A DNA stretch of 63,648 nucleotides from Hemiscyllium ocellatum. Lineage: Eukaryota. How positions within the stretch are numbered: position 1 is the first letter of the stretch; each line of letters opens with the position of its first letter. Positions 1 through 63,648 of the stretch are shown here, one piece after another. Location of the stretch: the NCBI RefSeq assembly GCF_020745735.1, contig NW_026867509.1, forward strand, positions 1,674,353 to 1,738,000, read 5' to 3'. The notes beneath the pieces are model-generated. The model searched no databases. It saw nothing but the letters and a program-made list of their open reading frames with translations, and was not told where the DNA came from. Both the position numbers and the translations under genes were made by a program.

Positions 1-1032
1 GTGGTAAAGGATACGAAAGATATAGACGGTCGGGAAATAGATGATGAAAGCTTGCAAAAAATTCTAGATTCCAGACAAGGAAGTGCTGGATAAGGGTATA
101 GATGGATAAATCTCCAGACCTGATCAGGTATACTCAAGAACACTGTGGGATCTAGAGAAGTGATTGCTGGCATCTTGCTGAGATATTTATATCATCGATA
201 GTCACAGGTGAGGTGCCAGAAAGACTGGAGGTTGACAGACTTGGTGCCACTGTTTAAGAAGGATGGTAAAGACAAGCCAGGGATTTTTGACAGATGAGCC
301 TGACCGCAGTGGTGGGCAAGTTGTTGGAGGAATCCTGAGGGACAGGATGTACATGTACTTGGAAAGCAAGGACTGATTAGGAATAGTCAACATGGTCTTT
401 TGCGTGGGAAATCATGTCTCGCAAACTTGATTGAGTTCTTTGAAGTATTAACAACGAGGATTGATGAGGGCAGATAAGTAGATTGAGCAATATGGACTTC
501 AGTAAGGCGTTCGACAAGGTTCCCCATGGGAGACTGATTATCGAGGTTAGGTCTCAAGGAATAAAGGGAGAACTAGCCATTTGGATCCGACACTGGCTAA
601 AAGGTAGACGACAGAAGGTGGTGGTGGAGGGTTGTTTTTCAGTCTGGAGGCCTGTGACCAGTGGAGTGCCACAAGGATCAGTGCTGGGTCCTCTACTTTT
701 TGTCATTTCCATACATGATTTGGATGCGAGCATAAGAGGTACAATTAGTAAGTTTGCAGATGACACCAAAATTGGAGATGTAGTGGACAGCGAAGAGGGT
801 TACCTCAGATTACAACAGGATCTGAACCATATGGGCCAATGGGCTGAGAAGTGACAGGTGGAGTTTAATTCAGATAAGTGTGAGGTGCTGCATTTTTGGA
901 AAGCAAATCTTAGCAGGACTTATACACTAATGGTAAGTTCATAGGTAGCGTTGCGGAACAAAGAGACCTTGCAGTGGAGGTTCATAGCTCCTTGAAAGTG
1001 GAGTCGCAGGTAGATAGGATAGTGAAGAAGGT
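1..1032 (+). mobile_element. CR1-clade LINE ORF2 (reverse transcriptase) fragment, decayed, cut off at ~1032
   Basis: ORF 483-854 has DFSKAFDKVPH, GVPQGSVLGPLLF and KFADDTK, which are CR1 RT motifs; flanks continue with stops and frameshifts. Confidence 0.92.
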
Positions 1033-1767
1033 GATAACCTTTTCCTCCGCTACATCGATGACTGCATTGGCGCTGCCTCGTGCTCCCACAAGGAGGTTGA
1101 ACAGGTCATCTACTTTACCAACTCCTTCCACCCCGACCTCAAATTTACCCGGACCATCTCAGACTCCTCCCTCCCCTTCCTCGACCTCTCCATTTCTATC
1201 TCGGGCGACCGAATCAACATGGACATTTGATATAAACCAACTGACTCCTACAGCTACCTAGACTACACCTCCTCCCACCCTGCCTCCTGTAAAAACGCCA
1301 TCACATTTTCCCAATTCCTTCGTCTCCGCCGCAACTGCTCCCAGGAAGACCAGTTCCAATACCGTAAAAACCAGATGGCCTCCTTCTTCAAAGACTGCAA
1401 TTTCCCCCCAGACGTGATTGACGATGCCCTCCATCGCATCTCCTCCACTTCCATCTCCTCTACCCTTGAGCCCCGCCCCTCCAATCGCCACCAGGACAGA
1501 ACTCCACTGGTCATCACCAACCTCCATATGCATCGTATCATCCGTCGTCATTTCCGCCACCTCCAAACGGACCCCACCACCAGGGATATATTTCCCTCCC
1601 CTCCCCTATCAGCGTTCCAAAAAGACCACTCCCTCCATGACTCCCTCGTCAGGTCCACACCCCCCACCAACCCAACCTCCACTCATTGCACCTTCCCCTG
1701 CAACCACAAGAAATGAAAAACCTGTGCCCACACATCCCCCCTTACTTCCCTCCAAGGCTCCAAGGAT
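1033..1767 (+). mobile_element. Penelope-like retroelement fragment (RT C-terminal half, linker, start of Cys motif)
   Basis: Frame 1 reads LFLRYIDDCIG (YIDD at 1051-1062), then LPFLDLSI, YKPTD, YLDYTSSHP; it continues in ORF 1375-1716 to FPCNHKK*KTC, typical of Penelope RT before the GIY-YIG domain. Confidence 0.85.
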
Positions 1768-1769
1768 AG

Positions 1770-4345
1770 TTAAATTTTCCCATACGTGTCGTACATGCCA
1801 AATGGTAGGTAATAAAACCAGAACCTTTGTTGCCAATTTCAACATTTTAAAAACTTTTCACATAGATTATAATTCATTGTGTAGGTCCCCTCCCGAGAAC
1901 TAAATGTGGGAACCAGTACTGGTTCTGCATAGTGGATGTGTCTACCAGATTTCTAGAGGCAATTCCATCCCGATTTTCAAGGAAATAAAATGTGGTAGAG
2001 GAGTTGGTAGTTTTCTTGACAAGGTATGGGCTATCCAGAGGAGATTCAGTCGGACCAAGGATCTAGTTTTAACTGCTCACCTTTTTAAGAATGGCATGGA
2101 TGGCTTCGGTATACATCACTTTAAATCCAGTGCATATCAACCTGAATCGTAGGGAGCTTTAGAAAGGTGATATCAGACCTTGAAGACCATTTAAAGAGCA
2201 TACTGTGAGGATTACCAGTATGATTGGGATAAAGGTATCCCATTCGTATTGTTTGCCATTACAGATATGCCAAACCAATCTACTCAGTTCACTCCCTCTG
2301 AGTTAATGTTCGGTCATGAAGTGAGAGGCCCTTTGAAATTAATTAAGGAAACAATTGACAGGTCCAAAGTCTGAGATCTCACAATTAGATTATGCAACGG
2401 AGGTGAGGGAGAGTTTAAATCGAGTAGGTAGATTAGTTTAACAGCACCTAAGATGGCACAGTGTACAATGAAGCACGTGGCAGATTAAAGCTTTGACAGT
2501 CGGAAGTTTTCCCAAGGGGATAATGTGTCAGTACTGTTACCAATGGTGGCAGATCCTTTCAAAGCCAGGTTTAGTCGTCCTTATCAAATTGAGAAAAAGT
2601 TGAGTCAGGTGAACTATTTAGTGAAGATGCCAGATAGGAAAAAAAGCTATCAGGTATGCCTTACGAAAAGTTGAAATAGTATTACATGACAGAGAGTGAA
2701 CTGGAGAAACAGGTGTTAGTTACTGCCCCGCGGAGTGAGAAATCCAATTCAGACGACATGGATTTTGAGGTGACTCAAAACACTTTTAAAAATGACGAAG
2801 TCCTTGAGGAGTGGGATAGATTAGTTATCTCTCTGTCTCAAGAGCATAGAACGGATTTGAAAGATCACCACTACACTATAAGGATATGTGTAAGAATCAG
2901 ATGGGGAGGAAAAATGCTACTGTACATAAAGCTGACGTAGGGAATACTACTCCAATACAACAACATCCCTAACGTCTTAATCTCTCAGAGCCAGACAGCT
3001 CCAGTGGAGGTGGAGGCCATACTCGACGAGAACACCTTCGAACCAAGCCAGAGCGAGTGAAGTTTGCTGATCATCTTAGTTCCCAAACCGGATGGGACTC
3101 AAAGATTCTGCGTGGATTATCGGAAGTTCATTGCTGTTACAAAATCGGATTCATATCCAATTCCTAGATTGCTGGACTTTAACGAGAAATTTTGACAAGC
3201 CAGTTACATCACACAGTTGGACTTAATGCCTGGTTACTGGCAAGTATATTTATCAGAGTTGGCTGAAGAAATTTCTTCTTTTGTCAAACCAAAATCAGTT
3301 TAAAGTGATGCTCTTTCGAATGAAGAACGCACCCGCCACATTCCAAAGACCCATGAAATGTTGTGGCTGGGTTAACAAACTGTGCAGTCGATTTGGACGA
3401 TGTGGTGAACTGGAACCATTATATGGTACAGTTGGCAGAGATCTTTGAACAACTACCAGAAACAAACCTGGTGAATAACCTAAATAAAACGGAATATGCA
3501 AAAACGGAGGTGACGTTCTTGGGACATAACATTAGTAATGGAAGACTGACCCCCCTCCCCCCCACCCCCCCCCCCCCCCCGCGGAACGCAGCAAGAAAGC
3601 TATCGAGGAATTTTCACTACCACACTTGAAGAAAGAGGCACTTCGATTCTTCGGACTCAGCAGATACTATCGGAAGTTTGTTCCAAACTTTAGCAGTATA
3701 ATGGCACTGTTAAACCATTTGCTGAAAAAGAACACATAGTTTCGGTGGACAGAACCATGCCAGAAGACATTTGAACATTTCAAATTGATATTAACCACCA
3801 AACCAGTTTTAGCTCGACCACACTGTTCAAACCAAAGTCGCCATTGATGCTAGTGACAGTGGAGTTGGAGCTGTCCTCCAACAGGAAAATGAGGACGGGA
3901 TTGATTCATTTTAGAAGAAGATCAACATCCGCCAGAGGAAATGCTCCAAAATAGAAAATGAACTTTTGAATACGGTACTGTCCTTACAGTATTTTAATGT
4001 GTATGTCACGAGCAATGTGTCGGAGACGATTGACCACAAACCGATTACTTTCTTAGAACGTTTTGAAGATAAGAATATGATCTCATTGGAGTCTTATGTT
4101 ACAGACTTTTAATTTTAAAATCGTAGATGTCACGTCAGAAGAATATAATTATGGACATTTAATCGCGGATTGAACAGATAGAGTTTAGATTAGATTTATC
4201 TTTGTTCAATGTTTTGTGTACGTGTATAGGTATAGGGAACAAATTAAGGTATCATTATATGAATGTTATCGGTATGTTAGGGTAATGTATTTTAAAGGTA
4301 CAAAGCTGAAACCGTCTTTTTATTTTGATGGTTCATTTTATTCTT
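1770..4345 (+). mobile_element. Gmr1-like Ty3/Gypsy LTR retrotransposon internal pol (integrase, then RT, then RNase H), decayed and 5'-truncated
   Basis: Integrase CVGPLPRTK..GNQY..TRFLEAIP (~1880-1970), IQSDQGSSF (~2045), ELMFGHEVRGP (~2300), GPY/F-like RFSRPYQIEKK (~2570); RT LVPKPDGTQRFCVDYRK (~3075-3125), KNAPATFQR (~3320); RNase H IDASDSGVGAVLQQ (~3843-3885). Confidence 0.87.
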
Positions 4346-4356
4346 AAGGGAAGAGG

Positions 4357-5074
4357 TGTTATGAAGATGTGGGTGTACTTTAAGATAGTTAAAAGCAGCA
4401 GAATTATCGATATAAGACCAAGTCTCCTCAATGAGGCACCAATGTATGTAACACTTAGTAAACCGACTTGATTAGCTCCTTGCCTGGAGACAAAAATAAA
4501 CTCGAATTTGGTCAATCAGGTTAAATTATACTCCGCAAAAAAGCCAATTTCCAATCAAATTTGAATTTGGTATATTGACGATCTTAAAGACCAATGACAC
4601 AACCCAATACTCTGAGGAATATGACCATAGGAAAATTGAAGAGTTGTGAGGACAATTGCCAAGTCCTAGCATGTAACAGACTGCGTGAAAAAGTAAAAGC
4701 CTTAAAATTACCTTTTCGATTAGTAACCTTTGACGCAGAAATTCCTAACAAGGAATAAAGAAGATACAGGAAGGCTCATAAACAAGAACCTACAGCTGCC
4801 TGGTTTTGAGATAAGAAGTGCTGTTTTGCAAGTTAGAGTTGGGAGTTTTATTGGACTAATATTATAGAACGGAAAGTAAACGATAGGTCAGAGAAGGAAA
4901 TTGTAAATAGTGGCTGGTTAATTGTTCTCTGTTATTCTTTAAGAAATAAACCTGTTAATTTTAACTTTAAACAGTTCTTGGCCACTCGATAGTTTACAGA
5001 TTACTACACGGGATAAATCTTTTCTGTGTCGTTGGCTTTAAATTAAGCAGGAGCGTTTACCCCAAGCCGTAACA
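4357..5074 (+). mobile_element. 3' LTR (~718 bp) of the Gmr1-like element, preceded by a polypurine tract
   Basis: PPT AAGGGAAGAGG at 4346-4356 directly before TGTTATG (4357); ends CGTAACA (5068-5074), an imperfect terminal inverted repeat with TG...CA; AATAAA at 4945-4950. Confidence 0.8.
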
Positions 5075-5106
5075 CCGAAACAGACACGTGTTCCCTATCA
5101 TCTTTA

Positions 5107-5520
5107 ATGAAGACAATTGCATCGTTGCCTGGTGAATTTGTTACGAAAGACGTATTGCACGTAGCAGGTATTTTATTTATTACTTGCCTTTTGAAACATG
5201 CCGTAACTGTATTACAGCACCGAATTGCACGGATTCAATGTCACAAGATCAATTTAAATTAACGATTCAGAATGAGATATCATAAATCTGGGCTTCCGTT
5301 ATTTGACAACCTAATCCACTACAAACATGTCCTTGTAAATCAGGTATCACCATGTAGGTCTGAAATATTTACTGAAACTATATAACACGAGAAGATGAGA
5401 AAAGTCTCCAGTTTTAACAGGAAGGTGAGCTGAAACTTTAATGAAAGTAAACAAACCCATTGCTTTCAATATTTCCGGCCTCCAGTTTTTCATATCTATA
5501 CATCTTTGTGCCAGGGAGCC
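5107..5520 (+). pseudogene. TCR alpha/delta-type V pseudogene (leader 5107-5167, V exon 5218-5520)
   Basis: ATG leader ends G|GT in phase 1; the 50-bp intron splices in frame to APNCTDSMSQDQ; later frame YHHVGLKYLLKLYN..EKSPVLTGR*..FNISGLQ..HLCARE; several stops and a frameshift; followed by a 23-RSS. Confidence 0.7.
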
Positions 5521-5559
5521 CACACATCTGCAGAAATATTGAGAACCCTGCCAAAAACC
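5521..5559 (+). other. 23-bp-spacer recombination signal sequence of the V pseudogene
   Basis: CACACAT (5521-27) + 23 nt + CCAAAAACC (5551-59). Confidence 0.75.
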
Positions 5560-7189
5560 CTGCACTGAGAATTCCAGTCAGTGTCTATCAGAGGGCGCTT
5601 TCAAATCGATAAATTAAACAATTCTTCTGAAATGAAAACAGAGCATACTGAAGTGGCTGAGGAGGTCTGGCACCATCTGTGGAGAGAGAAACAAAGTCAG
5701 CGTGTCGAGGCTGCTGATGTGCCTCGAAGCCATGGAAGACTGAAAGAATACTACCAGCGCCCCGACAATTTATGCCATGATTTCCTTCAATGTCCTTCAA
5801 TGTAGCTCGTTCAATCCCAGTGTCTTGTCAAATTTAAGTTTCAATAGTCTATCCAAGTATAGCCTTTTCTAAATTTTGAACTCTTCTGGTGAAACCATTT
5901 CGTCCTCTATCACAATGGCTGAGAAGGTAATCCCATCATTTGTAAATATAGGTGCAGTAGTATTAATTTTACACATTATTCCTGCCCCCAACGTCCACGT
6001 GAAAATACCACTTTTCTGGTCTTTGGCTGTGCTCTGCATTTATAATGTCATCGTTGTCCAGCATGGGAACTGATCCTTCGGTCGATCTTCCCTGTCCTGA
6101 CAAAATACAAAAAGCTGGCATGATTCCATACATCAGTCCTGAACTGTTTATACACCAAGAGAAGACTTTGAGATTTGTTTGTGGTAGTTCCTCTTCGGTT
6201 TTCTATTTCGTGTGTGTATGTCCACATCAATATGTCTATGCTTGGGTGTTCAACTCTGCACGTAATGACATATGCTTAGACTGGAGGTTGAATGAATTAA
6301 AGTGTCAAAACCTCTCTGCCTGATGCTTGCTATTCCAACTAAAATAATGCAGTGTTACAACCTGCTGACGAATCTGTGCTATTGCACAGTAGCACTGTTA
6401 TTAGGGCTCCTCTTGGCTTGTTTTTCTGAGGGGTGCCATTTTAGTTTTTGGGGATTCCTTTCCATGCTCACTGACTAAATCATTTAATGATGCCATCAGC
6501 AAATAACAAAACTAAGGAAAGTACTTGCTCAACATCTGGTCTTCTGTTAGTTATCCAGTTATCTATTCACTATCAGATCACTGCAACGATGTAGTCTCTT
6601 GTTTCATTAAAATGTGGGACCTTATCAAACGTCGTCTGAAATTACAATTACATTATATCTCCTAATTTTGTTTTATTTTTCCTACCTCCATGCCGTCCAC
6701 GAATTTCTTTAAATTTGTCAGGCATGAATTCCCCTTTAATGAAGACATAATGGGTGCAGAGTTATAGGAAGAGAAGGCAAGTGGTATATTTATACGGTTA
6801 AGTGTACAATTCGGAGTTTAAAACGCATGATGATAGATAAAGTTCAGAATAAATACAGTAGTACAGACAGTAGTGTAACAGACAGCAAACTATAAAGGTT
6901 TAGATTGATGTGGGCCCCAGCGAAAGTACATCGTCATATGACTGTATACTATTTGTCAGTAAATATCACACTTCATTTGCAATGTTGAGCATTTCCAGAA
7001 GTGTTCAATTAATCACTAATCTGAATTTAATCTGGGTTGAGTATACATAAATAGCTTGATGCAGGAACTCATAAACTGAAGCAGGTATCCATGTTCCTGT
7101 TGAATAAAATACAACTGACTTTAATTGAAACCTGAAAAATAAGGTACGTTTGGAATTCGGACATAGATGGTTGTTAAGAAAAATTACGC

Positions 7190-7300
7190 ACACTGTTATG
7201 TGCATGAGTCAGAGGGAAGTGTGTACGGGTGGTTTACTCTTCGGAGGGTCGGTTTGGACTTGTTGGGACGAAGGGCTGCTTCCCACACTGTAGGTAATCT
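7190..7300 (+). mobile_element. 3' tail fragment of an HE1-like SINE or CR1
   Basis: GGTTTACTCTTCGGAGGGTCGGTTTGGACTTGTTGGGACGAAGGG..CCCACACTGTAGG matches the tails of the other SINE copies in the window. Confidence 0.6.
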
Positions 7301-8837
7301 AAATTGTAGGGACATTATGCCAATTCACCACAGGACAGTGGCAATGTCACATTCTAGTTAAGTTTGCATAATAATAACAATGATAATATTACGTCAGTAA
7401 TTCACCTGCATTGTCAGTGACGGCCTTTAAATAGTCATGAAATTACGACAACAGTGTCATAATTTATTCAATATGTCTCTGTCCGCGTAAACGGTGTAAG
7501 TACATATATTTCGTCCTATTCTAGTAAAATCAGCGACACCGTTCAAACATTCAAATGGCAAAAGTCACAAGAAGATAGCATTAAGTCGAAGCTGAGAAAA
7601 CACTTTGATAAAGTACTTTCTTCTTAACAAGAAGAAATTCCGCGTTTAAAGGAGTGCATTTATAACATTCATACCAAAAATAAACTCAATTGGCGAATTA
7701 ATATCCTTATATTGGACAGTGATGATGTGAAACTGAATTCATGCCATGGAACGTAAAGAAAAAAAAACATGTTAAACTAGAACATACAGATGTGCTTCAG
7801 GTAAAATTGCAGCATTTCTAGAACCAAACAATGATACTCTCACCTGCAAACTCTCGACAGGACTTGACCTGGCATTCCGTTAGCTCTTTGGATAGGAAGA
7901 TAAATGGCAAATCCCACAAATGCTGGTGTTCTGTGCATTTTTAACAAAGGCTCTGAGTGTGCTGTGCAATGTCCTAAAATGTTCTCTATTATTCATAATA
8001 ACAGGCTGCAGCGAGGTTATTAGTTGGTTTGATGATTTGAACTAATTACATTTGTTTCAGGTGACAAATAATTGCAGCTGCTGCTCGAATGAAGTTTTTG
8101 ATTTGGAGGAATATAATGTTTTTCCTTCATGGGATTTGACAAAGTTTAATTTGAGAATTAAAGAGAGTAATGATTATTCAAATTATATGAGTAACACAAC
8201 ACAACATATTATTTATAACTACGTGATAAAATCCTAGATTTTAGTGAGTAACTTTGTGGTTACATCTATTTAAAATCTAAATAATTTGGTAACAATTTAC
8301 CATTGTCTGTCAAATTGTGTGTTCTAGCTATTAGAGCCAATGCAAGCGTCTGGAGGCCAGGGAACAAACAAAGTTTATATTTTTATACAAAGATAAAGTA
8401 TTTTCCACAAAAAGGCAACAGTTGTTGCTGAGACTTTGAATTTAAGCTGCTGACACATCAGTTTCATTGTTGAACTTAAAACGGTGGCCTTTAAAGTCGA
8501 GATCAGATCAAAATTTAAACTTGTGCTGTCTTGTGCCAAAGATTAAAGAAGCGATAATATGAAGATTAACAGAAGACTGTAAAGTGGCCCTCTGCAACAG
8601 CATCTAATTGGTCAGTCATTGTTTACACAAGAGTGTGCTTAACTCCTGTTTTTAACAATCCAACTATCAATGAAAATTAAGCATGCAGATCTATTCTGAA
8701 TAGTCGCATTCAGATATAATGTTCTGCAGATTGGCATCGACAGATTGGCAAGATTGTTTTTGCGTAACCAAATGCTCAGATTGTCTGTGAGTACCTGTGA
8801 ATATTGAACATCTTGAAGCATAGCTATCGCCTTCACA

Positions 8838-9124
8838 TAGAGAATCACGACAGTGTGGAAACAGGCCCACAACGACTCTCAGCAAAGTAACCCACCCAGA
8901 CAGATTCACCAACCTGATTACCTTATAATTACTCCTGACCAATGGGCAATTTATCATTGCTAATTCGCCAAACCTGCACATGTTTGGATTGTGGGAGGAA
9001 ACTGCAGCGCACAGTGAAAACCGATGCAAATACGGGGAAAATATGCACACTCCACATTGACAGTCAATTGAGATTAGTCTCGAACCGAGTCCCTGGCGGC
9101 AATGCTAACCACTGAGCCACCGTG
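8838..9124 (-). mobile_element. HE1-like tRNA-derived SINE, near full length
   Basis: Minus strand begins CACGGTGGCTCAGTGGTTAGCA (A box), has GGTTCGAGAC (B-box-like) and ends with the CR1-like tail GTTTCCACACTG. Confidence 0.85.
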
Positions 9125-9639
9125 ATACCTGCAGAACAATGCAGTCCAGGTTACTGAAATCCAGTTCAGTGAGGTAAATGTCACCTGGATCTGAATATAG
9201 AGAAACTGTGACATAAGTGACTCTTAAGAAAAAGAAGCTGAGTAAGCTGATTAACATCAAAACAAAGGACAAGACGAATGCAGGGAGGTTCAGCAGTTGC
9301 AGAAAGATCTAAAAAACAAATCAATGTACATAAATATTTGAAGTTGTCCGATAGGGTAGAAAGAATAAAAAGAAGTACATTATCTAAATGGCAAGAGTTG
9401 CAGAGCTCAGAGATGCAGAAGGGTGTCACGGTCCATGAAGAATGGCAGGTTAGGAATGACGAGCAGGAAATAATTAGGAAAATTGATAGAATATTTTCAT
9501 TTTTGTCCAATGGATCTCATAGAGCCATAGATTCACGTTTTGTTACTCAACCAGAGACGGCTATTCAACAGCTTAGTGTAAAACTCATGAAACTTCTGCA
9601 CATAACCTTCGCACTTTTTTGATATTCATAAGAAAGGCT

Positions 9640-10703
9640 ACTGCAAAAAAACACTGAGGTAGGACATTGAGGGTGAGTTAGAGGTTTGAATCAGGAATTG
9701 GCTGGCTGGAAGAAGACAGAGGGTAGTAGTTGATGGTAAAGGTTCATCTCTGAGTGCAATTACTAGCGGTTTTCGGCAAGGATCTGTTTTGGGACCATTC
9801 CTGTTTGTCATTTTCATAAATGACCTGGAGGAGGGGCTAGAAGGTTGGGTGAGCAAGTTTGCGGATGATACAAACGTCGGTGGAGTTTTTGGCAATGAGG
9901 AAGGATGTGGCAGGTTACAGCGGGATATAGATAAGCTGCAGAGCTGGGCAGAAAGATGGCAAATGGAGTTCAATGTAGGTAAATGTGAAGTAATTCCCTT
10001 TGGTAAGAGTAACAAGAAGGTGGAGCACTGGACTAATGGTCGGATACTTGGTAGTGTGGATGAGCAGAGAGATCTTGGTGTCCATGTAGGAAGAAGGCAT
10101 ATGGCATACTGGCTCTTATTGGTAGAGGAATTGAGTTCCAGAGTCCTGAGGTCATGTTGCAGTTGTATAAGTTTCTGGTTCGGCTGCATCTGGAGTATTA
10201 TGTGCAGGTTTGGTCGCCATACCATAGGAAGGATGTGGAGGCATTGGAACCGGGTGCAGAGGAGGTTTATCAGGATGTTGTCTGGTATGGTAGGAAGATC
10301 ATATGAGGAAAGCTGAGGCACTTGGGCTGTTTTCATTGGAGAAAAGAAGGTTTAAGGGTGACTTGATAGAAGTGCACAAGATGATTAGGGGTTTAGATAG
10401 GGTTGACCATGAGAACCGTTTTCCATGTATGGAGTCAGCTATTACGAGGGGGCATAGCTTTAAATTAGGCGGAGGTAGGTGTAGCGCAGATGTTAGGGGT
10501 AGATTCTTTACTCAGTGAGTCGTGAGTTCATGGAATGCCCTGCCAGTATCAGTGGTGGACTCTCCCTCTTTATGGGCATTTAAACGGGCATTGGATAGGC
10601 ATATGGAGGATAACGGGCTAGTGTAGGTTAGGTGGACTTGGGTCGGCGCAACATCGAGGGCCAAAGCGTCTGTTCTGCGCTGTATTAATCTATGTTCTAT
10701 GTT
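9640..10703 (+). mobile_element. CR1 LINE 3' end (RT C-terminus and 3' UTR)
   Basis: ORF 9789 has FVIFINDLEEG..KFADDT..WQMEFNVGKCEV; ORF 10303 has LGLFSLEKRRFKGDLIEV; ends in a CTATGTTCTATGTT tail. Confidence 0.92.
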
Positions 10704-10844
10704 AATATCCAATTCCCTCTTTAGTATCTCAATTAAAACTGACTGCAGCCTCTTCTAGGCTTTTCACCCATAAACATATGGCTCATTGTGTGAAAAAGAG
10801 TTTATGTCATCCATTTCGCAATGCTTCTTCCGGAATATTACAAG

Positions 10845-11400
10845 ATTAGAATATCATTTTATTGTCACGTGCACATTGCAAGAGTACAGTGAAAATCATT
10901 TGCAATGACTGCCTTCCTATAGCGAAATATTAGGGGTACACGTTTTCAGTACAAATCTTCAATACAACAGTCAAATACAAGTAATTGCATTATTATACCA
11001 AGTTGAAGAACACGTTTAAAAATATAAGTAGACATAATGTCACAGCAGCTCACCACAGTGTCTCTGTATGTGGTTGGACCAAGCACGCCAGGTCTCAGAC
11101 CGCCATCCACCAGCAATCCTCGCGCTGCTCTAAGCCACAGTTCATTTCATATCAGCATTGAACTGTTCCAGAGTAATTCATGGACTGCTTCCTCCGTACC
11201 AGTGTCTGCCTGTGACTCACTGCCTATCCGGTGCTCTGTGGCTGGTTGCTGGTGTGCTGCTGTAGGACTGCTTCCACGCACTGTTCTGTCCCCCTGCTTC
11301 AAACCGACAAACCTTACGCAGTTCCAGAGGTCGTGGCCCATTTGTTGCTTCGGGGCTATTGGTTCTTACAATGCACTGGGGCTAGTGGCCCACGTACTGT
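10845..11400 (-). repeat. Interspersed repeat (probable LINE 3' UTR), inverted homologue of 21240-21855
   Basis: 10845-10975 aligns by eye to the reverse complement of ~21700-21850; extent beyond that is approximate. Confidence 0.55.
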
Positions 11401-12622
11401 TAAATCGGTGTGTGCTGGCTCCTAATATTTTAGGAGAGGGAACACTTTCTCGCATTCTATTCTAAACAGAAACTTATACAGCATTCAGAAAGTTCTGCTT
11501 CAGATTCGCATTTGTTTGTGTGAACACAACTGTCGTTCTATGCACTGTACTGAACTCTAGTTCAGAAGAGTGAGAATGTATTGAAAGCAGTACACCGATA
11601 TTTTACTGAAGCAATGTCTCGAATGGTTGACTTGCGAAGTCAGCATGAACAGTTGAGACTTGTTAATTGGAGGCCAGAAGAGAAAGAGTCCATTTCACTC
11701 GCAAATATAAGACCTTGGTAGGTTTTCACAAGTCAAGTATATAAAGAATGTTTTATTTTCTCGGCGAAACTTGAACTCGGAATCCCAGGTGAACGATGAG
11801 GATTCGATCATTTACTACACAGATAAAGATGATTTATTTCCTCGCAGAGGTCTGTGAGGTTTTGGAACTTTCTTTCTCTACAGGCACTACAGCAGGTATT
11901 TGAACATTTTAAGGCAAATTTAGATACATTCTTGCTTTTAAAAAGGCATGGATCTTAATTGTCAGTCGATGGGAATGCGGAGGATTCAGATAAATCTTGG
12001 ACTTTTTAAACGTCACGACAGGCTTGAGTTTTTGAATCCAACTGTGAAATTGTACATTGGTATGAAACCCTTCATAAAATGAATACTTGAAGATGTTTCC
12101 AAACAGTGTTTCACGATGTTGACAATTCGACTGAGTTATCTCACATGTGAACCTAAGACTCAGAGGTCAGACAGATACGGATTGACTGAGTCCAAGGCGC
12201 TCTCCACCTGATTATATATTGAACCAAAATCATGCCAATCAGTTCAGGGGAATACTAATGACTCCATGTTAGTAATGGAATGTAGCGAGTGGGGTTTCCA
12301 GATTGTGAAAGAAATCGCGAGACCCTGGACCAACATTTCAAACTCAAAGAAAAGCACAAATGAAACCAGATGACCAACTTTCCCGCTCAGCTCTCTGGGT
12401 GGACGTAGATGCAGCCTCTACTCACACAACAGTTTCCAACCCCACCCCCTGTACGTCAGTGTAACGTTGGCAATGATTTCACATCCGGATCAAGAACAGC
12501 TGCATCTGCATGTTAACTTGATCATTCTGCTTCATTTTAGTCCAGCTCTGAGCTGCCTTCTCCCAGAGGAGCAGTCAGCTTCCAGACTGCATGAAACATC
12601 TGCTACACCAGGCAGCAGCACG

Positions 12623-13085
12623 ATGGGAGTTATACTTGTCCTTTTACAGTGTACCTATATACTCGGTTAGTACGGATCCAACAATCCAACATGGTGCACA
12701 ATTAGTACAAAGCTTCCCGAATCCATGAAAAAAAAATCGGCATTGTCTCTGGTTCAGTTCCTTTGTGCGGACTAATATCTCTCCGTTTAATTTCCAGAAT
12801 CCGTTTGTCAGTCAGTGGTACAGTCCCCACCAGCGGACATCAAGAAAGAGTGCCAGTCTTTCAGCATCGACTGCGTTTTCTACGGTGGCTTCTTTGCATA
12901 TCCTTTGAAGCGGGGGGAGTTCTTCAAACAAACAGAGACTGGAACAAAACGAGAGCGGATCTTGTCAGGAGGACGGTTTGTTGTGAGGACGAACACAGCA
13001 GAAAAGACATTTTCGCTGCAGGTTCAGGATGTGAATGTTAAGGACACTGCCACATATTATTGTAAAGCCTGGTATAGATATAGCA
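12623..13085 (+). CDS. NAR-TCR (IgNAR-like) V segment, intact: leader exon 12623-12665, V exon 12798-13085
   Basis: Leader MGVILVLLQCTYIL G|GTTAGT; acceptor TTTCCAG at 12791-97; spliced ORF ESVCQSVVQSPPADIKKECQSFSIDC..FFKQTETGTKRERILSGGRFVVRTNTAEKTFSLQVQDVNVKDTATYYCKAWYRY; lacks CDR2 as VNAR does; canonical Cys at 12872 and 13061, extra FR1 Cys at 12851. Confidence 0.93.
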
Positions 13086-13124
13086 CACAGTGATTTGACC
13101 CGGTCTCCCACCATACCAAAAAAC
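13086..13124 (+). other. 23-RSS of the NAR-TCR V
   Basis: CACAGTG (13086-92) + 23 nt + CCAAAAAAC (13116-24). Confidence 0.9.
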
Positions 13125-13466
13125 TCTCCGCATGTTATCACAGATGTAAATGAAATTCCGAAGCCCTTTAGCCTTGAACTCCCCACGTCTCCATCTCTGA
13201 CCACCAACTCCACAGTCCAGTTTATACCAAAACTAGGTTGTCGCTGTTATCATTTTGAGTTTTGTTAATGCTGAAAACGTTCGTTAGTGATGTCTTTTGT
13301 TTGATCGCTGTTAATTAATCCGTGTTGGGAATGACTGATCCCTCTTAAGCGTCACTAATAACAGATGGGATCCAATTCTGATGCTGGGACCTGGAGCCGC
13401 TTTTAAAACAAAAAAAATCGCTTCTGATTCATACCGAGAGATTTGATGCTGACTAGAAACATTGTG

Positions 13467-13481
13467 TGACTACTGGAATTA
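13467..13481 (+). other. NAR-TCR D segment (TGACTACTGGAATTA) flanked by 12-RSS on both sides
   Basis: 5' side: AGATTTGAT (13439-47, weak) + 12 nt + CATTGTG (13460-66); 3' side: CACGGTG (13482-88) + 12 nt + ACAAATATC (13501-09); lies between V and J. Confidence 0.82.
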
Positions 13482-13858
13482 CACGGTGAATGAGACCTAA
13501 ACAAATATCATGTCCAATTACAATCAATGTTCTGTGGCACGTCGCTACGTATGCATTAGAAGAAATTGGCGTCCTGGTTTGGTTTTATTGTACTTTCTGA
13601 CTTCTATTCTGGATATTTTGCATTGCACTCAATTTTTGAGAAGAGCTAATCTCCAGTTCAGGTTATTGTGCCTTGTCTCTAAGATTTTAGAATTTCCTCA
13701 AGGTCAACTTGAACTGACGTATTATATCCAAATTGGAATTGAGTGTACTGACTCAAAGCAACTCGATAATGAGGTAGAACCGAGTGATGATTTTTACCCA
13801 AGAGATTGGTGTGTCAGTAGTTATTTGCAAAGGTGTGACCGAGAACCTTGTCATTGTG

Positions 13859-13911
13859 GTACTACGAAGACACAGTGGATGGATCTGGGACAATGGTAAC
13901 TGTCACAGCTG
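13859..13911 (+). CDS. NAR-TCR J segment (YYEDTVDGSGTMVTVTA) with upstream 23-RSS
   Basis: GTTATTTGC (13820-28) + 23 nt + CATTGTG (13852-58); G-x-G-T-x-V-T-V motif; phase-1 donor G|GTAAGT at 13911/13912. Confidence 0.92.
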
Positions 13912-15129
13912 GTAAGTGAATTCAAAACCGACCGTGTTCAACATTGTGCAGGAAACTACTTACTGTAGTTGTATTCTTGTGATCTATATTCCCCCAACAT
14001 AACTTCATGTAAAATAAACATTTCTCTCAGGTAAGTTTTCATTGCAATTTTAGATTTGAGAGCAGAATTAGCAGCATGATTCATGGCTGAGAGTTAAACC
14101 TGAGACAAGCGTCAATAAGTTTGGTTGACCTGATCTGTATCATTCTTAGAAAAAAAAGGACATAAGATAATGCAAACATAATCCCAGTCTCTCACTCTCA
14201 ATGTCAATTGCTTTAAATGGATTCAGGTTATCAAACTGCTAAGTCCCAAGCACACATGTTGAATTGGATGTTACAGCGAACAATGGAACTGTCTTATGTG
14301 CAAAGGATTTCTGGCTGATTCTGACAATGGGAATGAGGAATCAGGAAAGAGCACCTTGTTTTGCAATGATTTGTCTGAGATCTGGAGTGGCACAAAGCCA
14401 AGAACATGTTAGAGCAGGCTACAGATTTCCTAGTTTTAGTCCTGGCAGAATTTTACAATTAGGCAGTCAGTGACTGAACTTAATTTTATCCTTTCTGATG
14501 TTTCTTTCTGTTGCCTAAATATTCGCATTAATTTCACCCCTTTCCTCCCTTAGAAAGAAAAGATAAACTTCAGGCACCCACCCATCGTAAATGTTAATTT
14601 TTGAAATGCTGATGCTGGTTTTTTTCGACTGGGATCTCGAATTTCCTGGCAAAGCACGAACAGCCAGATAAGAAACGAATGCAACGTTCCCTTTGAGTTC
14701 AACCTTTCAATTCATAGAAAGCAGACAATCAACGCAGTATTTAACAGTTTGACTAGAATCTAGATAATGCCTGATTTTGATAAACTGGCTCGTTTCAATC
14801 TGATAATTCATGGTCATTTCTGACTTTCGCACTCAAGTACCCGTCCAAGCGATGTCCGGTTTTAAGATGTTGCCCGGTTTGTCACTGTAGACGTCTCCAA
14901 AGTCTTTCTTTTATAACGACATTTTTTCCAGGTTCATGTCATGCCACCCTTGAATAACACTCTTATAACACTGAACTCATTAATTTAACTGTCGTGTAAA
15001 CAAGAGACATAAATATCCACTGTATGTTGAGTCAGTCTAAATACAGAGGCGAATTAACCTTTAATATCAGTGGGTTGCTAAGGCCTTGTGTTTCGTTTTG
15101 CTTCTTCCTTTCACAGCAAGCGGATCTAT

Positions 15130-16160
15130 TGTTCGGTCAGAGGGTGGTGGTGCAGTGTTGCTCTGAGAACTGGGGGACTGTGACCAGCGGTATGTCACAA
15201 GGATCGGTGCTGGGTGAACTGCTTTTTGAATGTGAATAACGGAGGTCTAGTTAATAAGATTCGAAGAGACGCCAAAGTTGGTGATATAGTAGACAAAATA
15301 AATTACCTCAGAAACAACTAGATCTTGGTAAGATGGTTGTTGGGTTGTGGAATGGCAAACAGTGTTTAGAATCGATGAAAGATGAGATGCAGCCTTTTTT
15401 AGTGCAAATAATGGCAGACGTCTACATTTAGTGGTAAGGACCTGGTGAGCCTTGACATATAAAGAGATGTACTGCAGGTTCTTTGCAATTGGAGTCGCAG
15501 GTAGACAGTAAAGTGAAGAAGGAGTTTCTGAAGGGTCCCATTCTTTGTCAGTGCATTCAATATAACACTTAGGAGGGTCACGTTGCACCTGAACAGGACA
15601 TTGGTTAGGCCATTCGTATACTGCGTTCAATTCTGGTATCCCTGCTATAAGAAAGATATTGTGAAACTTATAAAGGACTCAGAAGAGATTTGCACATATG
15701 TTCCGAGGTTTTGAGGCATAAGCAGATACATAATGCACTGAGGATTTTCTCTCCCTCGAGATTCAGAGGCTGTGTTGTGACATGACAGAAGTTTGTTAAA
15801 TGATGAGCAGAATAGATAGAGTGAATAGCCAATATCTTTTCCACAGCGTGAGGGAGTCCAAAATTAGAGAGCATCGCTTTCATGCGAGGGGGGAGATTTA
15901 AACGGAACCTAAACGTTAACTTTCTCATGTTGAGTGTGGCGCGCTTTTGGAATGAACTGCCAGAGCAAGGCACACACACAGTTACAATTGCAACATTTGA
16001 AAGTCAACAGGATAGGCATTTAAATAGGAAGGCTGACGTGGGACGTGGAATGTGGGATAAATGCTGGCAATTGGGACTAGATTAATTGAAGATTCCTCAT
16101 CATCATGGACGAATTGGTCTGATCGGTCTGTTTCCATGCTAGACATCTCTTTGAATCTAC
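15130..16160 (+). mobile_element. CR1 LINE 3' half, decayed, in the J to supporting-V intron
   Basis: TSGMSQGSVLG motif (ORF 15024), GGRFKRNL (ORF 15882), CR1-type tail GGTCTGTTTCCATGCT near 16125. Confidence 0.8.
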
Positions 16161-17629
16161 GAAATTGAAGTTCAACTTCAAACACAGGGGCACAGTTACC
16201 TATAGGATTACAGGGGGTTGTATTATATTAACCATAATTTATGAAAACGGCTGTACTTAATAAAAACGTATCCATTTCTTAAGGGATCTGATAAATAATC
16301 CACATTGTGATAGATGTTTTAATGCAAACGATGTCAAAGTATTTGGAAATAGTGGGGGGCATAATGCGAAGACAGATGAGCCACGCTGATGTTCCTCAAT
16401 TTTCCGGCCCTATTTAAGGGAGGAATAGCCTCTCCTGTTCAGATTTTTGCATCATCAACTTGATTTAGTTTTACACCATTCAATAAAAGCTTGAGCAGGA
16501 TTATGTGTCATTTTGAAAGTTTGAAAAGCCTGGGGCTCCTTTCGAAATTTGGCAGAATGAAAAGGTTCCAGAGAAATCATTGACCTTCACTTAATAGCGA
16601 AACCAAATGCATGTGGAGACTGGTCCAATTGTATGTCACTCAATACGAAAGCGCCTTGCAATACATGAAGTGCCAAGACAATAGATAGATATATTCGGGG
16701 GAATTTATTTGAACTGGGACAGTTCAGAATGTGGAGCTGGCTGACAAGTGGATTGGTTGGAACGAATGGTTCATTATGATGATGGCGTCATTGCAAAATA
16801 GAGAAAGAAAACTGGAAGGGAATGGAAGGAAATGGGAATCAGTTAGAAACGTGATAGTTCCAGTTTAGGAGGGAGAAGGCATTTGGAGCGCAGAAAAACA
16901 GATGCAGTCAATTACCCTGAATGGACGATGCTTGATCTGATGTCTCCATGTGATTCAAATTTCAGAGAACACCTTGCCAGAAATCTCGGAGAACTGTTCA
17001 TCAATGGAGTGAGGCATTGAAATTGTCAGATATCCTGAGAATCTAGTTCTCAGTGCCTGAAAAACCACTGTGTAAGTGCCAATGCCGGAACCCAAATGTC
17101 AGTTGTGCGACTTTGGAACCAATTCACAGGATGGGAAACAGCAAGCCAATGTCACAAAATGAGAGCTATAGATTTTCAAATGAAATGATTTGAAGAAATT
17201 ATTAGAGAAGTGAAATCAAAAGAGATTAGTTCCATGGTATATGGAAAGACGAATAGTTCCAAGGTTAGCCTGGAGCTACAGTGTGGTTATGGAATGTCGC
17301 AGTACGTTGACATACAGGCATAAAATAATGAAACTGTTGTGATAAATTGCAAAATTATACAATCATTCTCATAAGCTATAGTGAAAGGAGCATTCAGTCC
17401 AAAAGCATTTAGATTGTTAAATCTGTAGAACATGCTTTGAAACCAACGAGAACATTGTATTAGTTAGTGGGAAACGCCATTTTGGACGGATGTGAAGGCA
17501 GGAGAGAGCATGCAGAAACATATACATGAATTATTTCACGGTATAACGAATTTGGAGCTGGAGCTGGATTGAAGATGTTCTGGCTACTTTTCTTCAACAA
17601 GTGAAGTTCGAAAAAAATCGAGAACAAAG

Positions 17630-18230
17630 AACAATACAGCACAAGATCAGGGCCTTCACTTCTCTGAGTTTCCATTGACACATTTTCCCTTCCATACCAC
17701 AACTTTCTCCACACATGATCTGTATCTTTTCATTCCCTTCCTTTCAGTGTATTCGTCCAGGTACTTGTTGAAATCTGCTACTGTGCCTGCTTACATCGTC
17801 TCCTTTTGCAACGCCTTCCGGGCACTCCCCTCTCTTTGTGTGAAAAACTTGGATCGCGTACCTCTTCTACGATCTCCCGCCTCGCACCTTGAACTTGTTT
17901 CGCCGAGGAATTCATCCCTCCACCCTGGGAAAAAAAACTCATACTTTCCATCCCCTTCGTGCAATTCACAATCTTACAGGCGTCTGTCAGATCGCCCTGC
18001 AATCTCCTGCGTTCCTGTGGCAACAAACCCATTCTACCCAAACTTTTTTCACAGCTAAAATCCTCCATACCAGGGAAGTCCTGTCGAACAGTTTTAGTAT
18101 GGGCCCCAAACCATTCGCTTCCTCCATACTTAATGAAGTTAATCAAAATCATGAACAGTGTGGACAGAGCAGATAGTGTCAAACTGCTCCAATTGGTGGA
18201 AAGCTCCAGAACTGAAACAAACACATTGAA
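17630..18230 (-). mobile_element. CR1 LINE 3' end, decayed
   Basis: Minus ORF 17778-18224 has LGRMGLLPQERRRLQGDL, the CR1 RT C-terminal motif. Confidence 0.75.
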
Positions 18231-19104
18231 TAGATAAAAGAATCAATGACGACTTAAGCAAAATGAATTTAATTTCAATGTTTGTGATGTATAATGTAAT
18301 TCCTGAGACTGCAAGAAAGGCAAACTTGGCCAAGGTGTTCTAGAGGAAATTGCATAATTATCTAAGAAGGAAGTGTGTGTCAGCCGCTGGCAGAGAGTGG
18401 GAAGTGGTAGTCATTGAATTCCTCATTCAGAGACACAGTATGTGCACGTCAGACCGAATGATCTTCTGCTGTGCCAGTACTGTTCTTAATTATCTTCCCG
18501 AATACTGTGGCCTACAGATACTTACCGTTCATCTAGGTCAATAACTGCTGATGAGTTTTATGACGTTCTGTTGGATCTTACTGACCATAAAGATGTAACA
18601 TGGCGGGGGTAATTGTCTGTTATGTAAATCTGCAGAGTGAACATCTGAGTGAAGAGGAGCATGAACTATTTTTTTTCCCAGATGTACATTTAACAGAAAT
18701 ACAGAAGAAGATTTTTAATAAAATCGATTGAAGCAGACAACACAGTATCGGTAGTGCATGTGTAGATACTTCAAATAAAACCAATTCCTCCCATTCTGTA
18801 GTTTTTGCCCGTTCTCGTGGGATCCTTCCCTGTTGCAGTTCATTTGCAAATTCCGTTTGAAATTTAGTCTTAATTCTGAATTCTTATCATGCATTCTGAT
18901 GTTTGAATCTGGTAATAACAACGCACTCTGCCAACAGCAAGAAATTGCAACATCTGGATACTAATTTGTTAATTATGATGAAGACCGTGTCAAAGCTGCG
19001 TTAAATTAAGAAAAAAATCTCTTAATAACAGAAATGTTTGCACGATTTCCAGGTTTCCAGCACAACCAGTGCTCTAAAATCTTTTTTCTTAATATGTTCT
19101 CTAG

Positions 19105-19414
19105 ATTCCCCGTCCCTGGAGTCTCACAGCTCTACTGTCAAAACCTCAGTTGCAGGTGACACCATTACCTTAAGCTGTAAATATTCAGGATTCTGTCAGT
19201 ACACAGTTTACTGGTACCGTCATGCCCCAGGACAGGCTCTGGAATACCTGCTTCAGAGATACACTTCAGGACAGCTGAATAACAAAAATGCAGCGGGAGG
19301 AAGAATTTCTGCTGATATTGACTCTGCAGCGAAAATTACTCGTTTATATATCGCCACAATACAACAAAGTGACTCTGCTGTGTATTACTGTGCACTGAGT
19401 CGGAGCTCAGCATA
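19105..19414 (+). CDS. Supporting TCR-delta V (leaderless, NAR-TCR type), intact exon
   Basis: Acceptor TTCTCTAG at 19097-19104, phase 1 matching the J donor; DSPSLESHSS..TITLSCKYSGFCQYTVYWYRH..LEYLLQRY..DSAVYYCALSRSSA; non-canonical CDR1 Cys at 19194; no leader exon found upstream. Confidence 0.93.
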
Positions 19415-19574
19415 CACTATGATCCAAATGACGCAGAGAACTGTACAAAAACGTAACCAGACTAACGATTAGGACACAGTGACACAGAGCACAGACAGAG
19501 CTGTACAAAAACCTGAACGTCCTGACGATTGCAGCAACAGCAATACAGAGAACAGAGACAGCTGTACAAACAAA
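19415..19574 (+). repeat. Tandem array of three ~60-bp units, each carrying a 23-RSS or RSS remnant
   Basis: Unit 1: CACTATG (19415-21) + 23 + ACAAAAACG (19445-53); unit 2: CACAGTG (19475-81) + 23 + ACAAAAACC (19505-13); unit 3: AACAGCA (19536-42) + 23 + ACAAACAAA (19566-74); all share CTGT before the nonamer; units 1 and 2 share ACGATT. Confidence 0.9.
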
Positions 19575-21239
19575 TGAAGTGGTTTGCAGTTGAGGGATAT
19601 GGGAAATTTGAAATCTTGGACTGCAGCATAGAAACTTTATTCATTGTGTGGTAATTCATCATATATAATGGAAAGATGATAATTTTATGAATGAGATTGT
19701 GATTTTGTGAACATTAATTTTAGATATTACTTTCTGCATTTTTCAATACTTTTCTTAGAAAACTGGTACTTGGGGAAGATGATTTGTTCTCTTCTACGCA
19801 GGGAGAGAATAGACAAAGCAGATTCAATGAACACTTACAGAATTTGTTCAAATTTGTGGAGTTCTGGAGAAGCAGAAAGAGTCGGGGTAACACTGCTCCA
19901 GAAAGCAGTGATAATAACAAGATGACAAATGCATGAATATTTGATTTTAAATTTGAATTTACATTTTTGGAGGGAAATAAATCCCAGTTAGACAAGTACT
20001 TTCTAGCAAGATTTTATGTGAATGCATAAACTGTGTTTCTTAATGTTCACAGAAAAATCAGATGAAAACGATAGATTCAGGTCAGCTGAGTTTCCATCAT
20101 CAACAACTTACCATTTCCATTTATTACATTAATTGTCATGGAAGGTGTATTCTTCCTTCAAGGGAGTAGATTTTTCCACTTCACCTTAATTTGAATTTAG
20201 AAGTTAATTTTATTTTATCATATTTTATTCATTGAATAAAATAACTTTGGTTAGTTTGAGGTTTTACACCATCGTGAGAAACTGCTCAGAAGACTCAACT
20301 GTCAGTTAGATTCTGTTTGTGCAGGTTCTGTTGTGGTTTTACTATTACTCACTAGCATGTGCAACTTCTACGTCCTGAAAAACTTAAATTCCCGAAAAAA
20401 AAATTTCCTGATTCTGTCCGGTGCTCCACGAAACTCCACGAGTTTTACATTATGTACAATGCTCAGGACAGGGGTGGGCGAATCAACTCTCAACTGGAGA
20501 ATGACATAATTTTGTACTCTACAATAAAGGTTCACCGCTCTAACCACAGCAAACCAGTTTCACCAAGGCATCGTGCTCTTCTTTTCCGTTCTCCCCACTG
20601 TAATTTTTCTTCTCCTGACATCACCTCACGAACTCCATGCACTCGACTGTCAATGAGGTCTGATGTGATTCGGTAACAAAAATATTTCTTCTCGAGCTGT
20701 GCTGTTATTGAACTGATGGATTGGTCGTTCTTTATTCTTCACCAATCCACTAAATAAGGAATTTCTAATCCTGCCTCTTTGAACACATGCGGAATTTGAA
20801 TATTTTTTATAATATCAGCTCTTCATTCCCGGTGTTACAGTTCTTATGGACGAGACGAGAGCACGTAAAAATATCTTAAGAAGGGTGCCAAGACCCTAAC
20901 ATTTTCTTATTGTAAAAATAGATGCGAACTCATTGCTCCAGATATGATGAGACTGATGAAATAACACAACATTAAACAAAACACAACTAATTTATGTCAT
21001 GAAGTTAAAATGCAAACAAAAGAAAACATTATTTAGAATAACTTAACGAGTGAAAAACATAACCTATTAATACATAAAGTACAATTTCCTAACTAATTGT
21101 TCGAATACCGCAACTACCATAACAGTTCCCTGGCAAGACGGCATTCGAGAAAAGCGTTCCTGCTGGAGCGCTTCTACCCTGCTACTCTTTCTCTTTCCTT
21201 TGGTTATTTTTCTCTCTCTTTTTTCTTGTTCTCCCCTGA

Positions 21240-21855
21240 ACCCCAAAACCGAATCGTCTTGCAGCAGCAGGCATGCATACCAAGTACCTGAGCAACGAGG
21301 CCTGACAGAGAGCCTGGTTTACAAGCTCTAAATTATCATGTAGTTGGAAGGACCCAGAATCCCTGGAGCAGCGCATGGGATGCAAATCTCCGAGCATCAC
21401 GTGAGCTGTGAGTCCTAGAGCAGCACAAGAAGTCACCTCGGACACGTGAGTAAGAAGCGCGATCTGGACCGAGACTGGCTTGGGGAAAGCAATACTTGAA
21501 CTTACCTTGGAGCAACTGAGTGCTAGAATGGAGTTGACTTGAGGCTTGCAGTGGAGCTGGTAGATTGGAATCAACGTGGATGCGCTATGCTGAGCTGCAA
21601 CGATGTCATGTGTATTTGAAATGTCTTGTCTTGCTGTAATGTCAATCCTTTAAATGTGTTCTTTTTTCGATCTTAGTTTTAAACTCTGTAAAGTAATGCA
21701 ACTACTTGTATACCTCTGTTGTATGCAGGATTTCTACCGAGGTACTTGTACTTAAGATGTCGCCTTCAGAAGGCAGACAGTTTAAAACATTTTCACGAAA
21801 TTCTTGCAAAGGAATGCATGTTACAATAACGAATATGCTATTCTATTCTATTTTG
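21240..21855 (+). repeat. Interspersed repeat (probable LINE 3' UTR) ending in (TTCTA)n
   Basis: Tail CTATTCTATTCTATT at ~21838-21852; homologous to the inverted copy at 10845. Confidence 0.55.
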
Positions 21856-23139
21856 TTATATTTAGTTCTGATTTATTACATTGTATTCTCAACACACCTC
21901 TTGGCAAAGAGGTCAATTCAAAGACAGGGCTTAATGTACTTCTACAATACAAGAGGGAACAACATAAAGAGAGATTTCAGAAAAAGTAGCAGCTCAGAAT
22001 CATTCACTGAAGCGTCCAGCTCTTGTGGGACTACAAATAGCATCTGACTGCTCAAGCTGAAAATATCGAGAATCCCTGGTTACTTACTGCATGAATACTG
22101 ATTACTTCAGCACAAATCAGACATAAACCAGGCTCTCAGTCTCCTCGTTAAGTACAACAGGCACCTCTACAAACACTTATTAACTCGCCATCACAAGTAA
22201 CTATCACAACTGCCTTTTCTCTCGCTGATCCTTCTGTTTTCTTTTATGAGTCGAAACTCATTTGTATTTCTCACTGCATGATTCCCAGTACGCCGACGCT
22301 AACTTTTTCTGTTGTACGAAATGACATGATTGTTTCTTATTTCCTTTCACTTAACTTTACTCCTGTTGTTAACTTAAGTGTTAAATCATGGGAGGAGATC
22401 CTATGCACCTCCAATGCAATTTGGTAATTCAAGGACAGTTCCCATGTCCCTGATTCCTTCATGTGCAGGATGTGTTCCCAGATGCAGCCCCTGTCTGACA
22501 CTTTGATAGCTCGGTAGATGCGGGTGGACTCACTTTGGAGCTTCAGCGAGATGGAAAAAGCTATGGATAGCACGTTTAGTAACTTAGTCACACTATAGAT
22601 AAAAAAAACACTTAGGAAGAGTGATCAACAGTGTGGCAAAGCTGTCTCTTTAAAAAGTTATTTTGTCCATAGATTATTTTGAAAAATGGTCAGAGGTACA
22701 GAAATATTGGGAAAGATCCTAGTGTAACAAAAACAGGAGAGTGTTCTGTTCTCCCAGTTCAATATTTTATAAGTTTCCTATTGCTGTATCAATCAGAAGC
22801 TGCTGGTTTTCGGTATAACAGCGGAAGCTGCGGCAGTGAATAATGTTCCATGCTTCAGCAGAAGATGCTTGACTGATTTTCCTTTTGAAATCTCTTCTCC
22901 TGTAAGACTCTGTGCATGAAATTAACTTTTGTCATGGTGTGCATTTTGAAATGTTATAGGATATGGAACAGCTCCTTCGCTAATTTTATGTGTCGGTCAT
23001 TTAAGTTTCCAGAAGTTAAGATCTACTAAATTTTATTTCCTATTGTTTGTGTTTCAACTGTAGCGTTTAAATGCATTCTGTTTTGCTTCAAGCCCTGTGG
23101 TTCAGTCAGCTGCCTCCTTATCTGCCTTAAGATAAGGAA

Positions 23140-24720
23140 AGGTTACGTTCCAGATTACCTTCTAAAAATATGTTGAGGGGGTCTGACCTAGGCTAAGACA
23201 ACAGACAGAGGAAGAGCACGAAGGCAGTGCAGGGGTCGTCTGCAGTCATCTCCCTTCAGGACAGATAATCAGTTTTGGACACTGTTGGGAGAGATGGCTC
23301 ACCAAGAAAAATATGCAGCAGTCAGGGTCATGGTAAGATGGCTGGTCATTTTGCACAGGAGGGAGGATAAAACCTGTCAGAGCTGGAGTGATGGGGAATG
23401 AAATTATTAGCAGAACAGGGAGATGCTTCTGCCTCCACAAAAGAAAGTTCAGGATCGTATGCTGCCTCCGTGATGTAGGGGTCAAGGAAGCTTCCAAGCG
23501 GCTGAAGAACATTCTGAGGCCTCGCGGGGTTGGGTGGGGGGACGTGAAGTTGGGGAGAGAGTGAACTTCCAGCTGTCATGATACATAAAGGCACCAACAA
23601 CACAGGTAAAAATCGGAATGTTGTCCAATGAGATGAATTTAGGGAGTTACATATGAAAGTTAAATGTAGGACTTCAAAAGTAGTGATCCTGGAATTACTA
23701 CTCGTGTCACATTCAAGCCAGAGTGAGAATAACGAGATAACTTAAAGGAATAGATGGCTTGGAGGCTGGTGCAAGATGGAGGGATTCAAATTGGTGCTAC
23801 ACTGGATCCGTTTCAGGGGAAGATAGGACGAGTATAAACCAGAAGGTCTGCACTTGGGATGGACGAGAATCAATGTCTTGGGGAAGTGTTTTCTATTGCT
23901 GTTGGGAAGCGTTTAAAATAATATGGTAGGCGAATGGGAAACAATGCACAAGTCGGAAGGACGTGAAGTTTGGACAGAAACAACGACAGTGAGGGAAAAC
24001 TTGAAAGTAGAAGGCAGAGACACTAAAGACAATAATAAAAATGAGCAACATTTTGCAGTGATTCAGAAATCGCAATATCTCTCAAAACAAAATGACCTGA
24101 AAGGTCTGTACCTCAGTGCGAGTGACATTTTAATCACGTAGATGAATTAAACACGTAAACATTTACTAATGCATGTGATATAATTGCGACCACAGAAACT
24201 TGTCTCCAGGATGACTGAGGATGAGAACTCAACATCGAGGATTATTCACTTTTCAGGAAAGACAGTAAAGGGAGATGAGGTAGAATCGATTATCACACTA
24301 GTAAAATAGAACGGGAGCCTACACTATGTGAAAGCTGTATGGGTGGAAATGTAGAATACCAAAGAGAAATTTCATTGTGTGCTAACACCAAACAGTAGTT
24401 GTGATGCTGGGCAGTATATTGTAAAGGAAATTGGAGACTGATGCAGTTTATCTGTTGTACTTGCTTCAATTTACATATTGATTAGACTAAGAAAACTGGA
24501 AGCAATGCGCTGGACGAGTATTTCCTGAAGGCATGAAGGATTTTTTTCCTTTCCCAATATATCAAGTAACCAATTAGACAGTAAGCCATTTTATAGTAGG
24601 TATTGCGTAGAGAGATTGGATTAATTAGCAACATTGTGGTGAGAGATCCTTTGAGCAAGAGTGACCGTGAGATGGTAGAAGTCTTCATGAATAAAGTTGT
24701 GTTTCTGGACGTCTTATTGA
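23140..24720 (+). mobile_element. CR1 LINE 5' half (ORF1 esterase-like region and ORF2 endonuclease), decayed
   Basis: GTNNTG(K) at ~23590 (esterase-like ORF1, cf. HIGTNDIG); ATCCG..GGGGAAG..YKPEGLHL region; ORF2 start LYLSA.. and DIIATTET (~24110-24200). Confidence 0.7.
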
Positions 24721-24834
24721 GCTCAACACATAGAAAATGTGAACCAGCGCCGTTATTTTCAGCTTTATTTGTTGCATTCTCGGTCACCATGTTGTCTTGC
24801 TAGCCCCACCCCCGCCCCATCCCCCCCCCCCCCA

Positions 24835-25110
24835 ACTCAGTGGTACTGTCTACCCTTTCAAGTCTGCCAGTTAAATACACAATTCTCTGGCCATTCCTAA
24901 ATTATTATCACTTAATCTGAAATACAAACTTTTGTTCACAAGCACTCTACATCGCATACCTCCCAATCCCCTAGATATAACATAGATGCTGCCCCCTCCA
25001 CAGTCCACTTCTACTCTGACGAAGAGTCATCTCGAACCGAAATGTCAACTTGCTGTTCCTCCATAAATACTGTCTGACACGCTGCGATCTCCAACATTAA
25101 TTGGTTGTAG
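24835..25110 (+). mobile_element. Penelope-type 3' remnant with a degenerate hammerhead-like core
   Basis: CTGACGA (25016-22) and GAAA (25039-42), followed by the CCATAAATACTGTCTGAC..CTG tail seen after the other Penelope remnants. Confidence 0.5.
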
Positions 25111-25619
25111 TATTGATTTCAAAGCCGCTTTTCAAAGGAGATGATCAAGAATTGGCCCCATTTAACTTTGACAGTCTCCAGAAAACGTGGATCTTGTTAT
25201 TATCAAATTGATACTCACTTGGAGCTTGCTTTGAGATCGATTTCTACCACGATCTGTGTATGTCAGCTGGAACCACTAATCAAATGTTTTCACTGATGAT
25301 AAAACTGCTATGAGCCCCGAGATTATCAACGCTACCACCCCTGCAGCTCACGGGAATATGTACAGCAAGTAACACCACAGACTGCTTAGACCACTATTAT
25401 TATTATCATCATATTTATCATCATCATCATTACCAAAGCTAAATATGTTGTGCGGTTGTTTCTGTTAAATGTAACCCACTGACAATATGTGTTTATTTTG
25501 ATACAATGTAGCAGTCAATTTTCCTATTAATGTATAACACTAATCCGAAGGGACTCGTGCATCAAAAATAATTTGGAATAAGTTTGAGTACTGCTGCTGA
25601 AGTGCATCAGTTATGGAAA

Positions 25620-26495
25620 TAATTGAATGAATAATGCAATGTGTCTAAATGGACAAAGCGGCATATTCTTGAACTGCTCTCTGAACTTAGCCTGAGTTAT
25701 AACACAAATGCAAGCATTTGTACAGCAACTCAGAATATGGAGCATAAATCCAATTTCCCGTACGGAGTATGGTAACCATATAGCCTCATAACTCAACAAA
25801 ATAAGATACAGCATGAAAGTTGTCCATAACAGGATGAAATTCCCTGAGAAAATAAATAGTAAATCTATACACTTCCTTTGGATCTCAATATCTGGGTCTC
25901 TTGCATTTCCTCGTCATTCTGACGATGCAGTCTCTTCCGGGCTTTTCTGCTTATCAAATATCTGGATTTTTAAATAAACAAACAGGAGAATTGGAAGGCA
26001 AAATGAACAGCAGTGAGTAGAATGTACGAATGAACTCCATTAATACCCAAATAGGAGATTCAAGAATTTCAGTTGTTCTGCCACAAAACCAGGGAGTGTT
26101 CTCCAGCCAGGACTCACCCAAAATATCAGAAATTATCTTTGATGCAACTCAATACAGTAACTGTTCCCAGAACAACAAGCGCTGTCTTCTTGGTGTGGTA
26201 TTTACATTTCAGCTTCTGTCAACAAATAGCCACAAATCTATCAAAAGTTAAAGAGACAGTGAACAAGAGAGAACAATCAGTGACTACGTAAACCAGGATA
26301 GCATGAATAGTGCACACACGGCCAAATTACAGGAAAATCAATTATAATGTGCAAACAATTGGAATATGCCTCAATGTTAGGTCAAGAACTACAACCGGTA
26401 GATTCGCTGCAGCCATCGTTCAAAGGTATTGGGTAATACATTTGGACAGACCGAATTTTCCATGAGATAATATCAAAATTGTCAGTACGGTAACC
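25620..26495 (-). pseudogene. GPR139/GPR142-like class A GPCR pseudogene (main exon)
   Basis: Minus strand reads VTVLTILILSHGKFGLSKCITQYL*TMAAANL..TFDRFVAIC*QKLKCKYHTKKTA..LSCIK, and ORF 25611-25814 has LHILSCCTNACICVITQAKFREQFK; several stops and frameshifts. Confidence 0.85.
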
Positions 26496-28589
26496 GAAAA
26501 GAAAAGAAAACAAACATAAAGTATAAAAAAGCTTGGAAAGAAACTTGCCAGTTTGAGTATTTGTTCAGATTTTTTCTGCATTAATGTGATCAGCAAAGGA
26601 TGAAAATACTTACATGTTGCTCAGCATTTTTCTAGGTAAAATAATTCATCTTTTAACAAAACCAAAGCATATAATCAGCATGATTTGGCACAGAAGTAAC
26701 AGCACTTCAGGTAATCAAGTGGAATGAGTATTCTGCTCACAGCCTGCAGTCCAGCAGAAACAATCAGCAACAAACAAATTGAAATATACTAAAAGAAGTT
26801 GGATGAACTCAGTGAAATCGTTCAGAATACGTAGCGTGGCTATGATCTGACATCAACTCAGTTCAAGCATCTGATCATTATTCATTGATTACCAGATAAT
26901 CACAAAGATTTCTTCCACAATGCGTTACCCTTGGAATATTGTGAATCACCAATCCAAATCCTGCTCCAATTCATTATTCATCATTTCCGGATGAATGAGG
27001 GAAAATAATGTAGCATGATAAGTGTAGATTCCCCTGATAATTTCACAGTGGCTCCTGGTTTATTATGGAATATCGACCCAAGTCCTGCTTCTAATATTGC
27101 CTCATTAAGCATGATATGGAATGCCAAAAGCAAGGAAGATTCTTGCTGCTGAACATTACCCAGTAATACCAGATTAGTTCAGCAAATCAATCAACCTACA
27201 AACCTTCTTTTCATCAATATCCAAAGACTAAAGGTTATTGTCGGACAGTTAGCTAATGTTTGTCCTGCTGAATGTTGCTCAGTGACTGAGGCTTGGTGCC
27301 AGTGAATCAATCTATATTTATGTTCAGAAACATTAGGCTGTGAGAATGAGTTTGTGTGTGCGTGTGTGCACACGTGTGCATGTGTGTGTGTGTTTGTGTG
27401 TATCTGCAGCAAGAGAGAGTGTCCTAAAAAGTGTCCATTAGTGTGGTCCTGTGATGTGGAGAAGGGAGCAGGGATAAACCATGCATGCAATAATTACACG
27501 ACAGAAATCAGTCTGGTCAGGTTTCATCATATTTCATGGACTGATAAACCACGCATTTAGAACATACTCCAATTGCCTGCTCCTGCTATTTGGCAAGGGA
27601 ATGCCTCTTTTGACATTTATTTGTTTGTGGTTTATTTGATTATTTTGAAACGAATCTGTAAAATAAGATTTGCTTGTTACTTTGCAAAATAGAAGTGTGA
27701 ATATCTGAGAATGCTTTATATCAGACTTGATAACTATGTGGTTACATGACTCCAATTATACAGGTTAAATATTGTTCTGTAAGAAGTGGCTGAATTGACA
27801 TTAGTCAAGGTTTACGTCGGTCAAAACATTGATAATTTGGAGAGAAATGTTTCAATCCAGCGTGCGCGGACAGAACCAAATTTGCTTCAGATACATTTTA
27901 CACGCACTCGGCATGTCCAAGGAACAAGAATCCTGCAGGGAAGGAAAGCTTTGCAATTGTTCAAAATCAAACCTAAAAGTAATCGAAGATAGAGCAGAAG
28001 TAAATTATAACTTTGCATCTTTTCAATAAATCATGATACTAATGTTATTGGAAACCAAATCAAGAAGCACCTTTTTTAAAATCACGTCGGTAAATGGCTG
28101 ATAGAGGTGTTCCTTCCCTCAGTGCCATGACAACTGTTTCTACTTTCTTCACCATGCTAAACTGTCTCACTGAAAGACTTTCAAAAAATGTGTCCATGGT
28201 CTACCTGTACAATTACGTTACTCAAACGTGACACAATTATTTTTCTCCAGCTGATTCAGATGTACGATTTGCCAATTAAATTGAAGAATGAAGAGTCCAT
28301 TGATTTCTAGCAAAAAAAAGTAGTTGCTTCTAACAGAAAATTACATCTACACAGGATATGACATAATTACAGGAAATGACGCCACCAAACCAAGAAAACC
28401 TAAACACATAAATAGAAGCGGGACATAACAGCAGTAATTCACCGGAGGCTCACAGATAACATTACCTAGTATGGTAATGGAACATCTGACAATGAATCTT
28501 CCAGCTCAGTGAGCACACTTACATCCAGAATCTTTACCTGAGCTAAAAATCTTCTCAAAGCTTGCCAAATTCTCTGTTACCACAGGGTA

Positions 28590-29400
28590 CAGGACTGGGC
28601 TGATAATTGGCAAGTGGAGTTCAACCTGGAAGAGTGTGAAGTCATTCCCCTTGGCAAGTCGAATTTGAATGCCGAATACAGGATAAAAAGTAGTATTGTT
28701 GTTACTGTGGTGGAATTTCGGACTCTCAGTTACCATGTCCAGAGATCCCTCAAAATTGCTAACCAGGTTTACAGGTTTAAGAGGTGGTAAGATGTGTTGG
28801 CTTCGATTAGAAGTGGGATTGAGTTGACGAGCCACGAGGTGATGCTACAGTCTTATAGAGCTCGAGTCAGACCACATTTGGAATATGATATTCAGTTCGG
28901 GTCGTCTCAATATTGGAATGCTGTGGATGCTTTCGAGAGGGTGCAGAAGAGATTTTCAAGGTTGCTTTCTGCACTGGAGGTTTTACGAAGAAATTTTGAG
29001 GGAATTAGAGCGTTTCTGATTGGAGCAAAAATGGGTGTAAGGTGACTTGATAGAGATATAGAAGACATTGAGGGGCATAGATAGAGTAGATAGGCAGAGA
29101 CTGGTTGCCCATGGTGGAAATGTCGATCACGACGGAGCATAATTTTAAAGTAATTCCAGGAAGGTTTAGGGGAGATGTCAGAGTTGGGTTCTTTAGAAAG
29201 AGAGTGGTGGGTATGTGGACTGCACTGCCAGCAGTGGTAGTAGAGTTAAATATATTAGGAATATCTAAAAGTCTCTTGAATAGGCACATGAAAGATAGCA
29301 CAATGAAGGTTGCGTAGGTTAATTTGATCTTCGAGTTGGATTAAAGTTCGGCACAACTTCGAGTGCCGAAGGGTCTCCACTGTGCTGTGCTGGTCTATGT
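28590..29400 (+). mobile_element. CR1 LINE 3' end, decayed
   Basis: ORF 28794 has LQSYRARVRPHLEYDIQF..ERVQKRFSR; ORF 29105 has HNFKVIPGRFRGDVRVGFF. Confidence 0.85.
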
Positions 29401-30649
29401 TGTCAGCTCTGTGAAAGCCTTCTTGCTTCTGCAAGTCTCCACAGTCTCCCTTCATATCTGTTCCTCCAATCCCTGTTGAACATTTGATGGCCAATATTAT
29501 AATCCAAATAACGTTATCATCCCATTCTTATTCCTTAGTTGCTCCCACTAAGTCTCACAGAATGATCCTTCATTTATTCCATCTTTGACTACCTCTGTTA
29601 TATTCACCTTAATCAAAAATGAAACTGGCACTCTCCTTCTGCCACCACCTCCGTCCCGCCTGAAACACTTGTACTACTTCACATTAAGCATCCAGTCATG
29701 GCACTCCCTTTGCCATACCTACAACCCCCATACCCATCCACGCCCTAAATTCATTTGCCTTACCTGTCAGTCCTCTTGCATTGAAATATATGCAAATTAA
29801 TGCAACAGGCACTTCTAACTCTGTAATGTGTTGCAGGCTTGAGCTGTCCCTTCAACATACGATTGCTGAGTACTGCATCTCCTTCAAAACATGCACTTTC
29901 AAATTCTAGTTTAAATGCCTATATTTGAATGCTTCTGTTGCTGCCCACATTTGTTTTGGTGTCTCTGTAAGTTTGTTTCCATGTTTGTATATTTCCGTCT
30001 ATGTTGCTTTTCTGTCTGACTTCGTGCCCGGTGAGATATCAGTTCCCGATTCCTAAATGATTGCCTGCAGCGTCCTGAAATCTAGTTAAATCTTTTACAA
30101 AAAGAGATGGCAGTTTCAGTGGAAGATAAATTGTCTGGAAGGATGTTAATCAATTATTGAGCATCACAGTCTCTATCCTGATTTCTCTGTCTTATGATTC
30201 GTGTGATACAGTGTCACCCTCTGATGACCAAAATTCACAATTGCATTAGCGCAGGTTGAAACTCCCAGGATTTCAATTAGTGCATAACTTAAATTGACGG
30301 CAGCATCACATCATACATAAGGTCAATGTGAAATCTTTGCTGTTACTCCTGGGGAAAAAATGCCGCAGGGCTGAAATAAAAATGAAAACTATTTTTAGAA
30401 GAAACGAAATATGTCAGGTTATGGAAAAGTGAATGAACAGTCTAATTAAAAATGCAGAACATAGTAGAAACAGATTTTACAAATGTCTGCACCTATTTAG
30501 CATCTTAATTTTAAAATACTGTGCACTGACTACTTGTAGCTACAAAGCAGGGAGAACAACACCCTGCAGTATACTTTTTTAAAGGCTTTGTTCAATTTGT
30601 CCTGAATTAACAATTAAATGTTTCTCAGTGCACACTGTATTAATTCTCA

Positions 30650-31220
30650 TCTTCACATATTACGAAATGGGTGCTTCTCTGAACATCGCTTCTGCGAGCT
30701 GTAACTGCATCTAACGTCATTTGTTGATATTCTTCTGGACTCAGTTTCAATATCTTTACTCAAAATGGGGGAAAGAAAGCAAATGTAACCATTGGCCAAT
30801 GACTGTCGGAGAGAATTACCAGGAGACGTGTGGAGTTCTACAAGAAGATGACTTTTCATTTGCTAACAAAAGCCGTGACAACCAGAGAGAGAATTCTTAA
30901 TTGCCCCCGAACCTCGGTGTCCATTATTTTACCTTATTTTATCATGTTTTCTTCGAGTTTGTCAGCATATCTAATGTGTTAGTCAGGGATATCATTCTGC
31001 AGTTATGCAACAAACCAATGATTTTAGTTCATGTTACCTCTCTACTCCTTCTACTATGTTTTTTTCCTGCTTCAAACTTAACTCATATCATAACGATTAT
31101 TTATTATTTCGTCTGCCACAATGGTCTCCCAACTCCAATCTTAATATTTCTCTATTATGTTACGGTTAGATATTTGCTGTTACAGCAGCCACAATGGACT
31201 TTAGCCCGAGGTTGAAACAA
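30650..31220 (+). pseudogene. Highly degenerate GPR139-like GPCR remnant
   Basis: ORF 30901 ends LPTPILIFLYYVTVRYLLL, resembling LTPILPFLLILLLNAMTVRYILV of the 61.6-62.5 kb copy; upstream similarity is weak. Confidence 0.4.
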
Positions 31221-33678
31221 TTACATCACGCTCACATTTACTTACATGTCACATGCTTTGTTTGAACTGATTATGCTGCCATTGGTACCTAACCTAATTA
31301 TACTACCTAACTAGCATGTTTCTCCCCCTATTGCTCGATACACGATTGATGTAGTATTCTGACTGATGTAGCATTCCACAAATCCTTGTAACATTCCACC
31401 CAGTCCTCATGTTTAACTCATTAAATGCCCTTATTCACTTTATTTTCCATGTGATCTTCAGTTTTATGATTCCAAGAATTCTAGAATATATTAAAAAGAA
31501 CTTAACGCCAGAATATTTAGTAACAAGTAGCTGGTCATACAGTGTTAGCAGAGCTAAATGAAGTGAAAAACCTGCCTGGCAAATTCGGTGGAATTCCTCT
31601 AGCAGAGAACAAGCAGAATGGCTAAAAAGGCTGGCTCGAAAAAGCATTTGCATTTCCAGATCATGTTTGAGAATGTACCACAAATTAGAATACTTAATGA
31701 AAAAGAAGTCAAAATATCAGAGGCAGATATTAGCATGGAGAGGCGGTGTCTTAATTATTTGTACACAAACACTTGAATAAAGGCAGTGCGTGCCCCGACA
31801 GAAAGCGAATCTGAGCCACAGTGCGACAAACATCAATGCTGGGGCCTCAGTCTTTCAGAACATGTACAGTGATTTGAATAAGGAAAGAGAATTTACTGTC
31901 GCCAAATTGGCGAGATCCAGAAAAATAATTGGAACACAGGTTGTAATGATGACACAACGAGACTGTGGAAGGACATAAATAGAGTGAAAGGGCAAAAGCT
32001 TGGCAGCTGAAATATTACATCTGAAATGACAGCAAAGGTGAATATTATGCAAATTGATGACGATTACAGAAACGTGCAGAGATTTTCGGGGATGGAGGAG
32101 GTGACATTATTGTGGCTACTATTGCATCGGTCTCATAAAGTTGGAATGTTGACACAGTGGGGAACAGTGAAATTAAACGGAACATGGGCCTGCACTTCAG
32201 AAGGAATGGAGATTGAAGTTCATTTTCTGAGCTTTCACTACAAGCAGTTCGCTGACTGTTTGATTCGAGGTTAAGCTGATTTTTTCATGGTTTCAGTTTG
32301 AATTGAGTATGTCTGCCTGCGATTCCACAAATATCCCAACAGATAGCATCACCAGCTGACAATTTTGCACATCACTGGGAATGCATTTGATCATCATCTT
32401 TCTAAAAGAAAAGTGATACAAAATGGCTTCGATAAATGCAGCCGCAAGACAGTTAAACAAGTGAGATTTCTGAAGCTCCATTATGAAGTGAAGTTTCACA
32501 AATTCTTCTTCATTCTCAACACCTGTGGAAGTTTCAATCAATATAAATTCTGCCCAGAATTCTGAGTGTTATCGATGTCAAGATACTATAAAGGACATTT
32601 ATGCAGTCTCGCACACATGTTACCACTGCCACTTTAATCCCAACATCGGTGCAGTGTGCCCAAAACAAGTCAAATGACAAAAAAACTGCATTGTCAAATG
32701 ACTGCTGGATATTGAAACATGATATTCGTAAACCTCGCTGTCGCAATTTACTGAGGTCTCCCAGCACGCAATCAGTTCACTAGCTTGTGTCGCCACTACT
32801 TCAGTGAGAGTGGAAGGCAGAAGCTGGATCTCAGCGAATGCAAACAGCTTGAAAAGGGTTAGTCAGTTCCCATACAGAAGGTATGACGGCTGATACAGAG
32901 AACAAATGGTGAAGATGTCACTCCAACTCCAACTCAAATTGTCTCCCTCTTGTGACAATCGCAGAACACACTGAGAGCAACAAGTGTAAAACGTTTCCTC
33001 CTAAATCAAGAATTAACCACGTAGCATCTAACTACATCCATTGCCTACTCACTCAATATTTCCGCACATGCACGAGGCACAAAGGGAATCAATCACTGAC
33101 TGATTTAAGTGCAACTGGCGTCGCACAGCACATAGCTTTTTCCACAAAGCCAACATATTTGCTCAAGCTCACATCAATTAACAAAGAGTTTGGAAAATAA
33201 AGAGCGTTGCAGTTAAACATTGTAATTTTACATTTGAAGACCGTGAGAAATTTTTAAAAATGCTTGCATGAAATATCAAAAGCTTCATTGAAAATAAAAG
33301 AGAAATACAACCGAAAAATAGAAATTGTTGCAGAAACTGGGATATGTCTCTGATGGCACAATCATGCTTAATGAAAGTATGGTTCTCGTGTTCGGGCCTA
33401 GCCGGATGGATAGAATTTTTAATTAGCAGCCACCAGAATGAGACACACATGATGTACAAAGATCACAGCAAGGTACATGAGGTGAGAAAAGACTATGCAA
33501 ATTTCACTGAAGACATTTGAAGATGTGCAGTCTGATCTTAAAATTCAGCTCTGTTAAAATTCAGAAGCTATTAATCTTGGAACCAATCACAACTGAGCTG
33601 TATATTTTCAACAGTCACATTCCATTCAAGTGAATGATTTAACTTTTCTTCAGAATAGCAGTATCAGATTGCATAACG

Positions 33679-33682
<4 letters not shown>

Positions 33683-33717
<35 letters not shown>
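33683..33717. repeat. (TA)17 microsatellite
   Basis: Direct reading. Confidence 0.98.
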
Positions 33718-33720
<3 letters not shown>

Positions 33721-33816
33721 TTCATTTTTAAAAATATTAATAAAATCTATTAATTTTCTTCTGTAGCTCCATTTATTTTGTCAAATAAATGACTCCTTCT
33801 TACAGCTTGTAGACTA

Positions 33817-34108
33817 GGGAGCCACGGTGGCTCAGTGGTTAGCACTGCTGCCTCATGATACCATAAACCTCCATTCTGATTCCACTCTCTGACGACTCCC
33901 TTTGTGTGGTTTTCACCTTCTCACCATGTCTATATGGGGTTCCTCTTAGTATATCAGTTTCCTTCTACAGTCCAAGGATAAGCAGGCTATGTGGGTTACC
34001 TGTGAGGAATGCAGATCTATTATTGCATATGGGTTGCTGTTTCAGAGGATCAGTGTAGACTCAATGGGCAGCATGGTGTGCTTTCACACTGTAAGAATCC
34101 TATGATTC
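33817..34108 (+). mobile_element. HE1-like SINE
   Basis: GGGAGCCACGGTGGCTCAGTGGTTAGCACTGCTGCCTC head; TTTCACACTGTAAGAATCCTATGATTC tail. Confidence 0.85.
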
Positions 34109-34587
34109 AAACAATGTATCTCATAACCATGCACAGCAACTCACCCCACCAATGACAACGATTTCCTCGCACACCATGCACTTTGTCAGCCCAAACCTCA
34201 AGCATCCGGGTCGAACTCACCCATGATCATCAGGAACTTGCCTCCATTATTTCCACAAGAAAAACCGTGCGATTAAAAGTAAGAAGAGATTAATGATGAG
34301 ATGGAACAATATTCCCTACCATCCCACTTCCAGCTCTGGTCAGTCCACTTCGCAGATTCCGGCGTCTCATTCATCTCATTGCGACCACGGGTAGGCACTA
34401 TCTGAAAACGTAATACAGATCAGGTGCCTCTTCTTCAAAAAGTGACTGTGTGAAAATTTAACGTTGATGGAGCAATTGAGTTAAAGTCGATCAAATAATA
34501 TCTCACTTCTGAATTAAACTCTTCGCTTCCAGGTGACAGACGGTAATCGCTCTTTCTGTTTCTGTTCATGGTATCGAGACGAGTACC

Positions 34588-35395
34588 ATGAACATTAATC
34601 TCTGTCTGACTCTGGTCATCTCCCTGTTAAGAGGTCTGCTTTACTTATATCTTAAATATCCTTGTACACATTTCCCGTTTCCACTTCCACGTGATTAACT
34701 ATCTTCCCTTCCTCCTAGCTAGCGAGTGATACAGCGGGTGGCATGGTGTCTCAATAATTAGCTCAGTTACCTCAGAACAACAGGGGCCCATGTTCGATTC
34801 TAGCCTTGAGTGCTTGTCTGTCTGGCGTATTCACATTCACCCCGCGTCTGCGTAGGGCCCCTCTCGGTGCTCTGGTCTCCTCACACAACTCAGAGATTTG
34901 TATATTAGTTAAATTGACCATACTAATTTGCCCATAATGTTCGTTGATGTATAGGTTAGGTACGTTAGTAAGGGCTAAATGTGGTGAAAGATTCTAGGTG
35001 GGTAACTCTTCGAATGATCATTGTGGACTTGTTGGGCCAGTTTCCACATTGCAGGTATTCTATGATTAGCTGGGCATTAGCTGATTACTTTTAAAGATGA
35101 GTAATATATACTGTGTCCCAGTCAGAATAAGGGGCCAAAACAATAACGAGTGAAAAATCGACGATAGGTCAAAGTTACCCTGTACGGCTGTACAGTATGA
35201 ACTACATGGTTATTGTCTGTATCCATGACAAGTCACTCACTATCTTTTCAGAGCCAGTCGTTATGGATATAACTGAATGGCTCCAAGTTTTGAACATTTC
35301 AGTGGGAATCTCAATCTGGGACTACATACTTTTCAGCTGTTCATGAATATGTTGAGGGCGACAGACAGCGCCCGGTATAACTGTTCACTGAGATC
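34588..35395 (+). pseudogene. TCR V pseudogene lacking its 5' half (leader 34588-34633, residual exon 35252-35395)
   Basis: Leader MNINLCLTLVISLLR G|GT; residual frame FEHFSGNLNLGLHTFQLFMNMLRATDSARYNCSLR (FR3-like); degenerate RSS CTCGGTG (35396-402), 26-nt gap, ACAAAAACT (35429-37). Confidence 0.7.
34735..35068 (+). mobile_element. HE1-like SINE inside the leader intron of the V pseudogene
   Basis: GCGGGTGGCATGGTGTCTCA.. head, GTTCGATTCT B-box, TTTCCACATTGCAGGTATTCTATGATT tail. Confidence 0.8.
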
Positions 35396-37757
35396 CTCGG
35401 TGAATTTGCAATGATTCCCAAGTCTCACACAAAAACTGAATGTTTGTCACAATAAAAGGTAAGTTCAAGGAAATGCAAGTGATTGAATCCGTAAGGAACT
35501 GTGCAGGGAATCATAAATGCATCTGACAAGAGAGCAAACTCTCGTCCATTCAACCCCTCCATGCTGCTCAGTTATTCAGTAAAATCAGGATTGATCTGAT
35601 CCCCCATATTCCCACATAATCCGTAAGATTCCTTGTCCTTCTTTATCAAGAATGATGCGATCCAAACATTAAAAATATTCATAAACGTTATTCCCCTTAA
35701 TGAATGCAATGTTTAGGTGTTAGCTGGGGTTCACCTCGGTCAGCAACTTACTGTCAAAAGTGATATAATTAAAAACGCAGCCTCAAGCGGTTTGAATTGT
35801 TAAGTTTTTTGAGTAAAATTGTGATGGGTGAAATCAGTATTTTAATCAGAGAAAAAGGACGCCAATGGGACAATGCACCAGCTTGTCCAGAGTTCCAATC
35901 TCACAAGGGCAGCTGTTGGAATTTTAATGGAAATCACAATTCTAGACTGGAAAAGAAAGTCCAAGAATGGTGACCATGATAACCATTACTGATTGTTGTA
36001 AAATACAAGAATGTTCAAATTCTGACTTATGGGAAAGGGAGATACCTCGTTATCTGGAATGGCACGCATGTTACACCAATCACATGTGCGTGACACGAAA
36101 CTGCCTTCTGAAATGGTGAACTTAGCAACATAGTTCAGTAGAATTTAGGATTAGGGATGCCCATCAAGTGTTTGTATTTGCAGTAGCACGCATAGTCCAC
36201 AAAAGCGTAAAAAGTAATAATTGCTATTTGGAAATGTGCAGCAACCTATAATAAGCATGGGATTCCACTGAGTAACAATTGATGGCGTGAATAAATTGGA
36301 TGACATTTCTCCTGAATTGAAAATGAGGCAGATTTTATGGTACTTATCTATTCTTCTGAATTAATAAGAATAATGCATTTGTCGCCTGTTAGAACTGTTG
36401 ATATCGAAGGAAAGAAAGTTTAAGTGAGGAAGACTCAGAAAAGTAAGAAGAAGAAATAAGGAAAGGAGACGCATACAGATAGCAATTGGAAACAGCAGAA
36501 AGTGGTTGGGTAAAGTCAGCTGTGTTTACTCATCAGCGAGTGAACCTTTGATGCACAGTAGTTGCCAGGTCAGAGAGAATAGACAATCAGATTAGAGAAA
36601 CGTGTTTTCTTTCCCGAATTCGAAACTGACTCTGATTCGAATTACATCCTTAACTGAAGACTAGAAGAGTCAAAATATTTGTAAAGGTGAACTGCTAATA
36701 AGGTCAACTCTAATCATGTGTACTCTCCGTGTTTTACTCGGAATGATGACCATGCTGTTCTGTGAACTAAAGCCATCAGTATGTAATTCTCGGTTGAGAT
36801 TCGCAAAAAATATTTTTCAGATATTCTTCATATTCTTCAATGGCCTCCATGCAGTCTCCTAAGAGCCGCTAGAATTAATGACTAAGAAGGGGTGGAACCG
36901 AAAACTGATCTATAATGACATTGGATTTTACAGGTACGAGATGCGATTTGATTAAAAAATTGTAAATTCTTCATGTGTTTTATAGGGTAGAAGAATAAAT
37001 GTTTGGGGGGGGGGAACTCGAGGATCACAAGGCACAACCTCAGAGTAAAGGGACAGCCAGCTTGATCACAGACAACGATAAACGTATTCTCTCAGGCAGA
37101 ATTAAGTCCTGAAAAGGGAAGTAGAGGCCGTGTCGTTCACAGCATAAAAGGCTTAGACAGGCAAAGTTGTAATCACTAAGTAGTTAAGGATTATGCAGAA
37201 AAGATACAAAAATGGAGTTGAGGATTTGCAGACAAACGATAATGTCACTGGAATGGAAGAGCAGAATACATGGGCCTAAGGCTTACTTCTGTTCTATATC
37301 CAATTGTTGTATTGATTTTCACAGCCAATGCTTGCATGTTTTTTCTGCCATTCGGACCTGAAAATAAACAACTATAAATGATGCACTGCTGCACAAACAT
37401 TCGTTTTGATCTTATTGCAGTTTAACTGGTGCCAGTGATCCCTTGGCTGAGAAATCAAGCCTGTCTGTATTTCCACTCCAACATTTCCTTACGTAAATTG
37501 CAGTTCGCTCCTCATTTTTAGTTGTTCACGATGATGACTACATTTCCATATTTTGTTGTTTTGAAAAAATAGAAATGCATATTGATGCAGAAATAAACAA
37601 TTACTTTATCTCAATTAGGAGTACATGATATCATCACGAAAGTGAGATTCACGGCTAACCACCCTCCTGTCAACACCTCAACCCGTACATGTGCTGATAT
37701 GTCATGCAATAGTCTGGCAGTTTGTGTACACGTTCTCTACGATCCTGTAGTTATGTG

Positions 37758-38182
37758 GCTCGTAGTGTGCAGTCATACATGACAAGTCTGTCAGCTGTGC
37801 TGTCTTACCAGTTAGAAGCACAGTTCGATTAGATTAATTGAACTTCAGTGAAAAACGTTTTGTTCTTGAAATTCTTCTGCATTCCCATTCTATGTGTTCC
37901 TCTGTCCCAAAACATCTACTTGAATATTGAAGATACCAGAACAGGTAACGTACATCATTGATTGCATTACAGCAATTACAGAACAATTGATTATCATCTC
38001 CTACATTTACTGAGGTCTCCCCGGGCGCCTGAGAAACAGGGTCTCCTCGGCAATGGTCTAGAAAATCAAAGAAGGGTATTAAGTTAAACATTGACATATA
38101 CTGTAACTTTCTCACCCAGAATCAGTCAGAGAACTGCGAAACTTAGTTTTTGAATTATGCAGAAACGTGTTAAAGACAACAT
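37758..38182 (-). pseudogene. Inverted TCR alpha/delta V pseudogene (candidate leader 38182-38116, V exon 38057-37758)
   Basis: DHCRGDPVSQAPGETSVNVGDDNQLFCNCC..YLFWYLQ..RFSLKFN*SNRTVLLT..TD(frameshift)MYDCTLR; 23-RSS CACATAA (37757-51) + 23 + ACACAAACT (37727-19); the leader contains a TGA. Confidence 0.85.
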
Positions 38183-38784
38183 GCTCTATAACAAACAATT
38201 TAATTTGCTTTAGTGTAGTTTCATTGGCTTCCACGGTGAACCTAGAGGACAAAATATAAAGGAAAAAGCGTAAAAAGTAAAATACACTGAAAAGAGAATG
38301 TAGAAATCTACTGGTCAGAATGGGAAAAATACAAATTGAAGGAGACTAACATTGACTGACAGAGAGGGATAGAGAAAAGCACAAACATAAAGAGAGAGGG
38401 AGGGTGGGGGGAAAGAGAGAGAGAGAGAGAAGTGTAAAGGAATGTGAATACGTTAATTTTTCTAGTGCCTATCAAATCAAATTTGAATTCAACCTGCTGG
38501 CCTCAGACATTCAGCTGATGTATGCTATTTAATTTGAGGACAAGTTCAGGAGGGATCAAACTATTTTCTTCATTTCACTTCAATTTATGGACATTTCTGT
38601 GCTCTGATTCCATGTCATAAATGAAACATCTGTGAGCTGAACTGCCAAATATTTTTCAACGCACCAGTTAAGATAACTACAGCGGTAACGATTATGTTAA
38701 AAATAAGCCCGAACACTTTTGCCTGGAAATGATGATGTATTTGAACAAAAAGTGATTCCACTTGAAATGGTTATTCGTCGAGAA

Positions 38785-38845
38785 ATGAAATATGTACTGA
38801 TATCAGTCACTCTGCTAATTGGCTTCTTGTTGATGGGGACACAGG
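38785..38845 (+). other. Orphan signal-peptide (leader) exon MKYVLISVTLLIGFLLMGTQ G|GTAAC
   Basis: Hydrophobic 20-codon exon with the phase-1 donor typical of V leaders; no intact partner exon found. Confidence 0.5.
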
Positions 38846-39199
38846 GTAACATCCAAGCACGTGGCAAATTAATTGTTTTGCACAAAAAGCCATCAGCTCT
38901 ACATTCCTTGTTCCGAAATTACTGACGTTAGCAAAAGGCGTGGTGAAACGGAGCAATATTGACACAGAATTCTTCAGTGGGACGAATTATTCATTTCCTT
39001 TCATTTTTTGAATCTGTCCTGAAACATGCAAAACAGAAAACATTGCCGGTATAGCATTTATTTCACAATGATGTTGAAATGATTCGCCTGAAGCAGCGAA
39101 TTGGATGTGGACTCATCCCACTGTTTGGTCTTGAAACATAGTCAATCCGTTTCTTCTATCCTTCCAAAGTATCGTCTTTGTTGCAAATGATACGTCTTC

Positions 39200-39535
39200 A
39201 TTTATTCACGTCTTTCTCCTAAGCGTCATGTTATCTCAGTTACATTTCTCTTCGTCTGTAGATTGTTCCATTTCGTTTATACTCTCTCTGTGGATGTTTG
39301 ACTGTTTTCTGCCTCTGTTGCGTCTCCTGACAGGTATTCATAATCCACTCCTCAATTATACGGGAACTTCATGATCCCTTTATTGTGTTCCCTTACTCCT
39401 GTAAGCTTTGATCACTTTATTTCCACATCTATGTGTCTCAGCCCCTTTTGCTTTATGGTTATCTATTGTGTTGTTGTAATATCTCCTTAAATCCGATTTA
39501 TAATATTTCTCATTTTGACGTTTTGTCATGTTTTA

Positions 39536-39570
<35 letters not shown>

Positions 39571-40150
39571 CTCCACCCTCCCCTCTCTCTCTCTCTCTCT
39601 GTGTTTGCTTTTCTCTATCCCGCTCTGTCAGTCAATGTTAGTCTCCTTCAATTTGTGTTTTTCCCATTCTGACCAGTAGAATGCTACATTCCCTTTTCAG
39701 TGCATTTTATTTTTTACGCTTTTTCCTATACCTTTTTTCCTCTAAGTTCATTCTCATTCTCTCCGTGTTTCTTTGTCTATCTCCCTTTATATCAATTTAA
39801 GTTTGGTTCTCTTTTCACGATATTTTCGGGCTCTATATTTCTTTATTTTTCTCGTTTCCTATTGCTCTTAAGTTTTCACTATCATCCCAATTCTGTTCCA
39901 TTATGATGTTGCACTCTTCCTTTACCTATTTCCTTGCCTCTGCCTTTCACATCTGTATTTCAGATTTTAACTCTCCCTCTCTCCGTTTCACTTGACATTT
40001 GGCAACACTTTGATCTCTACCATGTATTGTGTTATGACCGTGTCTCTGTTCCTCTCTTTTGTATTTTTTTTTCGCTTCTTCATTCTTCACATCATTCAAG
40101 CCTCCCTTTGTTTACCTCCCCAAATCACGATGCTTTCCCATCTGTTTGTT
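39200..40150 (+). repeat. Long pyrimidine-rich low-complexity tract including (CT)n at ~39538-39600
   Basis: Direct reading; the hydrophobic ORFs here are compositional artefacts. Confidence 0.9.
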
Positions 40151-41199
40151 TTCTTCCTCTCCACGTTGTGGTCTGTGGAGATGAAGCAATCTGTCCAGCT
40201 CTGTTGTTTCATTGCTACCTTTCTGATGCGTGCAATATTGTGTCTAGTAGTGCAACAGCAGGAAATTGCCATTTGCAGAAAACAAATATGAATCATAGAT
40301 CTTTCGCCAAGTAAGAAGCATTTCATTTTTAATCAAGTCTTTATTTTCTAATAAGATTGCAATTATTGAAAGTCGAATTGTTACAAGAAAATACACGTAT
40401 CATGTGAAGGAAAAAACAGGACTTAAGTGTTGAAATATATGGATTTCTGAAAGTATGAATCAACATTGAACCGCTGGGTTTAGTTTTAGCTATATTTCTT
40501 TGCTGCAGAAATAAAAAGACGAATTTACCCTGAAAACTTCAGTTTCCCCGTACCTGAGGATCTAATCTTCGAACTAGGTCAGGGAAAACTAGAAGTTTCT
40601 TTTCCAACACTGCACTTGAATCGAATACGGTTTACCCCCATCCAGAACTGCCTACAAGTACTAGCGTTGATTCTAGATGTTTATTTGATCAACTAAATTC
40701 AAAGTCCACGTTTCTGTGTTCAAAATCCAGACCATGAAGTCAAATTATTAATCCACCTGGGGTGAATTTCTGACCTTGTAATAATTCCCGATTTTCTGCA
40801 GTGAAGAGACAAATACAAGAATTGAGATCCCTCTTTGAATAATGTGAGGGAAACCATTTTTTCGAGAAAATCTCTAAATTTACAAGTTGTTGGCATGTTT
40901 TCCTGGATATTTATGTCTCATTCTTCTTGCCATTATTCCCAACATTTCATGCTTCAGTTCAGATAAAAATAAACTGATTATTAATATCGAATTCAAACTG
41001 TAAGCTAATTCCACCACCCCAACCCCCATTTTTGATTAATTGCTCAAAAACATTTGCCAATTTAAGTGGCTTAAAGCAAGTAAAACGACCGAAGTCGCGA
41101 TAATGTCATGACCTTCATTTACAACAAAATTAACCTATATAGATAAGAACCGGATTCACTCTCTTTCTCGATGCTGCGAATTTAGCTGCAGTCGCTTCA

Positions 41200-41420
41200 A
41201 TGTTAGTTTGACTTTTGAGGTGAGTTGATTTTATTTCGTCCATTGTAACTGTTCCCATGCATGGAGTGCTTTGGAGTACTGGTTGAAATGAGAGAATCGG
41301 GGAAATTGGATATTCTACGCATTGTAGTTCCAGCGACATGGTAGAAGGATATTGATGTTCGGATAGAGTTTGTGAATAGATTTGCAGAGCGTTCATTTGA
41401 CCGAAGCAGACAGGCATTGA
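41200..41420 (+). pseudogene. Possible degenerate V remnant
   Basis: FVHCNCSHAWSALEYWLK*E followed by frameshifted LDILRI..EFVNRFAERSFDRSRQALS; no YYC or RSS found. Confidence 0.35.
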
Positions 41421-41681
41421 GCAGAAGGGAAGTCTGCTGATGCAGGGAAAGTCAGAATATAGACAAAGAGAAACAACCGAAGAATGTCGACAAGCAAAAG
41501 TGATTGATGTGTGACCTTCATCAGATCTGAGCAATCAACCAATCTTATTTCTTCAGAAAACCCGCTGTGTTTCCCCATGAGTGAAATATGCCCCGATCTG
41601 AATTCACTGTTCTATATCGGATTTGAACTCTCAATATATTTGTAGATTCAATTATTACTGTACAAATCTAGAAGGCGTGTC

Positions 41682-42103
41682 ATGTGTCCCATATGCTCCT
41701 TGCTAATAATTATGTCCGTACTGCTTGGTGAGTCTATGTTTAAATGTTCATGAGTTATATTTTCTGACAGATGTTTGATAGATTGTGTTTTTTTGCAGGG
41801 ACTAATAGCGAAGATGCAACATTCCAGGATCCGCACGAATTCGTAGTCCTGGAAGGACAGAACATAACGCTGAACTGCAGTAAGGCGACATCTTCTGTTC
41901 CAACTGTGTTTTGATACATTCAGCATCCTGGGGACACTGCGGGATATTTAGTGAAAGCATATGTTTCGGGGGAAGGGAGAAACCTCCCAACATGTTCAAG
42001 ACAGGTTCTCTCCTATTTTGTCCAAAGAAAACAACATGTTTCATTTCAAAGTCGCTCGAGTTCTTCTCTCCGACACCGCCGTGTCGTTTTGTGCTTTGGA
42101 ACC
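41682..42103 (+). pseudogene. TCR alpha/delta V pseudogene (leader 41682-41727, V exon 41799-42103)
   Basis: Leader MCPICSLLIIMSVLL G|GTGAGT; GTNSEDATFQDP..EGQNITLNC..VF*YIQHPG (conserved Trp is TGA at 41912); frameshift, then DRFSPILSKENNMFHFKV..SDTAVSFCALEP; RSS decayed to TACACTG + 22 + ACAGAAATG. Confidence 0.9.
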
Positions 42104-43689
42104 TACACTGCTGTAAATACTTCAGTTGCTATACAGAAATGTACCTTGAGACTTCCAACTGATGTCCACGTGAGGGAGTTCCAGACCAATAAACTCAGTC
42201 AATAATACAACACCCAGGATGAGAATCACAAAATCATTAATGAAATAAAAAAAAACACTCAACAAGATCATGCAAGAAAAATACAGGAGAAATCGCCTTA
42301 ATTCTTAATTTAACTTGCAAAATTCATTTTTAAATAAATTATTGCCTGCTACATTTATGCATGTTCTGTCATGTTATCGTTTTCATATACCTCTGAAATT
42401 TACTGTTCATTTACATTTGTTATTGATTTACATTTCACAAAGTAAAACTTTGGTAATTCAGTCTCTAGCATGGACTTCCCTCAATTGTCATTGTTTTTTT
42501 TTCGATATTTGTTCATTGTGTGCTGATGATATTCGTAAGCCAATGTTAACATCTAAAATGACTGTACAGTTGCTTCAAGCCCAACACAGACAGCATAAGC
42601 ATTTCTGTTAGGAGGACATTATTGACACCTGAGCTTGATCTCGTTCAAAGGGAGCTAGTCCCCATCAGACAGATCTTACAACAACATCTTGTACACAACA
42701 ATGTTCGTGCAGAGCATCCTGTAATATTTTCAGAAGATTCCTCAGGAGGTGGATTAGCATGAAATTCCTTTAATTCCATACCTCTTACAGTGCAACAGCA
42801 TCACTGGATTCCTCAAGCAATTCTGATAGATAGCAGGAGGGGGAGGTGAGGGGGAAAACAATTTCTGATAGGTGATTCACGTAAAAAATTGAAGCATCTT
42901 ATCTCTTTCATCAGGCCCAATTCGATTAAAATGTGAAGGAAATCTCTCCCGAAGTGTGAACTGGAATGACTCATGTTGTCTACATTGTAGTGGAATAATG
43001 TGATCTGATAGTCATCCGAAATACAATGGATACCACAAGAAATAACACAGTGAGCCCCTGATGTAGAACAGATGAGCAATCTATTAGCATTTTTCTGGAG
43101 ATGTGTTGCCTCTGAAAGTCTTACATGAAGCATATTAATGTGCTAGTTATATCTAGACATGATATTACCAACCATTCTTATGTTCCTTCAATTGTGGGAA
43201 AGATCATGGAAAAATAAACGAATGAGGATGAAGATCTAACAGGGAGCACACATCTCATGTATGGTGACAGACAATTGCCCAGTTAGAGCTGTTTCTGTTC
43301 ATTAACAGACAGATAATCAATTACTGCTCTGAGAACAGGTCGATAAATACCCAAAAGAACTAGATAAGAGCATCCGAAGAAACAAAATCAGATAATTCAT
43401 TGCGAAGATGAAAAGGGATGTCTTCATATCCTAGCCAGCCCTTTTACATCACGTGCAAGGAAGGTTTTATTACTCAACATTTCCTTTGACTATAGTGTAT
43501 TCCTGGCAGTTCAGAGTTAACAAAGCATAAAAAGCCCCTCACTTTTTTATTCATTTTCGTTCAAACATGTTGTTTTTCTTTAAATCGGAGCCTTGGCTAT
43601 TCTGTCACCCAGCTGTTCTATTCAATCCAAAAACAGGAATTGTTAGAAAAGCTATTATGTGTGGCAGTTTCTGTGAAGAGAAATCAGAA

Positions 43690-44170
43690 TTAACCCTCCC
43701 GTTCTGGCGACCCTTCATCGGAATTGATGCTAGCTAGTAAAATGTCGGATTTTATGCAGAAGCTATGGTGGGGGGAGTGGTTAACGTCTAAATAGTAGAT
43801 GGGCATAGAACCAACCGAGAGGGCGATCTGTTGGAAAGACAAAAGAATGGCTAACGATCTGGATATGAGGATTAATACCCGTTAATGAGACAGTTACTGA
43901 CAAACAATAGGTAGTGTGCAATCGTAGAATAAACAATAATAATGCCTGTGTGCGGTAAGGGGCTCGGACATAGGAAATTTCAATTGAACTCAATAATGAG
44001 TCAAGGGAGCTACGAATTCTCCAAGCAGAAAACAGGGTGTTGTGCTCACCACTTGCACTGAGTTTCACTGGTGCATTGCAGCAACCCTGAGACAAGAATG
44101 TTGGCAAAGAACAGGGCGGTGTACTTGCTATACATGAATGTAAAATGTTGAATTGTAGTGTATTGCACCC
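43690..44170 (-). mobile_element. Penelope-like 3' remnant (endonuclease tail and terminal repeat)
   Basis: Minus strand CCGATGAAGGGTCGCCAG (hammerhead-like core) near 43705-43722; upstream sequence resembles a Penelope endonuclease C-terminus. Confidence 0.5.
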
Positions 44171-44509
44171 ATTTGCAAAAAGCAGCAAGATTATATTCTC
44201 CCTGCTATTTTGAACAAGTGGAGAACAGTGGTTTATTAGATTATTGACTTGTGATTGGATTGGATTGCATTGCCTGAATATTAATCAGATAAACTATTCA
44301 AAATTAGTTTCTATTTCAATGCTGGAAACTGCAATTCAATGTTTTTGGTGTAAGATGGAATAATCTGTTATCATTGTGTTCGACATTTCCATGCACAAAT
44401 TTCATGATTATTACGAAGAAAGTTATTGCAGAGCTGTCTTCATTTTAAACAATAGAATGACATATAGTGATTAATCAAGACAGTTCAATAATATGCTTAA
44501 ATTTACCAC

Positions 44510-45400
44510 AACTACATTGTTTGAGAATGGCGATACTATTACGGTTATCATACCATTAGGCAGATGGTGTGGACTCTCTTGGTGCACCACTATTTATTTT
44601 GCAGGGATAGCAGTGAGTGATTTAACGTGATTGGGTGCATCCTGAATTGGATCTGTGGTATTGACTTTTGGTACAGTGCTCGGTCCACGACCTCCGCCTA
44701 TGAACACAACACAGTGATCATCTATTCCAGACGAAATTGCCCTGCCTGGCTGATTGTGCTATTCACTATCGACCATTTCGTGGTGATGTGTTGCCAGAAA
44801 GAGAAGAGAAGATATTGCATCATTAAACCTGTCTCGCTGTTCATCGGAGTGGGTTGTTTCCTGACCTGCATCCTTAGCCTCCCTTCCTATTTTGAAGACT
44901 GACTCTTGTACAAAGTAGACAGAATTACCTCATTCTGAGACTTCATAGACACATGGAAAAAAACTAACCTTCATGGAGGATCTATGAATGGCTGAATCAC
45001 GTCTTGACGCGTATTCTCTCGATCCTCCCCATTCCACTGCTCAATCTCTCGACAGTCAGATACGTCTTGGTGGCCAGTTATACCTGAATGAGACACTATG
45101 TTGAGGGAAACCATGGTGACCCAGAGATGGCCACCCACAACTGATCCATTTTACTGTGCTTCACCATTTCGCTCAGCTTCATCTTCTTTGGAACATCAAT
45201 GCCATGCTCTCCCTCTATGTTTGGTTAGGGCGAGTCCTACTTTAGAGACTTGGATTTCACAGACCCACAATTTCTGCTTCAACAATCGAATAACAAGCTG
45301 CAGAGACAACAAAATCTTCATTTGAGCAATATCCCAGTAGTTTCAAGGCAAACTCAAGAACTTGCTGGTGTCTTCTATCACATGTCTGGCCAGTTACGAA
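44510..45400 (+). pseudogene. GPR139-like GPCR pseudogene, paralogue of the 61-62.5 kb gene
   Basis: GLSWCTT..GIAVSD; ORF 44627 has IGCILNWI..WLIVLFTIDHFVVMCCQ; PSWRIYEWLNHVL; ORF 45250 has DFTDPQFLLQ; frameshifts; upstream intron also homologous. Confidence 0.9.
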
Positions 45401-46233
45401 TAATCTTGTTATGTTGTTTTCCTTCCATCAGAGAGGATCCGTATGTCGCACTCTCTCCACCCCCCATCCCCCACCACCACCCACGATGGACCCACGTCTC
45501 TCCCTCTGTCTCTCTCTGCCTGTCTCTCTATATCTCGATAGCTCTCTTAAAGTTGACTAACGTTTGTGTGTTCTTGCTTCTCTAATGGAGATATGAACAA
45601 TACATTCCACAGCCTTGATACCCGTGTTCGCTAAAACGAACGGATTATGAAAAAAAACACAAATTGTATGCCGAAGATAGATATGCTAAAACAAGGCCCG
45701 TGCCTGTTATCATTAATGCAGATTTCCAATGATCCGGCTCATTTCTCTTGATATTCACCACTTCCTGTCCTTTCTTCTCAGTCACCATTCTTGGGTGACT
45801 CAATACCTGATTCGCTCTCATTTACGTCTCAGGGTTGTTGTATTGATATAATTGAATCTGCCACTTTGTTCGGGTCCTCATGAACATGCCTCAACAATGA
45901 TCCCGATAGTTTTTGTCATTTCTCTGGATTGTAGAATCGTGCCATTAGTGGTTACGTCCCAATTTAGTTTAAGTGTTTCACAGTCCCAGCAGTTCCAGCC
46001 CATTTCGCACGAACCACCAAACCCCAAACACACCTGAAGTCGTGCTTTACATTTTCCTTTCCACAAAAAGGTCAAGATTATTTTCGTGATTCTTTTAGTT
46101 TCTGTTTCGTTTAATATTGTACAAGGTAATCAGAAACGAGGCTTTACTTCCATTTTACATCAATAAGTCACATTTGCCAGTTCCTGGTTGTCAGTTATCT
46201 CGTCTTCGGCTGTGAATATCCATAAGGATAAAT

Positions 46234-46247
46234 GCGCCACCTTGTGG
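46234..46247 (-). promoter_or_regulatory. Candidate CTCF site
   Basis: Minus strand CCACAAGGTGGCGC matches the core CCASYAGRKGGCRS at 13 of 14 positions; motif only, no functional evidence. Confidence 0.5.
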
Positions 46248-46936
46248 TAGATTTGGATCAATTAGGTGTGTCGCCTTTCCATCACTGAATGTACTATATC
46301 TGTGATTCATTCTTCAGTGAAAGATATGTTATCATGAGGATTGTTTGCCCCCCTCCATGGTAAATATTGTAGACCCTGAATTATAAGTTGTTTGTTTTGA
46401 AAAATGCTAAATAAGATAAAAAATATATAATGTTTTTGGAATTTTGAGAATTCAATATCTCTGATAAATTCGTTGCGTATTGTTCGTACTGAAATTGTGC
46501 TTCTAATCACAGAAACTCCAAAATCCAAATTGTATGAAAATGGAATGCAAAGGTTGACTTGAACTTGTATCTTCAATTTGTCATGGACAGCCACTGAAAT
46601 GGAAATGACAACATTGTTTTCTCCCCAGGATCGTTATTGTTGAATTTCGCCAGCAAAAAGTGCTTTAGTTCAGATCTCCAGTTCATTGTTTTATTGTTTT
46701 AGTGTAATCAGTGATAGGAAATGTAATAAACGCTTGTTCTGATAATGTCATTGAAAGATTCTGCAATTGAAATATTGCTTTCGAAAGCTTTCGACAATTC
46801 GATGAGCTGCACGACGTTAATGATTTCTAAGTTGCATTTGAAGCACAGGACACTTTTTTTCCTGCACGTCAGACATGCAATTGAATATGGTTTCACCATC
46901 GAAGAGGAATCCCAGCCATTTTGTTAGTTTTCTAGC

Positions 46937-46944
46937 TGACGTCA
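46937..46944. promoter_or_regulatory. Full CRE palindrome TGACGTCA (half-site ACGTCA also at 46866-71)
   Basis: Direct reading; CRE motifs are characteristic of TCR V promoters; motif only. Confidence 0.35.
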
Positions 46945-46995
46945 GTCACAACAATGGTCAGATATGGAGACTCGCAGAAAACAGATGCATTTAAC

Positions 46996-47275
46996 AATCA
47001 TAGACGCCCTACAGCGAGAGGCAGACCATGTGGCTCTTCTTGGCCATAACAATCCTCCGAAGAGCATTTCTACCAGACCCACTCCGTCTGTCCTTAATCC
47101 TGTATTTTCAGTGGCTCGTGCTATTCACCAAGACTGCACAACCCCGGGCTCTACGGGCAATATGGCATGGCTAATACACCCAACAGGCATAATTTGGTCT
47201 GTGGAAGAAGACAAGTGCATTTGAAGGAAATCTAGAGAGACACGGAGAAATTAATCAAACTTCACGGTCGGTCGT
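46996..47275 (-). mobile_element. HE1-like SINE, decayed, head missing
   Basis: Reverse complement of the tail (AATCATAGACGCCCTACAG..) and body (CCTCCGAAGAG, GGCTAATACACC). Confidence 0.7.
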
Positions 47276-49134
47276 CAGAGGATAGAGTCGATTCTTGATT
47301 CTTTTAATGACCGAGTCAGCATGCCGCCCAACAGCAACATTTTTATGTGAACAGTTACGTTGGTGGTAATGTCTATCTTTAATCAGAGAGGTTTATTCTG
47401 AGACTCTTATATTATCAGAACTGAGCTGGACATGTTTGTCTCTGTGTCGATCGCTGAAATTCATAACAGCCAAATCACATAATCCCTACAATGAGGAAAC
47501 AAGCCCTTTGACCCAGCAACTACACTTGATCCTCCAAAGAAGGACCCATCCATACCATTCAACTACTGTACAGTATTTACGGGAATGGGTTGTCAATAGC
47601 AATGACAGTTACTTAAGAAAATGATTCATGGCTGACAATAAAAGTGCCACAGTGAAAAAGAATGATACTAGTAAGGAGTTGAGCCAACCATGCTTTACGC
47701 AAAAACTTAAAGAGAGGTTAAGAGGCAAGAGCAGGGATTGGGGATTCTTTTTTAATTACAATGGAAGATGGAGTTCTACACCAAGAATCAAACAAAATCT
47801 CATCTGCTTGTTTAACAAGGTAGTGACCTTTCAGTATACACTTAATGAGTTGAATATGGAGGGTGGGGGGGGGGCGGAGAAATATACAGACAGATAAGAA
47901 ATACAGAGAGGGAGAGAGCGACAGACAGACAACAGAGAGAGAAAGAGAGAGAGAGAAACCAAACCAGCGATGTTTGTCACGTCTCAGATATAGGGCACCA
48001 TTTAAAACAGCATTACGAGAGTTCCATGTAGTCAATACATACTAACAATGGTTTCTCTGGTATCTCAATGCAATGATCAACTATTTACTCGCCAGTTTTC
48101 GTGCAGTGAGGTTTCTTGGGGTGAAGTTATCACCAGGAATATTCACATTATACTTACTTTAAAAGTTACAGCGGTCTTGTAAAGTTATTAGTTATTTATC
48201 AGAATTGCAGGCTTTCAGGTTAATCCGATGTTTTTAGATTTATTGTGTCAACAAATTCCTCCAACGATCCCTCCGCATCATCTTCGAAACTCACACACTC
48301 TCCAATTCAGGACAAAGACATCAAAGTTACCTGAGCAACAGAAGCTTCAAAATCCTGGCCAAAGCATACATACCATTCCGAGTTTGAACTTCATAACGAT
48401 TATTGCACATCCGCCGATTGAAAATCCTAGCCATCCCTTCTTAATATCATTGGCGTGCACACTCACTAGACTGAAAGTCGGTGGCATCGTGGTAACGTCA
48501 GCTGCTCAGATTATGTCTTACTGTTCATGAATCCCATCATTCCATCTGGAGGTATTTGGGCCTGAACTTCTCATAATATGCAGTTAGAACCTTGTGCCTG
48601 GAAATACCAAGATTTCCAGTTCATTGGTGTGTTTTGAACAATATATTGTGTCACTTCAGTGAATTCGTTGGTCTGTTAATCAAACACTCGTGCAATGAAG
48701 GCAAATTTGGAAAATCCAACTGATTCCCTCATCCAAACATCGATAAAGGGTAGTTGGCCAAATGTTAAATGAACAATTCCTTGAATATTTTAGCGAGTTA
48801 GACATATGTTTAATTAATAAGAGAGCCAAGGGATATAATAGTAAGGCAGTAAATGGATATTAAGATCATTAAATCATCCATAATGCCAGTGAAAAGCAGA
48901 GATCCAATTGGACTTAATGTCCAATATCTTGCCCATACATCCTATACTTAATTGCTTTCTAACTGTTATTGATGAAATTCTGGTTGATGTTTATAGACTT
49001 AGAAAGTTAACACTTTATGTGCCCACACAGTCACTGGAAACTGATTACACATGTATGTGAATAATCTTCATGCCACTGCTGCCTTCTAGTGGCAGCCAGT
49101 TATAATTGCGTTCAGAGAAATTGCACAATTTCGC

Positions 49135-49640
49135 GTCATACAGTCACAGAGATGTACAGAACTGAAAGCGATCTTTTGGTTCAATTCGTCCATGCTTTCC
49201 AGATATCCCAAACAAATCTAGATCCAGCTCGGCGAACAGAACCACTACAACAAGCACCCGAGCTACAAATCTTCGCACAAACTTTGAAATCTAGATCCAT
49301 TTGAAAGAATTTTGCGCATATCAATCTAAACCCTTCCTATTCATATTCATTCAGATTCTTTTTGAATTTTGTCATTGTACCAGCCTCAAACACTTCCTTC
49401 AGAAGTTCATTCCATACGTCTGCAATACCCCTCGTGGAAAAGTTGCCTCTTAAATCCCTTTGAAGTCTTTCTCCTCTCACCTTAAACCTATGCCCTCTAT
49501 GACTGGGCTCCTCCCTCCCGGAGAAGCAATCTGGTCTGATCGCCCTATCCATGATCCTCATGATTTTATGAACTTCTAAAACGGAACCCCTCCGCCTCCA
49601 AAGCTTCAAGAAAACAGTTCCAGCCTGTTCAGCCTCTCAC
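49135..49640 (-). mobile_element. CR1 LINE 3' end
   Basis: Minus ORF 49337-49609 has GHRFKVRGERLQRDLRGNF..VWNEL. Confidence 0.85.
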
Positions 49641-49799
49641 TACAGCTCAACTCTGGCAGAATTCTTGTAAATCTTTCGGCAATGTGTTCAGCTTTAAGAC
49701 AGATGTAACTAATGTAGTCATTAATTGTATGGGCATTAATTCTTCATTGTTGTAATGATCTTTATATCTATTTAGCAATCGAAATGACTTCAATGAACA

Positions 49800-50056
49800 A
49801 AGTATAATGCAAAAGTGGAGAGAATGGCTGCAGTGGAGTTGAACAGGGTGCAATTACAAAAGAATGTTTTCATCATCGCACAGTTAGCACAAAAATTATA
49901 GGCTGCTCAGACTGTTTGTGTTGTGCTATTCTATGACTGACTATGACCGCAAGTTGCTTCTCTTGATTGAATCAACAAGAAGTTACGCCACTATCGTTGT
50001 TGGTGGTCCTGAGTTATCACACAGTGACGTGTACCACTGTACAAATGGTGTACTGA
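49800..50056 (+). pseudogene. Highly degenerate V remnant
   Basis: One frame reads CNYKRMFSSSHS*HK..LLLLIESTRSYATIVVGGPELSHSDVYHC, then CACAAAG with no nonamer; truncated by LINEs on both sides. Confidence 0.45.
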
Positions 50057-50094
50057 CACAAAGACAGAGCACTCCTATAGACTGTGAATTTCTT

Positions 50095-51540
50095 TTAATA
50101 ATTCTTTATTCACATGTGAGACTTGGCGTCACTGGCTGGCCAGTATTGATAGATCGTCCCTATTTGACCTTGAAAAGGTGGTGATGAGCTACCTTCTGAA
50201 ATCGCTGCAGTACACTTGCAGTAGGATAACCTACAATGCTGGTAGGGAGGAAATTCCAAGAGTTTGACCTAACGACTGTGAAGGACCAAGTCCGAGTGAT
50301 AAGTGGCTTGGAGGGGAACTTGCAGTTGATGTTGTTCCCAAGTACCTGCTGCCCTTGTCCATCTACATGGACATGCTTGTGGGTTTTCTAGTTGCTTTCT
50401 TAGAATGCAGGGTGTAGTTCTGCAGTGCATCTTGTAAATGGTACATACTGCTGCAACTGCGCATCAGTGGTGGAGGGATTCAATATTTGTATATGTAGTA
50501 CCAATCAAGTGGGTTGCTTTATCCTGGATGGTGTCAAGCTTGTTGAGTGTTGATACAGCCGCACGCATCCAGGCAAGAGTGGATTTTTCCATCATACTCG
50601 TGACTTGTGCCTTTTAGTTATTGTATCGACCTTGAGGTGTCAGAAGGTGAGTTACTTGTCGCAGTATCCCTAGTTTCTGACCTGCTGTTGCGGCCATTGT
50701 GTTCATGCGGTGAGTCCAATTGAATTTCTGGACAATGGCAACCAAGGATGTTGCCAGTGGGGAGTTCTGTGATGGTAGTACCGTTGAACGTCAAGGGGCG
50801 TGTTTAGAGTGTCTCTAATAGTTGATGATCATTGTCTGCCACTTGTGTGGCGCGAATGTTACTTGCTATTTGTCGATCCAAGCATAGATATTGTGTAGAT
50901 TGTGTTGCATTTGAGCCCGGACTGCTTCAGTGCCTGAAGAGTTGCGAATGATGCTGAACACCATGCGATCATCAGCGACCATTCCCACTTCTGAACTTAT
51001 CACAGATCGTCGATCTGTCGATGAACCAGCTAAAGATTGTTAGGTCTAGGACATTCCCCTGAGGGTCTGCTGCAGAGATGTCCTGGAACTGAGATTTCTG
51101 ACCCTCCACAACCACAACTATCTTCCTTTCTGCCAGGTGTGTCTGTAACCAGTGGCGTCTTTGCCCGCTGATATCAAATGATTCCAGTTTTGTTAGGGCT
51201 CCTTGATGCTCGACTCTGTAAAACGCGGCCTTGATGTCACGGGCTGTCACTTTCCCCTCATGACTGGAATTTAGCTCTTTCATCCATGTTTGAACCAAGG
51301 CTGTAATGAAATCTGGAGCTGAGTGACCCTGGTGAAAGCCAAATTGTTTGACACTGAGAACGCGGTTGCTGAGAAAGTGCTGTTAGATCGCATTGGTGAT
51401 GACCTCTTCCATCACTTTACTGATGATGGAGAGGCGACTGTTTGGATGGTAATTGGCCAGGTTGGATTTATCCTTCTTTGTTGTGTACAGGACATACCTG
51501 TGCAATTTTCGACATTGTCGTGTAGCTGCTGATCAGACAC
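50095..51540 (-). mobile_element. Second LINE family (L2/CR1-like) RT and 3' end, decayed
   Basis: Minus ORF 50972-51298 has VTARDIKAAFYRVEHQGALTKLES..PQGNVL..; 3' end near 50100. Confidence 0.8.
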
Positions 51541-52461
51541 TCCCATGACTGCTCATGACATTCATCAACAGACTACACATCTTCTGTAACGAAAGAGTTA
51601 TTCTGACTGTGCAGAATCTAGTAACACCTGCAGGGTGCCAAGTTCTATGTACATCCCCTATTCTGCAGAAGCAGATTACACTTGATTCGATCACGCAGAG
51701 TCAAGAATATTTCTTTTATGACTCACTTTCGAACTAGCAACCTGTCCTTTTTTCTCAGATGTCAGCAGTGGGAGATGAGGAACTCATTAGTCTTTACACG
51801 ACTTATATATCCAGATCAGGCATTTCCACAGAGGATGGAAAATGCTCATTTACGCCCTGCCACCAGAAGAAATGTCATGTGACTGAGGCTTTCATCGCTG
51901 GCTCTGACTCATTAATTAATCGATACAAAATGTCTTTCACTGTTTACCGCTGTTCAGATGTGAGCTCGATCCCGATTTCTTAATGGTATTTTAACGAAGA
52001 CTGCATTGTCCTGAACCACTCAAATCTATGATTCACCGTTCAGGGGCTCCAAATATGGAGGTACAAGGGCAGCAGTCAATAACCCGCAACGCGTTTGACA
52101 TTGTTCAAGTTACCAGAGTGATTGATTATTACAATCACGTGGCAAGTTATTGCCTCTCAAACGGAATGCTGCAATCCCCTTTTTCGGTGGAGAATTTTGT
52201 TTAACCTAAACTGGTTCATGTATTTTCTACACCACATCATCACTGAAACAGTGAAACACCATGGGACATTTCAAAAGACATAAAATAAATTATTTCGTTC
52301 TCATTCATTGAACTGACAGCACTAGTTCGTTTCAATAAACGGTTAAGGTTTTATGTTAAATGCGATGCATGAGATATCACCGTGAATTCGCCAGCCTCTT
52401 CAGATCCGTTTCTGATCTCACTGCTCCCTTTACGAATCGTCAGGTTTAGTTGCTCTCTGAG

Positions 52462-52500
52462 AGTTTTTGTAAGGACACAACCCAGTTCTGAATCTCTGTG
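52462..52500 (-). other. 23-RSS of the intact inverted V
   Basis: CACAGAG (52500-494) + 23 nt + ACAAAAACT (52470-62). Confidence 0.92.
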
Positions 52501-53387
52501 GGGCTCAGTGCGCAGAAATACATCGCGAAGTCTGTCAGTTCTGCTGTCAACACTTTCAGCTGGATAGTGCGTTTCACATGATCAAACTCCGAGGAAAACC
52601 GGTCTTCTGGATGATTCTCTGTGTTCGTGATATATTGGTTTCTGTTTAGCAGATACTCCATGGAGCCGTTGGAATGCTGACGGTACCAGAACAGATAAAG
52701 ATTGCTACTTGATGTAGCTGTGTAATTACAGAATAACAGGACATCATCCGCCTCGTTCACTGTGACTGCGGCCGGTGATTGTGACACAGAATCTGCACGA
52801 CAAACTCCTGCCATAAAAGAGGAGTGAGAATAAATTTAAAAAGTTACTTCGTTACACTTATAGCATAGAATTAGCCCATTCAACTTGAACAATAAACAGA
52901 GGAATAAGAGAAAGTGAAGATGAACAAGAATCCAATTCGTACAACTAAGCCATTGCGACAGGCAAGGGCTTCAAGAGATGTAATAAAACATCATTGAAGG
53001 CATGGGTCACACCTTTTAAAGAGGTGAATTCCCATTTTCACTCCCGACATAAAAGGTAAAACTAAAATAAGTCGGTGAGTTTAAGAGTCCGGCCTTTGTC
53101 TAGTCACCTCAACCTCAGTCCGGTCTGAAGTCCCAGCTTAACTCTTCCGTGTTAGTTCACGCAGACGCGTTCGCTAATTTCTCCTAAACTGTGCTCAGTG
53201 TTGGTACAAGTTTAGATCCAGATTTTTTCAATATTGGGACAATGTGTTGCTACTTCTGTGATGCTAGAATTTTTAGAGTATTTCTAATTCCCAACAAAGC
53301 GTTGAAGCATAAAGTTCCACAAGTTGTGCACCTACCAGTTAGAAGAGCTGCAGCTGTGAGAAGTAAACGCAGAGCTTTGGGCGACAT
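52501..53387 (-). CDS. Intact TCR alpha/delta V gene in inverted orientation: leader 53387-53336, intron 528 bp, V exon 52807-52501
   Basis: Leader MSPKALRLLLTAAALLT G|GTAGGT; acceptor TTTTATGGCAG; GVCRADSVSQSP..LLFCNY..LFWYRQ..EYLL..RFSSEFD..TDFAMYFCALSP; canonical Cys, Trp and Cys present; no stops. Confidence 0.92.
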
Positions 53388-55399
53388 TTTTTCAGAGATC
53401 ACTATGAAAATGAGCAAAACTGGTCGAAGCTAAAATTGTTTTCGTCAACAGTTGGGACATGATTGAGTGATTTCCGGATTGTTGCTCATTGGTTCATTGT
53501 TGGCAAAGATACCAGATGACAGCCAATGGACTTCAAGTTCGTTTATACTTGAACCAAACACTTTCAATATCCTACGAACCCCACTTCATATCATGACAGT
53601 TGTAAGAAAGGAACAAAATTCTGAAAATGGGTCAGTGGACTTGAAAACTTTGACTTTTTTTTTCCTTCACAGATATTGTCAAACCTGCTGAGTTTCTCCG
53701 GATATTTTCGTTTCTGTCTCGCATTTCTAGCAAGTGCAATTGTCTGCTTTTGGTTTAAATGACAAAGTGAATTTGAACAAGTGACAAAATGATAATGTTT
53801 AAACGATATGTTGTTCTTTAAATTTTATTAATTCTCTCGGCAAAACCAGTGATGGAAAGTTCTTCATGTTGTTCGAGTATCAGAACTGGAGTTTCCCAGT
53901 TAACAGAGTACCTCGCTGACTGCGAGAGTTTTTTCTGGAACTGATGCAAAGGGCCTGTGTGTCTAAGAAAATGGTCAGAAAAACAAATAAAGAAATAAAT
54001 GAACGAACAAGTAAAATTTCAATAAATGTGAAAGTAGAAACGAGTTTTTCTTCGACTGCAAATGCTGGCAAATGCCATTACGAGGCATAGGGACTCACTG
54101 GGTCGCAAGGCTGCTTCCCTGCGCTGGAGATGCATGTTAGATTTCACCCTCCTGCGACCATCTGCGTCGAGCTTGCACATTCTTACGAAGCATTGGGTGT
54201 TCTGATATTCGCCCACAGTTCAGTGATGTGCAGGCTAGGATGAATGACCGTGGGAAACCTGTGTTTACAGAAATAGGATGGATGTTTTCCGGAATGTAGA
54301 TTGCAATCTACATTCAATTAGACTGAATGGCCTGCTTTTAGATTCGCGGGATTCAACGGTATAAAAAATTGTTTTGCTTTACCTTAACCTTGCATCATTG
54401 CAAATGTACATCATGCATTTATATCAGATGCAGTGTGCCAAAATGACTGCCCACCAACAAATTGTTATGCAATATTAGAGATGAATGTCGCCTTTGCGAG
54501 CAGCGCCCATGCAAGGGCAATGGATATTTCAAGGAAAAAATTGCACTGTTGTAAAATCTCCCTCTCTTTAATGGGAATGGTGAGAAAGCAGCGATACATG
54601 TCAACACACCATCCAACCAATGACTGAAGTGAATGTACTACTGACAAGTTTACAGATGATGCAAAATTGAATGAAAAGTCAAGTGGTGAGCGTGACTCCA
54701 AGTGCCTGCAAGCGGACAATGAGAGAGACTACATCAGTGAGTGTGGTTATAACGCCTTCTGGCGGGTTCTCTCGGAAATTTGCACTGCCAGGAAATGAAC
54801 AATTTTTGGATGGGGAAATACCAAATGATAAATTTTCAGGGAAGCATTCTTGAGATGGTTAGATTAAATAACTATTGAACTTCAAAGAAAGGCGACTATA
54901 CGACCTTTATGTTTCATTCAGTTGTAATTTAATCTGATCTTTCCTCACCATTCTCTCATGAAAAAGTATTCATACTGCATTTCCCTGCTTTATCTTTTCT
55001 CCTTCAATGTTTCTGGCTAGAAATTATTATGGTGGATCTCCTCCGTCCACCTATCCAATTGTCTTCACGTCTGACCATCTTTAACTTTTGTAAGTCGATA
55101 TTTTCTGTTGTAATTTCCTCTCATTTCCCTTCGCTCGGATTTTTGGACCCCACAATAACACAGATATTTCAAATCAGCACAGTGGAATACTCAAGACGTC
55201 TATGTAATCTTATATAAGCTTCTTCAGTATCAATCATCCCCTCTGGTGACATCCACAAACTTATTAACCATATCTTTTATATTCTCAACTAAATCATTTA
55301 CATAAAGGACAAACCTAAAGGGATGCAGCAGCAGAAGATTGTGAGTGTTATGAAGCGGAACCTGAACAGAAGCACTATTTCAATGCATCTTCTTCACTT

Positions 55400-55960
55400 G
55401 TCCGTCTTGGTAGCAGATATCGTTCATGTTCGATATATTACTGGTGGACGGTTGTTGAGTAACCACTGTGGATCTTGCGAATGGTGCATACTGCTATCCA
55501 TAGAATGTCACGACGAAAGTTGCAGGAGGAAGATGGGATGCCTGTGAATGAGAATGCTTTGCAATTGATGTCGTTGAGCATCTTAAATGATTTTGAAAGC
55601 CTCGCACTTATCATTGCAGATGCAATGTTTATATCGTTATACAAGTTCAGTTTCAGATCTATGGTAATGCATGAGGTTGTTGACTGTCGGAGATTGAACT
55701 ATGGTAATGACATTAAACCTCTAGATGCAACGTTTAGAATATTTGCTGTTGCAAATGGTCACTGCATGGAACTTGGCTGTTGCGAATGTTACCTTGACTT
55801 ATCAGTAGAAACTTGGGTATTGTCCTGATCTTCCATGTCATCATGAAGCTGAACTGCTTCAATATCTGGGGAGTGGCAAGTGATTCCGAGCCGTGTGAAA
55901 TCATCATCAAATATACCAACTTCTGACATTATGATGGAGGGAAGGCAATTGATTAAGCAG
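55400..55960 (-). mobile_element. Fragment of the same L2/CR1-like LINE family
   Basis: Minus ORF 55789 has TIFTCLINCLPSIIMSEVGIFDDD. Confidence 0.65.
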
Positions 55961-56479
55961 GTGAAGATTGTTGGATGACACAATTTGGCTCTTTCTCTTC
56001 TTATTTTTCACTGCAGAAGCTGGAGTCGTGCACGCTGCACTGTGTCTGATTGCATTATGTCTGAGTGGAATGTTCCACAGAATACTGAATATTATGAAAT
56101 ACTGTCGAAAGTTTAAAGGAAGGATACAGAGTGGAAAGTTTTTTTTATCAAAGAGATCGATTATGAGAAGCATCCTTATTTCGGCAGAGTGGAAAGAGTC
56201 GTCGAGGGAGGGACTTCCAGAGATTAGATCCTCGACAGCTGTAGATTGAAGTGACAGCTATGACCTGCTTCAGGGATGCACAGGAGGACAGAATTGGAGG
56301 TACGTTGTGATAGTAGATGGTTTTAAAATTTCAAATTGATGCAACTTGAAACATTGTTCTACTTACAAATATGAAAGTGAAATCTATCAAAGTGAGGCAT
56401 TGCCAGGCGGGAAGCCAATGTTGGATAATGTGCCTGGGACAAGGGATGAACTGGATACTGCACACTTACCTGGAACACA

Positions 56480-56766
56480 AATTCGAATCCACCCTTGTCT
56501 GTGTGGAGTTTACACATTTTCCCTGCGTCTGCATAGGTATTTGCTGCGTGGTCAGAATTCCTCCCACAGTCCAAAAATATACAGGTTAGATGGGTTGATC
56601 ATGCTACATGTTAAGCAGGGGATATGCAGATTAGGTGAGTTAACTGTGATAAATACGGGCCTACCAGGACATGGTGGGTGTGGATCGGATGTTCTTTGGA
56701 GGTTCGTTAAATACCCAATGCGACTATCAACCTCTTCCCACACAGTAGGGAATCTATACTTCTATC
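56480..56766 (+). mobile_element. HE1-like SINE, decayed
   Basis: ATTCGAATCC B-box-like, GTCTGTGTGGAGTTTACAC..CTCCCACAGTCCAAA body, CCCACACAGTAGGGAATCTA tail. Confidence 0.75.
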
Positions 56767-56981
56767 GTGTTTGGAAGGACAAGCAGATATGAGCAGAGAG
56801 CAGAAATTGCATTTACACATGACTTATCCAAGAGTTACTCTATATATTTTAAAAGAGACATTGCCAGAAAGTGACTAAGGATGTTTTAAAATGATATCAA
56901 TAACAGTCTGGATGAGACAAAAGCAGTCATTTGAAATTAGAGCAGTATCATCTCGCTCTTTTGACCTCTTCCATCCAACTT

Positions 56982-57770
56982 GATGGCAATCATAATGCTA
57001 TCCCGAGGTCAGTGTAGACACTCGCGATGAATTACCTGCGATCTAATATCGATAGTTATCGCTGATTTCCTTGTTATTATCACTGGATGCATTCTGAATA
57101 GGATCTGTTGCATTTACTATAGATACACTATCATGTCTAATACACTAGTGAGTGTGTGTTTAGCGCAGTGGTGGTTTACATCAGAGGAAATGTATCAGTC
57201 TGGCTGGCAGTAACCTTCAAGATTCGTTGTTTTGTGGTCATCCCCTGCCAGAGCCTGAGCAGCAAAAACTGCACCGAGAAAACTGCGTTGCGCCTCATGG
57301 GAGGGATCTGCTCCTTGTTCTGCATCAAGAACACCCCATTTTACATCCCTTGCTTATGCTGGAAGTGATGCCTTCTCTATATGTCATCAAGACAATCTTC
57401 TACACATCGCTTACTTGGCAGATCTACCGATACCATGACCGTATATATCTTAACTCCCCTTCATTATCGTTCTACGGTTCAACGCCCTTACCGTTAGCGT
57501 CATCATAGAGGCCAACAGGGCAGACAAAAGATTCAGAAGCTCTCAGCATAGTGAAGACCACGAGATGATCAAGCACAATTGTTCCATTGTTCTTCTGTTC
57601 CCAATGTCTCACAGCTTTGTATTCCTGTGGAGCTCTTACGTTAGACGATTCCCCTACATTTAGGTTCGAAGACAGGACTGCCTTGGTAGTCTGGATTTGG
57701 GATGACTGCCGGCATATTATGTTCTTTTCGAACAAAATAGAACGTGTCTTCAACTACAGATCTGCAAATA
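56982..57770 (+). pseudogene. GPR139-like GPCR pseudogene, strongly decayed
   Basis: MAIIMLSRGQC..ADFLVIITGCILNRIC; ORF 57156 has GNVSVWLAVTF..CQSLSSKNCTEKTA..FCIKN. Confidence 0.8.
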
Positions 57771-57779
57771 TAAATTCAC

Positions 57780-58575
57780 ACTATATAAATACAAGCGTGT
57801 GTTCGTGCATGTGTATGAGATCTATCTCATACACATGGGGGGGGGGAGAGAAGGAGAGAGTGTGCGATTGCCTGTGAGAGTGTCGGCGTGCATGCTTGAT
57901 AGTGTGTGGGCGAGTTTGATGGAGTGTTTCCCTGTGAGATGATGCACGTTTAAATGTGCATGTGTAGATGCATGTGCTTGTGTGTGTCTGAGAGACAGCA
58001 TGTACCTGAGAGAGAACATGTTCGTAAGAGAGGGTCTGTGTGATTGTGCGAGTGTGCGTATAAGGGCGTACAGTGTAGTGGCGTCCCTTGGAGTACGACA
58101 TGAACCCAACATCCCGGTTCAGATCGTTCTCATTGATACTGAATTCGGTGATCAGCCTCTGCTGGACTATTCTGTGTTGTTACACATCCACAGTCGGTTT
58201 GGAGGATGGTCACCCGAAGATCCAAAGCAGAATATACTTCACGGGTGAAGTATTCTGCGACTGAGAGGGAGCATCCCTGTTTGGCGATTGCTGCACATTT
58301 ATTTATTGGTTCATTTATTGGTTGTCTTAGCATCCACATGGTCTCGCCATTATACTATCATGAGGGCAACCTAGCCTGCAACATATGAGAGCGACGATGT
58401 TGGCCGAATCACATGAGTAACTGCCGCGTATTTGATGGGTGGTGGCCAACGTTTAATTGTACTATCCAAGTCGACGCTCTGACACGTCTTGCAATGGTGT
58501 GCTTTGCTGTTGTGTTCAATGTCATCCTGGAGGCTGGGCATTTTGTTGCGATCAATGGTTTGCTTATACAAATCT
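57780..58575 (-). mobile_element. Penelope-like GIY-YIG endonuclease 3' end with CA-rich tail (inverted arm)
   Basis: Minus strand reads HHCKTCQSVDLDSTIKR..HQIRGSYSCDSANIVALICCRLGCP..DLRVTILQ..NRDVGFMSY. Confidence 0.8.
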
Positions 58576-58579
58576 GTGA

Positions 58580-59219
58580 TGTCAACCACTGCAACATGTG
58601 TCAGAATGTCACAATGGATACTATCATCACAAGTGCGGACACCACCCACCTGCTGCGCGGCAGATATTCATGCGACTCAGCCAAAATTGTCTACCTCAAA
58701 TGTTGCAAGCTGGGATCCCTGTGGCATCATATATTGGTGAGACCACGCGGGCACTACGAGAATGCGTGAATGGAACCACAAAACCATTTCCAGATGGGGA
58801 GCTCCCTTCCAGGTGTGGAACACTTCGGGGTCAAGGAGGATCTGTCTCCGATCTTCAGGTGACCATGCCTCATGGAGGAGTTTGGGACACGGAAAAATGC
58901 AGAGTTGTTAAGAAGAAGCTGAGAGCCAATTTCGGTATTAATGAGGACATCCTCAAAAGGGATCGTGGTTCATGTCACACAACAGGGTACTCCCCTATAT
59001 TGTACACCCTAACACAGACACTCAAGCACAAGCAAATCAGCATATACATACATTCGGTCACAGGATCACACTCGAACAATCACACAGATCCTCCCTCACA
59101 CACACACTCTCTCAATTACACTCACACACACATTCACACTCAAACGCATGTGCGCATCTTCTCACAGGCATATACTCTGTCACCAACACGCACACACTGC
59201 ATCCAGAACGCGCACGCAT

Positions 59220-59252
<33 letters not shown>

Positions 59253-59810
59253 TTTTCTCCCTCTCCCACACACACATGTTTTCTGTCTCTCTCTCCCTCA
59301 CACCCGTGCACACGCACATGTAAGTCTGCGGATTGAAATTATATTTGCAGATTTGTCTTTGCAAGTTTATTCTATTTTGTTCAAAAATACATAATCTGTA
59401 GGCAATCAGTTCATGTGGTAATTGAAAGTTGCTACTTTGGAAATCAATGTAGTCGGACTTCAGGTTGGGATACACACAGTCACTAACCGCACACATTTAA
59501 TGTCTAAGCAGAGGTGTCACTTTTTTCTAATAAAACCTTAATTTATATTGGGACTGTGACGTGAAAGTAGTTCTGGGATATACATATCAATATTCGAAAC
59601 CTGTATCCTCATTGTTAGTGATTAAAGACTTAACAGCAATCTGATTTTGTTCAAGCCATCGCATCAGTCGTTTGACACCTTGATCTTTTGTTATAAATGC
59701 TGTGTTCTATGATCCTGCCACACTAGCTGACGAAGGAGCAGCTCACCAATGGCTAGTCCTTCTGGATAAACATGTTGGATTGCAACCTGCTGTTGTGCGA
59801 TTTTTTTGAC
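58580..59810 (+). mobile_element. Penelope-like GIY-YIG endonuclease 3' end, CA-rich tail and 3' UTR (forward arm)
   Basis: HCNMCQNVTMDTII..THLLRGRYSCDSAKIVYLKCCKLG..YIGETTRALRE..DLQVT..KRDRG; CA-rich region 59000-59320; terminal CTGACGAAGGAGCAGC at 59727. Confidence 0.8.
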
Positions 59811-61065
59811 ATTACGATATAATTATTCTGACTGGACTCGACTGAAAAGCCTACCTGCGGCTTACATGAATTAAGCTACCACTTAGTTTAATGATATTAA
59901 TGAGTTTCCAAAAACTATGATTCATACAATCATTTTTTGATTGTCACACTCTGCATCACTAATTGTTGAGGCATGCAACTATTAACAGTCGGCCTTTCTT
60001 AAAATAACTCATTCCTTCCTACTGTTTGATTTCTCCTCATTACTTCATCACAGCACCTGAACATCAATCTCGTAAGATCTCATCAGTCTGGCATGTTATC
60101 AAAACTTTCAAAAGTCCGAAAATGCATTGCACACACTGGTTGTCCCTTAGCAGTGCTAAAATTAGCATTCACAAAACGAATTCCAATGGGTTTGCCAAAC
60201 AGTCATTCCCTTTTATAACTTCATATTGAGTCATCTCAATCATATCATATTTCAAAATGTCTACTTATCGTTAACTTCATTATATGACGTGGCTTTTTTC
60301 TTATAACCAACATTCAACATGTCTTTGGTCCCTGTTTTCTTATCCCACTCTTCTTAAATAGTTGGGTTGTTCTCCCTACTTTCTAAACCTCAGGAACCAT
60401 TCCGGAATTTCTCGCATTTCCAAGGATAACCATCAGTGCAATCACTTTTTTCTCCCCACATCATTCAAGACTCTGGAATGGACTCCATTTGGTCGAGGGA
60501 TTTATCAATCTTTATTACAAGAAGTTTTCTGTTCTCATTTGCTAAAAGGTTTTCATGCGCTGGTATCAGATACCATTCTTCTCAAATGTCATCCATCATT
60601 GGTTAACCGAATTTCAAACTGTTGAGCTTTAAATATAGACAAATGTTAAGACAGAATAACAGTAGAATGCAAATCTTTAACTAATTTCACAACTAAAGAG
60701 ACGAAACAATTGGGAAAATCGCAGAGAAGGGCTGTGAGTTCCTTCAGATTGGGCAAAAGACATAAGCTCATGTTTTGAAATCGGGAATCCATTTGATAGA
60801 GCAATTAAAACTCTTGGAAGGGGGCTTTACATTTGCCGGTTGCTATTCTCAGTTTACGTGTATGCAATTGTGCAACATTCCAATGTTACATAGAAAGCAT
60901 GAAATAGTGAGTAATTAGGTTTGTTCGCCAGACTGAAACGAAGGTACATGTTGAAACTTAATTAACACTCTCGAGATCCAGAAGCATTATAAATTAGAGA
61001 CCTGTTGATTGTGTCACAGAGCTCATGTGAGAAGTTTTGTGATTTCCATTAGTTTATAACAAGTG

Positions 61066-62512
61066 ATGCATGGCCCAGCAAGTGGCCCTTTCTATGCCAT
61101 TTACTATCCAGCTCTTGCTGCTATTGGTGTCCCTGGTAAGTTACAGATTCCAAATATATGTTTGTTAGTTGCAAGAAAATCTTTTGTATTTAATGTCAGG
61201 AATGACATTTTTTTCTGATCTTCACTACTGAAGGAATTGAGCGCAGGTCCCTATACATGTGTCAAACATTGAGCTTTCCTCAATTGCAACCTCTGAAGTA
61301 CACAGCAACATTCTATCCAAAATGTAATATTGAACAATTATGGAGCAATTGATTATTACATCAGTGAGTTCGGAATTGTAATATGTAGCATAGCCTGAAT
61401 ATTAATCAGAACAATTGCACAAAATTAAATTCAGTTGTCATGCTGGAAATTACTGGTGTATGGAATAATACGCTATCGTTGCGTTCGATATTCTCATGCA
61501 CATATTACATGATAATCCCGAAGAAAATCATTGCAGGTAGGTCATTATTTTAAAGATTATAAGTATATCTAGTGATTAATCAGGTCAGTTCAATAATACT
61601 TCGCAATTTCCCCCAGCCAACCTGCTGGCGATCGTCATACTATTGCGACGACAGTGTGGACTCTCTGGGTGCACCACGTATTACTTGGTGGGGATAGCAG
61701 TGAGTGATTTTCTTGTGATCATCACTGGGTGCATCCTGAATCGGATCGGTGGCATTTATTTCCGACACAGCACACTGTCCACGACCACTGCCTGCGCAGT
61801 CAGCACCGTGATGATCTATACCAGCCGAGATGGCTCAGTCTGGCTGACCGTGGCATTCACCATCGACCGTTTCGTGGCCATATGCTGCCAGAATATGAAG
61901 ACCAGGTACTGCACTGAGAAAACTGCATCACTGTTCATTGGAGTAGTTTGTGTCCTGAGCTGTATCAAAAATCTGCCTTCCTACTTCGTCTACCAGCCCT
62001 TGTACATTGTGGACGGGAGGTCCTGGTTCTGTGACTTCAGAGACACGTACTATAACTCACCTGCATGAAAATCCTATGACTGGCTGAATCACATCTTGAC
62101 GCCTATTCTCCCGTTCCTTCTTATTCTACTGCTCAATGCCATGACTGTCAGGTACATCTTGGTAGCCAGCAGTGCCCGAAGGAGGCTTCGGGGGTTGGCG
62201 AGCCACGGAGACTCAGAAATGGCCAACCGCAAGAGATCCATCATACTGCTCTTCACTATCTCGCTCAGTTTCCTCCTTCTATGGGTCACCTATGTCGGGC
62301 GCTTCCTCTATGTGCGGGTTACAGGTGAGGCATATTTCAGCGGCTTAGATTTCACTGACCCACAGTTTATTCTCCAAGAAACGACGAACATGCTGCAAAT
62401 ATTAAGTTCCTGCAACAACGTCTTCATTTATGCAATATCCCAGAACAAATTCCGAGATGAACTGAAGAAAGTGATGTTGTCCCCCTTCACATCTCTCGCT
62501 GTGTGCAAATAA
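61066..62512 (+). pseudogene. GPR139/GPR142-like 7TM receptor with two exons (61066-61135, 61617-62512), intact except for one in-frame TGA
   Basis: Exon 1 MHGPASGPFYAIYYPALAAIGVP G|GTAAG; acceptor CCCCAG; ANLLAIVILLR..CGLS..FTIDRFVAICC..TPILPFLL..SSCNNVFIYAISQNKFR; ORFs 61643-62068 and 62096-62512 are in the same frame, separated only by TGA 62066-68; ~321 codons. Confidence 0.92.
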
Positions 62513-63648
62513 TGTTTTGACGTTTTCCATCGATCAGAGTGACTCAGTGCATAAAATATTCTCTCCGACTAAAAAACTAAATAATGTTTGTGCGTTTCGT
62601 GCTTCACTACCTGAGATATGACCAGTTCATTTTCCAGCCTTTACATCGCCTGTTATTAAGACAAATGGAAAATAAATACCAGCCGAAGAAGTGTTTTTAT
62701 GGATGTGAGACAAAACTGTCTTCTATGCATCTGATGACTGCCTTATACTTCTCGTGGTCTCGGCTAAGTCATTTGATATTCATCTATTTTGCTGCTTCCC
62801 TCCTTCCCTCTCAGTCGCCATTCTATCCTTCCTTCCTCCTTCGCCATCATTCGTGCTCAGGACTATTGCATCTATTTATTTGAATCGCTCACGTTGCCTT
62901 TTACTTTGACGTAGACCCGATGAACAGCTCATTACATCCTAAAAAATGTTCTCGACAGTTTTCATGTTCTCACTGCATCATACAATCCATGCCTCTCCTA
63001 CTAAATCTCAGATTTACTTTTGGCAGCACCAGAGATCTAGGCTCCTCCACCCCGTCCCAGCCTCTACACACCAAACCTTGACATGCAGACATATATTCTG
63101 GACCTAAAGTCAAATGTAACTCTCGTTCCTTTAACCACAAGAAAATCAAGGTTATTTTCTTGATTTCCCAACATTGCGTTTTGATCAATGTTCTAAAAAG
63201 CAAACAGAAACGATGCTTTGCTTGTACTACAGACAATTAATACATCTGCCAGGTCCTGATTGTTATTCCTCTCCTTTCCCTGTGTGAATATTGTTAAGGG
63301 TCAAAGGACACAATCTGGTGGTGGTTTCGGAAAAATTACGCGTCCATTTTCAATCAGAGAAATTTAATGTTTCTGCTATTTATTCTGCAATGAAATCGAT
63401 ATTATCATGAGGACAAACAATTGCTCCTCAATTTCAACTATTGAGGACATCTACATTGTTATTTATCTGTTTTTACTCACACTAATAACTTAATTTTTTT
63501 TTAAAAATGTGTGTCATACATTCTTAGGAAGTGAACGTATCCACTAAAGTTTCTTGCATATTATTCATGCTGTAATAGGGCTAGGATTTATAGAAGTTTC
63601 AACATTCATGCAAATTGAAAATGTAATGCAACAGGTGAATTGAACACC

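Follow-up and report, generated by a model that had tools for sequence, protein, structure and literature searches.

Broken copies of a shark GPCR family among T-cell receptor alpha/delta-type V segments of the epaulette shark

Trypsinogen genes in the TRB locus are a passenger multigene family that has been duplicated with an antigen-receptor locus. Unlike the genes described here, they encode proteases, sit at another locus and make up a set that is small and conserved, not a large family under birth-and-death evolution. In human, mouse and sheep, the TRAV genes at the 5' end of the TRA/TRD locus have olfactory receptor genes between them; these include OR10G2 and OR4E2 in human and Olfr1507-1509 in mouse (PMC4574546). 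An earlier note on the shark DNA analysed here had drawn the analogy with these passengers, and it stands: in both cases genes for apparently non-immune class A GPCRs sit between V segments, from where V-J joining would remove or invert them, and no functional link is known in the mammalian case (PMC4574546). The shark copies, however, belong to another GPCR family (Pfam 7tm_1 was clearly matched, while 7tm_4 stayed below its cut-off). They are also far more numerous and spread array-wide, whereas the olfactory receptors sit at the 5' edge of the mammalian locus, and most of them are dead, including all four in the stretch studied.

We analysed 63,648 nucleotides of the Hemiscyllium ocellatum genome (NCBI RefSeq GCF_020745735.1, NW_026867509.1, positions 1,674,353 to 1,738,000 of the forward strand), here called the window. 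Of the six TCR alpha/delta-type V elements that it contains, three are open, and judged by its sequence the window appears to belong to the V-gene region of the epaulette-shark TCR alpha/delta locus. The open elements are V13, a NAR-type V domain (12899-13063, plus strand; RSS-23 at 13086), V19 (19113-19412, plus strand; YYCALS; Pfam V-set E 3e-14) and V52 (52446-52826, minus strand; Pfam V-set E 8e-12), the last being 63-67% identical to two Chiloscyllium punctatum V genes. An RSS-23 lies 3' of each of these three, that of V52 reading CACAGAG-23-ACAAAAACT. The other elements are V35, a weak V remnant that has no open frame (35238-35441, plus strand; tblastn E 0.004), and two pseudogenes. V38 (37732-38121, minus strand) has an in-frame stop, has lost the YxC motif and carries a degenerate RSS; V42 (41792-42161, plus strand) has a frameshift near 41970 plus a stop. 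The V segments are mutually at most 39% identical, and in their poorly resolved tree every V of the window is on a long branch. J and C segments are absent within the window.

Members of the GPCR family alternate with these V genes and pseudogenes, as the earlier note had described, the V-set elements being found at 12.9, 19.1, 35.3, 37.9, 41.9 and 52.6 kb. From low to high coordinates the window holds the GPCR fragment, V13, V19, copy A, V35, V38, V42, copy B, V52, copy C and copy D, and non-Ig genes lie between RSS-bearing V segments. Copies A (25620-26551, minus strand), B (44529-45391, plus strand), C (56968-57786, plus strand) and D (plus strand) were found by tblastn, by a family HMM (E 1e-15 to 1e-121) and by Pfam 7tm_1. 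The positions and strands that the note had given for its four clear copies were thereby confirmed, but none of the copies is intact: A, B and C carry stops and frameshifts, and D a single stop. A probable fragment covering TM6-TM7 (7040-7180, minus strand) lies outside the range considered in that note; tblastn matched it to the C-terminal half of copy D (E 1.2e-6) and to family protein P0008 (E 9e-6), while the family HMM gave only E 0.005. Five family elements in 64 kb form a local cluster, beyond what chance would give. A probable GPCR remnant had also been proposed at 30.7 kb. The family HMM, run in six frames with filters off, returned no match there at E <= 10, and tblastn with 155 family proteins gave sub-threshold matches at 30931-31305 (best E 0.009), so this candidate was rejected as unsupported.

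By sequence, the copies are assigned to a rhodopsin-class (class A) GPCR family. The N-terminal half of copy D scores 50.7 bits against Pfam 7tm_1 (cut-off 30.5), and P0187 (XP_060677331.1), an intact H. ocellatum paralog of copy D, scores 81.9 bits over profile positions 2-260. Finer placement is less direct. The nearest public proteins carry the automatic name 'probable GPR139/142', and among solved structures P0187 finds GPR139 first (E 4.7e-10), followed by LPAR6a (2.3e-9), the PrRP receptor (2.9e-9) and MT2 (5.6e-9), with NMU2 also close. When the two halves of copy D are searched separately, the top matches are the NMU2 and ghrelin receptors. P0187 and human GPR139 have the TM1 motif YY..L...G.PAN and the TM3 motif TIDR..A.C in common (pairwise HMMER alignment), but the similarity is weak, at 42 bits across the whole receptor and barely above that to LPAR6, PrRP, MT2 and NMU2 receptors. 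The label 'GPR139/142-like' used in the earlier note agrees with the automatic names and with the top structure. The small margin over the LPAR6, PrRP, melatonin and NMU receptors points to a separate, shark-expanded family rather than to GPR139 or GPR142 themselves, and human GPR139 appears to be only a remote relative. GPR139 and GPR142 are class A GPCRs that are either orphans or receptors for aromatic amino acids. The shark proteins form a clade of their own with hundreds of members.

A family profile search gave 752 clusters at E <= 1e-20, and the 120 clusters listed come from sharks, rays and sawsharks only. More than 100 family clusters exist at 50% identity, and the family is present on at least 11 H. 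ocellatum scaffolds. Together these matches indicate a cartilaginous-fish expansion. The nearest bony-vertebrate matches are the coelacanth 'probable GPR139' proteins P0112 and P0115. Unannotated orphans close to GPR139/GPR142, termed 'GPR210A/B', have been reported from coelacanth, gar and some fishes, in a dataset that had no cartilaginous fishes (PMC6504862). The shark family resembles them in being a non-mammalian orphan group beside GPR139/142, and we note a possible identity of the two purely as a lead. Our literature search found no description of the shark family, nor any of GPCR genes at the TCR loci of sharks.

Copies A, B and C are long dead. Copy A is a pseudogene that retains exon 2 only and belongs to an old subfamily of its own; a frameshift-aware alignment gives ~52% identity to family proteins P0053 and P0047, with four to five stops (26422, 26344, 26329 and 26221, and 26128) and five frameshifts. 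Copy B, a pseudogene of the D-type clade, is 55% identical to P0187 and has six stops and five frameshifts, and copy C, a pseudogene decayed 3' of TM6, has two stops and three to four frameshifts. All three still match the family HMM (E 1e-43 to 1e-15), and a search of the window with an exon-1 HMM detected no exon 1 for any of them. An intact reading frame is found in none of the four copies.

Copy D is a complete two-exon gene except for one nonsense codon. Exon 1 (61066-61135) runs from the ATG to a GT donor in phase 1, and exon 2 (61617-62512) is full length from the AG acceptor to the normal stop; a 481-nt GT..AG intron of phase 1 separates them. This two-exon family layout, in which a short exon 1 ends in the G-x-P of TM1 and the intron is in phase 1, was seen in copy D only. 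Exon 1 matches the exon-1 HMM at E 2.7e-10, exon 2 matches the family HMM at E 1.5e-121, and the spliced product agrees residue for residue with the N-terminus of the RefSeq model XP_060677331.1, to which copy D is 96.6% identical over 320 residues. The sole disabling change is TGG to TGA at codon 174 (62066-62068, plus strand), which takes the place of a Trp found without exception in 34 relatives. Four changes are unique to copy D within its clade (G35R, R36Q, S116N and W174*), its branch length in the tree is 0.011, and its close paralog and its bamboo-shark and whale-shark relatives are intact. The nonsense mutation would be a recent one.

It could be argued that copy D in fact works and that the TGA reflects a mistake in sequencing or assembly, or else a null allele that segregates within the population. 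Segregating null alleles are common in chemoreceptor families, and the preserved ATG, GT..AG splice sites and full-length frame, together with so few unique changes on so short a branch, are what such a gene would show. However, three of the four unique changes fall at positions that the wider clade conserves, in keeping with relaxed constraint, the stop strikes the invariant Trp, and the window has neither N runs nor any hint of poor base quality. We consider a working copy D unlikely; were the stop an error or a segregating allele, the V array would hold one working receptor gene. Annotators are best advised to record copy D as a pseudogene, or as a possible null allele.

How the copies came to lie among the V segments was addressed by a tree of 35 rows, built by the careful method. 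Copy A groups with Stegostoma, Heterodontus and Pristiophorus genes (support 100/100), copies B and D fall in one clade (100/100), and copy C is sister to H. ocellatum P0236 (99/93). A single clade of the window copies was rejected by the AU test (p = 0.0003), and the copies thus trace back to three or more old family lineages. The only paralogous block within the window joins copies B and D (44128-46340 versus 61251-63413, plus strand); it is 2.2 kb long, comprises part of the intron, exon 2 and the 3' flank, and contains no V element. Self-blastn aligns it collinearly at 69% over 1333 nt and 69% over 292 nt, and the 69% nucleotide identity of copy B to copy D extends over 44128-45433 versus 61251-62539, a stretch that includes part of the intron. 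Because copy D has an intron and the similarity of B to D reaches into intron and 3' flank, the copies arose by DNA-level duplication, and an origin as retrocopies is rejected.

The earlier note had proposed that a V+GPCR unit is being co-duplicated, which would correspond to a defined cassette under current tandem amplification. V38 and V52, both on the minus strand, are indeed mutual best matches in the window (39% at the amino-acid level), and each lies upstream of a plus-strand GPCR of the D clade (B and D, respectively). Yet similarity between the V38 and V52 flanks is limited to 52 nt, compared with 69% over 2.2 kb for the B and D blocks, so that the two pairs differ in age. Self-matches in the window stay at or below 70% identity, with a short inverted repeat as the one exception. 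With three lineages among the copies, a B-D block that is free of V elements and V segments this diverged, ongoing co-duplication is not seen here; the proposal is largely refuted for this window, and we regard it as very improbable. An older joint event is suggested by C. punctatum scaffold BEZZ01003299.1. A block around V52 (46072-55976, minus strand) is collinear with it at 65-74% nucleotide identity (L002 8726-20230), and the 3' two-thirds of copy A with its flank (24482-26262, minus strand) matches L002 20810-22812 at 69.7% over 1765 nt. The bamboo-shark order runs from window position 55976 to 46072 and then directly from 26262 to 24482, so that a V of the V52 type and a GPCR of the A type stand together in this one paralogous block. 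Disabling lesions common to both, which would date the death of copy A relative to the duplication, were looked for, and none is clearly shared by copy A and its bamboo-shark paralog. An old duplication of a block of at least 31 kb (window 24.5-56 kb) may have carried V and GPCR genes together, a reading that draws on a single scaffold and assumes a 20-kb deletion there; the duplication would lie at about 30% nucleotide divergence.

We think it likely that the window holds dead passenger GPCRs scattered among TCR alpha/delta V segments, through birth and death by segmental duplication and with no need of a functional link. Large segmental duplications would copy whatever sits in the array and so produce a birth-and-death mix of V and GPCR genes; since all four copies are broken, they look like passengers that were copied and then decayed with the V array. 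This is ordinary passenger-gene biology. The earlier note had gone further, suggesting that activation of the TCR locus exposes the GPCRs and that their deletion or inversion gives T-cell clones different receptor dosage. V(D)J joining is well established to delete or invert the DNA between the joined segments. As the copies lie between V segments with usable RSS-23 on both strands, rearrangement must by this mechanism delete or invert some of them, and that part of the suggestion follows. Dosage, however, is moot because all four genes are broken; in T cells the loss or inversion of dead genes would have no consequence, and clone-specific dosage of them is meaningless. An intact, closely similar paralog of copy D does exist in the same genome, but the family is also found on at least 11 scaffolds, and the mammalian TRA olfactory receptor genes are likewise lost from one allele with no known effect. 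Functional coupling thus seems extremely unlikely, and a tie of the receptors to TCR rearrangement would be neither needed nor indicated. The intact members placed within the array, XP_060677331-333 with the paralog of copy D among them, might conceivably be expressed as T-lineage chromatin opens at the locus and then be somatically deleted or inverted, an idea to which we give hardly any credence; if it were true, a real functional link would tie a repertoire of GPCRs to the rearrangement of antigen-receptor genes, and clones would differ in their receptor genes.

For annotation, the names 'probable GPR139' given to these proteins are misleading. The family, with its hundreds of shark and ray members, is of more interest than a window in which all copies are dead. 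Sharks are separated from mammals by about 450 million years, and in this distant lineage a second GPCR family, unrelated to the first, would have become trapped among the V genes of a TCR alpha/delta array. The case lends support to the view that the V arrays of antigen-receptor loci act as segmental duplication engines that amplify, and then kill, what they contain.

Three kinds of query were run against the window: both open halves of the copy at 61.6–62.5 kb, public relatives, and a family HMM made from 25 full-length members. Each kind recovered the same four GPCR loci across the whole window, which contains no N runs: A (26551–25620, minus strand), B (44529–45391, plus), C (56968–57786, plus) and D (61066–62512, plus). 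The four copies reported in the earlier note are thus borne out. The remnant it placed at 30.7 kb is unsupported, as the family HMM reports no match there at E ≤ 10 and 155 family proteins gave only sub-threshold matches (30931–31305). A short fifth piece at 7040–7180 (minus) matches TM6–7 (E 1e-6 and 9e-6). Lesions were counted by frameshift-aware alignment of each copy with its nearest intact relative. Copy A has 4–5 stops and five frameshifts, B has six stops and five frameshifts, and C has two stops and 3–4 frameshifts and decays past TM6. Exon 1 is absent from all three; regex scanning and an HMM for exon 1 detected it in D alone, which is a complete two-exon gene with one stop and no frameshift.

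Copy D starts with an ATG at 61066; exon 1 runs up to 61135, with a GT donor at its end, and is followed by a 481 nt intron (AG at the 3′ end) and by exon 2, from 61617 to a normal stop at 62510–62512. The spliced frame of 966 nt equals in length that of the closest protein to D, the RefSeq protein P0187 (XP_060677331.1), an intact H. ocellatum paralog with 96.6% identity. The two are separated by 11 residue differences and one TGA (62066–62068), which removes a Trp invariant in 34 relatives. Only four changes set D apart from the rest of its clade, three of them at conserved positions. D is therefore a very young pseudogene or a null allele or, less likely, carries a base error. P0187, P0281 and P0225 are consecutively numbered H. 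ocellatum family proteins (XP_060677331–333) from one 6.18-Mb scaffold, and the gene of P0187 spans exactly 1447 nt, as does D. It is thus possible that the intact paralog sits on the scaffold of this window, a little outside it.

Each half of D has a Pfam 7tm_1 match, that of the C-terminal half being under the cut-off. Against solved structures, the D halves matched NMU2, GPR139 and ghrelin receptors to a similar degree. P0187 found human GPR139 first (E 4.7e-10), with LPAR6, PrRP, MT2 and NMU2 receptors close behind; its similarity to GPR139 is weak overall and peaks in TM1 and TM3. An exhaustive HMMER search with the N-terminal half of D returned 132 cluster representatives (50% identity) at E ≤ 1e-10, and a word-indexed search with P0001, a bamboo-shark relative, 752 clusters (90% identity) at E ≤ 1e-20. 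The best 120 of these 752 come from sharks, rays and sawsharks only, and most are automatically named ‘probable G-protein coupled receptor 139’. The nearest bony-vertebrate matches are coelacanth proteins. Unnamed orphans from coelacanth and gar (‘GPR210’), positioned next to GPR139/142 in a 2019 survey (PMC6504862), are a lead for naming the shark family. We found no description in the literature of this shark expansion or of its presence in a TCR locus. A CA-rich low-complexity stretch coding for His/Thr (58199–58354, minus; 58604–59400, plus), with a 241-residue ORF lacking a Pfam match, matches the C-terminal extensions of the Chiloscyllium punctatum ‘uncharacterized proteins’ P0021 and P0026. 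Since their N-terminal parts are family GPCRs, these gene models appear to be GPCRs fused with repeat-derived sequence.

Six V-set elements lie among the GPCR copies. V13 is an open NAR-type V (12899–13063, 12.9–13.06 kb) ending ...TATYYCKA, with an RSS-23 at 13086. V19 (19.1–19.4 kb) and V52 (52.4–52.8 kb, minus) are also open and, like V13, are trailed by heptamer-23-nonamer signals. V38 (37.7–38.1 kb, minus) and V42 (41.8–42.2 kb, plus) are dead, and V35 (35.3 kb) is a weak remnant. The signal after V19 is RSS-like (CACTATG-23-ACAAAAACG), with a perfect CACAGTG-23-ACAAAAACC ∼ 55 nt past it at 19475 (both within 19400–19510). A CACGGTG-12-ACAAATATC signal lies at 13482, downstream of the NAR-type V (12899–13110). 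No J or C segment was found in the window. The open V segments occur in both orientations so, given the established V(D)J mechanism, inversion would be needed to join one of them and deletion to join another, wherever the J and C genes lie. Adjoining V38, an inverted repeat of ∼ 200 nt (38237–38430 and 39549–39750; 87.6% identity, arms 1.1 kb apart) is the top self-match of the window by similarity and may represent DNA transposon ends.

The earlier note proposed that a V+GPCR unit is being co-duplicated; trees, AU test, self-comparison and V identities revealed no current or recent unit of this kind within the window. In a careful maximum-likelihood tree the four copies fall into three lineages. 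Copy A groups with Stegostoma, Heterodontus and Pristiophorus genes (100/100), B and D form one clade with P0187, three Chiloscyllium genes and one whale-shark gene (100/100), and C groups with P0236, another H. ocellatum member (99/93). A single clade of A–D is rejected (AU test, p = 0.0003). Self-comparison yields one relevant paralogous block, 44128–46340 versus 61251–63413 (69% identity). In B and D it takes in a portion of the intron, exon 2 and the 3′ flank, and it includes no V sequence. The V segments share at most 39% pairwise identity, their tree is without resolution, and only 52 nt of flanking sequence are common to V38 and V52. The GPCR family is also widely scattered, with H. ocellatum members on at least 11 scaffolds of differing length among the matches listed, and GPCRs and V segments show no concordance in the window. 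These two results go part of the way towards the refutation set out in the earlier note.

Older copying is suggested by bamboo-shark DNA. Among public sequences, the two nearest to V52 both stem from an older C. punctatum assembly, and its DNA was used for comparison. One locus (L002, BEZZ01003299.1) is collinear with window 55976→46072, from the V52 block as far as the element just 3′ of B, in eleven pieces of 65–74% identity. Immediately beyond, it carries the 3′ two-thirds of an A-type GPCR together with flanking sequence (window 26262→24482, 70%). Copy A is unbroken in the window, whereas its L002 counterpart breaks off at residue 138. The simplest reading is that an ancestral stretch of 31 kb or more, with the layout of window 24.5–56 kb, was duplicated long ago and that the L002 paralog afterwards lost ∼ 20 kb. 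As 70% is far below the ∼ 98% protein identity between D exon 2 and its Chiloscyllium counterpart, the relation is one of paralogy and not of orthology. Comparison of A with the L002 copy revealed no shared disabling lesions. On a second scaffold (L003, BEZZ01001236.1), the intact family gene P0001 is followed, 4.5 kb downstream, by a marginal dead V-domain remnant (16689–16878; …VTLSCSY…LFLY.QRP…, E 0.01) that a retroelement cuts short. In the newer assembly P0001 is on an 80.7 Mb chromosome and D-type genes are on a different one (76.2 Mb). The L002 collinearity and the L003 remnant suggest that large blocks with both gene types were copied in old and non-specific events.

The composition of the window and its reverse-transcriptase fragments are of vertebrate-genome type. 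LINE-type RVT_1 (Pfam) fragments lie at 483–854 and 9789–10316 (E 3e-17 and 4e-7), and similar pieces at 28.6–29.4 kb and in L003. A dispersed repeat of ∼ 400 nt occurs at 15738–16163 and 49314–49630, and in L002 (11987–12405) and L003 (12665–13022) at 65–71% identity; both Chiloscyllium loci carry family members or V segments.

The GPCRs are most likely passengers of a V array evolving by segmental duplication and birth-and-death. The analogy with passenger families drawn in the earlier note holds, its V+GPCR unit under present co-duplication is not supported within the window, and its observations are confirmed in part. Olfactory receptor genes located between TRAV1 and TRAV2 in human, mouse and sheep offer the nearest parallel (PMC4574546). 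In T cells, V19 or V52 rearrangement would delete or invert part of the GPCR sequences; the suggested clone-specific GPCR dosage falls away because all four copies are broken, leaving no dosage to change. What is added for this window is a lesion inventory, a near-intact D with an intact 96.6% paralog, three lineages and cross-species evidence for blocks. Passenger genes embedded in antigen-receptor loci are a known kind of arrangement, of which the GPCRs here are a new and, with every copy dead, the least functional instance.
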